64,000 nucleotides of DNA from positions 192,001 to 256,000 of the forward strand of contig CAVOVB010000010.1 in NCBI GenBank assembly GCA_963699755.1. The letters are read 5' to 3'. The notes under the pieces are model-generated. The model was not told the DNA's origin, searched no databases, and saw only the letters and a program-made list of their open reading frames with translations. The translations under genes were made by a program, and so were the position numbers. This document shows, piece after piece, positions 1-64,000 of this stretch. Position 1 is the first letter of the stretch, and the number at the start of each line of letters is the position of its first letter. The stretch is from an uncultured delta proteobacterium (GTDB lineage Bacteria; Myxococcota_A; Polyangia; Polyangiales; Houyiibacteriaceae).

Positions 1-67
1 ACCAACAAGCCTTTGCGTAACTAGGCTGCCCCGAACGCCGAGCCAACCAGGAATCAGGAGTAGAGAG

Positions 68-1237
68 ATGAGTAAGATTGTCGTCGTAGATGCGGTTCGA
101 AGCGCCGTCGGGCGTGCGAAGAAGGGGTCCCTGGCCAACCGGCGTCCGGATGAGCTCGCGGGCGAGGTCGTGCGCAACCTGATGGCGCGAAACCCTAAAG
201 TCGATCCAAGCAGCGTCGAGGACCTCGTCCTCGGCTGTGCGTTCCCCGAGGGGGAGCAAGGCATGAACGTCGCCCGAATGGTCGGTAGGCTGGGTGGTCT
301 CCCCGAGGAGAGCTCGGGGATGACGATCAACCGCTTCTGCTCGAGTGGCCTTCAGGCGATCGCGTTGGCGGCCGGATCGGTGAAAGCGGGTTTCGATGAC
401 GTGGTCATCGCAGGCGGCATGGAGTCGATGACCATGGTGCCGATGACGGGCAACAAGCCGAGCATGTCGCCCGAGGTGATGGAGAAGTACCCTGAAACCT
501 ACACGCCGATGGGCATCACGGCGGAGAATGTCGCCAACCGCTTCAAGATCAGCCGCACGCAGCAAGACGAGTTCGCGGCGTGGAGCCATGAGAAGGCGCT
601 GGCCGCAATCGAGCGGGGTGCCTTTGAAAACGAGATCGTGCCCGTGCACGGCGTGACGTTCGACGACAACGGTGAGCGGCAGATGTTCGAGTTCAAGATC
701 GACGAGATGCCGCGGCCGGGGACCACGGTGGAAGCGCTTTCCAAGCTTCGGCCCGTGTTTGCTGCCAGCGGGAGCGTCACTGCCGGCAACTCGTCGCCGC
801 TCTCGGACGGCGCGGCCGCCGTCATCGTCATGAAGAAGAAGCGCGCCGAGAAGCTCGGCATCAAGCCGCTGGCGATCTTCAAATCGTTCGTGACGGTCGG
901 CGTCGACCCGTCGATCATGGGCATCGGCCCGCTCCCGGCAGTCCAAAAGCTCCTCCGCAAGAACGACCTGAAAATCGACGACATCGACGTGTTCGAAGTG
1001 AATGAGGCCTTCGCGAGCCAGGCGGTCTACGTCCAGAAGGAGCTCGGCATCCCGAACGACAAGCTGAACGTCAACGGCGGTGCCATCGCCCTAGGTCATC
1101 CCTTGGGCTGCACGGGCGCCAAGCTCACGGCCACGGCACTCAACGAGCTCAAGCGCCGAGGCGGCAAGTATGCGGTCGTCACGATGTGCATAGGCGGCGG
1201 CATGGGTGCCGCGGGCTTGTTCGAAGCCCTCGATTAG
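68..1237 (+). CDS. fadA: Acetyl-CoA C-acyltransferase (thiolase)
   Basis: Thiolase motifs NRFCSSG (active Cys), [13 protein letters not shown] and CIGGGMG; SD-like AGGAG upstream. Confidence 0.93.
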
Positions 1238-1252
1238 GTCAGGCCGGCCTCG

Positions 1253-3127
1253 CTATGAAGCGCTGTCCCCAGAGGCGAACGCGGCGCGATCCCTTGGGAT
1301 GCGCTCTTCTTCCTTGTCGAAACCAGTAGGCTCACTGCTTTCGCGGACCATGGACTTCGTAGGGGACGAGCGTTCACCCGAACTGGCGCGGAGGAACTGG
1401 CCCGCGCCCACGGTTCGGCCGATTTCGGGCAGGACCTCACCGTCCTCGACGACGAGGGTGCCGTTGACGAGGACCGCGGGCACGGCCTCCGGGTTCCGAC
1501 GCACGAGTCGAAGATAGTTGCCGAGCTCGGGGATTTTTTCTTCGTGGATTTCCTCGACGTGGTAGTCGAGGTGGGCGGGGTCAATGATGACCAGGTCGGC
1601 GCGCTTGCCTTCTTCGAGGGTTCCCGCTTCGATTTGGAACCATTCGCCAAGCTCGCCGGTGAGCTTGTGGACTGCCTTCTCGAGCGGCATGACGGGCTCG
1701 CCACGCTGCTCGGCATCCTTGACGAACCGGAGCATACGAAGCGGGAAGTTGTAGAAGGCCATGTTGCGAAGGTGCGCGCCCGCGTCCGAGAAGCCCAGCA
1801 AGTTGGAGTCGCTGTTCATCATCTTGGCCAGGGGTTTCGGCCTGTCGTTGCCGGTCACGGTGTACCAACGGAGCGTATTGCCATAGGCGATCACGAGATC
1901 GAGAAACGCATCCACCTCGGACTTGCCCTGCAAGACACCGATCTCGCGGAAAGTCTTTCCAATGAGCGAGCTGTCGGGGCAGTCCATGACCGTCGCCTTC
2001 CCGAAGTTTCGGTGGAACACTTTGGGGATCAGCGGGTTGTTCCATTGCCGGTTGAACTTGCGGCGGTAGCTCGGGTCTTGGAAGAGCTTCCGCCGTTCGG
2101 CCATCGTCTCGAGGTGAAGGCCTGCGGCGCCTGCCCCGAACTCTTCGAAGACGACGTTCTCGAAGCCATCGGCCCAGAGGTCGAACGGAACGGGCAAGAA
2201 CTGATATCGGAACTTCCCACGGAATACTTTGTTGACCGCCCAGCCAAGCCCTTGGAGTGCCCGCCAGATCAGACGGTTCGAGCGCAGATCCATGATCGAG
2301 ACGATGCTAGTCTTCAGCGCGTCTCGAACGAAGAGCCCGGCGCTGAAGGCCGCGTAGATGAAGATCTGGTACTTGGTCGAAACATTGGGGATCGCCTGCA
2401 GGTTCAAACCGTGCTCGCGAACGCCACGCACCATCCGTCGAAGCTCCTTCCACGACGCATAGGTCGAGGGAAGACACTTGCTGCGAAAGCGGTCGCCGCC
2501 CATTTTGTCCCAATAGAGGCCGTTGAGGGAGAGCCCGAGGAAGCCGGCGTCGTAGCCCTCTTCGATGACCTCTTCCATCTTCTCGAGCTCCGCTTCGGTC
2601 GCCTTCGCCTTTGCGTCGAGGGCGCGCTCGAGGCCCATCGCTTGGGCCCGGACCGCGGAGTACCCCACGAACGAAGCCACGTTGGGACCGAGCGGAAGGC
2701 TATTGAGGTGGTCGACATACTCGGCGTGCGTCTCCCAGGTCTTTCTCTCCGTCATGAGGGGGAGCAGATGCTCGTAGGGGATAGCCTCGACGCGCGTGAA
2801 CATGTCGGCGATGTCGATCGGGTCGCCCACCGCGACGCTGAGCGAGCAGCTCCCCATGAACACCGTGGTGACACCGTGACGCAGCGATTCATGCAGCGAG
2901 GGTATCGCCTCGACCTCGGCGTCATAGTGCGTGTGGATGTCGATGAAGCCGGGCATGATCCATTTGCCTTCGGCGTCGATGACCTTGGCGTCTGCGGGGG
3001 CCGGAATCTCACCGTCCGCGATCTTCACGACGCGGCCGTTCGACACTTTCAGATTCTTGGTCGCGGCGGGGCTCCCCTTTCCGTCGAAGAAGCGCCCGTT
3101 CTTGATGATGATGTCTTGTTTCTGCAT
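1253..3127 (-). CDS. N-acyl-D-amino-acid deacylase-like amidohydrolase
   Basis: PGFIDIHTHYD metal-binding motif, GVTT, SDAGAH and C-terminal GKRADLVIIDP. Confidence 0.85.
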   Translation of the reverse strand: MQKQDIIIKNGRFFDGKGSPAATKNLKVSNGRVVKIADGEIPAPADAKVIDAEGKWIMPGFIDIHTHYDAEVEAIPSLHESLRHGVTTVFMGSCSLSVAVGDPIDIADMFTRVEAIPYEHLLPLMTERKTWETHAEYVDHLNSLPLGPNVASFVGYSAVRAQAMGLERALDAKAKATEAELEKMEEVIEEGYDAGFLGLSLNGLYWDKMGGDRFRSKCLPSTYASWKELRRMVRGVREHGLNLQAIPNVSTKYQIFIYAAFSAGLFVRDALKTSIVSIMDLRSNRLIWRALQGLGWAVNKVFRGKFRYQFLPVPFDLWADGFENVVFEEFGAGAAGLHLETMAERRKLFQDPSYRRKFNRQWNNPLIPKVFHRNFGKATVMDCPDSSLIGKTFREIGVLQGKSEVDAFLDLVIAYGNTLRWYTVTGNDRPKPLAKMMNSDSNLLGFSDAGAHLRNMAFYNFPLRMLRFVKDAEQRGEPVMPLEKAVHKLTGELGEWFQIEAGTLEEGKRADLVIIDPAHLDYHVEEIHEEKIPELGNYLRLVRRNPEAVPAVLVNGTLVVEDGEVLPEIGRTVGAGQFLRASSGERSSPTKSMVRESSEPTGFDKEEERIPRDRAAFASGDSAS

Positions 3128-3199
3128 TGGCGTGCTCCGGTTTCCAAACCCATCGTCGGCGGTACGCGTTCATGGATGATGGCACTATCGGGCTGCCGC

Positions 3200-3238
3200 A
3201 ACTTGACTTTTCACGACAAACTTTTATCTTTTCGCGAC
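3200..3238. promoter_or_regulatory. Tandem direct repeat with 21-bp period, putative AraC-family binding site
   Basis: CTTTTCACGAC (3207-3217) and CTTTTCGCGAC (3228-3238) in the AT-rich gap between the divergent amidohydrolase and AraC genes. Confidence 0.55.
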
Positions 3239-3251
3239 TGGAGGCGTGCCG

Positions 3252-4247
3252 ATGTCGATGGTTCGCGCGTCCGCGTTGAGCGGGTACCGAGAGCTGGTGG
3301 ACGAGCTCGGCGGGCAAGCGGAGCCTCTGCTCCAGCGGTTTCGGATCCCCGCGTCCGCTTTGGTCGAGCCCCAAGGCTTCGTGAGCTACGGGTCGCTGAT
3401 TCGGCTCTTGGAAGGGACCGCCAAAGAGCTCGACTGCAAGGACTTCGGCCTCCGTCTCTCGACCCGGCAGGACCTCGGCATCCTCGGTCCTCTCGGTGTC
3501 GCCGTGCGCAACTGCGAGACCCTTGGCGAAGCGATGCAGTGCGCTTCGCGGTACATGTTCGTCCACAGTCCGGCAATCTCGTTTACCCCCCAAGTGGCAG
3601 AACGGAACGACCGCGTCCTGCTGGTCTTTCGAATTCTTCTCGATCAGAAGCATGGCTCCACCACCCAAGTCACCGAGCTAAGCATCGGGCTGGCGGCGCG
3701 GATCATCGCCATGCTCACCCGAGAGGCAGAGCCACTGGTCGGCGTTCGATTTCGCCATGCGCGTTGCGCCCCCGTGGCGAGCTACGGGGCGCACTTCCGC
3801 GCGCCCGTCTCTTTTTCGTCGGCGGTCTCGGCCGTCGAAATCGACATGCGCACCCTGGGGTTGGCGATTCATGACGCCAGCCTTCAGCTCCGAGAGCTCG
3901 CCGAGGACTACCTCGAGCTCCGGCACGCCGATCCGCACACCCCCCTTTCCATTCGCGTGCGCCTCGTGATTCAGCGCTCACTCGGCACCGGGGCCGCATC
4001 CTGTGTGGATGTCGCGTCGGCGTTTGCCCTTCATCCGCGCACACTGCAGCGCCAGCTCCGCCGGGAAGGCACGACATTCGAACGGCTCAAGGACGAAGTG
4101 CGGTCGGAGCTCGCACGCGCCTACATCGAGAATCCGGAGCTTCCCCTGTGCCAGGTCGCGGCGCTCCTGGACTACAGCGAGCAATCCGCACTCACGCGAA
4201 GCTGCCGACGCTGGTTCGGTCAGGCGCCAAGGCAGCTCCGGACCTAG
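3252..4247 (+). CDS. AraC-family transcriptional regulator (N-terminal ligand-binding domain, C-terminal HTH)
   Basis: HTH region LHPRTLQRQL...VAALLDYSEQSALTRSCRRWFGQAP; GAGG at 3241-3244 supports ATG 3252. Confidence 0.9.
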   Translation: MSMVRASALSGYRELVDELGGQAEPLLQRFRIPASALVEPQGFVSYGSLIRLLEGTAKELDCKDFGLRLSTRQDLGILGPLGVAVRNCETLGEAMQCASRYMFVHSPAISFTPQVAERNDRVLLVFRILLDQKHGSTTQVTELSIGLAARIIAMLTREAEPLVGVRFRHARCAPVASYGAHFRAPVSFSSAVSAVEIDMRTLGLAIHDASLQLRELAEDYLELRHADPHTPLSIRVRLVIQRSLGTGAASCVDVASAFALHPRTLQRQLRREGTTFERLKDEVRSELARAYIENPELPLCQVAALLDYSEQSALTRSCRRWFGQAPRQLRT

Positions 4248-4277
4248 CACTTGGACCGCCAAGGGACGCGGCGCGCG

Positions 4278-4718
4278 CTACCAGCTACCCGTGTTCTCCA
4301 TCGAAGCCCAGGGCTCTTTCGGCTCCAACGGATCCCCCTTCTGGAGTAACTCGATCGAGATCCCATCGGGCGATCGAATGAATGCCATCCGCCCATCGCG
4401 AGGCGGACGGTTGATCGTGACGCCAGCATCCATCAGGTCACGACACAGTTTGTAGATGTCTCTCGTTTCAAACGCGAGATGCCCAAAATTGCGACCGCCC
4501 GTGTATCGCTCGGGTTCCCAGTTATAGGTGAGCTCGATGAGCGGGGAGGCTTCGCCGATCGCGCGCCCCCGGTCTTCTGGCGCCACCAGAAAGACGAGCG
4601 TGTACCGCCCCGCTGCACTCTCATGCCTCCGATGCTCGAGCAGGCCAAGCTTGTTGCAGTAGAAGTCGAGCGACGCATCGATGTCGCTCACCCGGATCAT
4701 CGTGTGCAAATAGCGCAT
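4278..4718 (-). CDS. gloA: Lactoylglutathione lyase (VOC/glyoxalase I)
   Basis: HTMIRV, ELTYNW, GHLAF and SPDGISIEL motifs; start moved to MRYLH at 4718. Confidence 0.88.
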
Positions 4719-4807
4719 GGAGTGGATTCTAGCGCCCTCCCTGGCCCTGTCACTGACGCGGCCATTCGCGCTGGCGCTGTCACGGGCGGTAGGCCAGACT
4801 CCGCCCA

Positions 4808-6217
4808 ATGGCCAACGACTTTGAAGCAATCGTCATCGGCGGGGGCCCCGGCGGCTACGTCGCTGCCATCCGGCTCGGACAGCTCGGGGTGAAAACACTC
4901 TGTGTCGAAAAAGAGTTCATGGGCGGGGTCTGCCTGAACTGGGGCTGCATCCCGTCCAAGGCCCTGATCGCCGCAGCGAATCTTGCCGACAAGGTTCGAA
5001 ACGCCGGTCACATGGGCATCGCGGTCAAAGACCTCGAGGTAGACGTCGCCAAGATGCAGGAGTGGAAGGAAGGCATCGTCAAGAAGCTCACCGGTGGCGT
5101 CTCGAGCCTGGTGAAGGGCAACGGCGGCACCATCGCCATGGGAACAGCGACCATCAGTGGGCCCAACACCGTCGAGGTGAGGAGCTCCGACGGCAAGCGC
5201 GAAACCTACACAGCGAGCAAGGGCATCATCGTCGCAACCGGTACGAACATGATTCAGATCCCGGGCTTCGATCCGGATGGAGACGTCGTGATCACCGCAC
5301 GCGAGGCGGTGAGCCTTCAGAGCGCGCCGCAAAGCATGCTGATCATCGGCGGAGGAGTTATCGGGCTCGAGCTCGGGATGGTATATCAGAAGCTAGGGAC
5401 CAAGATCACCGTGGTGGAGCTGATGGACCAGTTGCTTCCCGGAACTGATTCCGACCTCGTCAAAGTCGTCCAGAAACACCTCGAGAAAGCTGGCGCCGAC
5501 ATATACCTCAAGAGCAAGGCGGTGAAGCTCGAGAAGAGTGGCGGCCGCGCCAAGGTGACCATTGAAACCGGCGGCAAGCAGCGAGTCGTCGAAGCCGAGA
5601 AGGTACTCGTCGCCGTAGGCTTCAAGCCCAATTCCGCTGGCCTCGGCCTCGAAGGTGTCGGCGTGAAGCTCGATGCTCGCGGCCACATCGCGGTCGATGA
5701 TCAAATGCGCACGAACGTGACGTCGATCTACGCCATTGGCGACGTCGCGGGGATGCCCTACCTCGCGCACAAGGCTTCCAAAGAGGGTGAAATCGCCGCC
5801 GAGGTCATCGCGGGCCACAAGGCGGCGCGCGACTACCGCGGAATGCCCGCTGCAATCTTCACGGACCCCGAAATCGCAACTGTCGGCCTCACCGAAGCCG
5901 AGGCCAAAGCGCGGGGCAAGAAGGTGAAGATCGGGAAGTTTCCCTTCGCCGCGTCCGGGCGCGCGATGGCTGTGAGTGAGACCGACGGCTTCATCAAAGT
6001 CATCATCGACGAAACAGACCATCAGCTGCTCGGCGTCGCCATCGTCGGACCAGAAGCAAGCGACCTCATCAGCGAATCGGCGCTCGCCCTCGAGATGTGC
6101 GCGTTTGCAGAAGATGTCGCGCTTACCGTGCATCCTCACCCCACCCTCGGCGAAGGCGTCATGGAAGCGTTCAAGCATGCCTTGGGCGAAGCGGTTCACA
6201 TCATGAATCGCTCTTAG
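4808..6217 (+). CDS. lpdA: Dihydrolipoyl dehydrogenase
   Basis: GGGPGGY FAD motif, redox disulfide [10 protein letters not shown] and HPTLGE. Confidence 0.96.
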
Positions 6218-6221
6218 AACC

Positions 6222-6890
6222 GTGCTGTTCTGCCGCCTCGGAACTGTCGACTACGCAGAAGCGCATCGCGTTCAGAAGGAGCTACAGAGCAAACGGATTG
6301 CTGGCGAGATCGGCGACACCGTCCTGCTGCTCGAGCACCCGCCGGTCTTGACGATGGGACGCTCCGCCAAGGAGCAGCACGTGTTGGCACCACGCGAGGC
6401 ACTCGAAGCGCGAGGGATCTCAGTCCACCATGTCGGGCGCGGTGGAGACGTGACCTATCACGGGCCGGGACAACTGGTTGCCTATCCGATCATCGACCTC
6501 AAGCCCGACCGGAAGGACGTCCGCAAGTACGTCTCGTCACTCGAAGAGGCCATGATTCGGAGCTGCGCCGAGTTCGGTTTGACGGCGGCGCGTGTCGAGG
6601 GACTCAACGGCGCCTGGATAGGCGATCGCAAGGTGGGCGCGGTCGGCGTGAGGATCAGCCGATGGGTCACGATGCACGGCCTCGCGCTCAACGTGAACAG
6701 CGACCTCCGCCACTTCGAGATGATCGTACCCTGCGGGATCGCGGACAAGGGGGTGACCTCTCTTTGCTCGGAGCTCGGCCGCCCAGTCCACGTAAGCGAC
6801 GTGATCGAACCACTTGCGCGACATTTCGCCAAGCTCTACGACGCCGAGATCGAGTGGCAGGACGGGCTGCCGAGAGGGCTCAGCTCCTGA
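6222..6890 (+). CDS. lipB: Lipoyl(octanoyl) transferase
   Basis: LLEHPPV, RGGDVTYHGPGQ, HGLALN and IVPCGI motifs. Confidence 0.95.
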   Translation: MLFCRLGTVDYAEAHRVQKELQSKRIAGEIGDTVLLLEHPPVLTMGRSAKEQHVLAPREALEARGISVHHVGRGGDVTYHGPGQLVAYPIIDLKPDRKDVRKYVSSLEEAMIRSCAEFGLTAARVEGLNGAWIGDRKVGAVGVRISRWVTMHGLALNVNSDLRHFEMIVPCGIADKGVTSLCSELGRPVHVSDVIEPLARHFAKLYDAEIEWQDGLPRGLSS

Positions 6891-7926
6891 GGAAGTATTT
6901 GATTGCGCTCTGACCTATTGCGGTGGTACCGGCACCCGCGACCCCGGCTGAGACGACATTGCCCGCGCCCGGGACGAGCTTCGCAATCGTCTGCGCCGAG
7001 AAGCGCAGGCCCATTCCAATGGCGCCGACCAAACCAAGGCTGCCGAGAAACTCGGCGACCGTGTTCTTGCCCCAGCTGCGGCCGCTCAGGTACGCTAGAG
7101 AGCTCACCATCATCGCTTGCAGCGGGCCGAGCAGAACCATATCGGAAAACGGGATCGGCGTGACACCCACGGTGACCGAAACAGCCGTGCAGGCTTGGAC
7201 GATTTCATTTCCGATTCGAATGCGCGCTTCTTTGGCGCGCGTGAGCGCCCTCGCCGCTTCGAGTCGGGTCTCCTCCGGCAGCGCGAGAATCATCGCCTCG
7301 GAAAGCCCTTCGAGGCCGTGTCCGCTGATCGCCGACAGGGCGCGTGGCGGATCGGCGTGGAGCCCCCAATCCCTGATTTTCGCCTCGAGCTCGTTGCGCG
7401 CCGCGTCCACAGCAGCATCTCCTCTCTCGATCAAATCCGAGTGGGTGAGCAGCGGGAACACCCGCAAGGCCTTGACCCCTTTGGGAAGGTCGGGAAGCAA
7501 GCTCTTGGCCCGATCGACGATCGGTTTCGCATCGGGCAGATTGCGGGGCTCGAAGGTGAGAAGCACCAGGTCGGGCGTTTCCTTCTCGAGCGCAGTCTTC
7601 CACTGTGCCCGCGCCCTTGGATCGTCCAAGTCGATCTCCAGCCAGTCGATCTTCGCTCCCTCGTGCTCGAGGTGTACCCACTGCCCGTGCTCCGCGTCCA
7701 AGGCGCCGCGCCCCGGCTGCCGTTCGATGAGGGAGCGGAGCAGCGTGGATCTGCCGCTACTCGCAAGCCCCAAGGCGACGATCCGCGGCGGTCGCCGACG
7801 GTAGAGCAACGAACGAAGGGCGCTCAGATCGCTTTTCACAGCCGACACCAGGGGCACTCGATCGAGAACTTTGACGAGTTGGTCCAACGCGACTTCTTTG
7901 GCGCGATCCTTCATTGCTTGATTCAT
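6880..7926 (-). CDS. Degenerate GTPase-like domain plus DUF697-like C-terminal domain
   Basis: P-loop-like GLASSGRST; C-terminal TPIPFSD...Q...KLVPGAG typical of DUF697/YcjF-like domains. Confidence 0.65.
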   Translation of the reverse strand: MNQAMKDRAKEVALDQLVKVLDRVPLVSAVKSDLSALRSLLYRRRPPRIVALGLASSGRSTLLRSLIERQPGRGALDAEHGQWVHLEHEGAKIDWLEIDLDDPRARAQWKTALEKETPDLVLLTFEPRNLPDAKPIVDRAKSLLPDLPKGVKALRVFPLLTHSDLIERGDAAVDAARNELEAKIRDWGLHADPPRALSAISGHGLEGLSEAMILALPEETRLEAARALTRAKEARIRIGNEIVQACTAVSVTVGVTPIPFSDMVLLGPLQAMMVSSLAYLSGRSWGKNTVAEFLGSLGLVGAIGMGLRFSAQTIAKLVPGAGNVVSAGVAGAGTTAIGQSAIKYFLRS

Positions 7927-7984
7927 TCTTCTTGCAGTCTATGCGCGCAAGCCGAGTCGTGTTAACGTCGTATTGGGGTAGCTG

Positions 7985-9148
7985 GTGAGGGCGGATTGGC
8001 TCAGTGCTTTAGAGGACGTCGGGGGGCGTCTGGTGCTGGCAGCACGGGATTTCTTGCTCTCACAGCCCCCTCCTTTGCCCGAGAAGGGGGCCTCGGGTGT
8101 GCGCTGGCTTGCGGCCCAGCTGGAGGATTTCGTCGATCGCGACAGCGATGAAGCCGAAGACGATCGCTTCATCGAGGGTGCGGGCGCAGTTCTCGGCCTG
8201 CTGCTGATCGAACACCTCGGCGGCAGGACGCGTGAGCGTGATGGCTGCCATCGCGTGCAACTTGGGCGATTTGGCTGGTTCGACCCCTTTGCCGCGATTG
8301 AGGAGATCCTCGATTCGGACGACCCACGAGGCCGTCTGTCCGAGTATCTTTCGGTTGCGACGCGCGAAGCTGAGTCCACCGGCCCTGTTTCGCGTGTGGT
8401 TCGTGTGTTCGCGGACGAGTTGCGGCGGGCACGGCCAGACCTCGACATCGAGTCGCAGTTTGCGCTGACGGTCGACCTCAACAATGGCGCGACAGTCGAT
8501 TTGGCGCGCCTGGAACGGGTCGCGCGCGACCAGGACGACGTGGCGGCGCGCGAAGCCGCACGACGCATCATCAGCATGCTTCCAGGCTCCGAGACGCATG
8601 AAGCGACTCCCTGGGATGAAGTGACCCCTCGGTTGCTGCCACGGCTGGTCTCCCAGAAGTTCCTCGAGCGCCTGCCGCCCGAGCAGGGCTTGCATCTGCA
8701 AGCCATCGGGCACGATGTGTGCTTGACCCTTCAGCTCCGCTACGGAACGCGCGCGCGCTACGTGCGCCAGAGTGAGGTCGACGCGTGGGCGGTCGCGCGA
8801 TCGCTCGAGCCGGCCAAGATCCGTCAGCGGGCGATCGACAACCTCCTTGCCAAGTCGCGTTCATTGCGCCTCGAACGAGCCGGTTGCGATATTCTGCGTG
8901 TGCGTCATGGTGACGGCTTGGACGGTGCGCGGCTGCTCGTTCCCGATCTCGCCGGCCGACTCGAGGGCATCGCCTCGGGCGAGTGGCTGGCTGCAGCGCC
9001 GCATCGCGATCTGCTGCTGCTGGGACCCGCGCACACGCTCGCCGCGCTTTCCAAGCAGGCCGAGGACGCCGCCCAGCGCGCGCCCCATCCGATTTCCGCG
9101 TCGCTCTTTGCAGTTACGGCCGAAGGCCCTCGTCCGCTGCAACCCTAG
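7985..9148 (+). CDS. Hypothetical protein with DUF1444 (YtpQ)-like C-terminal region
   Basis: LLPRL, DGLDGARLL, APHRDLLL and HPISASLF resemble DUF1444 motifs as I recall them. Confidence 0.55.
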   Translation: MRADWLSALEDVGGRLVLAARDFLLSQPPPLPEKGASGVRWLAAQLEDFVDRDSDEAEDDRFIEGAGAVLGLLLIEHLGGRTRERDGCHRVQLGRFGWFDPFAAIEEILDSDDPRGRLSEYLSVATREAESTGPVSRVVRVFADELRRARPDLDIESQFALTVDLNNGATVDLARLERVARDQDDVAAREAARRIISMLPGSETHEATPWDEVTPRLLPRLVSQKFLERLPPEQGLHLQAIGHDVCLTLQLRYGTRARYVRQSEVDAWAVARSLEPAKIRQRAIDNLLAKSRSLRLERAGCDILRVRHGDGLDGARLLVPDLAGRLEGIASGEWLAAAPHRDLLLLGPAHTLAALSKQAEDAAQRAPHPISASLFAVTAEGPRPLQP

Positions 9149-9159
9149 CGGATTCCGTA

Positions 9160-10233
9160 TCAGAACCGGGAGGGGTCGAGCGGCATGGCGCCCATGTCGA
9201 AGGGCGTGTCCGCCGTTGCTTCGGCAAACTTGGCGAGCTCGTCGGCGAGGAGCGTAGTCACCTGCGGCACACGAGTCCGCCGGCCTCTGTCGGCACGATG
9301 CTGCAGCACCGCAGCGGTGACCCGTTTCGGGCCGACGTCCCATTGCTTGCGCTCGGTCAACTGCCGGAGAAGCGAGGCGAGCACGGCCGCGTCGTTGAGT
9401 CGATCGTCCGGGTCCTTGGTAATCAACTTGCGTACGATGGCATCGGCCTCTTCACCTTCTTGCATCGTTCCTGCGAGCGCGGGCACTTCGCAGCGCGCAA
9501 TCGCCCGAATCGTTTCGCGCTCGCCGCGACCGCCGAACAAGGGGCGACCCGCCAACATCTCCCAAAAGACCACTCCGAGAGCAAACAGGTCAGCTCGATG
9601 ATCGCTGTCCTCGCGACGGATCACCTCCGGCGGGAGATAGCCGAGCTTGCCTCCAATCATGTCCTCGCCCCGCACGTGCTCGTGTACCGTGGCGTCAGCG
9701 AGACCGAAATCGGTGAGCTTGACCGCCCCGTCTACACCGAGGAGCACGTTCTGCGGTGAGACGTCCCGGTGCACGATCGCGAGCCCACGCCCAGTCGCGT
9801 CTCGGGCCCGATGCGCGTACGCCAGCGCTTTGGCGAGCTCTTGAACGACGTACACGGCGAACGGCACGCCCATCGAGCGCTTCGCGCCGTGCGCAGCGCG
9901 TGTGAGCGACCGCAGCGACTCTCCCTCGACGAGCTCCATCACCATGATGTACGTCCCGTCGATATCGCGCGCGTCGTAGACGCGAACGATGTTGGGATGG
10001 CGCAACAGCATCCCTAGTCGAGCCTCGTCGAGGAACATCGTGCGGAACAAGGTGTCCGCAATAGAAGGGATGACGCGCTTGATCGCAACCGGGTGCTTGC
10101 CCCCATCATCGAAGATCGCATTCGCCCGCCATACCTCCGCCATGCCGCCGACTGCGATCCGTTGGGTGGGCTCGTAGCGCGTAGGCGCCCTACGCAGCTC
10201 CATTGACAGATTGGGTTGCGGCTTCAGCCCCAT
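9160..10233 (-). CDS. Hanks-type Ser/Thr protein kinase
   Basis: GGMAEV, VAIK, HRDVSPQN, DFG and GKLGYLPPE; the start could be 10203. Confidence 0.93.
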   Translation of the reverse strand: MGLKPQPNLSMELRRAPTRYEPTQRIAVGGMAEVWRANAIFDDGGKHPVAIKRVIPSIADTLFRTMFLDEARLGMLLRHPNIVRVYDARDIDGTYIMVMELVEGESLRSLTRAAHGAKRSMGVPFAVYVVQELAKALAYAHRARDATGRGLAIVHRDVSPQNVLLGVDGAVKLTDFGLADATVHEHVRGEDMIGGKLGYLPPEVIRREDSDHRADLFALGVVFWEMLAGRPLFGGRGERETIRAIARCEVPALAGTMQEGEEADAIVRKLITKDPDDRLNDAAVLASLLRQLTERKQWDVGPKRVTAAVLQHRADRGRRTRVPQVTTLLADELAKFAEATADTPFDMGAMPLDPSRF

Positions 10234-10295
10234 GATGCGAGCGTGGCAAACTGTCCGGAACGCGTCAAACTACGTTCCTTCGCGAGCGCTCCATC

Positions 10296-13070
10296 ATGCG
10301 AGATCACCCCTACGCACCATTCATCGATCGCGTGCACAAACCCTCCCAATATCTTGGCGGCGAGCAGGGAATCACAAGCAAAGGCTGGGATACGGTGAGC
10401 TGCCGAATCTGCCTTGCCTTCCCCGACCTCTATGAAATCGGGATGAGTCACCTCGGCTACAAAATCATCTACGACGTCGTGAATCGGCAACAGGAGCTCT
10501 CGGCGGAACGGGCGTACGCGGTATGGGAAGACATGGAACGGGAGCTCCGTTCGCACCAGGTACCCCTATGCTCACTCGAGAGCGCCCGTCCCCTCCGGGA
10601 TTTCGACATCTTGGGCTTCTCCCTTCAATACGAGCTCACCTACACCAACATCCTGCAGATGCTCGAGCTCGGGTGTGTCCCGCTACGCGCAGACGAGCGC
10701 AACGATGCCGACCCGCTGGTAGTCGCCGGAGGACCGACCGCAACTCACGCTGAACCGATCGCACCTTTCATCGATGCGTTTTTCATCGGCGACGGTGAGG
10801 CCAAAGTCCCCCAGCTCATGCAAGCCTGGACCGAGATGAAACATGAAGGCCTGCCACGAGCGGAGCGGCTGCTTCGAGTCGCCAAGCTCGGCGGCTTCTA
10901 CGTGCCTTCGCTCTACCAGAGCGTGCCGACGGAGGAAACGAAGATTCATGTCGTTGAACCGGTCCACCCGGAGGCACCCTTCCCGGTTCGTCGCGCGATC
11001 GTCGAAGACTTGAACGACTTTCCCTTCCCTGTAGACGGTCCAATCGCCAACTGCCAGACGGTGTTCGACCGTGCTTCGATTGAGGTCGCCCGTGGTTGCA
11101 CCGAAGGCTGCCGGTTTTGCCAAGCCGGGATGATTTACCGCCCGGTCCGTGAGCGAAAGCCAAGGGCCATCATCGACGCCATGCTGCGATCGGTCTCTGA
11201 AGCGGGCTACGACGAAGCTTCCCTGACCTCCCTCTCCACCGCGGACTACAGCGCGATCGCACCGCTGGTCCACGAATCCATCGAGGCGCTAGCCCCGCAC
11301 CAGGTGTCCCTCAGCATCTCTTCGCTTCGCGCCTACGGGCTCAGCGAGGACGTCCTCGACGACATGAAACGACAGCGGGCGGGAGGCTTGACCTTCGCGC
11401 CTGAGGCCGGCAGCCAGCGCATGCGCGATGTGGTGAACAAGAACGTCACCGATGAGCAACTCATGGAAACCGCTGAGCGCGTGTTCTCGCGGGGCTGGAA
11501 CAAGATGAAGCTCTACTTCATGATCGGTCTGCCGAGCGAAAAAGATGAGGATGTTCGGGACATCGTGCGCACTGGCGCTAGGGCTCTCGATGTCGCCCGT
11601 CGGATTCAGCGAAGCAAGCGCGCGCGTGTAACGGTCAGCGTTTCGACGCACGTTCCGAAACCACACACTCCCTTTCAATGGTGCGCGATGGATTCCCAGG
11701 AGGAAATTCGCCGCAAGCAATCCATCCTTCGTCAGGAGGCTGACAGCACAGGCGTGCAACTCAAGATGCACAAATCCGATGGATCCTGGCTCGAAGGCAT
11801 GCTCGCACGGGGCGACCGCCGCTTGGCCTCGGTGATCCACGGAGCATACCTGCGCGGCGCGCGCTTCGACTCCTGGGATGAGAAGCTCGACCTCGACGCT
11901 TGGACCAGAACGCTCGAAGAGACGAAGATCGATCCCGCCTGGTTTCTCGGAACGATTCCTGTGTCCGCGAAGCTGGCCTGGTCTCACATCGACGTCGGGC
12001 TCGAGCATGGATTTCTAGCGCGAGAGTATCGCAAGGCGCTTCGCGACCGATTGAGCCCTCCGTGCGGCAAGACGGTCGGCAGCTTCGTGCATCACACGAA
12101 CGTGCAGGACGCAGAGGCCGAGAAGCGTCGCCTCGTCTGCTACGACTGCGGCATCGCCTGCGACCTGACCCGGATGAAGGATGAAAGGATCCAACACCTG
12201 AGGAGCATGAACGCGCTTGCGCCCCTAGAGGCACCCCATTGTCCTCAGCACGCCGACGACGACCTAGTCGACCGGCGCCCGCTCCATGGCGTCGACCAGG
12301 GTCCCGCGATGCGCGTCCGACTCGGCTACCGAAAGCTCGGCCGTACGGCCTACGCGTCTCACCTCGATCTCGTGCGTAGCTTCCCGCGGATGCTTCGACG
12401 CTTGGGGCTTCCCCTCTTTTACAGCGAAGGCTTTCGTCCGCTCCCGCGCCTCACCTTTGGGCCCGCGCTTCCCGTCGGAACCGCCAGCCTTTGCGAGCAC
12501 GTCGACATCAGGCTTCGAGCTTCCGAGAACCCCGACCTCGAACGACTCTGTGAGCGATTGAACCAAGTTGCAATCGATGGAATCGAGTTCTTCGGCCACA
12601 GGGTCCTCGGCCCTCACGACGCCGCCCTCAACCGGGTGATCGAGGAAACCGAGTTCGTCGTCGCGTTGTCGAAGCACGAGCTCGCGAGTCTCGGCATCGC
12701 AGATGAGGCAGCGCTAAAAGCGATACTGAGCAAGCGACCGTCCGAGCTCCACATCGATCGAGACATCAAGGGCGTGAAGAAGCGCGTCGACGTCGGCGCC
12801 GCTCTCATCGACATCCGTGTCGGCGAAGGCGAGGAAGCGCTAGCCGAGGCTGGCCTCGCGGGCGCTTTGTTGCCGGTGACCATCAGGCTCCGTCTCGGGG
12901 GCAAGACCACACCCCGCCCCGGCGAGGTACTTCGGGCGCTGACGGGAATGGACGAGCGCACCCCTCGGGTGGTGCGGACCGGACTATTCGCGTTGCGGAG
13001 CGCTGGCCCGGTCGCGCCCTTGCAGTTGGAGTCCCTTCGCATCAAGTCACCTCTACAGGCTGCTGAATGA
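10296..13070 (+). CDS. TIGR03960-family radical SAM protein fused to a TIGR03936/DUF2344 domain
   Basis: KPSQYLGGE, FPDLYEIGMSHLG, CTEGCRFC; C-terminal SHLD...YSEGFRPLP...ALPVG. Confidence 0.9.
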   Translation: MRDHPYAPFIDRVHKPSQYLGGEQGITSKGWDTVSCRICLAFPDLYEIGMSHLGYKIIYDVVNRQQELSAERAYAVWEDMERELRSHQVPLCSLESARPLRDFDILGFSLQYELTYTNILQMLELGCVPLRADERNDADPLVVAGGPTATHAEPIAPFIDAFFIGDGEAKVPQLMQAWTEMKHEGLPRAERLLRVAKLGGFYVPSLYQSVPTEETKIHVVEPVHPEAPFPVRRAIVEDLNDFPFPVDGPIANCQTVFDRASIEVARGCTEGCRFCQAGMIYRPVRERKPRAIIDAMLRSVSEAGYDEASLTSLSTADYSAIAPLVHESIEALAPHQVSLSISSLRAYGLSEDVLDDMKRQRAGGLTFAPEAGSQRMRDVVNKNVTDEQLMETAERVFSRGWNKMKLYFMIGLPSEKDEDVRDIVRTGARALDVARRIQRSKRARVTVSVSTHVPKPHTPFQWCAMDSQEEIRRKQSILRQEADSTGVQLKMHKSDGSWLEGMLARGDRRLASVIHGAYLRGARFDSWDEKLDLDAWTRTLEETKIDPAWFLGTIPVSAKLAWSHIDVGLEHGFLAREYRKALRDRLSPPCGKTVGSFVHHTNVQDAEAEKRRLVCYDCGIACDLTRMKDERIQHLRSMNALAPLEAPHCPQHADDDLVDRRPLHGVDQGPAMRVRLGYRKLGRTAYASHLDLVRSFPRMLRRLGLPLFYSEGFRPLPRLTFGPALPVGTASLCEHVDIRLRASENPDLERLCERLNQVAIDGIEFFGHRVLGPHDAALNRVIEETEFVVALSKHELASLGIADEAALKAILSKRPSELHIDRDIKGVKKRVDVGAALIDIRVGEGEEALAEAGLAGALLPVTIRLRLGGKTTPRPGEVLRALTGMDERTPRVVRTGLFALRSAGPVAPLQLESLRIKSPLQAAE

Positions 13071-13681
13071 CCGACCGTTTCGACATCTTGCGCAGTTGGG
13101 TTCGCCTCGCGGCGGACCGGGCTGTGGACCGCCTCACCAGCACCAAACTCGCCGCAGCGACGAAGCAGGTGCTCGAACGTCTAATCCAGCAGCGATGGCG
13201 ATTGAGCGACGAGTTGCTGACCGCCGCGGCAGCTCACGCAGAAGGCGTCGATTCCGCGATGGTTTCCTGTCGCTCGGGCAGGATGTTCGTGGACGCATCG
13301 ATGACCAACGGCAGGGAGGTCCAGTTCAGCTTGGCGCCACACGCCGTTCGGTTTGCACCCCGAGGCGCCAAAGAAATTTCCTTCGACGTCGAGCCTCCAG
13401 ATGCGCACGACACTTCGATCGTCGGCGCCCTGGCGGCCTGCATCGCGAGGGCGACTTGGCCGATGATCGCGTCGCCGGACTTAGGCGACCTGGGCGGCGC
13501 CATCGTCGAGCGTGAAAGCGCCGGCCGCCTGCGAGTCGACCTCCGAAGCGTTCCCGCCGTCCGCCGTTTCGCGTCCACCCAAGCCGCTGCCATGGTATTC
13601 GACCTGCTCGAGCTCGAATCAATCCGGGTAGAGGCGGGCGCCCTCGCCCTGAAGCTCAAGCTCCCGCAGCTAGCGCCGTAG
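13067..13681 (+). CDS. Hypothetical protein
   Basis: ATGA overlap with the upstream gene and protein-like composition; no recognised motif. Confidence 0.7.
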   Translation: MTDRFDILRSWVRLAADRAVDRLTSTKLAAATKQVLERLIQQRWRLSDELLTAAAAHAEGVDSAMVSCRSGRMFVDASMTNGREVQFSLAPHAVRFAPRGAKEISFDVEPPDAHDTSIVGALAACIARATWPMIASPDLGDLGGAIVERESAGRLRVDLRSVPAVRRFASTQAAAMVFDLLELESIRVEAGALALKLKLPQLAP

Positions 13682-13712
13682 TTCGACCCTCTGTTGGACG
13701 CCTGGCAGGACT

Positions 13713-15386
13713 TTACAGCTCTTCTCTCCATTTCTGCGACAGCGCGACCTCGGCCTTGTAATCGTCGACTGAGTGCTGACGCTCCTCTTCGGACCAGCCA
13801 ATCAGCTCCGCCATCCGAGTCGCGACCTTTTCGACGGAGCCGAGCCCCTGCTCGAAGTCCCGGAAGAAGATCTGCGTCCGCCGAATCATCACGTCGCTGA
13901 CGCTTGCGGCAAGCTCTTCCCGAACTCCGAAATCGACCTGCGCCATGATCTCCAAGCGTCCAGGCACGATCGGCTCGGCCAGAGCAGGATCGGCCTCGCA
14001 GAGCTTGGCAAGCTCGAGCGCCCGCATGCCGTAAGTATCGACCAAATGGCGGCCAACTTCTTTCGAGAGCGCGCAATCACATTGCGCCGCCATTTCGACC
14101 ACCACCCTCTCGTGGTCATCATCTTCGGGCCAGCCGACCGCTCCCGGAAGCGGAAACTTGAAGGTTTGGCCGGACCGGAGGTGTTCGGGAAGCGCACCCG
14201 AGAGCTTGAGCAAATTGACGGCCACATCCACGCACTCTTTTGCCATCTTCCGATAGGTCGTGAGCTTGCCGCCGGCAATGGTGATCAAGCCATCTTCGCC
14301 GATGACGATCTGATGCTCGCGGCTGACCTGCGACTCGGACATTTCTCCGAGCTCGGGTTCGGGCGCGATGAGCGGGCGCAGCCCGGCCCAGGTGGAGATC
14401 ACGTCGTCATGACGAATTTTCTTGGTTGGGAAGTAGTAATTCGAGGCGTCGATGAGGTAGTCGACGTCTGCGAGCGTTGCGGCCTCTCGGCCGGGTGCGC
14501 CGTCGTAGTCGGTGTCGGTCGTGCCTATATAGGTGCGTTCGCCCCAGGGTAGTGCGAAGAGAACACGATCGTCTTCTGGATGGAAGAGCACGACGGCATG
14601 CTCGACCGGAAGCTTCTCCCGCTCAACGACGATGTGAATACCCTTGGTCGGACGGAGCATCTTGCTCTTTCGCGGGCCGCTCATCGCCAGCACCTCGTCC
14701 GTCCATGGACCGGTTGCATTGATGACCGTGTGTGCCTTCACCTCGCGAAGGCTTCGGTCGCGCTGGTTCTTCACGACCACTCCGGAAACGCGGCCTTGGT
14801 CGTTCTTGGTGAGCGCTTCGACACGAGCCCAGTTCACCACCACGCCGCCGTTTTGGATCGCATCGATGATCGTTTCGAGCGTGAGCCGAGCGTCGTCTGT
14901 GGAGCAGTCGTAGTAGACGGGAGCGCCTTGCAGTCCCTCCTGCTTGAGGAGCGGCTCCTCTTCGGCGACCTCACTGGGTTTCAAGGTGCGGTGGCGCTTC
15001 GGCGAACGAAACAGCGCCAGGCCATCGTAGAGCCACATGCCGGCGCTGATCATGCGCAAGCTCTTTCGCGAGCCCTGAAAGACGGGAAACAAGAAGGCGA
15101 GCGGATTCACGAGATGCGGCGCGAGGTCCATGACGACACGGCGCTCGCTCACCGACTCGAAGACCAAGCTGAACTCGTAGCTCTCGAGGTAGCGGAGCCC
15201 TCCGTGGATGAGCTTGCTAGAACGGGAGCTCGTTCCGTACGCGATGTCGTTTTGCTCGAACAGCGCCACGCGCATTCCGCGCCGCGCCGCATCTCGTACG
15301 ATCCCGGCGCCTGTAATACCGCCGCCAATGACGACGAGGTCGACTTCTTCGGGGACTTGCTCCCACATCTCTTCACGCGAAGGCAT
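13713..15386 (-). CDS. glpD: FAD-dependent glycerol-3-phosphate dehydrogenase
   Basis: IGGGITG, GTSSRSSKLIHGGLRYLE, AGLRPL and GGKLTTYR; start MPSREE at 15386 overlaps the cysC stop. Confidence 0.93.
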   Translation of the reverse strand: MPSREEMWEQVPEEVDLVVIGGGITGAGIVRDAARRGMRVALFEQNDIAYGTSSRSSKLIHGGLRYLESYEFSLVFESVSERRVVMDLAPHLVNPLAFLFPVFQGSRKSLRMISAGMWLYDGLALFRSPKRHRTLKPSEVAEEEPLLKQEGLQGAPVYYDCSTDDARLTLETIIDAIQNGGVVVNWARVEALTKNDQGRVSGVVVKNQRDRSLREVKAHTVINATGPWTDEVLAMSGPRKSKMLRPTKGIHIVVEREKLPVEHAVVLFHPEDDRVLFALPWGERTYIGTTDTDYDGAPGREAATLADVDYLIDASNYYFPTKKIRHDDVISTWAGLRPLIAPEPELGEMSESQVSREHQIVIGEDGLITIAGGKLTTYRKMAKECVDVAVNLLKLSGALPEHLRSGQTFKFPLPGAVGWPEDDDHERVVVEMAAQCDCALSKEVGRHLVDTYGMRALELAKLCEADPALAEPIVPGRLEIMAQVDFGVREELAASVSDVMIRRTQIFFRDFEQGLGSVEKVATRMAELIGWSEEERQHSVDDYKAEVALSQKWREEL

Positions 15387-16000
15387 CAGGGTTCTCCTAG
15401 GATGTTCTGTTCTTCCAAGTAACGAATCACGAGACCAGCCGCTTCGTCGACGCTGAGGTGCGCGGTCTGAAGGCGAATCTCCGGATGCTCCGGAGCTTCG
15501 TACGGCGCGTCGAGCCCCGTGAAGTTCGAAATCTCGCCCGCCCTGGCCTTTTTGTATAGACCCTTCGGATCGCGCGCCTCGCAGATCTCGAGGGGGGTGT
15601 CGACGAACACTTCGATGAACTCGCCGGGCTTCATCAACCCGCGCACGCGGTCGCGGTCCGTCCGGTAGGGAGAAATGAAGGCCGACAGGACCAAACCACC
15701 GGCGTCTACAAAGAGTCGCGCAACCTCCCCGATGCGCCGAATGTTCTCGACCCTGTCTTCTGGAGCGAAGCCGAGATCGCTGTTGAGCCCTTGCCTTATA
15801 TTGTCGCCGTCGAGCACGTAGGCGAAGGCGCCGCGCTCGATCAGCATCCGCTCGACGCGATGCCCGATGGTGCTCTTGCCAGACCCCGAAAGGCCCGTGA
15901 ACCACAGGACGGCGCCACGATGCCCGTGTGCGGCCGCGCGGGCCTCCGGGTCGACCTCGCCGATGTGCCAGGTCAGGTTTTCGGACTTGGGCGCGCTCAT
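15386..16000 (-). CDS. cysC: Adenylyl-sulfate kinase
   Basis: [26 protein letters not shown] and [10 protein letters not shown]. Confidence 0.95.
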
Positions 16001-16036
16001 GGCGCGGAACATAGCCTCGCTCCCCCGGGGAGCAAG

Positions 16037-17050
16037 CTAGTCGGCAAGCAGCTCCGCCAGGGCCAGCACCGTCAGCGGAGAGGAGCCCTCGGCCTTGTTG
16101 TTCACGATCACGTAGCACTCGATGTCGCGCTCGAGGGCAGCTCGAACCAGCCGGACGACGTCCTGCCGCATCTCGGACTGGGGCTCGACCAATCGGTCGA
16201 AGGGAGCGTATGCCTCTTTGAGCTCTGCGTAGCGCTGCCCAGGGGGTAGCAGCAGCCGAATGACGAGCGGCGAGGCTCCGACCAAGCCATCGACACGCAT
16301 TTGGTCGGCGATCCGGGGCATCCGCGACCAGTAATTGAAAACGTGACTGGCACCGTGCTTCTGAAGCGTCCTCGCATATTGGGTGGTCAGCAACTTGCGA
16401 TCGCGAAGCTCGACTGCGAAAGGAAAGTCTTTCGGCGCAGCCTCGAGAAATGCGTCGAGCTTCTCGCAGAACCAAGTCGGGTCGAGCGGCGATGGGGACG
16501 GCGCAATCTCGACGATCCATGGGCCCATGTGCCGACTGAAGGCCCTGCGCGCCGGCTCGTGGACCGCGTGCGCAAAGAGCTCCGCATCGAGAAAGCTAGG
16601 ATTCTCCTTGCCGGCGTCCTCTCCGTAGCGATGGTGTCTCGGGTACCCCGGCATCGTGACGCGTTGCCATACTTTCACGGCGGCGCGGAAGTCATCGGGA
16701 AGCAGCCGAGAGTATGCCGCAAGCTCTTCCTCGGGAACAGGCTGGTAATAGCCTCGATCCACGCCGACCGTTCTCATCAGTGGGTGCTGGGCGTACTCGC
16801 CCAGAGATTCGCGAAGAAAGGCGCGCTGGTTCGCATACCGCCGGCGATAGACGAGGCCGGCCCATCCAGGAAAGGTCCAGCTCGATGTGCCGAAGCGAAG
16901 CTTCGAAGGAAGGCGGTCGCGAATCGATTCGAGCTCACGCTGCGCGTCCTCAACCAGATCGGCAGCCTGTTGCCCGGGCTGGTCGAAGAGCCCGAGCTGC
17001 GACTCCTCGTCGCCAAAAAGAGGGCTCTTAGGGCGCCGCCGCCGAGTCAT
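16037..17050 (-). CDS. DUF72 domain protein
   Basis: RFGTSSW...W, AVELR, IRL and NN motifs of DUF72. Confidence 0.85.
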   Translation of the reverse strand: MTRRRRPKSPLFGDEESQLGLFDQPGQQAADLVEDAQRELESIRDRLPSKLRFGTSSWTFPGWAGLVYRRRYANQRAFLRESLGEYAQHPLMRTVGVDRGYYQPVPEEELAAYSRLLPDDFRAAVKVWQRVTMPGYPRHHRYGEDAGKENPSFLDAELFAHAVHEPARRAFSRHMGPWIVEIAPSPSPLDPTWFCEKLDAFLEAAPKDFPFAVELRDRKLLTTQYARTLQKHGASHVFNYWSRMPRIADQMRVDGLVGASPLVIRLLLPPGQRYAELKEAYAPFDRLVEPQSEMRQDVVRLVRAALERDIECYVIVNNKAEGSSPLTVLALAELLAD

Positions 17051-18159
17051 TCCTGACCGTTACGCCGAACTGCGATGTTGTGCTGACGAAGCGTCTTGCT
17101 GAAGTGGTGCTGCCCTCCGCCCCGTGCGACGAAGTAGAAGTATTCATGCTTTTCCGGTTTGATGACCGCAGCGATTGACGCCGCTCCCGGATTGCTGATC
17201 GGACCTGGTGGCAGCCCCGAATGCCGATAGGTGTTGTACGGGTTTTCGGCATCGTCCAGCATCGCCCGGGTGATTTGGCCGTCGTAGCCCGCGCACGATG
17301 GCGCGGCTTCGGGGACTGACATACAACCGTATTGGACCGTTGGATCGGCTTGAAGTCGTCGACGCGGCAAGAAGCGGCGGGAGTTCAGTCGGTTCCAAAA
17401 CACGCCGGCGATCCTGGCCCGCTCTGCCGGCACCGCGGCTTCTTTTTCGACGATGGAAGCCAAGGTGATGATGTCGTGCGTCGTCCAGTCCTTCAGCTGG
17501 GCGAGCTCTGCGGCATACTTCTCCTCGAGCTCTTCGTACCTGCGAGTCCAGTTCGCCAACATCCGTTCGACGACTCGTCTGGGCTTGGTCTGATCGTCGA
17601 ACTCGTAGGTATCGGGAAAGAGATACCCCTCGGCGTCGTTGGCTTCGACACCATAGCTCGCAAGCAGGGCCGCATCTTCGCTCGCATCGAGAAAATCGTC
17701 CGCCGAGCAAACCCCGTACTCTTCGAGGCGGTCCGCGATCTCGAATCGTGAAAAACCTTCCGGGATCAGCAGCCGCACCTGAATGCGGCCCAGGCGCGTC
17801 GTCGCGTGACGCGCAACCTCTTCGGGTGTCATCGGCACGCGGAACCGCACCTTGCCTTGACGAAGGTGCCGGTCGAGGCCGCGCATGCGCATGTAGAGAG
17901 ACCAGACTCTCGGGTCATCGATGACCCCTTCGCTCCTGAGCTCCCCGGCGAGCTTGCGGAGGGTCGTCCCTTCCGAAACCTCGATCACGACTTCCTCGAC
18001 CCCCGCGGAAGGGCCCCCGCTATCGGGGTAGATGACGAACAGCCAGCCGAGCGCGCCGAGAAGGCCGAGGATGGCGATCAGCGTGACGAGGCTAAGGGCT
18101 CGTCCGATGGTCGCTCCAACGTCGCTCTCCACCTTGATGGGCTGTCCGGGTCCTTCCAC
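17047..18159 (-). CDS. mltG: Endolytic transglycosylase MltG
   Basis: N-terminal TM, EGYLFPDTY, ASIVEKEA, LQADPT and NPYNTY...GLPPGPISNPG. Confidence 0.95.
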   Translation of the reverse strand: MEGPGQPIKVESDVGATIGRALSLVTLIAILGLLGALGWLFVIYPDSGGPSAGVEEVVIEVSEGTTLRKLAGELRSEGVIDDPRVWSLYMRMRGLDRHLRQGKVRFRVPMTPEEVARHATTRLGRIQVRLLIPEGFSRFEIADRLEEYGVCSADDFLDASEDAALLASYGVEANDAEGYLFPDTYEFDDQTKPRRVVERMLANWTRRYEELEEKYAAELAQLKDWTTHDIITLASIVEKEAAVPAERARIAGVFWNRLNSRRFLPRRRLQADPTVQYGCMSVPEAAPSCAGYDGQITRAMLDDAENPYNTYRHSGLPPGPISNPGAASIAAVIKPEKHEYFYFVARGGGQHHFSKTLRQHNIAVRRNGQE

Positions 18160-18168
18160 GCTCCGACC

Positions 18169-18582
18169 TCAATTGGCGTCTAGATACCCTTGTAGCAAAA
18201 TTGTCGCCGCTGATTGATCGACAACTTCACGGCCTTTGGCCCCTCGGCGACCCATTGCACGGAGTGAGCGCTCCGCCGCCACGGTGGTCAGGCGCTCGTC
18301 CCAGAACCTGACCTCGACGCCGAGTACTCGTCCGAGGATTTCGCCGAAGGCCCGCGCGCGCCGGGCTGCCTCCCCTTCGCTGCCATCGAGTCGTAGAGGT
18401 AGCCCTACCACGGCCAAGCCAACATCGTCATCACGGAGCGCGTGCAGCACCCTTCTTGCTGCCTCTTCGGGGCTGCCCCGCGCCTGAACAGTCTCTCGGG
18501 GAAAGGCGATCGAGCGGAGCTCGTCCGAGATCGCGATGCCTATCCGGGCCTCGCCCGGGTCGATTCCGACGATTCGACTCAT
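18169..18582 (-). CDS. ruvX: Holliday junction resolvase-like/pre-16S rRNA nuclease YqgF
   Basis: GIDPGEARIGIAISD, VVGLP, WDERLTT and DQSAA. Confidence 0.93.
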   Translation of the reverse strand: MSRIVGIDPGEARIGIAISDELRSIAFPRETVQARGSPEEAARRVLHALRDDDVGLAVVGLPLRLDGSEGEAARRARAFGEILGRVLGVEVRFWDERLTTVAAERSLRAMGRRGAKGREVVDQSAATILLQGYLDAN

Positions 18583-18583
18583 T

Positions 18584-20020
18584 TCAGCCTCCGACCACGG
18601 GCTGCGGCCCACCATCGGGAGGCGGAGCCGGTCGACTCGACGCGATTCGCTGACTGAGCAGCGGCAACACGTAGGGGAAGCCGACTTGGAATTGATCGAC
18701 GTCGGGCGCGATTTGCCCTGCTAGCCAGAACATCATCACGGCCGCTCGCTCTACGTAGAACCAACCGTCCGGATAGTGGAACGAGCGCATCAAGGTCCGA
18801 AGCTCGCGGCGTTCGACCTCGGGGTCGGCCAGTGCTTCGAGCTCTCTCGAATTGGCATTCATGAGCGCGCCTGGGGTGCGCTCTTTTAGCTTAAGGAGCT
18901 TCTGGAAATACGTTTTCACCGTCTGCTCGAGCAGCGCCCGGTCGCCGCCCTCTGCTACGAAGCCCATCGCCTCGATGCCCTCCATCGCCAAAGAGTCGTT
19001 CTGCTCGAAGAATCCGCGAAGGACGTCCACCATCCCATAGACGGTCTTGTCATCGACTTCGCTGATGGCGCCAAAGTCGAGCACCACGAGCTTGGCGTCG
19101 TCGGAGCCTGCTACCGGTTGGACGAGGAAGTTGCCCGGATGTGGATCCGCATGGAAAAAGCGGTCGACGAAGAGCTGCTTGTAGAAACTCTTCACGAGCC
19201 GCTCGGCAAGCTTGTGCAGATCGACCCCGCGTTCCCGAATCGCGTCTACGTGTGTGATCTTGATGCCCTCCATGAAGGTCATCGTGAGCACGTCTCGAGT
19301 CGTGGCCTCCGCGATCACTTCGGGGAACAGAATGTGATCATCGTCAGCGAAGTTCGCGGACATGCGGCGCATACAATCAGCCTCGTGCAAATAGTCCGTC
19401 TCGCGACGCAAGAGGTCGACGAGCGACGAGTGAACCGCCTCTATGTTTTGCACGGGGACGAACCACTTGTAGACGCGGACCATCAGCTTGACCACGCGCA
19501 TGTCGATACGGACGATGTCGCGAATCCCAGGGTACAAGACCTTGACCGCGACCTTGCGGCCGTCGTCCATGTAGGCGACGTGCACCTGCCCCAAGGAGGC
19601 CGCTGCAACCGGCTCACGCTCCATGTTTCGAAAAAACGCCTCAGGTGGGCCGCCGAGGCTCTCGATGAAAGCCTGCTCGATCTCGTCGAACGAGTGCGGC
19701 GGAACGGCGTCCTGGAGAGTCTCGAGACGCTTGATGTAGACCGACGGCAGGAAGCCGCCCATGATCGACAAGACCTGCCCCAACTTGATGTAGACCCCCC
19801 GCAGCTTGAGCATCCCCGCGAGCATTCGCTTCGAGTTGTTTTCGTCGACCCGGAACTGACGTCGTGCCAGCCAGGCGGGGACGACGGGCTCCTCGCGCCC
19901 TGTCTCGCGATCGTGACGCCAGCGTCGGAAAACCTTCAGGAGGCCCAATTGCACCAAGTAGCTGGCGAGAATGACGCCAAAGGTGAGTTGGGCACGGACA
20001 AGGCGGATGAATAGTTTCAT
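18584..20020 (-). CDS. ABC1/UbiB/AarF-family atypical kinase
   Basis: YIKLGQ, AASLGQVH, VAVKV, HADPHPGN and LDFG; start MKLF at 20020. Confidence 0.9.
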   Translation of the reverse strand: MKLFIRLVRAQLTFGVILASYLVQLGLLKVFRRWRHDRETGREEPVVPAWLARRQFRVDENNSKRMLAGMLKLRGVYIKLGQVLSIMGGFLPSVYIKRLETLQDAVPPHSFDEIEQAFIESLGGPPEAFFRNMEREPVAAASLGQVHVAYMDDGRKVAVKVLYPGIRDIVRIDMRVVKLMVRVYKWFVPVQNIEAVHSSLVDLLRRETDYLHEADCMRRMSANFADDDHILFPEVIAEATTRDVLTMTFMEGIKITHVDAIRERGVDLHKLAERLVKSFYKQLFVDRFFHADPHPGNFLVQPVAGSDDAKLVVLDFGAISEVDDKTVYGMVDVLRGFFEQNDSLAMEGIEAMGFVAEGGDRALLEQTVKTYFQKLLKLKERTPGALMNANSRELEALADPEVERRELRTLMRSFHYPDGWFYVERAAVMMFWLAGQIAPDVDQFQVGFPYVLPLLSQRIASSRPAPPPDGGPQPVVGG

Positions 20021-20110
20021 GCTAGGTGGCGTCGAGGCAAGCGTAGCAGCGATTGGGTAGCGGCCCACCGCTTTGGCTGCGGCGCCCGATCGGTATAAGG
20101 TTGTAAGGTA

Positions 20111-21511
20111 GTGTCGGGTAGTCCAAGCCGGAAGCTCCGGGAAAAACTGCATAGCGCCCTGCGTAGGGAGCGGCTCACGGAAGCGCTGCGCCTGTACGAG
20201 GCACTCGAAGAGGTGGAGCCCCACGAAGCTCGCTGGCCGCATCGTAAAGGCGACCTCCTGAAGCGTCTAGGACGACCCCACGATGCAGTCGAGGCCTATG
20301 AGCACGCAATCGACCTCTATGCGCAACAAGGTTTCGTGGCCCGCGCGGCGGCGATGGCCAAGGTGGTGATGGGCATCGTTCCGGAGCGCGACGAAGTCCT
20401 CTCGCGCGTGAATCCGGACACCGCGCGCAGGCTCCACCGCTCGACGAGGTCGACGGTCGTCACGGCCAATCTAGAGCCAGAGGCTGACAGCCAAGAGATC
20501 ACGCAGACCAAGACCAAACGCATTTCGGCCGACGCGCTTCCGCTGATCGCGGACGAGTCTGCGCTGGATGAGGCGCTCCGATTCACGAGGCCCCCCGACC
20601 CTCGCCGTCCGACACTCGCGCTCGACATCTCGGACGCGGAGCTGCAGGACCGGCTCGCACTGGACGAGGACGGCCTCCACGAGCGACCGACGCCGGAGCA
20701 CCTCGCCCAACTTCCGTCGGTGCCCTTGTTCGCGGAGGTCCCGCAGTCGATCTTGGCCAAGATGGTCAAAGAGTCGCGCCTCGTGAATCTCGAGCCGGGC
20801 GAGAATCTCATCGAGCGCGGCACGACCGCCGATGCGCTCTACGTGCTCGTCGACGGTAGCGTGCAGCTGATTCGAGCCGCCGATGAAGACGCGATGATCT
20901 TTTCGGAAGGCGACGTCGTCGGCATCTCCTGTCTGCTCGAACGCGTTCGCTACGAAGGGGACGTGACGGCGCGAACGAAGGTCAGCGCGCTCCGAATCAG
21001 CAAGCTCTTGCTCGATCGGCTCGTCGCGGAGCACCCCCCTCTGGACGAAGTCTTACTGGAGGTTCTGGGCCGACGTCTGGTGTCGACGTTGGTTCGCACT
21101 GACCCAATGTTTGCGGGGCTCGACAACGGCACGCGCTCGGAGGTCACGGCGATGTTCGAGGTACGCCGCGCCGCTCGGGGGACCGCGATTTTGAAGGCGG
21201 GCAGGAGGGCCGATGGCCTCTACGTCCCCATGGTCGGCGAGTTGATCGCGATCGGGATGGAAGGCGAAGAGCTCGGCAGGCTGAAGCTAGGCCGGGCGCT
21301 CGGTCAGCACTCGATTCTGACCCAAGCTCCGTCGCCCTTCACGGTGATGGCCGCCTCCGATGTCTTGGTCCTTCGGATGTCCGCCCGGCGCTTCCATGAG
21401 GTGGCCTCCAAGCGCCCTTCGGTGATGGCACACCTCGAGGAGCTCGCTAGTAGGCCCGACACCCCCACCTTCTCGCTCATGCCGGCCCCCTTTGGAAAGC
21501 GCAGCGGCTGA
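20111..21511 (+). CDS. N-terminal TPR-like domain plus two cyclic-nucleotide-binding-like domains
   Basis: Helical repeat N-terminus; two cNMP-like repeats (PLFAE...GENLIERG...[10 protein letters not shown] and PMFAG...[12 protein letters not shown]). Confidence 0.8.
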
Positions 21512-21565
21512 GCGCGGGCGGAGGCGAGGTGCGCGGCTCGACGAACCGCCTATACTGCCGCTCCC

Positions 21566-22906
21566 ATGAGTTACAGCGCATCCTTTCGTTGCGTCGCCGG
21601 TTGCAGCGGGTCTTATCCTCTCACTCAGGTGATCTACTCCTGCCCGAGCTGCGGAGAGCTCCTCGAAGTCCAGCACGACATGGAAGCTTTGAAGACCCGA
21701 AGCGGCTCCTCTTGGAGCAAGCTTTTCGATCAACGTTGGATGACGCGGGACTGGCCGTACGGTAGCGGAGTCTGGGGCAAGAAGGAGTGGGTGCAGCCCA
21801 TGCTGCGTGACGAGAACGTCGTGTCCATGGCAGAAGGCGGAACCAACCTCTTCTGGGCGGAGCGCTACGGCAAAACCCTCGGCCTCGACGATGTGTGGAT
21901 CAAGAACTGCGGCAACAGTCACACGGGCTCCTTCAAGGATCTCGGCATGACCGTCCTGGTGAGCACGGTGAAACAGGCGATTGAAGACGGGCAACCGATT
22001 CGTGCTATCGCATGTGCATCGACTGGTGACACCTCGGCCGCGGTTGCGGCGTATTGCGCCTCCGCAGGGATCCCCTCGGTGGTCTTGCTGCCGAAGGGCA
22101 AAGTAACCACAGCGCAGCTCGTTCAGCCCTTGGCCAACGGCGCACTCGTCTGCGCGCTCGATACCGACTTCGACGGCTGCATGGAGATCGTCCAGAAGCT
22201 CACGACCGAACAGGGCATCTACCTCGCGAACTCGATGAACTCTCTTCGACTAGAAGGGCAAAAGACGGTCGCCATCGAGATTGTCCAGCAGTTCGACTGG
22301 AAAGCACCCGACTGGGTGATCATTCCAGGTGGCAATCTCGGTAACGTCGCCGCGCTGGGCGCGGGCTTCAACATGATGCTCGAGCTTGGTCTGATTTCGA
22401 CGCGGCCACGGATCTGCCTGGCGCAGGCCGAACAAGCCAATCCCCTCTATCGGGCGTACAAGCAAGGCTGGGACAGCTTCGAACCAATCACCGCCGGCCC
22501 GACCGAGGCCAGCGCCATCCGAATTGGCAATCCCGTGAGTGTCCGCCGAGCGATTCGGGCGCTCGAGGCGTTCGATGGCGTGGTCGAACAGGCGAGTGAG
22601 TCAGAGCTCGCTGAAGCGTCGGCGGCGGCAGACCGGGCTGGCAGCTATACCTGCCCCCACACCGGCGTTGCGCTTGCAGCCCTCGAGAAGCTTCGCGCCC
22701 AGGGCATGATCGAACCCGGGCAGCGCGTCGTGGTCATCTCCACCGCCAACGGCCTGAAGTTCACCCAGTTCAAGATTCGCTATCACGAGAACGAAATCCC
22801 TGGGGTCGAGAGCAAGCACCCCAATACGCCAGTGAGTCTCCCAAGCGAGTTCGAAGCGGTGAAGGCTTCGGTGTTTCGAGAGCTCGACAAGCGAGCCAAG
22901 GCCTAG
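21566..22906 (+). CDS. thrC: Threonine synthase
   Basis: [10 protein letters not shown] (PLP Lys), [22 protein letters not shown] and STANGLKF. Confidence 0.95.
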
Positions 22907-22924
22907 CGCCCTCCCGGCGGCAGC

Positions 22925-23185
22925 TCAGGTTCCGAGTCTGCTCGCCAGCAGCTCTCGATCTTCTCGGCGTAGGTTGACGAAGCGCATCCGGACTTCGAAA
23001 TGCGTTTCGTCGACGCGTTTCGCGCCGAGCACCCTGCCCTCGAAGATCCGGTCGCCCGCATCACTGCTTGCCCTGAAGCGAATCGGCGAACCCGGCGCGA
23101 ATGCTCGCGGGCTCAGGAGCTTCATGAGGTCTCGATCGAAGTCGATCGCCTCGGCGTCCTCGCCGCTCTCCAAGCGAAGCTTCAC
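22925..23185 (-). CDS. Small hypothetical protein, possibly PilZ-like beta-barrel
   Basis: Co-oriented, 3 bp after smpB; ends in the PilZ-like pattern G+V...MRFVNL; RxxxR motif absent. Confidence 0.55.
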   Translation of the reverse strand: MKLRLESGEDAEAIDFDRDLMKLLSPRAFAPGSPIRFRASSDAGDRIFEGRVLGAKRVDETHFEVRMRFVNLRREDRELLASRLGT

Positions 23186-23188
23186 GGC

Positions 23189-23677
23189 TCAACCCTTTCG
23201 CCGCTGCATCGCTGCCCGCGCTTCCTTCAGGTCTTCCTGGCGACGGATCGATTCGCGTTCGTCGCCCTTCTTCTTGCCCAGGCCCAGGCCGAGCTGAACC
23301 TTCGCGACACCGTTCTTGAAGTACACCTGAAGGGGAATCAGCGCGTACCCGCGCATCGTCAGCCGGCCGCGGAGCTTTTCGATTTCACGCTTGTGCACCA
23401 GCAGCTTTCGACGGCGCTGCGTCTCGTGACCCGCATGGCCTCCCATTTCGTAGGGCGCGATGTGCATGCCGTAGAGGAAGAGCTCGTCGGCATCGATTCG
23501 GCAGTAGGCGCCCTCGAGGTTGGCGCGGCGGGCCCGCAGGCTCTTCACCTCGGTACCGTAGAGTACCATTCCGGCCTCGAGCCGCTCCTCGATGTCGTAT
23601 CGCTTGGCGGCCATTGGGTTCCGGCACACCAGGAGCTCCATCCCTGGGACACCTTTGTCAACGCGCTTCTTCGCCAT
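23189..23677 (-). CDS. smpB: SsrA-binding protein
   Basis: EAGMVLYGTEVKSLR, RKLLVHKREI and GKKKGDERE. Confidence 0.95.
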   Translation of the reverse strand: MAKKRVDKGVPGMELLVCRNPMAAKRYDIEERLEAGMVLYGTEVKSLRARRANLEGAYCRIDADELFLYGMHIAPYEMGGHAGHETQRRRKLLVHKREIEKLRGRLTMRGYALIPLQVYFKNGVAKVQLGLGLGKKKGDERESIRRQEDLKEARAAMQRRKG

Positions 23678-24434
23678 CGCCTGCCGGCTCTAGCACGGCG
23701 TCTCCGCCTTTGCGAAGCCGTTCGAGCCATTCGAGCTCCGCTTTGAAGCGCGCGGCAGCGGGCGAATCGCCGCGCGTCTCGGCGTCTCCAAGAGCCCGCT
23801 TCCGCTTCTCGATCTCGCGGTCCCAATCGGCGACGACGGAAGGTGAGTCATCGGGCGTCCAGCCACGAACCGTCGCTCTGACCGGAAACCGAACACGCGC
23901 GTCGCGGGTCGGCGCGCCGGGAACCGTCACCTCGAGAAGAAGGCGCGGCCATGACGGATCGATCTCGATCACGCAGGGGAGCTCGCCCCAATCGGGGCTC
24001 GGTCGGAAGACCTCCGACACGAAGCCCTCGGGACTGACTTGAGCCCAAACCAGACAGGTCCTCCCGCGCTCTCGAATCGCCACCACGATGTCGCGCTGCC
24101 CGTCCCGGTCGAAGTCCGGGCGAGGATCGGGCGCGAGCTCCACCCAGAGCCATTCGAGCCAGCGAACATCGGGAACCTGTATTGAGAGGGCAGGCCCCCG
24201 CGAGGTGACGACACGGACTGTCGAGTCGGGGCCACGCTTCGCACCAAAGGCCACGTAGTATCGTTCGTCGATCCGCCGGCCAAGCGTGAATCCGTGATTG
24301 CGAAGGTCTTCGATGATCGCATTCGCTTCCTGGCGAGGGTCCACGCCGATCCGCAGGTAGTCCAATGGGTCTTGGACCTGCTCGGACTTGGCGCATCCGA
24401 TCACGACTGCGCATGCAAAGACGATAGACCGCAC
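23658..24434 (-). CDS. Hypothetical lipoprotein
   Basis: Short signal peptide with lipobox-like VIGC; DFDRDGQRD Ca-binding-like motif. Confidence 0.65.
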   Translation of the reverse strand: MRSIVFACAVVIGCAKSEQVQDPLDYLRIGVDPRQEANAIIEDLRNHGFTLGRRIDERYYVAFGAKRGPDSTVRVVTSRGPALSIQVPDVRWLEWLWVELAPDPRPDFDRDGQRDIVVAIRERGRTCLVWAQVSPEGFVSEVFRPSPDWGELPCVIEIDPSWPRLLLEVTVPGAPTRDARVRFPVRATVRGWTPDDSPSVVADWDREIEKRKRALGDAETRGDSPAAARFKAELEWLERLRKGGDAVLEPAGDGEEAR

Positions 24435-24443
24435 GCTGTGACT

Positions 24444-25067
24444 TTACGTCGCCTGAGCAAGAACGCGAGTCGCCAAGACCAAGGTTTTCACCTCCAAGAC
24501 ACCTCCAGCTCGCAGGGCTTTCGAGGCCGCCCGCAAGGTTGCCCCGGTGGTTCTGACGTCGTCGATTAGAAGAACCCGCGGGAGGCCTCGCAGTCGCCGA
24601 GGCGCAAATGCTCCAGCGATGTTTCTTTGTCGTTCACGATGTGGCAGATCGACCTGACTCGGCGTGTTGCGAACCCGACGAAGGCCACGAAGCAGCAGAG
24701 GAACATCGAGCGCCTTCGCCACAGGTTTCGCAAGAAGCGCAGCTTGATCGTAGCCGCGTGAGCGTCTCCGGCGCCAATGCAGGGGAACCGGCACGACTGC
24801 ATCGACATGGCCAGCTAGTCGTTGCGCATGAGCAGCCATTAGCGCTCCGAGTGCCGCAGCGAGCTCACTGCGACCATCGTACTTGAAGCGCTGAATCGCA
24901 TCCGCGATGGGACCGCCATACTCGAAGATCGCGCTCGGTTCGGAGGCGCGCTGGGCGAGCACTGAACATGAAGCGCAAAAGACGGCGGCGACATCCGATA
25001 CTTCATCGCATCCTGGGCACCGATTCGGCGCCAGCAAGGTTAGCAAGCCGTGGAGGAGATGGGGCAT
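24444..25067 (-). CDS. comF: ComF-family phosphoribosyltransferase-like protein
   Basis: CPGC...CASC Zn ribbon, PVPLH, RGYDQA and LIDDVRTTGAT. Confidence 0.9.
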   Translation of the reverse strand: MPHLLHGLLTLLAPNRCPGCDEVSDVAAVFCASCSVLAQRASEPSAIFEYGGPIADAIQRFKYDGRSELAAALGALMAAHAQRLAGHVDAVVPVPLHWRRRRSRGYDQAALLAKPVAKALDVPLLLRGLRRVRNTPSQVDLPHRERQRNIAGAFAPRRLRGLPRVLLIDDVRTTGATLRAASKALRAGGVLEVKTLVLATRVLAQAT

Positions 25068-25155
25068 GGCGATGTATCGGACTGTCGCCTAGCCCGTTGC
25101 CCTCCCGGACCCTTGCGATGGAACCGACGCCGGCGCTGGCACTATCTCCGCCCCG

Positions 25156-25596
25156 CTAGTGGTCGTAAGGCTCCCCACGGAGAATCGAAAAACCCCGGTA
25201 GATTTGCTCGGCCAGAAACAGGCGGGCGAGCCGATGCGGCAGTGTCATCGCTGAGAGCGACAGACTGAGATCCGCATGCTTCGAGAGCTGCTGCGGAAGC
25301 CCGTACGCGCCACCGATTAGAAAGACCACTGATTGCACCGAGTCGTTTTCGGCATGCCCCAACCAGGTCGCGAGGTCTCGGCTGCTCAAGGAGCGCCCCT
25401 CGACTTCGAGCGCAATGACCCTCGAGCGATCCGGAATGTGCCGGGCGAATCGTTCCGCGAGCTCTTCGACGTCCCCGTCCTTGAGCTCAATCTCTTCGAG
25501 CTTTGCGTAGCGCCCGATGCGCGCATAGTAGTCGCCGAGCAATGACCGCAGAGCGCGGTCCTTTGCTTTTCCAACAGCGATGATGCGTACGCGCAC
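25156..25596 (-). CDS. rlmH: 23S rRNA pseudouridine(1915)-N3 methyltransferase
   Basis: IAVGK, FLIGGAYG, LSLSAMTLPH and EQIYRG...PY. Confidence 0.95.
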   Translation of the reverse strand: MRVRIIAVGKAKDRALRSLLGDYYARIGRYAKLEEIELKDGDVEELAERFARHIPDRSRVIALEVEGRSLSSRDLATWLGHAENDSVQSVVFLIGGAYGLPQQLSKHADLSLSLSAMTLPHRLARLFLAEQIYRGFSILRGEPYDH

Positions 25597-25605
25597 GACC
25601 TGGGT

Positions 25606-26049
25606 CTAGGGGAACCTAAAGCCTTCGTCGGGCTCTTGGCCTTCGAACTGCACGCGTTCGGCATCTAGCCAGAGCCCTTCGAGGTCGTAGTAGCCGCGGG
25701 TGTCCTGATGGAAGATGTGCACGACGACATCACCGAAATCAAGCAGCACCCACTTGCCCTGCGGGAGCCCTTCGACACCTGAGCAGCGCGAACCATACTT
25801 GTGCTTGAGGTCCTCCTCGATGCCACGTGCGATCGCTGCGACCTGGCGATCGCTTCGCCCGCTCATCACCACGACATAGTCCGTGTAGTCGACCTTGCCC
25901 CGGACATCGATGATTTCGATCCTCGCTGCCTTTTTCTCGAGCGCCGCCTCGGCGACCTTCAAAGCCAGCTCGCGGCCGACTAGTTGGTCTTTGTTCGTAG
26001 CGGAGCTCGTGTTCGCGTCCAGTTGTGCGCCTTCTGCTTGTTTGGCCAA
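25606..26049 (-). CDS. rsfS: Ribosome silencing factor
   Basis: EKKA, SDRQV, WVLLDFGDVVVHIF and YDLEGLW; GGAGG SD before the TTG start. Confidence 0.95.
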   Translation of the reverse strand: MAKQAEGAQLDANTSSATNKDQLVGRELALKVAEAALEKKAARIEIIDVRGKVDYTDYVVVMSGRSDRQVAAIARGIEEDLKHKYGSRCSGVEGLPQGKWVLLDFGDVVVHIFHQDTRGYYDLEGLWLDAERVQFEGQEPDEGFRFP

Positions 26050-26062
26050 CTAGTCTCCTCCT

Positions 26063-27328
26063 TCACTGCCGAACTTGGCCGTCGCCTTGGCCGACCCATT
26101 TGAGAGCACAGAGCTCAGCCAGGCCCATTGGACCATACGCATGGAGCTTTGTTGTCGAAATTCCGATTTCGGCGCCCAGGCCGAGCGCAAATCCGTCGTT
26201 GAAGCGAGTCGACGCATTGACGAGAACGAGGCTCGCATCGACTTCTCGCAACCAGCGATCGGCGTTGGCCTTGTCCTTGGTGACGATCGCCTCGGTGTGA
26301 TTCGAGCCGTGCTCGGCCACGTGCGCGAGCGCACCATCGATTCCATCGACGACCCCTACATTGAGAATCAAGTCGAGGTACTCTGTGTCCCAATCCGTGT
26401 CGCTCGCCCGCTTCGCTCCGGCCAAGTACGCGATTGCGCGATCGTCTGCCCGGATCTCGACGCCTTCAGCAGCCATCGCCGCACCGAGCTTCGGCAGGAA
26501 AGTTGGCGCGAGGTCGGCGTCGACCAGGAGCGTTTCCATCGCGTTGCAGACGCCCGGACGCTGCACTTTGGCGTTCAGGGCGATCTGGATGGCCATTTCT
26601 GGGTCAGCGCTTCGGTCGATAAAGACGTGACATACACCTTTGTAGTGCTGAATGACAGGAACTCTAGCGTGCTCGGCGACGAACCGAATCAATCCTTCTC
26701 CACCCCTTGGTATAACCATGTCCAGGATACCATCAAGACCGATCATCACCAAAGTCGCTTGTCGATCCGTCGTAGGAAGGAGCGTGACGGCCGCAGGGGG
26801 CAGCCCCTCCGCCCCGAGCGCCTTCGTGAACACCTCTGCGATCGCCGAATTGCTGTGAAACGCTTCCTTGCCGCCACGAAGCAGGACCGCGTTCCCACTC
26901 TTGAGGCAGAGGGAGGCCGCGTCTGCCGTCACGTTCGGCCTAGATTCGTAGATGATCCCGATGAGCCCGAGCGGTGCGCGCATCTTGCCGACGCGAAGGC
27001 CGTTGTCGAGCACACGTTCTTCGACGACGGTGCCGACTGGATCGGGGAGCGCGGCGACTTGGTCGAGGCCGTCAGCGACGCCATCGAGACGCTTCCGATC
27101 GAGCAGCAGGCGATCGAGCATCGCTTTCGAGAGGCCCATGGTTTCGGCTGCACGCATGTCTTTGACATTCGCTTCGATCACGCGATTGCCAGCCGCGCCG
27201 CGCAGCTCTTCGGCCGCTCGGCGCAGGACGGCATTCTTCTGCTCGGTACTTGCGTTCGCAATCAGCCGAGAAGCGTCTTTGGCTCGTTGGGCCAGGCCCC
27301 TGACGAGCGCGGTCAGGTCATCGCTCAT
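26063..27328 (-). CDS. proA: Glutamate-5-semialdehyde dehydrogenase
   Basis: IYESRPNVT, VCNAME and NASTRFNDG...GAEIGISTTKLHAYGPMG; start MSDD. Confidence 0.96.
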   Translation of the reverse strand: MSDDLTALVRGLAQRAKDASRLIANASTEQKNAVLRRAAEELRGAAGNRVIEANVKDMRAAETMGLSKAMLDRLLLDRKRLDGVADGLDQVAALPDPVGTVVEERVLDNGLRVGKMRAPLGLIGIIYESRPNVTADAASLCLKSGNAVLLRGGKEAFHSNSAIAEVFTKALGAEGLPPAAVTLLPTTDRQATLVMIGLDGILDMVIPRGGEGLIRFVAEHARVPVIQHYKGVCHVFIDRSADPEMAIQIALNAKVQRPGVCNAMETLLVDADLAPTFLPKLGAAMAAEGVEIRADDRAIAYLAGAKRASDTDWDTEYLDLILNVGVVDGIDGALAHVAEHGSNHTEAIVTKDKANADRWLREVDASLVLVNASTRFNDGFALGLGAEIGISTTKLHAYGPMGLAELCALKWVGQGDGQVRQ

Positions 27329-27374
27329 AGCCGGTGACGGTAGCACCTTTTCCCGCAAGCGGGAGCCGGGCTGC

Positions 27375-28484
27375 TCAGGCCCCATTCTTGGTCAGAACGA
27401 TGTCGTCCCGATGCACGACTTCGTCGCCTGCGTGACTTCCGATTCGCTCTGCGATCTGCTGACTGTGTCCGCCTGCCAGAACACGAACCTCGTCGGCACC
27501 GTACCGCGCGAGACCACGCGCAAGCTCGATTCCCGACTCGTTGACGATCGACACTGCGTCCCCGACCTTGAACGACCCCGCCACCGAAACGACGCCTGCC
27601 GGCAAGAGACTCGAATGATGCTTCTCGAGCGCGCGGCATGCGCCGGCGTCGACCACGATGCGCCCACGCGACTTGAGCGTGTACGCGATCCAGTGCTTTC
27701 GGCTCGGCAGAGGCGAACCGTGCGGTAGCAGCAGCGTTCCCACATCTTCGCCTTGCATCAGCGCCTCCAGGAAGCCTGGCGATCCCGCCGGACCTATGAC
27801 GACCGGCAAACCATGCAGTGTGGCACGTCGCGCGGCCTCGACTTTCGATTGCATCCCGCCGAGCCCCACGTCGCCCTCGGACGGCTTGATGAACCCTTCG
27901 ACGTCCGAAACTTCGCGCACGAGCGAGACCCGCGTGCCTTGATCATCGAGAATGCCAACGACGTCGCTCAACAAGACCAGCAGGTCGGCGCCTACCAAGG
28001 TGCAGACCATCGCGGCGAGCTGATCGTTGTCGCCGAAGCGGAGCTCATCGATCGACACGGTATCGTTCTCGTTGATGATCGGAACCACACCGAGCTTGAG
28101 AAGCTCATCGATCGCCTGGCGTGCGTGAAGATAGCGATCTCGGTCCGTGACTACGTCGTGAGTCAGCAGGACCTGCGCCACGTGAATTCCAAGTCGCTCG
28201 AACGCATCTTCGTAGGCGCGCATCAGCAAGGACTGCCCCGTCGCGGCTGCTGCCTGAAGCAGCGAAATCTTCTTGGGGCGCTCGGTCAGCCCGAGCCGCT
28301 CCTTGCCGACTGCGACTGCACCCGAGGAGACGACAACGACCTTTCGACCTGCCGTCAACTGGGTCGCGACCTGGGTGGCCACCTGTGCGAACCGGCCCCC
28401 TTCGGCGCAGAGCGCACGGCTGCCGATCTTGACCACCATTCGCTTGCAATCGCGAAGGGCGGTTCTGGTTTGGTCGTGAGTCAT
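27375..28484 (-). CDS. proB: Glutamate 5-kinase (with PUA domain)
   Basis: VVKIGS, SSGAV, INENDTV, FGDND and GGMQSKV; start MTHD. Confidence 0.96.
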   Translation of the reverse strand: MTHDQTRTALRDCKRMVVKIGSRALCAEGGRFAQVATQVATQLTAGRKVVVVSSGAVAVGKERLGLTERPKKISLLQAAAATGQSLLMRAYEDAFERLGIHVAQVLLTHDVVTDRDRYLHARQAIDELLKLGVVPIINENDTVSIDELRFGDNDQLAAMVCTLVGADLLVLLSDVVGILDDQGTRVSLVREVSDVEGFIKPSEGDVGLGGMQSKVEAARRATLHGLPVVIGPAGSPGFLEALMQGEDVGTLLLPHGSPLPSRKHWIAYTLKSRGRIVVDAGACRALEKHHSSLLPAGVVSVAGSFKVGDAVSIVNESGIELARGLARYGADEVRVLAGGHSQQIAERIGSHAGDEVVHRDDIVLTKNGA

Positions 28485-28570
28485 TTCCAGCCCCTTCAAT
28501 CGCACCCTGAACGCCCCGCTGCAACTGGGGTCCAAAAAGGGGACAGGCGCCTTGTGGCTGGTAGCATGGG

Positions 28571-29476
28571 ATGATGCTTGCAGCCGAGGTAGCGCGCTGG
28601 TTCGTCTGGCTGGTGGCTTTCGCGTGGGGTGCCGCCTGGGGGAGCTTCTTCAACGTCGCGATCTACCGCTGGCCGCGGGGCATGTCGGTGGTACGTCCGC
28701 CGAGTCATTGCCCCGGTTGTGGGGAGCCGATTCGGGTGTGGAACAACGTACCGATTCTCGGCTGGCTCTTCTTGCGCGGAAAGGCCTCCTGTTGCGGCAC
28801 TGCGATCTCGCCACGCTATCCGCTCGTCGAGCTTCTGACCGCAGTCCTTTGCGTTGCGATTTCGGAGATCTGGATCGTCCGAGCTCCTCCGGGAACGCTT
28901 CTCCTTCACGCCACCATCGAAACGATTCTCTACTTCGTGTTTGCGGGCGGACTCCTGATCGCCACTTTCGTCGATCTCGAATGGCTCGAGATCCCCGACG
29001 AGGTGAGCCTGCCCTGCGCGGCGCTCGGCCTGATGAGCGCTCCGCTTCGCACCGAGCCTGGACTCTGGTCCTCCGCGGTCGGCGCAGGTGCCGCCTACCT
29101 CGTGGTGCAGTTGGTCTTCGTCTGGGGTTACGAGCACATCGCCGGGCGCCGGGGCATGGGCGAAGGGGATTCGAAGCTCCTGCTCATGATCGGCGCGTTT
29201 CTGGGGTGGAAAGGCGCGCTCTTCAGCGTTGTCGCGGGGTCCCTGCAAGGGCTGCTGTTCGCGGCCTTCGCCCTGGTCACCGGGCGAAAACTGATGCCGG
29301 AGATCGACGAACGCGTCATCGATGGGGAAGTGATCGAGGCGCCCGAGGAGCCCGACGCCAGTCGCTTCGGACAACTCAAGCTTCCATTTGGGCCGTTTCT
29401 TGCCCTAGGCGCTCTCGAGTACCTTCTCGCCGGAGACGCGATTCTGTCTTGGTACTTCGGCCTCCTGCAACGCTAG
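28571..29476 (+). CDS. pilD: Prepilin peptidase (A24)
   Basis: GSFFNVAIYRWP, SHCPGC, RYPLVE and GMGEGDSKL; start 28571 or 28574. Confidence 0.93.
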   Translation: MMLAAEVARWFVWLVAFAWGAAWGSFFNVAIYRWPRGMSVVRPPSHCPGCGEPIRVWNNVPILGWLFLRGKASCCGTAISPRYPLVELLTAVLCVAISEIWIVRAPPGTLLLHATIETILYFVFAGGLLIATFVDLEWLEIPDEVSLPCAALGLMSAPLRTEPGLWSSAVGAGAAYLVVQLVFVWGYEHIAGRRGMGEGDSKLLLMIGAFLGWKGALFSVVAGSLQGLLFAAFALVTGRKLMPEIDERVIDGEVIEAPEEPDASRFGQLKLPFGPFLALGALEYLLAGDAILSWYFGLLQR

Positions 29477-29480
29477 ACGT

Positions 29481-29783
29481 CTAGCGTCGGTACCCGCCGC
29501 GGCCACCACCACCGCCGCCGCCGCCGCCGCCGCCCTCACGCTCGCGCGCAAGGTCGACGCGAATGGTACGGCCGCCAAGCGAGGCGCCGTCCATCTGATC
29601 GCGGGCTGCCGCAGCGGCCTCTTCCGTACTGAAGGTCACGAACCCGAAGCCACGCGAACGTCCGGTCTCGCGATCGCTTACAACCTTGGCGTCTGTAACC
29701 TCACCGAACGGGGCGAATGCATCCTGAAGGTCTTCAGTGGTCGTGGCCCAGGCCAGGCCCCCGCAAAACAGTCTCTTACTCAT
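29481..29783 (-). CDS. RRM RNA-binding protein with Gly-rich tail
   Basis: RNP2 LFCGGL, RNP1 RGFGFVTF and a poly-Gly tail. Confidence 0.93.
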   Translation of the reverse strand: MSKRLFCGGLAWATTTEDLQDAFAPFGEVTDAKVVSDRETGRSRGFGFVTFSTEEAAAAARDQMDGASLGGRTIRVDLAREREGGGGGGGGGGGRGGYRR

Positions 29784-29834
29784 GGTCAACTCTTTCACTG
29801 TGCAGCTGAAACGGCGCCGTGCCGAGGCAGTGCT

Positions 29835-30200
29835 TCAATTCGATTCCGGCTTGCCGGATGCGCTCGATTGTACAGCTTGGAACCGATCCCACAAGGCCGG
29901 GGTCGACTGCTCACCCAAACTGGCCTTGTAGTCTTCGTCTTTCGCCCGGCCCTGGAGCTTGGCGATCTCGCCGATGAGCTTCTCACGGGAACCGACGTTC
30001 TTGCTGACCGCTTCGAAGACCTTCTCGAGATGGAGGAGCTTCTTGTTGGACACGTGATCCAAGCCCTTTTCTTCGCTCAAGCGCTCGAGCCAGAGGTCTT
30101 TGCCAGCGACCTTCTTGACGGCAGCGACCAGTTTCTCTTTCGCCTTCTTCGGGTCCTCTCCGAAGCGCGCTTTCACAATCGATAGGGGGGACTTGCTCAT
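29835..30200 (-). CDS. Basic hypothetical protein
   Basis: Lys-rich helical ORF starting MSKSPL upstream of the RRM gene; no motif recognised. Confidence 0.7.
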   Translation of the reverse strand: MSKSPLSIVKARFGEDPKKAKEKLVAAVKKVAGKDLWLERLSEEKGLDHVSNKKLLHLEKVFEAVSKNVGSREKLIGEIAKLQGRAKDEDYKASLGEQSTPALWDRFQAVQSSASGKPESN

Positions 30201-30340
30201 CAGGTGCACCTTCGCACCAAGACACCAGGTTTTCTGGGCTTTGGAGGGCCCGGAGTAGCACGGAGGCCCTCCTGCGCAAGCCGCCAAGCCCGTCCTCGCG
30301 GATTGAAATCAGCCGTGTAGAGCCTCGATAGAGGCCTCGC

Positions 30341-30384
30341 TTGACGATTATTCACAGCACTGTTACTAACAACACTGTGAATAA
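30341..30384 (+). promoter_or_regulatory. Sigma70-like promoter overlapped by a 37-bp palindrome, putative TetR operator
   Basis: TTGACG at 30341-30346; TTATTCACAG-cac-TGTTA-c-TAACA-aca-CTGTGAATAA (30348-30384) centred on 30366. Confidence 0.75.
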
Positions 30385-31051
30385 CCAGCGACTCAGTCGA
30401 ATCCAGGCGGTTTCCGGACTCCTCTTCTCCCTCTTCGCCCTGGTTCACCTCAGCAATACCGCCCTCGCGGTGCTGGGACCCGATCTATACGACGGCTTCC
30501 AGCGCTCGGTTCGGCGCTTCTACCAGTGGCCGCTCCTCGAGGTCGCCCTCGTCACGACCCTCGTCGTTCACACCGGCGCCGGCGTGCTGCGCATCCGCGG
30601 ACGGCGCGGTGGCAGGGCAAAGCCTCCGCTTCGACTCCGGCTCCACCGGTATGCAGCCTATTGCCTCGCCCTCTTCGTGTTCGGCCACATGGCGGCGACC
30701 CGGCTGCCTGCGCTGCTCGTCGATGCGCCGCCGTTCTTTGGGGGCGTGTCGTTCTCCCTCCACTACCTGCCCTGGTTCTTCTTTCCGTACTACGCGCTGC
30801 TCGGAATCGCTGGCCTTTACCATTTACTCTACGGCGTTCCGGTGGCGCTGGGCGTACTCGGCATCCGCGCGCCGCAAGCGATGCGTCGAGGCCCGGGCTT
30901 TTGGATTCCGGTCAGCGCAGGGGCGGCCATGATCGTCGTGGCTCTTCTGGGTTTTGGTGGCGCGCTCTACGAGATCGACGACCCGTTCGACAACGACTTT
31001 GCGCGCGCCTACGAGACGGCCGCGGCGTACTTCTGCGGCGAGGCGAAGTAG
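30377..31051 (+). CDS. Multi-pass membrane protein with His in TM helices (cytochrome b-like/DUF1691-like)
   Basis: About 5 TM segments; VHLSN, VHTG, GHMAATR and YHLLYG; GTG 30377 preferred over TTG 30341. Confidence 0.65.
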   Translation: MNNQRLSRIQAVSGLLFSLFALVHLSNTALAVLGPDLYDGFQRSVRRFYQWPLLEVALVTTLVVHTGAGVLRIRGRRGGRAKPPLRLRLHRYAAYCLALFVFGHMAATRLPALLVDAPPFFGGVSFSLHYLPWFFFPYYALLGIAGLYHLLYGVPVALGVLGIRAPQAMRRGPGFWIPVSAGAAMIVVALLGFGGALYEIDDPFDNDFARAYETAAAYFCGEAK

Positions 31052-31053
31052 CG

Positions 31054-31653
31054 ATGGGACGACCCAAAGACGCGGACCCGGAGCGAACCCGGCTCACCAT
31101 CCTAAACGCTGCCGAAGACGAGTTCGCAGAGCACGGTTTCCATGGGACCCGAATGGTGGCGATCGCCGAGCGCGCCGGGGTCACACACGGGCTGCTTCAC
31201 TACTACTTCGACTCCAAGGATCGGCTGTACGAAGAAGTGGTCGGGCGTCTCTTTCGCCGCCATCTCCGCCTGTTCGAACGGCTGGCTTCCGATGGAGCCG
31301 TGGTTTCGGCGCGCGACCTCGTCCTGCAAAGCTTCGATCTGTTCTGGGAATACCCCAATCAGGTGCGGATCATGCTCTGGGAGATGGCCTCGGGCGATGA
31401 CCGCGTGGAACGCTCGATGAAAGACTTCTACGACGGGATGGCGCGAGCCCTCGCGACCCTGCCGGCAAAAGCCCCATCGACCGAGCCCGGGCGAGACCCG
31501 CGCGATGTATACGTGTCGATACTCGGGGCGCTGGTCGTCTACTTCTTTCGCGACCCCGCCATCAAGAGGCTGTTCGGGGAGGAGCGTTTCACCGAAGCGG
31601 ACCGGAAACGCAGGCGAGCACACATGGGCGCGCTCCTCGACTTGTTGCTTTGA
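31054..31653 (+). CDS. TetR-family transcriptional regulator
   Basis: ILNAAEDEFAEHGFHGT...IAERAGVTHGLLHYYFDSKDRLY; start MGRPK at 31054. Confidence 0.93.
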   Translation: MGRPKDADPERTRLTILNAAEDEFAEHGFHGTRMVAIAERAGVTHGLLHYYFDSKDRLYEEVVGRLFRRHLRLFERLASDGAVVSARDLVLQSFDLFWEYPNQVRIMLWEMASGDDRVERSMKDFYDGMARALATLPAKAPSTEPGRDPRDVYVSILGALVVYFFRDPAIKRLFGEERFTEADRKRRRAHMGALLDLLL

Positions 31654-31704
31654 GCGACTGTCCGGTGGATTCGGTCTGCCTGGCGCAGTAGAGTCAGCCC
31701 GTTC

Positions 31705-34700
31705 ATGGGCGCCGAATTCGTTCACCTGCACGTTCACAGCGAGTTCTCGATGTTGGACGGGGCCATTCGGATTCCGCAGCTCGTCGAGAGCGTCGGGAAA
31801 ATGGACATGCCCGCGGTCGCCCTGACCGACAACGGCAACATGTTCGGGGCCGTCCAACTGGTGCGCGCGTGCACGAAGACCAAGGTCAAGCCGATACTCG
31901 GCTGCGAAGTGAGCTTCACGTCCGGCGACCGGCGCGACCCCAGCAATCACGAGCTCCATCACTTACTGCTGCTCGCCAGCTCGCAGGAGGGCTACCAGAA
32001 CCTGGTACGCTTGGTAAGCACCGGCTGGGTCGATGGGATGGCGATCCATGATGAGCCGCGCATCGATTTCGAGGCTCTTCAGAAGCACAGCAAAGGCGTC
32101 GTAGGGATGAGCGCCTGCATGGGCGGTTATGTCGCGCAGGAAATCCTCAACAAGGGGCCGGAAGTCGGCCGTGAGGCGATCGCGAAGCTCCGTGATTCGT
32201 TCGACCCGGGCTACTTCTTCATCGAGATACAGGACCACGGCTTCCCCGAGAACCGACCGCTCAACCAAGTTCTCGGCCGGCTTGCCAAGGAGCTCGACCT
32301 ACCGCTGGTGGGCACCAACGACTGCCACTACCTCGAGCGTCAATCCGCGCACGCGCAGCTAGTGCTTCAATGTATCGGCGCGGGGCGCAGCGTGCGCGAG
32401 ATGGAGGCAGTACACCATCACTCCTCCGAGCTCTACCTCAAAACGCCCGAGCAGATGGTCAACCTCTTCGCGCATGTCCCCGATGCGGCGACGAACACGC
32501 TCCTAATAGCCGAAATGTGCGCGGGCCAGGCCACGCCACTCGCAGACCCGCGGCTACCGCGATTTTCGGTACCCGGTGGGGCGAGTGAAGAGGACTACTT
32601 GCGCGCGCTCTCGGTCGCGGGCCTCGCGCGGCGCATGGTGGAAATGCGCGAGCGTGGCGAATCCTTCGAACAGGGACCCTATCACAGCCGCCTCGAGCTC
32701 GAGCTCGACGTCATCTTGAAAATGGGCTTCGCCGGGTACTTCTTGATCGTTCAGGACTTCATCAACTGGGCGAAGGATAACGGCGTCCCGGTCGGACCTG
32801 GGCGCGGTTCCGGAGCTGGCTCTTTGGTCGCCTGGGTGCTGCGAATCACCGACCTCAACCCGATCAAGCACGGACTTCTTTTCGAGCGGTTCTTGAACCC
32901 GGAGCGGGTGTCGATGCCGGACTTCGACATCGACTTCTGCATGGACCAGCGCGACCGCGTCATTCAGTACGTGCGCGACAAGTATGGCCAGGCGAGCGTC
33001 GGACAGATCGCGACTTTCCATCAGCTCAAGAGCCGAAGCGTCGTACGAGACGTGGGGCGCGTCATGGGTATGACGCCTGGCGAGGCAGGGTTGATCGCCA
33101 CGATGATTCCAGAGCCGGTCGGCGGAAAGAGCGTCGCAATCGGTGACGCGCTCGCGCAGGAAGCCCGACTCAAGACCGCCTACGAGCAAGACAAGCAGGC
33201 GCACGAGCTGCTCGATACGGCGCAAGCGCTCGAGAACCTCACTCGGCACGCGGGCATGCACGCAGCCGGGGTCGTGATCAGCGAGGGTCCGATCTGGGAC
33301 CACGTGCCGGTGTTCTGTCCCGAAAAGGACGTCTACGTCACGCAGTACCACAAGGATGACGTGGAGGCGGCGGGCCTCGTGAAGTTCGACTTCCTCGGGC
33401 TTCGAACGCTCACCGTCATCGACATCGCAACCAAGCTGATCGACAGGCGCCCCGACCGCCAGGGCGAGCCGTTCCGAATCGATCAAATCTCGATGGACGA
33501 CGATGCGACCTATGCGCTTCTGCAGTCGGGCGAGACGACCAACGTGTTCCAACTCGAGTCGAGCGGCATGCAGAACCTCTTCAAGCAACTTCGGCCCGAT
33601 CGGTTCGACGACATCGTCGCCGCAGTGGCTCTTTATCGCCCAGGCCCGATGGGTGCGCAGATGGACAAGGATTTCGTCCATCGCAAACACGGGCGGCAGC
33701 AGGTTCAGTACCCGCACCCCTCGCTCGAAGGCATCCTCCGGGAGACGCGCGGCGTCATCGTCTACCAGGAGCAGGTCATGCAAATCGCCCAGGAGATGGC
33801 AGGGTACTCGCTCGGTGGCGCAGATCTCTTGCGGCGCGCCATGGGTAAGAAGAAGGCCTCTGAGATGGACACGCAAAAGGCGATCTTCATCGAGGGCGCG
33901 ATGAGCCGCGGGCACACTCAGGAAAAGGCCGAGGAGGTTTTCGACTTGATGGCGTACTTCGCCGGGTACGGTTTCAACAAGAGCCATTCGGCGGCCTATG
34001 CGCTGATCACCTATCAAACCGCCTATCTCAAGTCGCACTACCCGGTCGAGTTCACCTGCGCGACGCTGACGGCCGACAAAGAAAAGATCGACAAGGTGGT
34101 TCGCACGGTCGCCGAAGCGCGCTCGATGGGGATTACGGTCTTGCCGCCCGACGTCAACGAATCTGAGATCGAGTTCACCGTGGTGTACAACCCGGATGAC
34201 GCGCAAGACGTCGCGCGGCTTCGTCACAAGCCGGTTTGCTACAATGGCGAGGTACACGACCCGATGGGGCCGAAGATTCGCTTCGGGCTCGGCGCGATCA
34301 AAGGCGTGGGCACCGGGGCGGTCGCGGCAATTCTCGAAGCGCGGCACGGGGCGCCGGAAGCCGACGGTGGCCCGGCGCACGAACGCCCCTTTGTCGACCT
34401 CTTTGATTTCTGCGCAAGGGTCGACCTGAGGCGGGTGAACAAGAGTGTGATCGAAGCGCTCGTCCAGTGCGGCGCGTTCGATACGGTGCACCAGGCCATC
34501 GACGTGCATCGCTCGCAGTCGTTCGTGGCGATCGAATCGGCGATCGAGCGTGGCAAGCGCATCCAGGCGGAGCGTTCGAGCGGCCAAGAGAGCCTCTTTG
34601 GCTTGATGGGCGGCGAGGAAGAAGCGCAGACCTACGAGCACCCGGGGGGGAGCTTTCCCGTACTCGATGCCTGGGATTCGCGCGATCAACTCTCTCGAGA

Positions 34701-35337
34701 GAAGAGCACGCTCGGTTTCTACGTGTCGGGGCATCCTCTCGACCGATATCGGGGCGAGCTGCTGCGCTTCTGCGACGCGACGACCGAAAGTGCGGCCCAG
34801 CTCGTCAACCACCGCGAAATCACCGTCGGCGGCACGGTCGAGGGCTACCGTGAGCGCCGGACCAAGATGGGGCACACGATGGCGTTCTTCCACATCGAGG
34901 ACGCCCTCGGTCGCATCGAAGTCATCGTTCGCCCGAAGTGCCTCGAAAAGCCGGGCATCCGGGAGGCGCTTCAGTCGGGCGAGCCCATCCTGCTGAGCGG
35001 TCGCGTGAAGCACGAACAGGATCGCAACGACGAAAGCGCCGCACCCGAAGCCAAAATTCTTCTTGAAGAGGCAACGCTACTGAGTGAAGCGCTCCAAGAG
35101 CGAACCACATCGATCACGGTGCGCCTCACCGTCGAAACCATCGACCGGAGCAAGCTCGACTCCCTCCGCTCGATGCTCGAGCAGTACCCAGGGCCCTGCC
35201 CGGTCACCCTCGAGCTCAACTCCCCCGGCGACTGGCGCGTCAACCTCGCGGAGACGGGCCTCTTCGTAGACCCGAGCGATGCCCTCCTCAGCGGTCTCGA
35301 ACGCCTCTTCGGTGCCAAAGTATGCGAGCTTCACTAG
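31705..35337 (+). CDS. dnaE: DNA polymerase III alpha subunit
   Basis: HLHVHSEFSMLDG, GRGSGAGS, SMPDFDIDF, KFDFLGL and YGFNKSH. Confidence 0.98.
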   Translation: MGAEFVHLHVHSEFSMLDGAIRIPQLVESVGKMDMPAVALTDNGNMFGAVQLVRACTKTKVKPILGCEVSFTSGDRRDPSNHELHHLLLLASSQEGYQNLVRLVSTGWVDGMAIHDEPRIDFEALQKHSKGVVGMSACMGGYVAQEILNKGPEVGREAIAKLRDSFDPGYFFIEIQDHGFPENRPLNQVLGRLAKELDLPLVGTNDCHYLERQSAHAQLVLQCIGAGRSVREMEAVHHHSSELYLKTPEQMVNLFAHVPDAATNTLLIAEMCAGQATPLADPRLPRFSVPGGASEEDYLRALSVAGLARRMVEMRERGESFEQGPYHSRLELELDVILKMGFAGYFLIVQDFINWAKDNGVPVGPGRGSGAGSLVAWVLRITDLNPIKHGLLFERFLNPERVSMPDFDIDFCMDQRDRVIQYVRDKYGQASVGQIATFHQLKSRSVVRDVGRVMGMTPGEAGLIATMIPEPVGGKSVAIGDALAQEARLKTAYEQDKQAHELLDTAQALENLTRHAGMHAAGVVISEGPIWDHVPVFCPEKDVYVTQYHKDDVEAAGLVKFDFLGLRTLTVIDIATKLIDRRPDRQGEPFRIDQISMDDDATYALLQSGETTNVFQLESSGMQNLFKQLRPDRFDDIVAAVALYRPGPMGAQMDKDFVHRKHGRQQVQYPHPSLEGILRETRGVIVYQEQVMQIAQEMAGYSLGGADLLRRAMGKKKASEMDTQKAIFIEGAMSRGHTQEKAEEVFDLMAYFAGYGFNKSHSAAYALITYQTAYLKSHYPVEFTCATLTADKEKIDKVVRTVAEARSMGITVLPPDVNESEIEFTVVYNPDDAQDVARLRHKPVCYNGEVHDPMGPKIRFGLGAIKGVGTGAVAAILEARHGAPEADGGPAHERPFVDLFDFCARVDLRRVNKSVIEALVQCGAFDTVHQAIDVHRSQSFVAIESAIERGKRIQAERSSGQESLFGLMGGEEEAQTYEHPGGSFPVLDAWDSRDQLSREKSTLGFYVSGHPLDRYRGELLRFCDATTESAAQLVNHREITVGGTVEGYRERRTKMGHTMAFFHIEDALGRIEVIVRPKCLEKPGIREALQSGEPILLSGRVKHEQDRNDESAAPEAKILLEEATLLSEALQERTTSITVRLTVETIDRSKLDSLRSMLEQYPGPCPVTLELNSPGDWRVNLAETGLFVDPSDALLSGLERLFGAKVCELH

Positions 35338-35415
35338 GCGAGAGATGGCCTGGGGGTGCTGATCTGGGACAAGACAAACTGATGAACCGCAGATTCGCCC
35401 CGAACAGCAACGCGC

Positions 35416-36087
35416 ATGTCTCCTGAGCCAAAGACCGAGGAGGAGTTGCTGGCCCGCGCCTGGGACATCGCTGGGCTCACGCTTGGAAAGCTCGGGGCAC
35501 GGGTCGGCATCGACGTGCCAGACGAATCGGCGCGAGCGAAGGGAATCGCCGGGCAGATTCTGGAGAAGGCGCTCGGCGCAACGGCCGGGTCGCGGGCGGA
35601 ACCAGATTTCGTGACGCTAGGGATCGAGCTCAAGACGATTCCGCTCGACGCCACGGGCAAGCCGACGGAGTCGACCTTCGTCTGCTCGATCTCTCTCTCT
35701 GCCATGGCGGATACCGACTGGGAGCGAAGCACGGTCTTGAAGAAGTTGTCCAAAGTGCTTTTCATCCCCATCGAGGCCGCATCGAAGGTGCCACTGTGCG
35801 ATCGGAGGGTCGGACGCGCCTACCGCTGGTCGCCCAACGCGGAGGAGCGGCAGCTCATGCGCGCGGACTGGGAGCGCCTCGCCGACATGATCGCCGCCGG
35901 TGACGTCGAACAGATCACCGGGCACCTAGGTGAGGTCCTGCAAGTGCGTCCGAAGGCCCCTCACGGGCGAAGCCGGCGAAGGGCTCCGGACGAAGAAGGC
36001 GCAGTACAATGGACGATGCCGCGCGGCTTCTACTTGCGACCGGCGTTCACCCGAGCAGTTCTCGCCCGGCTCCAGGCCGAGGCGTGA
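35416..36087 (+). CDS. mutH: MutH/Sau3AI-family endonuclease, MutH-like
   Basis: KG..GQ..E..LGATAGS, PDF..LGIELKTIP (PD-(D/E)xK), ESTFVC, LQVRPK and RGFYLR. Confidence 0.85.
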   Translation: MSPEPKTEEELLARAWDIAGLTLGKLGARVGIDVPDESARAKGIAGQILEKALGATAGSRAEPDFVTLGIELKTIPLDATGKPTESTFVCSISLSAMADTDWERSTVLKKLSKVLFIPIEAASKVPLCDRRVGRAYRWSPNAEERQLMRADWERLADMIAAGDVEQITGHLGEVLQVRPKAPHGRSRRRAPDEEGAVQWTMPRGFYLRPAFTRAVLARLQAEA

Positions 36088-36357
36088 CATGGCCGCGAGC
36101 CCTGCACCGAGTAGGGTGGCAAGCCATCTCGAGGTCTCTCCCCCGGAGCGAGCCCGACGTGGAGGGCCTCGCCGAGCGTACGATCGGCGCTCTTCGAGAT
36201 CCGTTTGAGCCAGCCGTTTCGGTGCATGCGAAGAATCGCTCGCATCAAGAATGCCTTTGGTTGCAGGTCAGCCTTGCTTCAGTGTAGACGGACGCCGGCA
36301 ATCATCCAGACTCATCGGCGCGCACATATCGACATTGCATCACCGTCACCCCGCCGA

Positions 36358-37446
36358 TCAGTCCACAAAGGGAGCTGGGGTCGGCGGATCGCTGCTGCGG
36401 TTGCGAGCGACCTCGGGTGAGAGCTCGTAGACGCGGGCGATGTCGTCCCAGAGCGTTGCACCGGGCTCGATGGCGTTCTTTCCCATGTACGGCGAAGCCG
36501 CGACGAGGGCGCGCCATACCAGGGGCCGAAATGGCGACAAGGCGAGCTTGCGAACACGAGACCGAGTCCGAAGCTCTTCCATGTATGCCCCTCGCGAGAT
36601 GCGCTGGAAGCCGAGCATCTGCTCGCTGGATTTCTCGTCCATCCAGCATTCGTAGAACCAGCCGTCCCTGATCGAAAGATCGGGGCTCGGTCGAAACGCC
36701 TTCTCCGGAGGCATGGTGAGGCCCACGGCGTCGAACACCTCGCCACGCAACTGACGCGCGGTCACTTTCCAAGACTGGTCCCCACCGATCAGAAACAGAT
36801 GGCCGTCGGGCTGCTGCGCTGCCGCCGAGGCGATCGCGCGCGCAGCATCGCGCACGTCGACCCCGTGCTCGGGCTGATCGAGCGACACCATGAAGATGAA
36901 GGGACGATAGCTGGGATGCTCGGGCATCAGATTGCGGAGGTCCATTACGGCGCCGAGCCGCAGCGAGCATTGGCGGAGGCCCGAATGGCGAAGCCAGCTC
37001 TCGACGGTGAGCTTCTGCAATCCGTAGTTGTCATCAGGCCGACAGGGGTCGGTCAACCGCCGAAACGGATCTCCCGGTGCACATGGGCCAAACGCTGCAT
37101 AGCTCGACACGAATACGAAGAACGCACCAGGCACGTGTCGCGTTGCCGCGTCGATCAGATGCTGGGCACCTCCCAGGTTCACCGATTCGGCCAGCTCGGG
37201 CTCTGCATAGGCAATAGGTGCCACGATCGCGGCGCAGTGGATGATGACGTCGGGTTTCACGAGCGCGACGAGTCGTGTCACCGCGCTCGGATTGGTCAGG
37301 TCACAGGCCTCGAACCGAACACCGGTCGGAATGCCCTCGGAATGGAGGTCGGTCGCCACCACCTCCATGCCCCGCCGTGCCAGCGCCCCGATCACGTAGC
37401 TGCCCACCTTGCCCGCAGCCCCCGTCAGTAGTGCAGTCCTGCTCAT
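36358..37446 (-). CDS. NAD-dependent epimerase/dehydratase (extended SDR)
   Basis: TGAAGKVG, HCAA and YGLQK (YxxxK); SD AGAGG before ATG 37446 (alternative GTG 37485). Confidence 0.85.
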   Translation of the reverse strand: MSRTALLTGAAGKVGSYVIGALARRGMEVVATDLHSEGIPTGVRFEACDLTNPSAVTRLVALVKPDVIIHCAAIVAPIAYAEPELAESVNLGGAQHLIDAATRHVPGAFFVFVSSYAAFGPCAPGDPFRRLTDPCRPDDNYGLQKLTVESWLRHSGLRQCSLRLGAVMDLRNLMPEHPSYRPFIFMVSLDQPEHGVDVRDAARAIASAAAQQPDGHLFLIGGDQSWKVTARQLRGEVFDAVGLTMPPEKAFRPSPDLSIRDGWFYECWMDEKSSEQMLGFQRISRGAYMEELRTRSRVRKLALSPFRPLVWRALVAASPYMGKNAIEPGATLWDDIARVYELSPEVARNRSSDPPTPAPFVD

Positions 37447-37481
37447 CGTGACCTCTTTCGCAGCCTCCTCGAAATCAAGCG

Positions 37482-39350
37482 TCACTCCGACGCAGGTTCT
37501 GAGCGCTTCTGTTCGATTTCGTCGTATAGGGCCTGTAGCTCGGCCTCTCCCAGGGTTTCCTTCTCCAACAGCAGTCGCGCCCCCTTCTCCAAGGTGTCGC
37601 GCTCCTTGCTGAGGACGGCGAGTGCCATGTCGAAGGCGCTCTGGACCATGGCCCGGACCGCGGTGTCGATCTCCCGAGCGGTGTCGTCGCTATACTCCCG
37701 CGTTCGAAAAGGAGAGACCCCTCCCCCCAAGAAAGCCGACGATTCGCTCTCATAGGAAACATGACCGAGCTCGGGCACCATCGCATAGCGAGTCACCATG
37801 CTGCGAGCAATGTCGGTCACCTTCGCTAGGTCGTCCGCTGCACCCGTGGACACATGATCGAAAACCAACTGCTCCGCAGCGCGTCCGCCCAGGAGGACGG
37901 CCATCTTTTCCTGCAGCTCTTCGCTCGTCATCAAGAAGCGATCTTCGGTAGGTCGCTGCATCGTGTATCCCAACGCGCCAACTCCTCGTGGAATGATCGA
38001 CACCTTGTGCACCGGATCGCAGTGCTCCGACACGAGGGCTACCAGCGCGTGACCCATTTCGTGGTATGCGACGACTTCGCGCTCACGTGGATTGAGGATA
38101 CGATTTTTCTTCTCGAGGCCAGCGACGATGCGCTCGATGGCAGCTGTGAAGTCCTCCAAGCTCACGCTGTCGGCGCCTCTTCGCGTGGCCACGATGGCGG
38201 CTTCGTTGACCAGATTGGCCAGGTCCGCACCGGTGAATCCAGGGGTGAGGGCCGCCACCTCTTCGAGATCAAGCTCGGCCCCGAGGGCTACGTCTTTCGC
38301 GTGCACCTTGAGAATCGCGGTTCTGCCGCGGCGGTCTGGCCGATCCACGAGCACCTGCCGATCGAACCGGCCCGCACGCAGCAGAGCGGGATCCAAAATC
38401 TCGGGGCGGTTCGTGGCGGACAGGAGCACGATGCCCGTCGACGAATCGAACCCATCGAGCTCGACCAGCAACTGATTGAGCGTCTGCTCCTTTTCGTCCA
38501 TGCCCCCCGTGAAAGGCTGGGCATTTCTCGCTCGGCCGAGGGCATCGAGCTCATCGATGAAGATGATGCAGGGCGCTTGCTGGCGAGCCTGGTCGAATAG
38601 ATCTCGAACGCGTGCCGCGCCTACCCCCACAAACATCTCGACGAACTCTGACCCGCTGATCGAAAAGAAGGGAACTCCTGCCTCCCCGGCGACGGCGCGA
38701 GCCAAGAGCGTTTTGCCAGTGCCCGGGGCGCCCACGAGCAAGATCCCTCTGGGCATACGAGCGCCGAGCCGGCCATAGGATTCCGGGTCCTTGAGAAAGG
38801 CGACGACTTCCTCGAGCTCTTGCTTGGCTTCGTCGACGCCGGCAACGTCAGAGAAGGTCACCCGCGTATCGGTCTCCATATAGACTTTCGCCCTGCTCTT
38901 GCCGACCGACATGAGCCCGGCGCCAGGGCCGCCGAGCCCTGCCATCCGGCGATTCAAGAAAAACCAAAAGCCCAAGAAGAGAAGCAAAGGCAACGACCAG
39001 GAGACGATTCCTCGCACCAGCGCGCTCTGCTCCTGCTTCGAATACTCGACCCCATGCGCTTGGAGGGTTTGGGCCAGATCGGGATCGACCCGATTGGTCA
39101 CAAAGCGCGTCTTTCCATCGATGGCTTCGGTCAGCTCGCCTCGCAGGGCATCGTCCGTGACGACGACCTCTTTGACCTTTCCTGCTACAAGCAGCGTCTC
39201 GAATTCACTGTAAGGGATCGACGCGACAGCTTCGTAGGTAGTCCAGACCTGCAGCAGAAACGACCCTCCCACGATGGCCACGAGAAGATAAAGAATGGCG
39301 AGACGAAGCCTAGGTCTCCTCCATTTGGGCTCCCGGTCTTGGTTTGGCAT
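37482..39350 (-). CDS. ftsH: ATP-dependent zinc metalloprotease FtsH
   Basis: Two TM segments, [33 protein letters not shown] and HEMGH; start MPNQ at 39350. Confidence 0.95.
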
Positions 39351-39398
39351 TGGGCTCGGAGGGACCTTAGCACTCGAAGTGCCTCGTGGGGGGGTCTC

Positions 39399-40628
39399 AT
39401 GTATGTTGGCGGAGCGATCAAGACCGTGACTACCAGCGAAACGATTCCGACACCGGGCGCCGTCGAAGAAGCAAGCAATCTCATGATGCGCTTTGCACAA
39501 CGCACGGGGCTCGTCTCCGACCTCCCCCCGCGTCGGTACCTATGGACGGACGCCTTTGCGGTTTGCAACCTACTCGCCTTGACCGAGGCGACCGGCGAAG
39601 AGCGGTACACGGCGCTCGCGCTTCGCTTGATCGACCAAGTGCATCACGTGCTTGGAACCCATCGCGCCGATGATCCACGAACCGGATGGATCAGCGGACT
39701 CGGTGAGCAGGAAGGTGCGTCGCACCCAACTCGGGGCGGGTTGCGAATCGGCAAGGCTCTCCCCGAACGAGCGATCGGAGAAGCTTTCGATGAGCGACTG
39801 GAGTGGGAACGGGACGGGCAGTACTTCCATTACCTGACAAAATGGATGCACGCCCTGGACCAGGCATCCCGCAGGACAGGGCGATCGCAGCTCAACGCCT
39901 GGGCGCGGGAGCTCGCCAAGGTGTCGCACGATGCTTTCACCTATGCCGATCGAAGCGGTCGACGCATGGTTTGGAAGATGAGCATCGATCTTTCGCGCCC
40001 GCTCGTCCCTTCGATGGGCCATCACGACCCGTTGGATGGCTTCATCACGGGCACGGAGTTGCAAATGACGCGGTCAATGCAACCGGGCACCCCAAGCGGC
40101 CCGGGGTTGGAGGACGAGGTGGCGGACTTCGCCGCCATGATCGCAGGCCAAGACTGGGCGACCGCCGACCCACTGGGCCTGGGCGGACTGCTGGCGGATG
40201 CTTCACGCGTTGCGCAGCTCATGCAGCTCGGGGCACTTGAGGGAACGGATCTGCTGCACGACTTGCTCGCTGCGGCGCTGCGAGGTCTTCCGGAGTATCT
40301 GCGGCAAAACGATCTGAGGTATCCCGCCTCTCGCCGCCTGGCTTTTCGGGAGCTCGGGCTCGCGATCGGGCTTTTCGCAGTCGAGCGGATCGAGAGGGAT
40401 GTCGAAACGACCCAGGGGAGCTCGTCTCGAGGCGCAGAAGTACGCGAGCAGATCGAGGCCCTCGCGCCCTACCTCACCCTCGGTCGGGAGATCCAGTCCT
40501 TTTGGCTCCATCCTCTGCATCGAGAAGCACGCACTTGGTCAGAGCACCGAGACATCAACGAAGTGATGCTCGCCACCAGCCTCCTTCCGGCGGGTTTTCT
40601 GTCGATGCGCCCATCCGGCTCACCATGA
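39399..40628 (+). CDS. Hypothetical protein (RRYLWTDAFAV motif), function unknown
   Basis: Protein-like composition with motif-like blocks GGLRIGK, DGQYFHYLTKW, WKMSIDLSRP, RLAFRELG and HRDINEVM; start uncertain (39399 or 39483). Confidence 0.75.
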   Translation: MYVGGAIKTVTTSETIPTPGAVEEASNLMMRFAQRTGLVSDLPPRRYLWTDAFAVCNLLALTEATGEERYTALALRLIDQVHHVLGTHRADDPRTGWISGLGEQEGASHPTRGGLRIGKALPERAIGEAFDERLEWERDGQYFHYLTKWMHALDQASRRTGRSQLNAWARELAKVSHDAFTYADRSGRRMVWKMSIDLSRPLVPSMGHHDPLDGFITGTELQMTRSMQPGTPSGPGLEDEVADFAAMIAGQDWATADPLGLGGLLADASRVAQLMQLGALEGTDLLHDLLAAALRGLPEYLRQNDLRYPASRRLAFRELGLAIGLFAVERIERDVETTQGSSSRGAEVREQIEALAPYLTLGREIQSFWLHPLHREARTWSEHRDINEVMLATSLLPAGFLSMRPSGSP

Positions 40629-41836
40629 CCGTCACCATCGATGACATCCTGAGCGCTCACGAGCTCATCCGGCCGAGCATCGTGCGGACTCCGTTCGAGC
40701 TCTCCGAAACGCTGTCGGCACTGATCGGCGTGCAACTCTACCTGAAGTTCGAAAACCAACAGTTCACGGCATCATTCAAGGAACGAGGAGCGCTCCATCG
40801 CTTGCTGGGCCTGAGCCCAGCGCAACGCGCACAGGGCGTGATTGCCATGTCCGCGGGCAATCATGCGCAGGCGCTCGCCTATCATGGAAGGCGGCTTGGG
40901 ATCCCGACGACCATCGTCATGCCGCTGACCACGCCCAATCCCAAGGTGGAGCAGACGCGCGCGCATGGGGCTGAAGTGATTTTGCACGGGAGCCAGTTCG
41001 ACGAAACGCGGGCGTTCACGCGAGAGCTGGCACGCCAACGGGGCCTGGCCTTGGTTCATCCCTATGACGACCCGGCGGTGATTGCGGGTCAGGGGACGCT
41101 TGCACTGGAGATGCTGGGGACAGGGACACGAATCGACACCCTCCTTGTGCCCATCGGAGGAGGCGGTCTGATCTCCGGGGTGGCCGTCGTGGCAAAGGCA
41201 CTGCACCCCAGCATCCAGATCGTGGGCGTGCAAAGCGAGCGCTACCCGGCCGCGCACCATGCTTTTCATGGTCTCGACCCGAGTGAGGTCCCCAACCACG
41301 ACACGGTTGCGGACGGCATCGCGGTCAAGTCACCCGGCGTCCTCACGATGGATCTCATTCGACGCCACGTCGACGACATCGTCCTCGTGTCTGAAGACGA
41401 CATCGAGCAGGCGATCTTCGTCCTTGCCGAGATCGAGAAGACCGTCGTCGAAGGTGCCGGCGCGGCAGGCGTCGCGGCAGCGATGAAGCACAAGAAGCGG
41501 TACCAGGGCCAGAACCTCGCAACCATCCTGTGCGGCGGCAACATCGACATGATGACGCTGTCCTCGGTCCTACAGCGTGGTATGGTGCGCAGCCACCGGC
41601 TGGTGAGGCTCGAGGTCGAGGTGCCGGACATCCCCGGCGCCCTTGGCCAAGTCACCCAGCTGATCGGCGAGCTGCAGAGCAACATCATCGAGATCGGCCA
41701 TCAGCGGGCCTTCGATGCCTCCTCCGCTCGTGCGGCGATCGTGAGCATGGTCCTTCAGCTTCGCGGCGAAGAAGAGGCGGAGCAGGTGTTGGAGGCCTTA
41801 TCGGCCAAGGGCTTCGATGCTCGTTTGGTCCACTGA
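40625..41836 (+). CDS. ilvA: Threonine ammonia-lyase with C-terminal ACT domain
   Basis: KFENQQFTASFKERGA, SAGNHAQ, PIGGGGL and GGNID; ATGA overlap with the upstream gene. Confidence 0.9.
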   Translation: MTVTIDDILSAHELIRPSIVRTPFELSETLSALIGVQLYLKFENQQFTASFKERGALHRLLGLSPAQRAQGVIAMSAGNHAQALAYHGRRLGIPTTIVMPLTTPNPKVEQTRAHGAEVILHGSQFDETRAFTRELARQRGLALVHPYDDPAVIAGQGTLALEMLGTGTRIDTLLVPIGGGGLISGVAVVAKALHPSIQIVGVQSERYPAAHHAFHGLDPSEVPNHDTVADGIAVKSPGVLTMDLIRRHVDDIVLVSEDDIEQAIFVLAEIEKTVVEGAGAAGVAAAMKHKKRYQGQNLATILCGGNIDMMTLSSVLQRGMVRSHRLVRLEVEVPDIPGALGQVTQLIGELQSNIIEIGHQRAFDASSARAAIVSMVLQLRGEEEAEQVLEALSAKGFDARLVH

Positions 41837-41871
41837 CTTCTGGTCCCCGGAGGCGCGGTCGCCGTTTGGAT

Positions 41872-43113
41872 TCAAAACGAGCTTGCATGCACCGGCACGT
41901 TGCCGCTGAACCATGTGGCGCCCAAACGGGGATCCAGCAGGCGATCATGAAACGGCCCGACTTCCACTCGGCGGAGCATCAGCGACCGGAGTACACCCGC
42001 CCCTCGGACGTCTCCAACTAGGCGAAAGCCCACGATACGGCCGTCACTCAAGAAGACCTTGCGCAGCGCGCCATCGTTGCGCGACCGCAACTCTTCCTGC
42101 CCGGTCTGCGATCCCACGGCCATGACCTCCACGCCGAGGTGCTTGAGGCTGTTCATCGATTCGGCGCCCTCATAGGGAACCTCGAAGCCGAGTAGACCGT
42201 TGGCCACGACCCGCGCTTGAGCGACGGCGTTGGGAAAAATGGCATGGACAAAACGCTCTCCGGTCATCCGGTCCTTGGTTTCCGCCACGTCGCCTGCAGC
42301 GTAGATGTCTGCGACGTTCGTCCGCTGGAGATCGTCGACGAGAACTCCCCAATTCGTCTCGACGCCTGATCCCTTCAGCCAGTCGATGGCAGGCCTGACA
42401 CCCGTTGCAGCAACATAGGCATCGGCATCGAGCTCCTCGCCGGAGTCGAGCTTCACCCCCGTCACCTCGCGGTCACCGGTGAAGGCTTCGGCGCGGGTGT
42501 TCAGCCGTACCTCGACACCGCGCGCACGGACGTTCTCGAGCACGATCTCTGCGGTTTCGGGCTCGAGCATCCGCCACATAAGGCGACTCTCCCTCTCGAC
42601 CATGGTGACCGCGACGCCCAGATCTTGGAGAAGGAGCGCCAGCTCCACCCCGATGAAGCCAGCGCCCACGATGACTGCCCTGCGGATGCGGCCGGCACGG
42701 ACGCCCTCGACCAGCTGTTCAGCCGCGGAGAGCGATTTGAAGTTGTACACCCCAGGCAGGTCGTGTCCGACGACGGGTGCGTGCAATCCCCCACCCGTCG
42801 CGATGACCAGTCGGCCATAGTGCAGCACCGATCCGTCCGCCACGCTCAGCTCGTGCGCTTGGGGTATAAGCGATGTCACAGGGGTGTTGGCGCGGTAGTC
42901 CACGTTCAGCCGCTCACAGATATCACGCCCCTTCCAGAACAAGGTGTCCTCGCGCCCGGTGAGGAAGTGATCCGCCATGGCTGGCGGTGCGTAGGGGGGA
43001 AACGGCTCGGACGACAGCATGGTGATCGCGACGTCGCGGTCGTGCTCACGCAGCAACTCGGCCACGGTGATGCCGGCAGGGCCGGCGCCGACGATTACGA
43101 TGCCTGACGCCAT
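41872..43113 (-). CDS. FAD/NAD(P)-dependent oxidoreductase (CODH-associated FNOR)
   Basis: VGAGPAG, IATG, VGAGFIGVE and IYAAGD; overlaps the cooC stop. Confidence 0.9.
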   Translation of the reverse strand: MASGIVIVGAGPAGITVAELLREHDRDVAITMLSSEPFPPYAPPAMADHFLTGREDTLFWKGRDICERLNVDYRANTPVTSLIPQAHELSVADGSVLHYGRLVIATGGGLHAPVVGHDLPGVYNFKSLSAAEQLVEGVRAGRIRRAVIVGAGFIGVELALLLQDLGVAVTMVERESRLMWRMLEPETAEIVLENVRARGVEVRLNTRAEAFTGDREVTGVKLDSGEELDADAYVAATGVRPAIDWLKGSGVETNWGVLVDDLQRTNVADIYAAGDVAETKDRMTGERFVHAIFPNAVAQARVVANGLLGFEVPYEGAESMNSLKHLGVEVMAVGSQTGQEELRSRNDGALRKVFLSDGRIVGFRLVGDVRGAGVLRSLMLRRVEVGPFHDRLLDPRLGATWFSGNVPVHASSF

Positions 43114-43997
43114 TGCTCCAGCTCCACACGCAGCAGCGCATCGCGCAGCTCGCCGACCGCGCGCAGGAACGCCGAATCCGGACTGCTGAGCAATGGCCCC
43201 ACATCAGGCTCGCTCCGGAGGAGCTCCTCTTCGTAGGGGAGCATGTGTCGAGTGGCGAACGGGAAGCTTCCTTGGTCCTCCAGGACTTGGGCGAGACGCG
43301 CCGCATCGGCATCGCCGCGCACGCGGTTGACCACCAAATGAATCGCGGGAATCCCGAGCTCTCGTGCCAGGCGCGCGGCGTGCAAGGCGACCTGGACCCC
43401 GTTGAAGGTGGGATCGGTGACCACGACCGCATGCCGGAAGCCCCGAGCCAGCGCGCGGCCGAAGTGCTCGATGCCCGCTTGGGTGTCGAGGAGGATCGCT
43501 TCGCGACGGCGCAAGCTGACCGCATTGGCCACCGCCGCCAACAGCGAGTTCTCCGGACAGACGCAACCGGCGGCGGGTTTCACGGTATTGCCCATCACCA
43601 GCAGACGCACGTCGTCCGGCCCGACGACGCCGAAGCGTTCGACCACGTCATCGACGTTCGGATTGAGCCGAAAGAAAAGCCCCCAGCCCGAGCCAGGGCG
43701 CGTGCCGGTTTTCTCCTCGACGTAATCCGGATTCTCGCTGAGTGGAACCAGGCCGCGAGCGCGGTCAACGGGCAAGCCTAGGGCATAGGGAAGATTCATC
43801 TGCGGATCTGCATCGAGCGCCAACACTCGATAGGCGTCCCTCGCCAGAAGCCGCGCCAGCAAGGCCGTCAGGCTCGTTTTGCCTACCCCGCCTTTGCCGG
43901 TGATGACGACCCGAAACTCTTCGGGTCGGGCACGTCGCACGAGCCCCCTGTGGTCGTGGTGCCCGTGCTCATGCCCTTCGTGAAGGTCGTCACACAT
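43095..43997 (-). CDS. cooC: CO dehydrogenase nickel-insertion ATPase CooC with His-rich N-terminus
   Basis: GKGGVGKT, DADP, Ni-binding GCVCPEN and DTQAGIEHFGR; start MCDD at 43997. Confidence 0.92.
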   Translation of the reverse strand: MCDDLHEGHEHGHHDHRGLVRRARPEEFRVVITGKGGVGKTSLTALLARLLARDAYRVLALDADPQMNLPYALGLPVDRARGLVPLSENPDYVEEKTGTRPGSGWGLFFRLNPNVDDVVERFGVVGPDDVRLLVMGNTVKPAAGCVCPENSLLAAVANAVSLRRREAILLDTQAGIEHFGRALARGFRHAVVVTDPTFNGVQVALHAARLARELGIPAIHLVVNRVRGDADAARLAQVLEDQGSFPFATRHMLPYEEELLRSEPDVGPLLSSPDSAFLRAVGELRDALLRVELEQWRQAS

Positions 43998-45882
43998 CGC
44001 GAGCCTCCAAGCCCAACGCCGCACGCTTCGCCTCGATGTGCTTGCGGATCAACACCGCCGTCTTCTCGGGATCCGCCTCGACAGCGAACTTGGCACCGAC
44101 GACGTCGTCCAAATCCCCGGCCAGCAGCTTGACCACGTTTCGGCTACCAAACACGGGCGGCTGCACGCCGAGCACTGTGTAGATGCCGCTCGCCACCACG
44201 TACGCACCGATCGATACGGCCTTCTCCGAATACCATTCCGGCGCGGCGCCGGCCAAAGGCAGCTGCGAGATATCGACGCCGAGATAGTTGGCGAGCGCGG
44301 CCGCGAGCACCAGGATGCGGGTGTTGTCGACGCAGGATCCCATGTGGAGGACCGGCGGAATTCCGAGGGCCTGACACACTTCGCGTAGCCCCGGGCCAGC
44401 CATTTCGGCGGCTTGTGGCATCATCTGACCTGCCTTGCCGTTCGCAATGGCCGAGCAGCCAGTCACCAACACCAGGATGTCGTTCTCGATCAGCCGGCGC
44501 GTGAGCATGACGTGACCGTAGTCCTGCTGGATCTTCGGGTTGTTGCACCCCACGACGCCCACCGCGCCACGGATCTTGCCCGCCTTGATCGCGTCCACCA
44601 ACGGCGCAGGGGTACCGCCGAGCGCACCGAGGATTGCCTCCACCGAAAAGCCGGCCATCATCTCGACCGTCCCTTCCGGAATGCGAACCCGCTCCGGGTT
44701 GCGGTTGCTGTACGCTTCCACGCCTCGGCGCACGATCTGCTTGCCGATCTCGAGGCCGCGGCGGGGATCAAAGGAAATATGGGTCGCCCCGGTGAACTTG
44801 GCTTTGTCGGCGGTGGAGATCACCTCGGTGTGGAAGCACTTCGCCACGTCGGTGACCGCGGGCATGATGCACTGATAGTCGACGACCATCGCGTCGAGCG
44901 CACCCGTGAGCAGCACCAACTCCTGCATGAGGTGGTTGCCCGCCATGGGAATGCCCCTGCGCATCTGCAACTCGTTGCCGGTGCAGCAGAGCCCCACCAG
45001 ATTGATCCCGTCCGCGCCCTTGTCCTTTGCCATTTGGACGAGCTCAGGATCGGCAGCCGCCTGGACGATGACGTCGGAGAGCATGGGATTGTGCCCGTGC
45101 AAGGCGATGTTCACGCTCTCCGGCTTCAACGCGCCAAGGTTGACCCGTGACAGAACCGGTTTCGGCGTGCCGAACATGACATCGGAAAGCTCGGTGGCGA
45201 CCATGGAACCGCCCCAGCCGTCGGAAAGGCTCGTGCGCAGGCAGTGGAGCAAGGTGTTCACATAGTCGTTGTCCACGCCCATGTGGGTGCGATGAAGCAT
45301 TTCCACGTTCTCGCGGTCGATACCGCGCGGCGTGATGCCGAGCGCCGCCCAGCGCTCGGTTCTTTGGCTCGGCACCCGGACCGCGAAGCCGAGGCTGCTC
45401 TTACGGGTGCCGAAATCCTCCATCATGGCAGCGGCCAGATCCTGAGCGACCTCGAAGGTCTCCCGGCCCTCGGTCTCCAAGCCCCATTCTTTCGCCAGAG
45501 CGCGCAGCTTGTCCGGATCGCGGATCTCGTAGCCGCTGGTCTTGCCTTCAGCGAGCTCAGCAAAAACCTCGAGAATGTCCCGGCCGTGATCGGAGTGGGC
45601 TGAAGCTCCGGCGGCGATGGTACGACCGAGGTTCCGTGCCACGATGATGTCTGCATCCGCGCCGCAAACGCCTTTTTGCGGTCCCTCGCCAAAGGGATCG
45701 ACCCGGCACGGACCCATTGCGCAGTTCCGACAGCTCACGCCCATGGCGCAATAGCCGCACTGAGGTTGCTGGGCGGCAAGCCGATCCCAAACTGTCTCGA
45801 TGTCCAGCTCGCGGGCCCGCGCGATCATCGCGCGTGCATCCTTGCCGATGCTTAGGCTGTTGATATCTGCTTGGTTAGCCAT
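43990..45882 (-). CDS. cooS: Anaerobic Ni,Fe carbon-monoxide dehydrogenase catalytic subunit
   Basis: B/D-cluster CGYC...CRNCAMGPC...GVCG; AHSDHG; C-cluster ligands HGHNP, CCTGNE, DYQC, GCNN, TGC and GSCVD; SEKA. Confidence 0.97.
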   Translation of the reverse strand: MANQADINSLSIGKDARAMIARARELDIETVWDRLAAQQPQCGYCAMGVSCRNCAMGPCRVDPFGEGPQKGVCGADADIIVARNLGRTIAAGASAHSDHGRDILEVFAELAEGKTSGYEIRDPDKLRALAKEWGLETEGRETFEVAQDLAAAMMEDFGTRKSSLGFAVRVPSQRTERWAALGITPRGIDRENVEMLHRTHMGVDNDYVNTLLHCLRTSLSDGWGGSMVATELSDVMFGTPKPVLSRVNLGALKPESVNIALHGHNPMLSDVIVQAAADPELVQMAKDKGADGINLVGLCCTGNELQMRRGIPMAGNHLMQELVLLTGALDAMVVDYQCIMPAVTDVAKCFHTEVISTADKAKFTGATHISFDPRRGLEIGKQIVRRGVEAYSNRNPERVRIPEGTVEMMAGFSVEAILGALGGTPAPLVDAIKAGKIRGAVGVVGCNNPKIQQDYGHVMLTRRLIENDILVLVTGCSAIANGKAGQMMPQAAEMAGPGLREVCQALGIPPVLHMGSCVDNTRILVLAAALANYLGVDISQLPLAGAAPEWYSEKAVSIGAYVVASGIYTVLGVQPPVFGSRNVVKLLAGDLDDVVGAKFAVEADPEKTAVLIRKHIEAKRAALGLEARDV

Positions 45883-45885
45883 TTG

Positions 45886-46503
45886 CTAATCCTCCCTCAC
45901 GGCGGTCGCTGAGCGGCCCCAAGCGCGCCAGGCTTCCACGTTGTCGGGCGCGCGGGGCGCCAAGGGCTCGATGGCGGCGACGGCCGACAGCACTGCGTGC
46001 GCTTCGCGAACACGTCCCGCCTTCACCAGTTCGTTTAATTCTCCGAAGACCAGGGCATCGACCTTGCAGACCTCAGAGCAGGCTGGTTCCTCGCCGCGCC
46101 GAACGCGCGCCACACAGCCATCGCATTTCACCGCCACCGTGCGAGTTGGCATCCCCTTACCCTGCGCATGGAAACCGACCGCGTCGAATGGGCATACCAT
46201 CGCGCACATCGCGCAGGTGATGCACTTCTTCTGGTCGATCAGAACGAGATCCCATTCCGCGTCGCGGGTGATGGCACCCGATGGGCACACCTGTTGGCAA
46301 GGCGCGGGATCGCAGTGCCGGCACTTGCCCGGGAAAGACGTGAACTGAGCTGCCCCGGGCGCGACGTGAATCCTCGAGCGGGGCGCAGGTTCCTCGAACA
46401 TCGCGGCTACAGCGTCTTGGCTCTGCGAATGTTCCACCGCACAGGCAAATTCACACTGCCGACAGCCGATACACCGCTCAGGATTGACGAAGACGGTTTT
46501 CAT
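45886..46503 (-). CDS. cooF: CooF-like 4x[4Fe-4S] electron-transfer protein
   Basis: CIGCRQCEFAC, CRHC..APCQQVCP, CITCAMCAMVCP and KCDGC...PACSEVC; SD GAGGGG before ATG 46503. Confidence 0.92.
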   Translation of the reverse strand: MKTVFVNPERCIGCRQCEFACAVEHSQSQDAVAAMFEEPAPRSRIHVAPGAAQFTSFPGKCRHCDPAPCQQVCPSGAITRDAEWDLVLIDQKKCITCAMCAMVCPFDAVGFHAQGKGMPTRTVAVKCDGCVARVRRGEEPACSEVCKVDALVFGELNELVKAGRVREAHAVLSAVAAIEPLAPRAPDNVEAWRAWGRSATAVRED

Positions 46504-46555
46504 CTTCCCCTCGGGTTTGCGCCACATTTAGGCGCGTCATTTCAGCCTGAATCCA

Positions 46556-46571
46556 TGCAAGAAACAGGCCC
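46556..46571 (-). promoter_or_regulatory. Putative sigma54 promoter of the coo operon
   Basis: Minus strand GGGCCTGTTTCTTGCA = GG-N10-GC with TTGCA. Confidence 0.55.
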
Positions 46572-46611
46572 CGCGAACCGGACGATTCTCCTCGTGTTTC
46601 CCTCTCCCGAA

Positions 46612-46655
46612 ACGCATCCTGTGCGCTCCGCCGACCATGGACGCAGACATTTCGC
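46612..46655. promoter_or_regulatory. Putative enhancer-binding-protein sites
   Basis: ACGCA-tcctg-TGCGC (46612-46626) and the weaker ACGCA-gacat-TTCGC (46641-46655). Confidence 0.45.
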
Positions 46656-46730
46656 AAGACAGCCAGAAGGGCCTCATCTGGCCGACACCTCGGTGGATCG
46701 GCAACTCCAGCTAGGTGCTATGGTGCAACC

Positions 46731-47732
46731 ATGACGACGAGCACGCGCGCTGTAGCCGTTGCGCTATTCGTCGACTTCGTCATCGGAGCGGCCAAGCTGC
46801 TTGCCTTCCTGCTCACGGGCTCGACCGCGATCATGGCGGAGGTGCTCCATTCCGGCGCGGACCTGACTAATCAGACGCTCTTGCTGGTTGGGATCGCTCG
46901 GTCGCGACGAGGCCCCGACAGGGACTACCCTTACGGCTTTGGCCGATCTCGCTACATCTGGGCGCTGCTGTCTGCCGCGGGCGTGCTGTTCGTCGGAAGC
47001 GGTGTGTCGGTCATACGCGGGGCGCAGCAAGTCTGGGCGCCGGCGCCGCTCGAGCACCTGGGCTGGGGCTTCGTCATCTTGTGGGTGTCACTCGCGGCGG
47101 AGAGCATTTCTCTCGCGGTTGGCTTCTCGGCCGTTCGGCGATCGGCCCGCGAAGCGGGCCAATCCGTTCGGCAATATCTCCGAAGAGGCCCCGATCCGAT
47201 GGGCGTTGCGGTTGTGATCGAGGACGGATCCGCCGTCGTCGGCGTACTGCTCGCCTTGACGGGGCTCGGCCTGGCCCAGCGCACTGGAAACCCTGCCTGG
47301 GACGGAGCGGCCTCCATCGCCATCGGGCTGCTGCTCGGCGCGTCTGCGGTCTTTCTCATCAATCGGAATCGCCGCCATCTACTTGGGGCCGCGCCTCCTT
47401 CCGAATCGGTCGCACGGATGATGGCAGTCCTCGAAAAGAGCCCGTTGGTCGCGCAAATCCAAGACGTGAAAGTTTCGCAACTTGGCGCGGATGCAGTCCG
47501 CTTCAAAGCCGAAGTCACCTTCGATGGTCGGGAGCTCGCGCGGCGTCTATTGGGCGAAAGGGATTTGGATGCGGCCTGGGCCACCCTGAGTGGGCCAAAG
47601 GCACTCGAGCGCCTTCTGGTCGAGTTTGGGGGCGAGGTCACTGATGCGATCGGCGATGAAATCGACCGGCTCGAAGCTGAGCTGACCGAGGCTGCGCCGG
47701 AGGCCCGACATGTCGACATCGAGCCAGACTGA
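46731..47732 (+). CDS. Cation diffusion facilitator (ZnT9-like) metal transporter
   Basis: AEVLHSGADLTNQ, YPYGFG, IEDGSA, WDGAASIAIG and HVDIEPD. Confidence 0.88.
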   Translation: MTTSTRAVAVALFVDFVIGAAKLLAFLLTGSTAIMAEVLHSGADLTNQTLLLVGIARSRRGPDRDYPYGFGRSRYIWALLSAAGVLFVGSGVSVIRGAQQVWAPAPLEHLGWGFVILWVSLAAESISLAVGFSAVRRSAREAGQSVRQYLRRGPDPMGVAVVIEDGSAVVGVLLALTGLGLAQRTGNPAWDGAASIAIGLLLGASAVFLINRNRRHLLGAAPPSESVARMMAVLEKSPLVAQIQDVKVSQLGADAVRFKAEVTFDGRELARRLLGERDLDAAWATLSGPKALERLLVEFGGEVTDAIGDEIDRLEAELTEAAPEARHVDIEPD

Positions 47733-47827
47733 CACGAGAGCCAGGACCCAAGACCTCCTGTGAGGCGAGCCCATGAGCGAAGGAGCAGCAACGGGACGGG
47801 GAAACCCTCTCGAGGTGACAGCTGTCC

Positions 47828-48175
47828 TCATAGAGTTGGGTTGTGTCTCGGTCGATGCCCCTCCCGCTTGATCCGCTCGAGGCCATCGCCCCTCGTCGGG
47901 TCGATGGCCCGGATGAGCTTCGCCATGGCCGCAGCACGCGCCATGAAGCCCTTGGTCGCATAGAGGTCGACGGCGCGCTCGTAGGCCAGCACCGCATCGG
48001 CTTTGCGCCCCATCCGCTGTAAGAGATCACCTCTCCGATGGGGCCAACGCGGCTCATCTGGCCTCTGTTTTTCGATCAACTCGTAGAGATCGAGCGCCTC
48101 GGAGAGGCGGCTCGATTCGAGCGCCTGGGTTAGCTTTGCATGCAGATCCGTCGTCTTGCTCGCTCGTCCGAACAT
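47828..48175 (-). CDS. 115-aa TPR-like protein, paralogue of the N-terminus of the 20111-21511 protein
   Basis: Strong SD (AAGGGGAGG) before ATG 48175; 51/84 ungapped identities to the cNMP protein N-domain (manual count). Confidence 0.85.
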   Translation of the reverse strand: MFGRASKTTDLHAKLTQALESSRLSEALDLYELIEKQRPDEPRWPHRRGDLLQRMGRKADAVLAYERAVDLYATKGFMARAAAMAKLIRAIDPTRGDGLERIKREGHRPRHNPTL

Positions 48176-48220
48176 TTGCCTCCCCTTTTCACTCATGCGG
48201 CGCGAGTCAGCGTGTACCCA

Positions 48221-48236
48221 AGCAACTCCCGTGCCA
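48221..48236 (-). promoter_or_regulatory. Consensus sigma54 promoter
   Basis: Minus strand TGGCACGGGAGTTGCT, an exact TGGCACG-N4-TTGCW. Confidence 0.85.
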
Positions 48237-48278
48237 GGGCGGTTCAAGCGCTTTGCTTGGTCTTTTCGGCGGCGATGT

Positions 48279-48360
48279 GCGCAAGCATTGCACTGGAGCA
48301 GAGACGACGCGCAGGACCTGCGATCGCCGCTGGTCCTGGGCAATCGCGCAGATTGTGCGC
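48279..48360. promoter_or_regulatory. Three GCGCA-N5-TGC palindromic boxes between divergent sigma54 promoters
   Basis: GCGCA-agcat-TGCAC (48279), GCGCA-ggacc-TGCGA (48309) and GCGCA-gattg-TGCGC (48346). Confidence 0.55.
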
Positions 48361-48433
48361 TCGCATAACCGGCGTGCGTTCGATCTAGAGCTCAGTCCCA
48401 GCATACGATGGCTTTCGAAGGTGCTCTGTGCTT

Positions 48434-48449
48434 TGGTCTGGGTGTTGCA
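48434..48449 (+). promoter_or_regulatory. Putative sigma54 promoter
   Basis: TGGTCTGGGTGTTGCA = GG-N10-GC, 33 bp before ATG 48483. Confidence 0.65.
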
Positions 48450-48482
48450 TGGAAGTCGGTGATTCATCAGACCGACCGAGTG

Positions 48483-50198
48483 ATGTCTTCATACTTCAAA
48501 GCACTCGCCATCGATTTCGACGGGACCCTCACCGAAGCAGGCCCTCCGGGTGAACGCGTGCTCGCCTCCTTGCTCGAAGCCCGCGAAGCCGGGATGGCGC
48601 TCTTGTTGGTTACCGGCCGGGTCGTTTCGGACTTGCTACACGTTTTTCCCGATGCGGAGCAATGGTTCGATGCGATCGTGGCAGAGAACGGCGCCGTGAT
48701 TCGCCGCGATGGAGCATCTCATGCGCTGACCACGCCAGTCCCCCTGGAGCTCGATCTGCCGTTGGTGGAGGATGGCGTGTATTTTCAACGAGGCCAGGTG
48801 CTTCTCGGCTGCAACGCCGAAGATGAGATCCGCGTCCTTGGGCAGCTGCGGCGTCTCGAAGCGGACTGCCAGTTGATTCGGAACCGAGGGGCCCTAATGG
48901 TCTTGCCCGCGGGGGTTTCGAAAGCCTCGGGTCTTCTCAAAGCATTGGAAGGGCTTGGCATTTCATATCACAACACAATTGGAATCGGGGATGCAGAGAA
49001 CGACCTGGCTCTGCTTCGCCAATGCGAGCTTGCCGTCGCGGTCGGCAATGCCGTCGATTCCTTGAAGCGAGCAGCCGACATCATTCTCCCAGCGGACGCT
49101 GGGGAAGCCGTTGCGGATTTCCTTCGGGATCGGGTCCTCACGGATGAGCCGTTGCCAGCGTCGTATCGCTGGCAGGTGACGCTCGGGCGGTCGGACGACG
49201 GCGGCACAGTCAGGATGCCGGCGTCCCGGGTCAACGTGTTGTTCGTAGGGGGCAGCGGTGTCGGGAAGTCCTATGCCGCAGGCCTTTTGGCGGAGCGCTT
49301 GTTAGAGCTCGACTACTCCGTGTGCATCCTCGACCCCGAAGGGGACCATGCGCCCCTTGCACGCCTGCATCAGGTTTTCGCGCTCGGAAGCAGCGGACCG
49401 CTGCCGCCAGCCAAGAGCATTCCCGAATTGCTGAGGCAGCAGCCTGGAAGCCTGGTGGTCGATCTCTCCTTGCTCGGCGAAGAGCGTCGAGCAGGGTATG
49501 CGGCCGAGTTGCTTCAGGCTCTCCACGAAGAGCGCGGCAGATCCGGTTTGCCCCATTGGATCGTCGTGGACGAAGCACAAGTTCCTTTCGGCGACCAGGG
49601 CGCCGCGTGTCAGATGTTTCACGATCAAAAGGGCCTCTGCCTGGTGACCTACGACCCTGCCCAACTCTGCCTATCGTCGCGATTGGACTTCGATTTCTTG
49701 ATCGCTATTCCAGGGGAGAGCGGAATCCATCCGGCGGCCCTCGATGGCCTGCGCGCGCGATGGGACATCGACCTGCTCGATCGACTGCCAGCGCCAGAGG
49801 AGGGACAGGCCTTGCTCCTGCGACTGGGCGACTCCCCCCGAGTCGAGCAGTTCAGGCTGGGCCGGCGCTTCGTGCAGCACGTGCGCCACTGGCACAAGTA
49901 TGCGGACGCGCACCTTCCGCCCAGCAGCATGTTCCAATTTCGCAACTACTTCGGGCTCACCGGCGCTCGGGCCGACAACCTCGCAACGTTTCGCCGTGAG
50001 CTGCTCCTCTGCGACTCTGCAGTGCTAGAGCATCATGCTGCCCACAATGATTTCTCCAATTGGCTGGATCACGCGATCCATGACGGGAAGCTGGCATCGA
50101 CCGCACGCGAGCTCGAGGCATGGAGCCGCGAATACGGCACGTTTGAGGCCCTGCGCCACGCGCTGGTGGAAGCTATCGAGAATCGATACTTGGCCTAG
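48483..50198 (+). CDS. HAD-IIB hydrolase fused to a HerA-like P-loop ATPase and a DUF5752-like tail
   Basis: DFDGTLT, VTGR, SKASG, GDAEND; GGSGVGKS, DPEGDH, IVVDEAQ; HNDFSNW. Confidence 0.82.
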   Translation: MSSYFKALAIDFDGTLTEAGPPGERVLASLLEAREAGMALLLVTGRVVSDLLHVFPDAEQWFDAIVAENGAVIRRDGASHALTTPVPLELDLPLVEDGVYFQRGQVLLGCNAEDEIRVLGQLRRLEADCQLIRNRGALMVLPAGVSKASGLLKALEGLGISYHNTIGIGDAENDLALLRQCELAVAVGNAVDSLKRAADIILPADAGEAVADFLRDRVLTDEPLPASYRWQVTLGRSDDGGTVRMPASRVNVLFVGGSGVGKSYAAGLLAERLLELDYSVCILDPEGDHAPLARLHQVFALGSSGPLPPAKSIPELLRQQPGSLVVDLSLLGEERRAGYAAELLQALHEERGRSGLPHWIVVDEAQVPFGDQGAACQMFHDQKGLCLVTYDPAQLCLSSRLDFDFLIAIPGESGIHPAALDGLRARWDIDLLDRLPAPEEGQALLLRLGDSPRVEQFRLGRRFVQHVRHWHKYADAHLPPSSMFQFRNYFGLTGARADNLATFRRELLLCDSAVLEHHAAHNDFSNWLDHAIHDGKLASTARELEAWSREYGTFEALRHALVEAIENRYLA

Positions 50199-50240
50199 CG
50201 CGAGTCCAGGCTTGGCCGGGAATCGACACCCCCCGGGTCG

Positions 50241-50684
50241 TTAGCCTTCGTTCCGAAGTGCCATTCTACGCTCTTCGAGGAATGCAAAGAGTGCATCGCG
50301 TTGCTCTTTGTGCGCAGGCTCGTCCGCCCATCGATAGAGCGTGGCGTTCTCCCTGCTCGCGTGCGATCGCAGCTGTGCGACGAGGTCATCGATCCGCTCC
50401 TTGCGCAAGGTGTGGAGCTCCGTCTCGATGTTTAGCTCATCGAGCGCCCGACGAAAGCGTTCATGGTCCTGCCTGAGCTCGCGGATTTCGCGGGGATGGT
50501 GCTCCTCGAAACGCTCGAAGAGATAACGCTCTTCGCCATCGATATGGGCTCTCAAGCCTCGATCGACTTCACGGAAGACTTGCAGAATCGTCGGAAAGTC
50601 GGCCCCTTCAACCGCATTCATCAAATCTGAAAGACGATGATCGATCGCTTCATGATCGCTCCCCAAGGACTCCCGTACGTTCAT
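50241..50684 (-). CDS. Hemerythrin-like (HHE cation-binding) protein
   Basis: DH...HIDGEE..LF...DH...HASRE pattern; GAGGAG SD before ATG 50684. Confidence 0.85.
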   Translation of the reverse strand: MNVRESLGSDHEAIDHRLSDLMNAVEGADFPTILQVFREVDRGLRAHIDGEERYLFERFEEHHPREIRELRQDHERFRRALDELNIETELHTLRKERIDDLVAQLRSHASRENATLYRWADEPAHKEQRDALFAFLEERRMALRNEG

Positions 50685-50766
50685 CCGTCGCTCCTCGTCC
50701 CCCGGACCTATCATATGCGCGACAACCTGCAACGAGCTGGGCAAACGACGAATGGGGATCGCTGTG

Positions 50767-50910
50767 CTAGTCGGACGGCGCAATCTCTTGGGTCTCTCTG
50801 AGCTCTTTCTCGAGCTCGGTAACCCGAGCTTCAAGCACCTCGAGCCGCTTCTTCAGCGCCACCACCTCGCTGTGCAGCGCTGGCCCTTCGTCTTGTTTCT
50901 GTTCTGACAT
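50767..50910 (-). CDS. 47-aa coiled-coil protein, absent from the ORF track
   Basis: MSEQKQDEGPALHSEVVALKKRLEVLEARVTELEKELRETQEIAPSD*; SD GAGGGAGG; heptad pattern; fills the gap between co-oriented genes. Confidence 0.7.
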   Translation of the reverse strand: MSEQKQDEGPALHSEVVALKKRLEVLEARVTELEKELRETQEIAPSD

Positions 50911-50936
50911 GATGCCTCCCTCGTGAACCGAGCGCC

Positions 50937-52919
50937 TCAGCCGTAGACATGCGGAATTGCGGCGCGTGCCGCCTCTGGCTTGAGTGCGTCAACGGCCTGA
51001 GTCTCATCGAACCAAACATAGGCGTCGAACTGCCAGGACAGCGCGGCCTGGAAGTAGTGGCTTTGAAGCTCGGTCTCCGGTCGATAAATGACGCCGATGG
51101 CCCGCTCCAAGCGCGGTGAACCCAGCTCCTCGCGAACCGCGTCGCGCGTCGGATAGCGGAGCGAGAGCAAGAACGCGGGCACCTCGCTGTCATGGCAAAG
51201 GCGCTCGTAGCTACTGGGATGTGAGGGCCGGACCCTCTTGATTTCCATAGGGCCGTCCCAATCCGTGGCGGCCGCGACCGTCCCCGTATGGGTTCCAAAG
51301 CCGATCGAGAATGCGGCGTCCCCAAATTTCTGGCGGCACAGCTGCCCGATGTTGTGCTCGCCGCGCGCGGCCCCCATCTCGGTCGCCCGGGCGTCGCCGA
51401 CGTGTGAATTGTGGGCCCAAACCACCACTTTCGAATCCGGGCCTCGAAACTCCAAGAGGCGCTCCAAGGTGTCGAACATGTGCTGGTCGCGAAGGTTCCA
51501 GGATGCTGGCCCCCCGTAGTACATGACGCGGTAGTACTGTTCCGCGGCGGACACCAAGTGGGCGTTGGAGGTGGCATCGAAGAACCGATCGCCTCCGGCC
51601 TTGGCATAGTCCAGCCGCCGCTCCAAGAGGTCGCGAAGGACGGCAACGACGGGGCGCTCGCATTCAGCGTATCCTCGACTGATCGCGGCGCGTCCGTACA
51701 AAGCCGGGTCGCGCTCCCAGGGAGAAAGGCAAGCATACCGCTCTCCTGCGATTTTCGCGGCCTTTGGATCGACGTCATTCAGGTAGTGAAGGACCGCATC
51801 GAGTGACTTGTACAAGCTGTAGAGATCGAGGCCACGAAACCCTACCCGTCGCTCGGGGTCGTCGATCAGCTCATTGTGCGACTTCAGCCAGGCAACCAGC
51901 TCGAGAACCTCTCGGTTGCGCCACATCCAAGTCGGGAAACGTGTGAATGGTGGATCTTCGCGAACGGGGAAGTCCAGCCCGCGAACATGGTGATCGATGC
52001 GGGCTGCGTCGGGCCAGTCCCCCTCGATGGCAACGATATTGAAGCCGCGCCGCATGACGAGCTCCGTCGTGAGGCGAGTCCTCATTCGATAGAATTCAGA
52101 CGTACCGTGGCTGGCCTCGCCGAGCAGCACGACGCGCGCATCGCCGATCTGCTCGAGCAATGGACCGAGCTCGACTTCGCCGATGTCGGCGATCGGTTGG
52201 CAGGCTTCACGAATCAAATGCGCGACCGGCGTCTCGGGACGCGGTGCGCGCTTCTGGCTTGGGGCCTCGGCACCCTCCGCGAAGCCTCCGGCGCCGATGA
52301 GTGGCACGAACCGGACGCCTCCCAAATCTTCGATGTCCGTCTGCCCAATGCTGTCTTTGGTGACGCGCAGCAGGCGTTGGTCTCGGAGATCGGGTCCGAC
52401 TGGAATCACGATTCGGCCGCCGGGCGCGAGTTGCTCGAGGAGGAACCGCGGGACTTCAGGCCCCCCCGCGGAGACCAGGATGGCATCAAAGGGCCCATGT
52501 TCGGGCCATCCCAGCGTCCCGTCTCCGCATAGAACGTACACGTTGCGATAGTCGAGCTCTCGCAGCCGACGCTCCGCTTGGTCAGCCAGCAGCCGATGAC
52601 GCTCGATCGTGTAGACCTCGTCGGCGATTTCCGCGAGGACCGCGGCCGCGTAGCCGGAACCGGTACCAATCTCCAAGACCCGATCACGGGGCCCGAGCTT
52701 CAGCGCCTCGACCATCGCCGCCACGATGAAAGGCTGCGATATCGTCTGCCCTTCTTCGATCGGCAGGGGAGTGTCATCGTAGGCAAACTCCGCTAGCCGT
52801 TCCGGAAGGAACGCCTCGCGCGGCACCGCCCGCATCGCGCCGAGCACCTTGGCGTCGTGAACGCCCCGCGCCTCCACGTGACGCTCCACCATGCGACGAC
52901 GCTGTTCGCTGGTATCCAT
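50937..52919 (-). CDS. pcm: Protein-L-isoaspartate O-methyltransferase fused to an erythromycin-esterase-family domain
   Basis: QTISQP, VLEIGTGSGY, VRFVPL; then LLGEASHGTSEFY, EGDWPD, WNLRD, VWAHNSH and ERAIGVIY. Confidence 0.9.
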   Translation of the reverse strand: MDTSEQRRRMVERHVEARGVHDAKVLGAMRAVPREAFLPERLAEFAYDDTPLPIEEGQTISQPFIVAAMVEALKLGPRDRVLEIGTGSGYAAAVLAEIADEVYTIERHRLLADQAERRLRELDYRNVYVLCGDGTLGWPEHGPFDAILVSAGGPEVPRFLLEQLAPGGRIVIPVGPDLRDQRLLRVTKDSIGQTDIEDLGGVRFVPLIGAGGFAEGAEAPSQKRAPRPETPVAHLIREACQPIADIGEVELGPLLEQIGDARVVLLGEASHGTSEFYRMRTRLTTELVMRRGFNIVAIEGDWPDAARIDHHVRGLDFPVREDPPFTRFPTWMWRNREVLELVAWLKSHNELIDDPERRVGFRGLDLYSLYKSLDAVLHYLNDVDPKAAKIAGERYACLSPWERDPALYGRAAISRGYAECERPVVAVLRDLLERRLDYAKAGGDRFFDATSNAHLVSAAEQYYRVMYYGGPASWNLRDQHMFDTLERLLEFRGPDSKVVVWAHNSHVGDARATEMGAARGEHNIGQLCRQKFGDAAFSIGFGTHTGTVAAATDWDGPMEIKRVRPSHPSSYERLCHDSEVPAFLLSLRYPTRDAVREELGSPRLERAIGVIYRPETELQSHYFQAALSWQFDAYVWFDETQAVDALKPEAARAAIPHVYG

Positions 52920-53019
52920 GTCGATCAGCCGAGCTCCCGCACGCTGGCGCGAGCCAAAGGCTCGGTCTTGGCTTCACCGCGGATTCGAAGCTCTATCTGT
53001 GTCATCGGCTCCACCTGCC

Positions 53020-53469
53020 CTAGGATTTGATCTCGACCGTCCTTGCCTTGGATTCCTTGGGCGTCGTGCGTGGGATTCGCACCTTGAGTAGGCCGTCCTT
53101 GTATTCGGCCGCGACCTTGTCTTCGTTGGCGTCATCAGGCAGCGTGAAGCTCCGCATGAAGCTCCCATACGAGCTTTCGACACGATGATGCTTCTTGCCC
53201 TTTTCTTCCTTTTCCTCGCGCCGTTCCCCGCGGAGCGTCAGAACGCGGTCTTCGATGTTCACATCGAAGTCGTCTTTTTTCACTCCCGGCAACTCCGCCT
53301 CGATCCGGTACTCCTCGGAAGTCTCCGATACATTGCACGTCGGCGCCCAGTCGGCGATCGACAATGCCTCGCGCTCTCCGAACGGCCAAGTCGCCAACAT
53401 CTCGCGAACCGCTTCTTGCAAGTTTCCAAATCCGGCTAGCGGGTCACGCCCTCTTTTGATGAGTGTCAT
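53020..53469 (-). CDS. Small heat shock protein (Hsp20/alpha-crystallin)
   Basis: AELPGV, LTLRGER, YGSFMRSFTLP, AEYKDGLL and C-terminal VEI; SD GGAGG. Confidence 0.95.
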   Translation of the reverse strand: MTLIKRGRDPLAGFGNLQEAVREMLATWPFGEREALSIADWAPTCNVSETSEEYRIEAELPGVKKDDFDVNIEDRVLTLRGERREEKEEKGKKHHRVESSYGSFMRSFTLPDDANEDKVAAEYKDGLLKVRIPRTTPKESKARTVEIKS

Positions 53470-53514
53470 TTTCCCCTACCTCCTGCCCCGGGACAGCCGA
53501 AGCAAGAATGTATA

Positions 53515-53530
53515 AGCAACAATCGGGCCA
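53515..53530 (-). promoter_or_regulatory. Sigma54 promoter of hsp20
   Basis: Minus strand TGGCCCGATTGTTGCT, one mismatch to the TGGCACG-N4-TTGCW consensus. Confidence 0.8.
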
Positions 53531-53638
53531 CATGCCGGCCTGCGGGTTCACCAAGCTGCGTCACTCGACAAACAGGCCTAAACTGCCGATCCTCGGGTCC
53601 CAGCGCACGAGCGACGCTCCCGGTGCTCGTGCGCTGTC

Positions 53639-53653
53639 GCGCATATTCTGCGT
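53639..53653. promoter_or_regulatory. Putative enhancer box upstream of hsp20
   Basis: GCGCA-tattc-TGCGT, about 110 bp upstream of the -24 element. Confidence 0.5.
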
Positions 53654-53660
53654 CGAGCAT

Positions 53661-55382
53661 TCAAGGTCGCGCCAATAGCTTCTTCAGTGCGCGCCAAGGC
53701 CTGGTGTTGAGCACGTCCTCGGGCTCGAGCCATCCCCGGCGACCCTGATCCACGCCAAAGCGCATGTATTCCAAGTTGCTCTTGCTGTGGGCGTCCGTCG
53801 AAATGGCGAGCTTGAGGCCCATGTCCTTGGCCATGCGGCAACGGACGTCATCGAGATCGAGGCGATCGGGCTGCGCATTGAGCTCGAGGTAGCAGCCTCG
53901 TTCGAGGGCTGCCTCCATGACGCGTTCCATATCGAGCTCGTAGCCGGGTCGTTGGTTGATGAGACGCCCGGTCGGATGGGCCAAGATATTGAAGTACGGG
54001 TTGTCCATGGCACGCATGATCCGTTCTGATTGGGCGTCGCGGCTCAATCCGAAGCCGCTGTGGACGGCGCAGACGGTGAGGTCCAATTGCTTTAGGACGC
54101 TATCGCTCAAGTCGAGTGTTCCATCTGCCAGAATGTCCACTTCGACGCCCTTGAGGACGCGGATCCCCACGAGCCGCGAGTTCAGACGATCGATTGCATC
54201 GAGCTGCCGCCGAAGACGCTTCTCGTCCATTCCATTGGCGATGGTGACGCGCTTCGAATGGTCGGTGATCGCCAGGTAGCCATAGCCCAGCTTCTTGGCC
54301 GCTTCGGCCATCTCTCGTATCGAATCGTGGCCGTCCGTGGCATCGCTGTGCGCGTGTAGATCCCCACGGATGTCGCCGACGCAAACGAGGCGCGGCAGCC
54401 GGTTCTCCTTGGCGGCTTCGATCTCTCCCCGGTTCTCTCTCAGCTCGGGTTCGATGTAGCGAAGGCCCACGGCCTTGAAAAGCTCGTTTTCGGCCTTGCC
54501 CGCAACCCTGCGTTCGCCTCTGAAAACGCCGTATTCGTTGATCTTCAACTTCTTCTTCACCGCAATCGCGCGGACCGCGATGTTGTGCGCCTTGGAGCCC
54601 GTGAAGTAGTACAAGGCCGCCCCGTAAGAAGCTTGCGCCACGACCCGCAGGTCGACTTGAAGCCCTGATCGCAATACGACGGTAGCCCGCGTCGTACCGC
54701 GTGAGACGACTGCATCCACTTCGTCGTACTCGACAAAGCCCTTGATGATCGCTGAGCCCTTCTCGCAGGTAACCAGAATGTCCAGGTCTCCGACGGTTTC
54801 CTTCCGGCGACGATAGCTCCCGGCGACGATGACGTCTTTCACGCCTGGAATGGCTTTGAGGTGGTCGACGTACAGGCTTGCGATCTCCTCGACGTCGGCG
54901 AGCTGGTGTCTTCGTTCTTCTGGCGCATGCATGGAGAGCGCCTCGAGAATTCGTCGCTCCGTCTTCGCTCCGAATCCCGTGAGCTCGCGAATCCGGTGCT
55001 TTGTAGCGGCGCGTTCCAAGTCGGCGAGGTCGCGGATTCCCAACTCCTCATGCAAGACCTTGACCCGCTTCGGACCCAATCCGGGCAGCCGGGTCAGATC
55101 GATGAGCCCCACTGGCACCTCTTTCTCCACCTCTTCGAGCGCGGGGAAATGCCCCGTGTCGATGAACTCGGAGATCTTCCCGGCCAGATCCTTTCCAATT
55201 CCGGGTAGCCTCGAGAGGTCCTCTTCCTCTGCGAGCATGTCGCCGACGCTTCGCGGCAGGCTGTCCAGCGTTTGGGCCGCGTTTCGATAGGCACGCACCC
55301 GGAACGGATTGGCCCCTTGGATTTCGAGCAGGGCGGCCATCCGATCGAACAGGTCGGCGATTTCGGCATTACGAACAGGCAT
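53661..55382 (-). CDS. polX: DNA polymerase X with C-terminal PHP domain
   Basis: NPFRVRAY, HhH PGIG/PGLG, GSYRR...GDLD, YFTGSKAHN; PHP motifs DLHAHS, TDHS, AHPTGR and TDAH. Confidence 0.95.
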   Translation of the reverse strand: MPVRNAEIADLFDRMAALLEIQGANPFRVRAYRNAAQTLDSLPRSVGDMLAEEEDLSRLPGIGKDLAGKISEFIDTGHFPALEEVEKEVPVGLIDLTRLPGLGPKRVKVLHEELGIRDLADLERAATKHRIRELTGFGAKTERRILEALSMHAPEERRHQLADVEEIASLYVDHLKAIPGVKDVIVAGSYRRRKETVGDLDILVTCEKGSAIIKGFVEYDEVDAVVSRGTTRATVVLRSGLQVDLRVVAQASYGAALYYFTGSKAHNIAVRAIAVKKKLKINEYGVFRGERRVAGKAENELFKAVGLRYIEPELRENRGEIEAAKENRLPRLVCVGDIRGDLHAHSDATDGHDSIREMAEAAKKLGYGYLAITDHSKRVTIANGMDEKRLRRQLDAIDRLNSRLVGIRVLKGVEVDILADGTLDLSDSVLKQLDLTVCAVHSGFGLSRDAQSERIMRAMDNPYFNILAHPTGRLINQRPGYELDMERVMEAALERGCYLELNAQPDRLDLDDVRCRMAKDMGLKLAISTDAHSKSNLEYMRFGVDQGRRGWLEPEDVLNTRPWRALKKLLARP

Positions 55383-55545
55383 GAACCCGAAGGCAACGCT
55401 TCATGCGTCACCGAGTACTTCTCCCTCTTCGCCGCTCGTAGGGCAAGCCCGGCGAAGGACCAACGCTTGAAACGACCCCAGGCGCAGAATCTGGGCGAGT
55501 TGCCGAAGGAGCTGGGGGTCAGACCTTCGGTGAAGACCTGGTTCG

Positions 55546-58272
55546 CTAGACCGATGCGCCGTCCGGCCGACTTGGGCGTCTACCGAGCGAGACGACCTTC
55601 TTGCGCAGATAGTCCGCCACGAAGATCAGCGGCGCTCCGAGCCAGACCATGGCGTACATCTCCGGGGAGACCGGGCCGGTGCCGAGCACGCGACGCAGCG
55701 GCGGAAAGTAGAGGGTGGCCCACGAGAAACCGATTTCGATGGCAAATCCGATAAGAATCAATCGATTGTCGAGGAGACCGCGATCGAGTCCTGAACGGGT
55801 GGCAGATCGGCGACCGATGAAATTGCCGATCTGCATCAGCATGATCGTGGCAAGTGCGACGCCCGTCGCCGACTGATAGAGCGGATCACTCGCCGTGAGC
55901 CGCTCTCCGTAGTGCCAACCTCCCGCGTGCAGGACCCAGAAGAACAGAGCCAGGGAGTATGTGGCCTCGATGAGACCTAAGAAGAAGTAGCTGTGGGCGA
56001 CGAGCCGAAAGTTGAGCAGGGGTTCGTCGCGGCCGCGTGGTGACTGCATCATCGTTTCGTCGTCGGTGGGCTCTTGGCCGAGAGCTATCGATGGAATGAT
56101 GTCCGTCCCAAGGTCGATCGCCAGGATCTGAATGATCGTCAGCGCCAGTGGCACTGGAAAGAGGATGTAGATCAAGTACGGTAAGATCTCTGGCCCATTG
56201 CTGACCAGAACGTAGTTCGTGAATTTCTGGATGTTGTTGAAGATCGTGCGCCCTTCGGCGACGCCCGCGACGATAGATGCAAAATTGTCGTCGAGGAGGA
56301 TGATCTGAGCGGCCTCTCGGGCGACATCCGTTCCGCTGACGCCCATCGCGACACCCACGTCCGCTGCCTTCAGTGCGGGCGCGTCATTGACGCCATCACC
56401 TGTCATCGCGACCACGAGCCCAAGCCGCTTCAGTGCGGTGACGATCTTCATCTTCTGTTCGGGGGTGGTCCGCGCAAATACGCACACGCCTCCTTCGAGA
56501 AGCTCGCAGAGCTCGGCTTGTCGTAAGCGCTCGAGGTCCTCCCCCGATAGGACGAACGGCTCTGAGCCGCCGGCCGACGGGTCGGACGCTGGTAGGATGC
56601 GCGCCTTGCGTGCAATGGCGGAGGCGGTCTGAGGGTGATCTCCGGTGATGAGCAGAACGCGAATCCCAGCTTGGCCGCACTTGCTGACCGCATCTGGGAC
56701 TTCGGGCCGCAACGGATCCTCGAGACAGAGGAATCCCTCTAGCCTCAACCCATGCTCTAGTTCCTCTTGCTCGATCTCTTCCCGCTCGAGCTCCGGCGCA
56801 CCCGCGGGGACGACGCGCGTCGCGATGGCAATGATGCGTTGACCCTCGCCCGCCAAGCGATCAACCAACGCGTCGATCTCCGCTAGCGACCCCGTAGTGG
56901 CTTCGTGCCCGGGCCCGTTGGTCTCCGAGATCTCGCCAATCCGCGGACGGAGCGCCTCCCATGCGCCTTTGACAGCGAAGACCGCGTCGCGCCGACCTCG
57001 CCGAAGCCCCGCGGCCCGCCGCTTGCGCAAATCAAAGGCGAAATGTCGCGTCGTCTGTTGAAGGACCTCGTCCACGTCGCCGACTTCGACTGCGTACAGC
57101 TCCGCCAGCGCGACGTCGAGCGGATCGCCTACCCATTTGCCCGCTTGTTGGTGAGGCTCGCTGGCGATCAGGCCCGAGCGCAGAATCTCTCCGCGCAGTG
57201 GCCGCGATTGGGTGATCTCGCTGCCCCTCGCGTCGACGATCCGAGTAATCGAGAGCTGGTTGAGCGTGAGGGTGCCAGTCTTGTCGGTACAGATCGCATG
57301 GACCGCGCCGAGCCCTTCGACGGCATTCAAGCTCTTGACCAAGACGTTTTGGCGGGCCATCCGCAGGCTTCCCATCGCCAACGACAGCGTGAAGGTGGGC
57401 AGCAATCCCTCGGGAACGTTGGCCACGATGATGCCGAGCATGAACACCAAGTTCACCCAGAGCGGGCGTCCCGCGAACACGCCGTACGCGAAGAAGACGC
57501 CACCCATGGTGACGGCGATCGCCGTCAGCACTCGCACCATGTGCGTGGTCTGTCGCTCGAGCGGCGAGGCCGGCCGGCGAATGTCGCGAGAGAGGGCCGC
57601 CACTTGTCCAAACTGCGTTCGCTCGCCGGTGGCGAAGACGACCGCAAGCCCGGAACCCTTGAGCACGGAGCAGCCGGCGAACGCGATATTGCTGCTATCG
57701 ATCAAGCGCCCGGGCACCGCGGCCTCCGTGAGCGGTACAGCCCCGGATTCTCCTGTGAGCGGTGCATTGTTGACCAGCAACTCGGTGCACTGTACGAGCC
57801 GCGCGTCGGCGGGAATGCGATCCCCCTCCTCGATGAGAAGCACGTCGCCGGGAACCACGTTCTCCGCCAGCATCTCGATCTCGTGGCCCTCACGGCGCAC
57901 CGCCACGTGCGGCGGCAAGAACTTCGCCAGGGCCTGCATGGCACGATCGACTCGGTACTCTTGGAAGAACGCAAAGGACGCGTTCAGCAGCGATACGGAG
58001 AGCAGCGCCCAGCCGAGAATGTCCATCCGTTCGCCTGGCTGCATGGCGTCGGCCACAAAACAGAGCGCCGCCGCCACATCGAGCAGCAAGCTGAAGAAGT
58101 TGGTGAGCTGTCGAAACAGACTGCGAGCCAAGCGAAAGCGTGCAGGGGGACTCAAGGCGTTCTTGCCCAACTCACGCAAGCGCTCGGCGACCTCCGTCGA
58201 GGTCAGGCCGTCAGGACGGCTGTGCAGTAGCTCGAACACGCGTTCGGGCGGGGCGTTTTGGATCTGGCTCAC
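55546..58272 (-). CDS. P-type cation-transporting ATPase, type IIC (Na/K-ATPase)-like
   Basis: LTGES, IVANVPEGL, DKTGTLT, TGDH, GDGVNDAPAL, SNGPE and IDLGTD; GTGA overlap with the usp gene. Confidence 0.92.
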   Translation of the reverse strand: MSQIQNAPPERVFELLHSRPDGLTSTEVAERLRELGKNALSPPARFRLARSLFRQLTNFFSLLLDVAAALCFVADAMQPGERMDILGWALLSVSLLNASFAFFQEYRVDRAMQALAKFLPPHVAVRREGHEIEMLAENVVPGDVLLIEEGDRIPADARLVQCTELLVNNAPLTGESGAVPLTEAAVPGRLIDSSNIAFAGCSVLKGSGLAVVFATGERTQFGQVAALSRDIRRPASPLERQTTHMVRVLTAIAVTMGGVFFAYGVFAGRPLWVNLVFMLGIIVANVPEGLLPTFTLSLAMGSLRMARQNVLVKSLNAVEGLGAVHAICTDKTGTLTLNQLSITRIVDARGSEITQSRPLRGEILRSGLIASEPHQQAGKWVGDPLDVALAELYAVEVGDVDEVLQQTTRHFAFDLRKRRAAGLRRGRRDAVFAVKGAWEALRPRIGEISETNGPGHEATTGSLAEIDALVDRLAGEGQRIIAIATRVVPAGAPELEREEIEQEELEHGLRLEGFLCLEDPLRPEVPDAVSKCGQAGIRVLLITGDHPQTASAIARKARILPASDPSAGGSEPFVLSGEDLERLRQAELCELLEGGVCVFARTTPEQKMKIVTALKRLGLVVAMTGDGVNDAPALKAADVGVAMGVSGTDVAREAAQIILLDDNFASIVAGVAEGRTIFNNIQKFTNYVLVSNGPEILPYLIYILFPVPLALTIIQILAIDLGTDIIPSIALGQEPTDDETMMQSPRGRDEPLLNFRLVAHSYFFLGLIEATYSLALFFWVLHAGGWHYGERLTASDPLYQSATGVALATIMLMQIGNFIGRRSATRSGLDRGLLDNRLILIGFAIEIGFSWATLYFPPLRRVLGTGPVSPEMYAMVWLGAPLIFVADYLRKKVVSLGRRPSRPDGASV

Positions 58273-59108
58273 GACGGGGTTCCGTAGATGGCGACGTCAC
58301 AGGGCGCGTTTCGCAGGACCTGCTCGATCGGGCTTCCGTACACCGAACGCTGGCGAAGCGACGCCGTAGAAGCGCCCATGTAGATGAGCTGGGACTTGGT
58401 CTTGCCGGCATGGATGACAATCTCTTTGGGAATGTCATCGGAGAGGAGGACGGTGGCGTCGAGCCTGGTGGATGGCAAACCAAGCTCGGAGCCCAAGGTT
58501 TGCTCTATCTCGGCGACGTAGTGCTGTCGCATCTGAAGCAAGCGCGCTGCCTCCGCGTGACTGATGCGCTCAAACCGCTGCCGGCTCAGCTGATGAACCA
58601 GCAGGACTTCGACCGCGCTCGCGTCGGGCGCGAGCAGACGAAGATAGGGCAATCCAACTCGGATACCTTCGGGGCGACCGCTCACCGGAACCAAGAACTT
58701 GTGAGGACCTCCCAAGAGCCCCGGCTGCACAACCCGGACCGAGAGAACCTGGCAGCGACCCTCGCGCAACAACTTTTCCGATACCGTGTCGGCGAGAAAG
58801 CCGCGTCCCTTTTGGCGCACGCGGGTTCCGCAGACCAGATAGTGGGCAGGGTCCTGTGGAACGAGCGCCAGAAGTGTGGCCGCCACGGTCTTGCGCTCGG
58901 GCTTGACGGTGAGCTCGAGCGGCAGAGCAAGCTCCTCGGAATCGGCTTCGATGCGGGCGAAGCGCTGCTCCACGGCCGCTTTCGAAAGCTGACCGTCTTC
59001 CACGTACAAGACGTGGAGCCCGGGCTCGGGGAGCCGGCTCGCCATCTTCATGGCATAGCGTGCGACCCAGTCACCGTGAATCGACCCGTCGTAGGCGAAA
59101 TGCAGCAT
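58269..59108 (-). CDS. Tandem universal stress protein
   Basis: FAYDGS...LVCG...VSEKLL; second domain LVPVSG...IYMGAS...GSPIEQVLRNAPCDV. Confidence 0.85.
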   Translation of the reverse strand: MLHFAYDGSIHGDWVARYAMKMASRLPEPGLHVLYVEDGQLSKAAVEQRFARIEADSEELALPLELTVKPERKTVAATLLALVPQDPAHYLVCGTRVRQKGRGFLADTVSEKLLREGRCQVLSVRVVQPGLLGGPHKFLVPVSGRPEGIRVGLPYLRLLAPDASAVEVLLVHQLSRQRFERISHAEAARLLQMRQHYVAEIEQTLGSELGLPSTRLDATVLLSDDIPKEIVIHAGKTKSQLIYMGASTASLRQRSVYGSPIEQVLRNAPCDVAIYGTPS

Positions 59109-59348
59109 GCCTGTCTCCACCGCGTTGATGATCCCGTGAGCGTGAGAAGTCACCTACCACGGAGAGTCTTCTAGGAGAAATCGCCAACGTCGTACGCTAT
59201 CTAGACATCTCTCGCGAGACGCTCCGCGATCGGCTTTCAAGCGCTCCCTACCCAACGCGCATCGAACGTTTCGTATCAATGGCCTTTCCGTTCGAGTCTA
59301 TCGACCATAACCTCCGCGTTAGACCCGTACACCCCCGGAGACAATCCA

Positions 59349-60062
59349 ATGGTGCAACACTGACACGAGAGCGAGAGGTGCCAAGTCTGCCACCGAAGCA
59401 AAGCGACGAATCGAACGCTCCCCGCGATCATGGCGCGAGGAGGCGTCAAGGACTTGATTCGCAGAGACCATTCCGATTGGAACGATAGCGGATTTATCTG
59501 TTTCACTTGCCTCGACCAATATCGCGCCGAGTATGTGCGGCAGCTCATGGAGAGGGACCTCGGCGAGCTGGACGAGCTGGAACAGGCGGTCGTCAAGAGC
59601 CTGGGAGACAATGCCTTGCTCTCTGAGAACCTCAACGAGGAATACGAGCGTTCCATCACCAGAGGGGATCGACTCGCGGACAAGGTGGCCGAGTTCGGTG
59701 GGAGCTGGAGGTTCATCATCTGGTTCGGCATCTTGCTAGGCACTTGGATTGCGCTCAATTCACTGATGTTTCTCTGGCAACCCTTCGATCCCTATCCATT
59801 CATCCTGCTGAACCTCTTGCTCTCCTCGCTCGCGGCGATTCAGGCGCCGATCATCATGATGAGCCAAAACCGGCAAGAAGATCGCGACCGGATACGGGCG
59901 GAGAACGACTACCAGGTGAACCTGAAAGCGGAGATGGAAATCCGCATGATCAAGGAAAGGCTCGACCACCTCCTCCACGCGGAAATGCGCCGATTCATGG
60001 AGATTCAGCAGATCCAAATGGACATGCTCCAGGAGCTCCACGGGGACCTGCGCCGCCGCTGA
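59349..60062 (+). CDS. DUF1003 membrane protein; N-terminal CxxC...CxxC region lies after an in-frame TGA at 59361 (uninterrupted ORF starts at 59430)
   Basis: GDRLADKVAEFGGSW, FDPYPFILLNL, AAIQAPIIMMSQNRQ and DYQVNLKAE; upstream in-frame MVQH*HESERCQVC with GGAG SD. Confidence 0.85.
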
Positions 60063-60125
60063 GCGGCAGGATCGGGTGAGCAAGATCAGAAGCCGCCGTG
60101 CCGCCCGAATCACAAGACGATTGCA

Positions 60126-61061
60126 GTGCGGGGGCGGAAGCTTACTCTAGGCCTCACGGTGATTCACTTCTGGCTGCGGCTACCTGGTTTCCACGACGTC
60201 AACTCGCTCGACAATCGCGATCCGAAGGTGCTGCAGCGTTTCGCTGACCTCGCTGGGCCGATGCTCTGGAAGTGGTTTCGACCTCGGGTCCGCGGTCTCG
60301 AGAACGTCCCCGACGGCGGCGCACTCTACGTCTGCAACCACAGTGGTGGCTTCATGACCCCGGACACGTGGATCTTGGCAGTCGCCCTGACACGGGAGCG
60401 CGGAACCGACGACGTCCCGTATGCGCTTGCGCATCAGGTCGTCATGGAGGCCCCGCTCACGAACCAGTTGCTGCCAGCCATGGGTGCGCTCGCCGCCAAC
60501 CCCGAGAATGCGCACCGGGTCTTTGCCGCTGGACGCAAGGTACTGGTCTATCCGGGCGGCGACCTCGATGCGTTTCGCCCATCACGTGACCGCGGTCGCG
60601 TCGTTTTCGGTCCCCGACGTGGCTACGTGCGGCTGGCACTGCGTGAGGGCGTACCGATCATCCCGGTCGTCTCGGCGGGCTCTCATGACGTATGGTGGGT
60701 CCTGAGCGACGGGCGCTGGTTGTCGCGCCTGCTACGCACTCACCGGTTCCTGCGCACCGATGTTCTCCCGATCACGGTGTCGGTGCCTTGGGGGCTCACC
60801 GTCGGTGCGCCGCCCTTCCTTCCTCTGCCCGTCTCTGTCTTCATCGACGTCCTCGAGCCTATCTACTTCGAGCGCTCGGGGCCGGAGGCGGCAGACGACG
60901 TGGGGTATGTGGAGGCGTGCCATCAGCGCGTGCTCGAGACGATGCAGGCCGCGCTCGACCAACTCATCGAGGAGCGCCGCCTCTCCCAGCGAGAGCGCGT
61001 CCCTGCCCGGCTCCGGCGTGTGGCTCGCATCATCTCGCCAGCTCCTCGCGGTTCGCGATGA
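60126..61061 (+). CDS. Lysophospholipid/diacylglycerol acyltransferase family protein
   Basis: VCNHSGG..TPD, VYPGGD and GYVRLALREGVPIIPV; start GTG 60126 or 60159. Confidence 0.85.
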   Translation: MRGRKLTLGLTVIHFWLRLPGFHDVNSLDNRDPKVLQRFADLAGPMLWKWFRPRVRGLENVPDGGALYVCNHSGGFMTPDTWILAVALTRERGTDDVPYALAHQVVMEAPLTNQLLPAMGALAANPENAHRVFAAGRKVLVYPGGDLDAFRPSRDRGRVVFGPRRGYVRLALREGVPIIPVVSAGSHDVWWVLSDGRWLSRLLRTHRFLRTDVLPITVSVPWGLTVGAPPFLPLPVSVFIDVLEPIYFERSGPEAADDVGYVEACHQRVLETMQAALDQLIEERRLSQRERVPARLRRVARIISPAPRGSR

Positions 61062-61214
61062 TTTCTTCGATCGTGAATGGGTTTGCGGCGCAACGACGCG
61101 GGTTTGCCAGGACGCAAGAGTGAGCTTGCTGAGGCTCGCCTTAGGGCCCAGGATATGGGACGAATCGAACAAGGCCCTCGCTCCATCGCCGAATGTGCGG
61201 CGGCCTCGGTTATC

Positions 61215-62024
61215 ATGAACTCCGCATACACGACGACACTGTGCAACGGCGAGGGGTACCTACCTGGCGTCGAAGCACTGGGGAAATCTCTCGAGGCCCA
61301 CGGAACCAAGGTCCCGCGCATCGTGTTGGTGACGGCCGATGTGGGTGCCGATGCCCGGAACCGTTTGATCGAACAGGGCTGGCAGATCCGCGAAGTCGAG
61401 CCGCTCCTGAACCCCAACCCGGGCACCAGGCAGCTCTTCGAACGTTTTCGAAACGTGTTCACCAAGCTTCGGGCCTGGGAGCTCGTCGATCTCGACAAGG
61501 TCGTCCTGCTCGATGCCGACATGATCACGCTCCAGAACATAGACGAGCTGTTTGAGCGCCCCTCCATTGCCGCTGCACCCGACTTCTTTCTCCCCGACCG
61601 ATTCAACAGCGGCTTGATGGTCATCGAGCCGTCGGCCGAAACGTTCGAGCGGATGGTGGAGGCGCTTTGGGACACCCCTAGTTACGATGGGGGCGACCAG
61701 GGGTTCTTGAATGTCTTCCATTCGGATTGGTACGCGATGGACGTCTCGCATCGCCTGCCGGCCGGCTACAACCTTCAGAACTTCATTTTTCAGTTTCTCC
61801 ATGGGCACCCAAGCTTGAAGGAGACGCTTCTGCGCGAAGCCAGGGTCATCCACTATTCGGTCCAAAAGCCCTGGCTCACCAAACCTGCGCTCACGGGCGG
61901 GTCGGAGGCGTGGTGGAATGCCTACTTCGGCGCTCACCCAGAGAAGGCAAGCGAGTGGAGGCGCCGCTGGCATGCGATGGAGGACTGGACCTTCGACCAC
62001 GCGGTGGCCGCGATCATCAAGTAA
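61215..62024 (+). CDS. Glycosyltransferase family 8, glycogenin/PGSIP-like
   Basis: FTKL..W, LDAD, NIDELF, AAPD...PDRFNSG, SYDGGDQGFLN, YN and IHY...KPW. Confidence 0.9.
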   Translation: MNSAYTTTLCNGEGYLPGVEALGKSLEAHGTKVPRIVLVTADVGADARNRLIEQGWQIREVEPLLNPNPGTRQLFERFRNVFTKLRAWELVDLDKVVLLDADMITLQNIDELFERPSIAAAPDFFLPDRFNSGLMVIEPSAETFERMVEALWDTPSYDGGDQGFLNVFHSDWYAMDVSHRLPAGYNLQNFIFQFLHGHPSLKETLLREARVIHYSVQKPWLTKPALTGGSEAWWNAYFGAHPEKASEWRRRWHAMEDWTFDHAVAAIIK

Positions 62025-63739
62025 TGAGCAGCAGCAAAGTTCTTGAACCTGAGCTCCCGTGGTGGAAGCGGACCACCGTCTATCAGATCTATCCGCGTTC
62101 GTTCTCCGACCAGACGGGCGATGGAATCGGCGACCTTCCCGGAATCATCGAGCGGCTCGACTACGTGAAGTGGCTCGGCCTCGAAACGATCTGGCTGTCG
62201 CCCTTCTTTTCGAGCCCTCAGGAGGATTTCGGCTACGACATCAGCGACCACTTCGACATCGCGCCCGAGTACGGCTCCCTCGATGATTGCCGTCGTTTGA
62301 TCGACGAGATTCATGCGCGCGGGATGAAGGTGGTGTTCGACATGGTCTTGAACCACACCTCGGACCAGCATCCCTGGTTTCTCGAATCGAGAAGCTCACG
62401 CGACAACCCTTATCGAAACTTCTACATCTGGCGCAATGGGCGCAAACCCTACGGCGCAGCGCCTCCGAACAATTGGCGTTCGATGCTCGGGGGCTCCGGC
62501 TGGCACTACGAGGCCGAGACCGATCAATGGTACTGGGCCAGCTTCCTCCCGTTTCAGCCGGACCTGAACTACCGAAATCCGAAGGTGAAACGCGCGATGC
62601 TCGACATGGTCAGGCATTGGCTTCGCGAAGGCGTGGACGGCCTGCGCCTCGACATCTTCAACGCGATTTACAAGGACTCGGCGTTCTCGGACAACCCTCG
62701 GTCACTGCGCGCGATCCCGTCCGAAGACAATCCCGGCGGTTTCTTTCAGCGGGCGCTGCACACCCAAAACCACCCCGACACCCTCGCGTTTGCACGAGAG
62801 CTGCGCGCGGTCGTCGACGAGTTCCACCAGCCCTCTCGCTTCATCGTCGGAGAGGTGTTCGGCTCCGCCGACCTGCTGCGGGAATACTGCGGTCCATCGG
62901 GAGAGGGTCTCAACCTCGTCTTCTTGTTCAAGAGCCTTCGTACTCCCTTTAGAGCCCGGGCGTTTCGGAACCTCGTCGCGGAGTTCGAATCGGCTTTCCC
63001 CGAGCCCTTCCATCCCACATACGTCTTTGGCAACCATGATCGGCCGCGCCAGATGGAGCGCCTCGGCAATGAGCTGGCACGGGCGCGCTTGCTCGCGGCA
63101 TTTCAGATGACCGTTCGCGGCGTGCCCTTCATCTACTACGGCGACGAGCTAGGCCTTTCGCATCACCCAATGCCCCGCGGCGAAGCCCGCGACCCGCTTT
63201 CGGAGCGCTTTCGGTTCATTCCCAAAGTCCTGCTGCCGGCGTTGCGGAAACGTGGGATCCTCACGAATCGGGATCAATGCCGGAGCCCGATGCCTTGGCA
63301 CGGCGGGCCGCATGCGGGATTCGCGCCGCCCGACGCCGCCGAGCCCTGGCTGCCACTGCATCCGCAAAGCGCAATCATGAACGTCGCCGCGCAACGAGAG
63401 GACCCGGCCTCGGTCTTGGCATCGTATCGGCGGATGCTCCGGCTGCGTAGCAGCAGCCTCGCACTTTCGGCCGGCGAGCTCGCGATCGTCGACCCACCTG
63501 CCGACCCGAACAAGGTGCTTGCGTATCGGCGTGTCTATGAAGACGCCGACAGCCGGGAAGACGCGGACATCTTCCTCAACTTCTCGAAGGCGGAGGTGCC
63601 GATCGATCTGCGGCATCTCCCTCGGGGTGCCGACGCCCTCCTCTACTCGAACCTGCACGATACCCCGGTACGAGCCAAGGGACGGCACGTCTTGCGTCCG
63701 TGGGAAGGCGCCGTCATCTTGCGGGATCGGCCCGCATGA
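62024..63739 (+). CDS. GH13 alpha-glucosidase/oligo-1,6-glucosidase family
   Basis: YQIYPRSF, DFGYDISD, VLNHTSDQHPWF, DGLRLD, VGE and GNHD; TAATG coupling to the GT8 gene. Confidence 0.92.
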   Translation: MSSSKVLEPELPWWKRTTVYQIYPRSFSDQTGDGIGDLPGIIERLDYVKWLGLETIWLSPFFSSPQEDFGYDISDHFDIAPEYGSLDDCRRLIDEIHARGMKVVFDMVLNHTSDQHPWFLESRSSRDNPYRNFYIWRNGRKPYGAAPPNNWRSMLGGSGWHYEAETDQWYWASFLPFQPDLNYRNPKVKRAMLDMVRHWLREGVDGLRLDIFNAIYKDSAFSDNPRSLRAIPSEDNPGGFFQRALHTQNHPDTLAFARELRAVVDEFHQPSRFIVGEVFGSADLLREYCGPSGEGLNLVFLFKSLRTPFRARAFRNLVAEFESAFPEPFHPTYVFGNHDRPRQMERLGNELARARLLAAFQMTVRGVPFIYYGDELGLSHHPMPRGEARDPLSERFRFIPKVLLPALRKRGILTNRDQCRSPMPWHGGPHAGFAPPDAAEPWLPLHPQSAIMNVAAQREDPASVLASYRRMLRLRSSSLALSAGELAIVDPPADPNKVLAYRRVYEDADSREDADIFLNFSKAEVPIDLRHLPRGADALLYSNLHDTPVRAKGRHVLRPWEGAVILRDRPA

Positions 63740-64000
63740 GCGCGCTTCGACCGCGGTACGTGGTCTGGGGGCTGCTGTTGGTCGCAGCGCTGGCTGCCTG
63801 GTGCAGCCCTCCACTTGCTACAGCGGAAGCGCCCGATTCTGCGGTCCAGCCGTTCATCGGGACCTATACCTACGCCGGCGGCGATGCCCAGATCAAAGCG
63901 CTGGATCAGGCCATCGACGAGGTGGTCGATCAAATGAACTTCCTCATCCGAGGCATCGCGCGTCGGCGCTTGCGCACGCCCAACCTCCCCTCGAAGGAGG
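63736..64000 (+). CDS. Partial secreted hypothetical protein (runs off the window end)
   Basis: ATGA overlap; MSALRPRYVVWGLLLVAALAAW...ATA signal-peptide-like start; open to 64000. Confidence 0.65.
   Translation, partial: MSALRPRYVVWGLLLVAALAAWCSPPLATAEAPDSAVQPFIGTYTYAGGDAQIKALDQAIDEVVDQMNFLIRGIARRRLRTPNLPSKE

Follow-up and report, generated by a model that had tools for sequence, protein, structure and literature searches.

A putative NmpR-type low-oxygen regulon with a Ni-CODH operon in a sediment myxobacterium

Described oxygen-responsive systems and a mosaic gene interval

Several described systems resemble the genes analysed here. The closest is NmpRSTU of Myxococcus xanthus (PMC11841059, PMC6211767). 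NmpR, an activator for oxygen limitation, binds the box GCGCA-N5-TGCGC; it required two boxes in vitro, and every bound site in M. xanthus retained the GCA core (PMC11841059). The kinase that phosphorylates NmpR is NmpS (PMC6211767). The globin-coupled histidine kinase AfGcHK from Anaeromyxobacter sp. Fw109-5 (PDB 5OHE) needs O2 or CO on its heme for activity, is inactive when deoxy, and phosphorylates a two-receiver protein (PMC8697598). Group E-2 Ni-CODHs are encoded in cooF-cooS-(cooC)-FNOR clusters (PMC6344411, PMC9782325). Finally, M. tuberculosis DosR is a regulon under two-component control by DosS/DosT-DosR with Dos boxes, and the Burkholderia cenocepacia lxa locus carries an FNR-like TGA-N6-TCA motif (PMC4090907, PMC3721108); a likeness of lxa to DosR by gene families is already remarked upon in PMC3721108.

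The DNA analysed here (the window, 64,000 nucleotides) comes from a sediment myxobacterium, and the genes of interest lie in an interval of about 24 kb (36358..60062). A preliminary description had proposed a DosR-like gene cluster. The genes are present, but they form a mosaic rather than one conserved module, as gene order is shuffled across congeners. Alpha-crystallin, USPs and a cation ATPase are common to this system, DosR and lxa, a Zn protease is shared with lxa and triacylglycerol synthase with DosR, while the tabulated DosR and lxa genes include no CODH (available parts of PMC4090907 and PMC3721108). The likeness to DosR is an overlap of gene families. The predicted targets here are scattered across several contigs, unlike the contiguous lxa locus, and carry sigma54 sites and NmpR boxes; the DosR analogy fails at the regulator, which is NmpR-like and belongs to an already described system (PMC11841059).

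Gene identities in the interval agree with the earlier list apart from corrections. The list had omitted a 381-aa gene (39483-40628, +), a threonine ammonia-lyase (40625-41836, +), a CDF transporter (46731-47732, +), a 115-aa TPR-like gene and a 47-aa gene. The first two form the left flank of the coo cassette (39483..41836, +) and are coo neighbours without regulon assignment; the CDF gene, divergent from cooF, forms the right flank. An SDR gene (36358-37446, -) remains beside mutH/dnaE in relatives, as a core neighbour of mutH. The second ftsH (37482-39350, -) has a sigma54-like site (39369-39384) kept in 3/6 relatives, lacks a box and is not assigned to the regulon. For PolX-PHP (53661-55382, -), with a one-mismatch box (55482-55496) and no clear sigma54 site, membership is uncertain; so it is for a hemerythrin-like gene (50241-50684, -), which has no promoter signal of its own and occurs in none of the relative loci retrieved. 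A USP gene (58269-59153, -) is translationally coupled to a P-type ATPase gene (55546-58272, -; best NCBIfam match type IIC, below cut-off) by a GTGA stop/start overlap, as had been stated. This pair shows neither box nor sigma54 site, lies apart from the other interval genes in 6/6 relative loci retrieved, and is a passenger in this interval. In the DosR regulon a USP gene stands beside a ctpF-type ATPase gene. No sigma54 score of at least 4/7 was found at the likely starts of usp-ATPase, DUF1003 (59430-60062, +), CDF, polX or SDR, and we do not count usp-ATPase, SDR, ftsH and polX as established members of the regulon. Genes outside the three promoter groups treated below would be mere neighbours within a much-shuffled accessory region. 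None of these genes' regulators lies inside the window, in agreement with the preliminary description.

Promoter signals at the coo, TPR/HAD and hsp20 genes

Only three promoter regions of the interval combine a sigma54 site with GCGCA-N5-TGCGC: coo, TPR/HAD and hsp20-PCM/ere. The box motif derived here from sequence is identical to the NmpR consensus in the literature and shows the same preferred gap of 14-15 bp. The strict sigma54 consensus TGGCAY-N5-TTGC has a single match in the window (48236, -). The presence of a sigma54 motif is weak evidence by itself, because at the genome-wide rate some 6 matches to a loose pattern should fall in any 24 kb. We regard the hsp20 and cooF sites as real since they are conserved in relatives; the sigma54 signals that had been described as shared stand for these two and not for the genes listed above without a site. 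Across relatives, the cluster is not kept as one module, but the promoter motifs are, at close cooF loci (12/13) and hsp20 orthologues (8/11).

The coo operon (all features on the minus strand) is preceded by box S1 (46641..46655; 2 mismatches, one in the GCA core) and box S2 (46612..46626; 1 mismatch), 14 bp apart, a spacing that agrees with PMC11841059. The window's own S1 departs from the GCA core, while S1 in most close relatives is perfect or has one mismatch. A sigma54 -24/-12-like site follows (46556..46571; 5/7 extra positions), then cooF (45886..46503), encoding a 4Fe-4S electron-transfer protein, the Ni-CODH gene cooS (43990..45882; TIGR01702 above cut-off), a putative cooC-type nickel-insertion ATPase (43095..43997; CbiA/ParA family, His-rich N-terminus) and the FAD/NAD(P) oxidoreductase FNOR (41872..43113). 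Tandem boxes plus sigma54 were found at 12 of 13 metagenome cooF loci with at least 77% identity, which are not independent (one is 100% identical to the window cooF, one has the promoter of congener G002 and two are an identical pair), and at 0/63 more distant cooF loci. Among 80 genome loci of CooS kin, one (L080) shows box and sigma54 site, 60 keep the position of cooC and 72 contain FNOR; hsp20, PCM and a P-type ATPase each lie within 5 kb of a single one.

The best PDB match of CooS is the D. vulgaris CODH 6B6V, and the protein retains the B/C-cluster ligands, the catalytic His/Lys motifs and a CxxC-(X5)-C D-cluster. By its sequence the enzyme appears intact and of D. vulgaris type, fitting group E-2 as defined in PMC6344411. 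Layout, D-cluster motif and active-site motifs are those of group E-2 clusters (PMC6344411, PMC9782325), and here too the genome encodes no ACS. The distant coo copies differ by the absence of NmpR boxes and sigma54 site. Further differences from the described clusters are that no CooA-type regulator adjoins the window operon and that its host is an aerobically respiring myxobacterium. CooS is patchily distributed in the genus, with a complete cassette in 1/54 congeners (this genome not counted), and was probably acquired horizontally.

Three boxes (48279-48293, 48309-48323 and 48346-48360, with 1, 1 and 0 mismatches; boxes 1 and 2 separated by 15 bp) are common to a divergent gene pair. On one side, a consensus sigma54 site (48221..48236, -) precedes the 115-aa TPR-like gene (47828..48175, -), a short relative of a 460-aa gene on contig C3. 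On the other, a sigma54-like site (48434..48449, +) precedes a HAD phosphatase-DUF87 ATPase-DUF5752 fusion (48483..50198, +), whose promoter retains box pair and sigma54 site in congener G022 (L028).

Upstream of the small heat-shock chaperone gene hsp20 (53020..53469, -) lies a single box (53639..53653, -; 1 mismatch, no partner at 14-15 bp) and a sigma54 site (53515..53530, -) kept in 11/11 orthologues. A single-box rule is passed by 8 of the 11 orthologues, the other three lacking a box within 300 bp; its background is 29/4556 genes of this genome, and 5 genes when the order is reversed. The adjacency of hsp20 to an erythromycin-esterase gene had been noted and was found, but PCM and esterase, listed as two genes, are one fused gene (50937..52919, -; PCMT aa 8-209, esterase aa 288-640), which follows hsp20 directly in 8/11 relatives. 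This protein shares its esterase domain with Rv2030c and differs from it in the N-terminus. In Rv2030c, the neighbour of hspX, the N-terminus is a phosphoribosyltransferase. A conserved 47-aa gene (50767..50910, -) probably belongs to the same operon. In relatives without hsp20 the boxed promoter persists, with PCM or the 47-aa gene in first position, and the PCM promoters of congeners G031 and G067 (99-100% complete) retain box and sigma54 site. The promoter signature is common to CODH and repair genes, which are therefore likely co-induced at low oxygen.

The predicted regulon and its probably fused globin kinase

We scanned the 4898 called genes of the genome for tandem boxes plus sigma54. 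At gap 14-15 bp the rule matched 19 genes; a gap of 12-13 bp gave 6, and each of nine further gap pairs gave 0-1. The matches include ccoS/ccoNO and hemerythrin-USP, glycogen and PEP-synthase operons, and overlap the M. xanthus regulon; 11 of the 19 precede lipoprotein, lipase or unknown genes without an oxygen link. Further boxed promoters serve CBS genes, a WS/DGAT-activator operon and a USP-kinase operon, and the HPF promoter signal was found in 7/7 loci. The predicted targets spread over several contigs. The genome encodes cbb3 oxidase, an NO-reductase-like pair, a NiFe hydrogenase and a full-length A-type oxidase subunit, though the latter scores below the TIGR cut-off. The bin is chimeric across part of contig C1, and regulator and window lie on different contigs.

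A heme-input enhancer-binding system had been predicted elsewhere in the genome, and contig C7 encodes a convergent pair of an NmpR-like REC-AAA-HTH activator with a GAFTGA motif (C7:269904-271331) and a protoglobin kinase (C7:271328-272509), surrounded by genes for cbb3 oxidase, USP, CBS and hemerythrin proteins that carry these boxes as well. This pair is likely the regulator of the window promoters, and together with the boxed promoters it supports the sigma54-wired, likely low-oxygen programme including a Ni-CODH that had been envisaged. The kinase was found in 11/11 and 5/5 congeners tested and is convergent with the activator in 15/16 congener loci; the remaining locus runs into a contig end. 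HTH and receiver helix of the activator match those of U-T-S-R and U-S-R activators in related genomes; in the tree, grouping with a same-family U-S-R locus is strong (100/99) and with the U-T-S-R activators as a whole weak (77/60). Putative orthology to M. xanthus NmpR is judged by synteny, the box motif and the overlap of the regulons, and we call the protein NmpR-like.

Boxes, 14-15 bp tandem spacing, sigma54 promoters, a protoglobin sensor with proximal His96 and an NtrC-like output are shared with NmpRSTU (PMC11841059, PMC6211767), as are, among predicted targets, cbb3/P-type ATPase, hemerythrin, USP and CBS genes and the operons of the system itself. Two proteins take the place of four, with globin and NmpS-type kinase in a single chain. 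In the trees, the kinase domain pairs as sister with NmpS from a same-family genome (98/97), and the globin with the NmpU globin of that genome (90/83); a grouping of the kinase domain with NmpU kinases was rejected (p-AU 0.0025). Among the called genes no full-length match to the hybrid kinase NmpS or the phospho-sink NmpT and no S/T-type receiver motif was found. The sensor kinase likely arose by fusion of two relay proteins, an NmpU-type globin and an NmpS-type kinase. The best PDB match is AfGcHK, whose proximal His aligns in a comparison that covers the globin domain only. Its linker is one residue shorter by His183 and alignment (PMC8697598). Each of the 13 distinct SG8-38 linkers that could be parsed is 29 aa long, and the length is 28 aa in 23/23 parsed NmpU-type kinases (25 examined). 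According to PMC11164954, YF1 signalling is inverted by a +1 register, and DmF1/DrF1 variants with inverted output also occurred outside +1.

Predicted targets beyond M. xanthus NmpR are the Ni-CODH operon, Hsp20, PCM-esterase, HPF-archease-RtcB, glycogen and wax-ester enzymes; the main text of PMC11841059 does not mention Hsp20, carbon monoxide or Polyangi-.

Proposed mode of action and alternative explanations

Our best reading is that a streamlined NmpR low-oxygen regulon may have captured a Ni-CODH. The coo, TPR/HAD and hsp20-PCM genes are probably satellites of such a regulon, run from another contig. O2 on the heme would hold the fused kinase off, opposite to AfGcHK, a polarity switch possibly set by the coiled-coil linker that is longer by one residue. 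When oxygen falls, the deoxy kinase would directly phosphorylate the neighbouring NmpR-like activator, which would then bind paired boxes and open the sigma54 promoters of cbb3 oxidase, hemerythrin, USPs, CBS proteins, glycogen and wax-ester enzymes, the ribosome-hibernation factor-archease-RtcB genes, Hsp20/PCM and the coo operon. CooS would oxidise CO and pass electrons via CooF to FNOR and NAD(P)H, which would supply reductant for cell maintenance to high-affinity respiration or to NO reduction. The low-O2-on polarity is inferred, and the sole measured homologue is O2-activated. More tentatively, marine SG8-38 myxobacteria may have condensed a four-protein double-negative relay into a fused kinase with linker-flipped polarity, and wired in an acquired O2-tolerant Ni-CODH by NmpR boxes more than once; CO oxidation would then be triggered by lack of O2 and not by CO, and heme-bound CO might damp it.

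The sign could be opposite, with an O2-activated kinase, a regulon for oxygen exposure or re-oxygenation and CODH-FNOR electrons spent on O2 detoxification and repair. This fits the behaviour of AfGcHK, and a U-globin linked directly to an S-kinase without inversion would flip the output; the CooS D-cluster motif is associated with O2 tolerance, and in C. ljungdahlii exposure to O2 raised a CODH-FNOR-CooF cluster (cited in PMC6344411). We consider it unlikely, as the regulon retains cbb3, hemerythrin, USP and CBS genes, which hypoxia induces in M. xanthus, the genome has an A-type oxidase as well, and the linker is +1 relative to all parsed NmpU-type kinases.

Rather unlikely, too, is that the coo and lipoprotein boxes are read by a paralogous activator (C1:648354-649748), uncoupling CODH expression from the oxygen sensor. 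This protein is 55% identical to the NmpR-like protein, nested in its clade, and has a similar recognition helix, with Glu replacing the phospho-Asp of a degenerate receiver. Orthologues (at least 50% identity) occur in 24/54 congeners including G002, the paralogue is present in both genomes with the full coo cassette, and the coo box geometry is that of the lipoprotein promoters. However, this geometry is also found at the cbb3, hemerythrin-USP and PEP-synthase promoters, and in G031 and G067, with boxed PCM promoters, the paralogue was not found while the kinase-NmpR pair is present; a low-O2 signal would also suit an O2-sensitive enzyme better. A single DosR-like persistence module, co-regulated and inherited together over all 24 kb, is highly improbable and largely refuted by synteny. 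Besides the overlap with DosR and lxa and the hsp20-PCM/ere adjacency, cooF is flanked by CDF, sometimes with HAD/TPR or PCM, in 6 metagenome loci in addition to the identical one; against this stand the shuffled congener order, the separate usp-ATPase pair, the attachment of SDR to mutH, the signal at three promoter regions only and the rarity of hsp20, PCM and P-type ATPase near CooS kin.

The NmpR-type reading would give the widespread cooF-cooS-cooC-FNOR cassette a concrete regulator and signal, with a bearing on its role in aerobic sediment bacteria, and suggests a way for an aerobe to employ an O2-sensitive enzyme. The NmpR regulon of soil Myxococcus would gain both a sediment lineage and repair genes of the dormancy type, and the reading would explain the DosR likeness as convergence, with the same gene menu under another switch. 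In PMC11164954, effects of coiled-coil register on polarity are shown in engineered kinases; the fused kinase may offer a natural test whether the register sets signalling polarity in evolution.

Gene content and order in relatives

The region had been read in a preliminary description as a single 24-kb DosR-like module with a Ni-CODH. The gene names given there are upheld by Pfam and NCBIfam, with some corrections needed, and the observation is confirmed in part. A single module is not what the host genus (55 sampled species) displays: across 54 congeners compared by DNA search and 42 fetched loci the pieces occur in many orders, and the 24-kb stretch is a mosaic. The usp-ATPase pair lies apart from the remaining genes of the proposed module in six of six loci. 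Orthologues of hsp20 occur in 11 of the 54 congeners and are directly followed by PCM-esterase in eight of these, by groEL and then PCM in two, and by a gene for a 47-aa protein in one; nearby additions in relatives are HPF-archease-RtcB, Lon-like protease, CBS and groEL genes. An SDR gene keeps its position beside mutH in the fetched congener loci. This MutH-family gene (window 35416-36087, +) lies directly 3' of dnaE and is kept in congeners; a pair encoding a glycosyltransferase of family 8 and an alpha-glucosidase (window 61215-63739, +) is likewise kept in many of them, at varying sites. The 381-aa protein at window 39483-40628 (+) matches no Pfam or NCBIfam family; according to Atlas, where its neighbours are hypothetical proteins, it belongs to an unnamed family common to Thermodesulfobacteriota and fungi, with a weak lead towards an epimerase-like barrel.

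A compositional island is not apparent, since GC is flat over the window and GC3 is 0.73-0.81 in the coo genes against 0.71-0.81 in the flanks; no tRNA was found near the region. An assembly artefact was also rejected: a contig from public run X1 spans cooS-cooF-promoter-CDF and one from run X7 spans the ammonia-lyase/FNOR end, both with zero differences, though X1 may be the sample from which the genome itself came. The public runs that match best come from sediment metagenomes, and no RNA data set was listed among the runs holding the sequence.

Box and sigma54 signals

The palindrome GCGCA-N5-TGCGC was read from the intergenic DNA upstream of hsp20, polX, TPR/HAD and cooF, and it is the published NmpR consensus of Myxococcus xanthus. 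In relatives, a sigma54 site follows the box at a distance of 65-173 bp in the hsp20, HPF and HAD promoters, and likewise ahead of PCM or the 47-aa gene where either comes first. In M. xanthus, most NmpR-bound promoters carry a pair of boxes with a gap of 14-15 bp (PMC11841059), and the genes listed in Fig. 7 of that study may include additional targets. The sigma54 signals, earlier described as shared, are present only at some promoters, and a strict consensus scan of the window gave one match, which is not enough alone. Within the window, boxes in tandem together with sigma54 sites mark the cooF, TPR and HAD promoters. The hsp20 promoter combines one box with a good sigma54 site, ftsH shows a sigma54 site but no box, and polX the reverse; among the promoters scored, the sigma54 site is absent from usp, DUF1003 and CDF. 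Genome-wide, tandem boxes with a sigma54 site precede 19 of 4898 called genes at a gap of 14-15 (three of them in the contaminant part of contig C1); with the gap set to 12-13 the count is 6, and each of nine other gap pairs yields 0-1; the starts of cooF and HAD were mis-set by the gene caller, and both are absent from the genome-wide box lists and were scored by hand. The hsp20 orthologues keep the sigma54 site in 11/11 and the box in 8/11 cases, compared with 29 of 4556 genes following the box rule in the window's genome (G000). About half of the predicted targets are lipoproteins, lipases and unknowns, which counts against reading them as an oxygen regulon.

Elsewhere in G000, an operon of HPF-CSD, archease and RtcB (C4:37234-39688) has a perfect box and a sigma54 site; these genes adjoin polX or hsp20 in several congeners. 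At C3:280509-292507, divergent boxed promoters serve a USP gene and, on the other side, genes for PEP synthase, acetyl-CoA synthetase and pyruvate-dehydrogenase-like proteins, a CBS gene and a P-type ATPase, which is a better ctpF analogue than the ATPase of the window. A perfect box precedes a NO-reductase-like pair (C1:403985-406044); that of a NiFe hydrogenase (C1:1013036-1015869) carries one mismatch, and neither shows a clear sigma54 site. The layout of box and sigma54 site recurs across the genome at many genes for predicted lipoproteins whose signal peptides resemble one another, including C1:86840, 350048 and 439091, C2:115501, 366460 and 845503, C3:3275 and 33019, C5:68227, C6:4443, C10:17359 and others.

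At the coo promoter, predicted binding would place the Ni-CODH under NmpR-type box and sigma54 control. Among 80 CooS-related genome loci, boxes and sigma54 site occur only at L080, the same locus as G002:C53 of a congener, where a gap of 14 bp separates two perfect boxes. The metagenome set comprised 80 cooF loci; the 76 with at least 200 bp of upstream sequence were scored, and the tandem rule applies to 12 of 13 at 77% identity or more and to 0 of 63 below, although these kin counts overstate the independence of the loci. From identity, GC and neighbours we infer that the close loci belong to SG8-38, the host lineage; their spacers diverge and their boxes are kept, in three promoter types (that of the window, L232/L234 and L236). 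Points against are that one of the window's own tandem coo boxes, S1, is degenerate and that the hsp20 promoter offers one box instead of a pair.

The probable regulator locus and its probably fused sensor

Box matches cluster at C7:240-273 kb, among cbb3 oxidase genes, USPs, CBS proteins, hemerythrin, glycogen enzymes and WS/DGAT. An activator of REC-AAA-HTH architecture is encoded there too, convergent with a protoglobin kinase. This activator, with its heme-globin kinase, is a candidate for the cognate enhancer-binding protein sought in the preliminary description; it is NmpR-like, not DosR-like. The kinase's best PDB match is AfGcHK, the NmpU homologue of Anaeromyxobacter. Related genomes have the layout NmpU-NmpT-NmpS-NmpR (L176, L178) or NmpU-NmpS-NmpR (L164); SG8-38 genomes have kinase and activator only, and a search of the genes called in the window's genome gave neither NmpS nor NmpT. 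The activator has its recognition helix and receiver helix in common with the activators of these loci; the M. xanthus locus was not among the genomes searched. The activator tree was built without two partial rows.

The regulator locus might have been natively duplicated, as C1 holds a second copy, but this copy is 99.3% identical to DNA of congener G023 and therefore likely contamination. About 330 kb of C1 (about 1589000-1925000) duplicates C7 at 79-91% identity, the tested part being the one 99.3% identical to G023, and the genome bin looks chimeric. The same boxes could also be read by an NmpR paralogue (C1:648354-649748, -) with orthologues in 24 of 54 congeners; its receiver appears dead, with acidic pocket, phospho-Asp and Lys changed, and no kinase lies beside it.

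Judged by its sequence, the C7 sensor is a predicted fusion of an NmpU-type globin and an NmpS-type kinase. The globin half pairs as sister with the NmpU globin from L164's genome (90/83). The kinase half, whose H-box is of the NmpS type, has L164's NmpS as its sister (98/97) in a careful tree of 20 rows, picked from the 53 of a quick preliminary one. Grouping it with NmpU kinases was rejected (p-AU 0.0025), the null group having been defined after inspection of the quick tree. An in-frame deletion within an NmpU-NmpS pair may have produced the fused sensor. In M. xanthus, O2 turns NmpU on and thereby NmpS off, and NmpS alone phosphorylates NmpR (PMC6211767); if low-oxygen output is kept in the fused form, O2 must inhibit the fused kinase. 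The linker has 29 residues in SG8-38 versus 28 in NmpU-type kinases, and one added linker residue inverted signalling in YF1 (PMC11164954), an analogy that makes the extra residue a lead, not proof, for the cause of inverted polarity. Globin kinases with an S-type H-box elsewhere in the phylum have linkers of 23 or 37 residues, where parsed, or extra domains; such shortcuts are therefore not unique. In other families, such a kinase, with a linker shorter or longer than that of NmpU, directly adjoins an activator at L062, L064, L067, L079, L162, L163 and L179.

Origin and role of the CODH, and relation to known programmes

The complete coo cassette (cooF-cooS-cooC-FNOR) is present in congener G002; in G064 an N gap interrupts cooC-FNOR, and G030 keeps a remnant. 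Searches of the remaining 51 congeners and of 33 genomes of other genera in the family did not find it. Four congeners (G019, G022, G023 and G061) lack the cassette and have CDF directly next to the ammonia-lyase gene. A recent one-off insertion as the sole reading is opposed by the G030 remnant, 40 codons of FNOR that follow the threonine ammonia-lyase gene, by the gapped copy in G064 and by CDF flanking cooF in several close metagenome loci. The SG8-38 CooS pair groups with those of Woeseiaceae and further Gammaproteobacteria (SH-aLRT 99; 25 rows, 24 of 80 loci used), a placement that suggests horizontal acquisition. CooS is closest in the PDB to the D. vulgaris CODH and keeps the ligands; a CxxC D-cluster motif, linked to O2 tolerance (PMC9782325), occurs in 79 of 80 CooS kin. 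ACS was not found in the genome, so that the cassette probably serves to oxidise CO, with electrons passing through CooF and FNOR to NAD(P)H. Wood-Ljungdahl, NarG, NapA and form I CoxL gave nothing above cut-off. CODH units of the CooF-FNOR type are called putative in PMC6344411. Two Crp-family HTH proteins are encoded elsewhere in the genome.

In the literature searched, mostly open-access, we found no report in which a Ni-CODH is connected with NmpR or with a globin kinase, and no description of an NmpU-NmpS fusion; the main text of bioRxiv 10.64898/2026.07.10.737566 does not mention CODH, NmpR or cbb3, and its supplements may list CODH genes.

The earlier interpretation is supported in part. 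We take Rv2630/Rv2631 to be archease/RtcB and Rv2626c to be a CBS protein. DosR (PMC4090907) and lxa (PMC3721108) have a gene menu that overlaps with the predicted SG8-38 regulon, but regulator and motif differ. Thus, by analogy, the SG8-38 programme would work like the DosR and lxa programmes and not be a member of them; the system is probably a variant of the known NmpR system.
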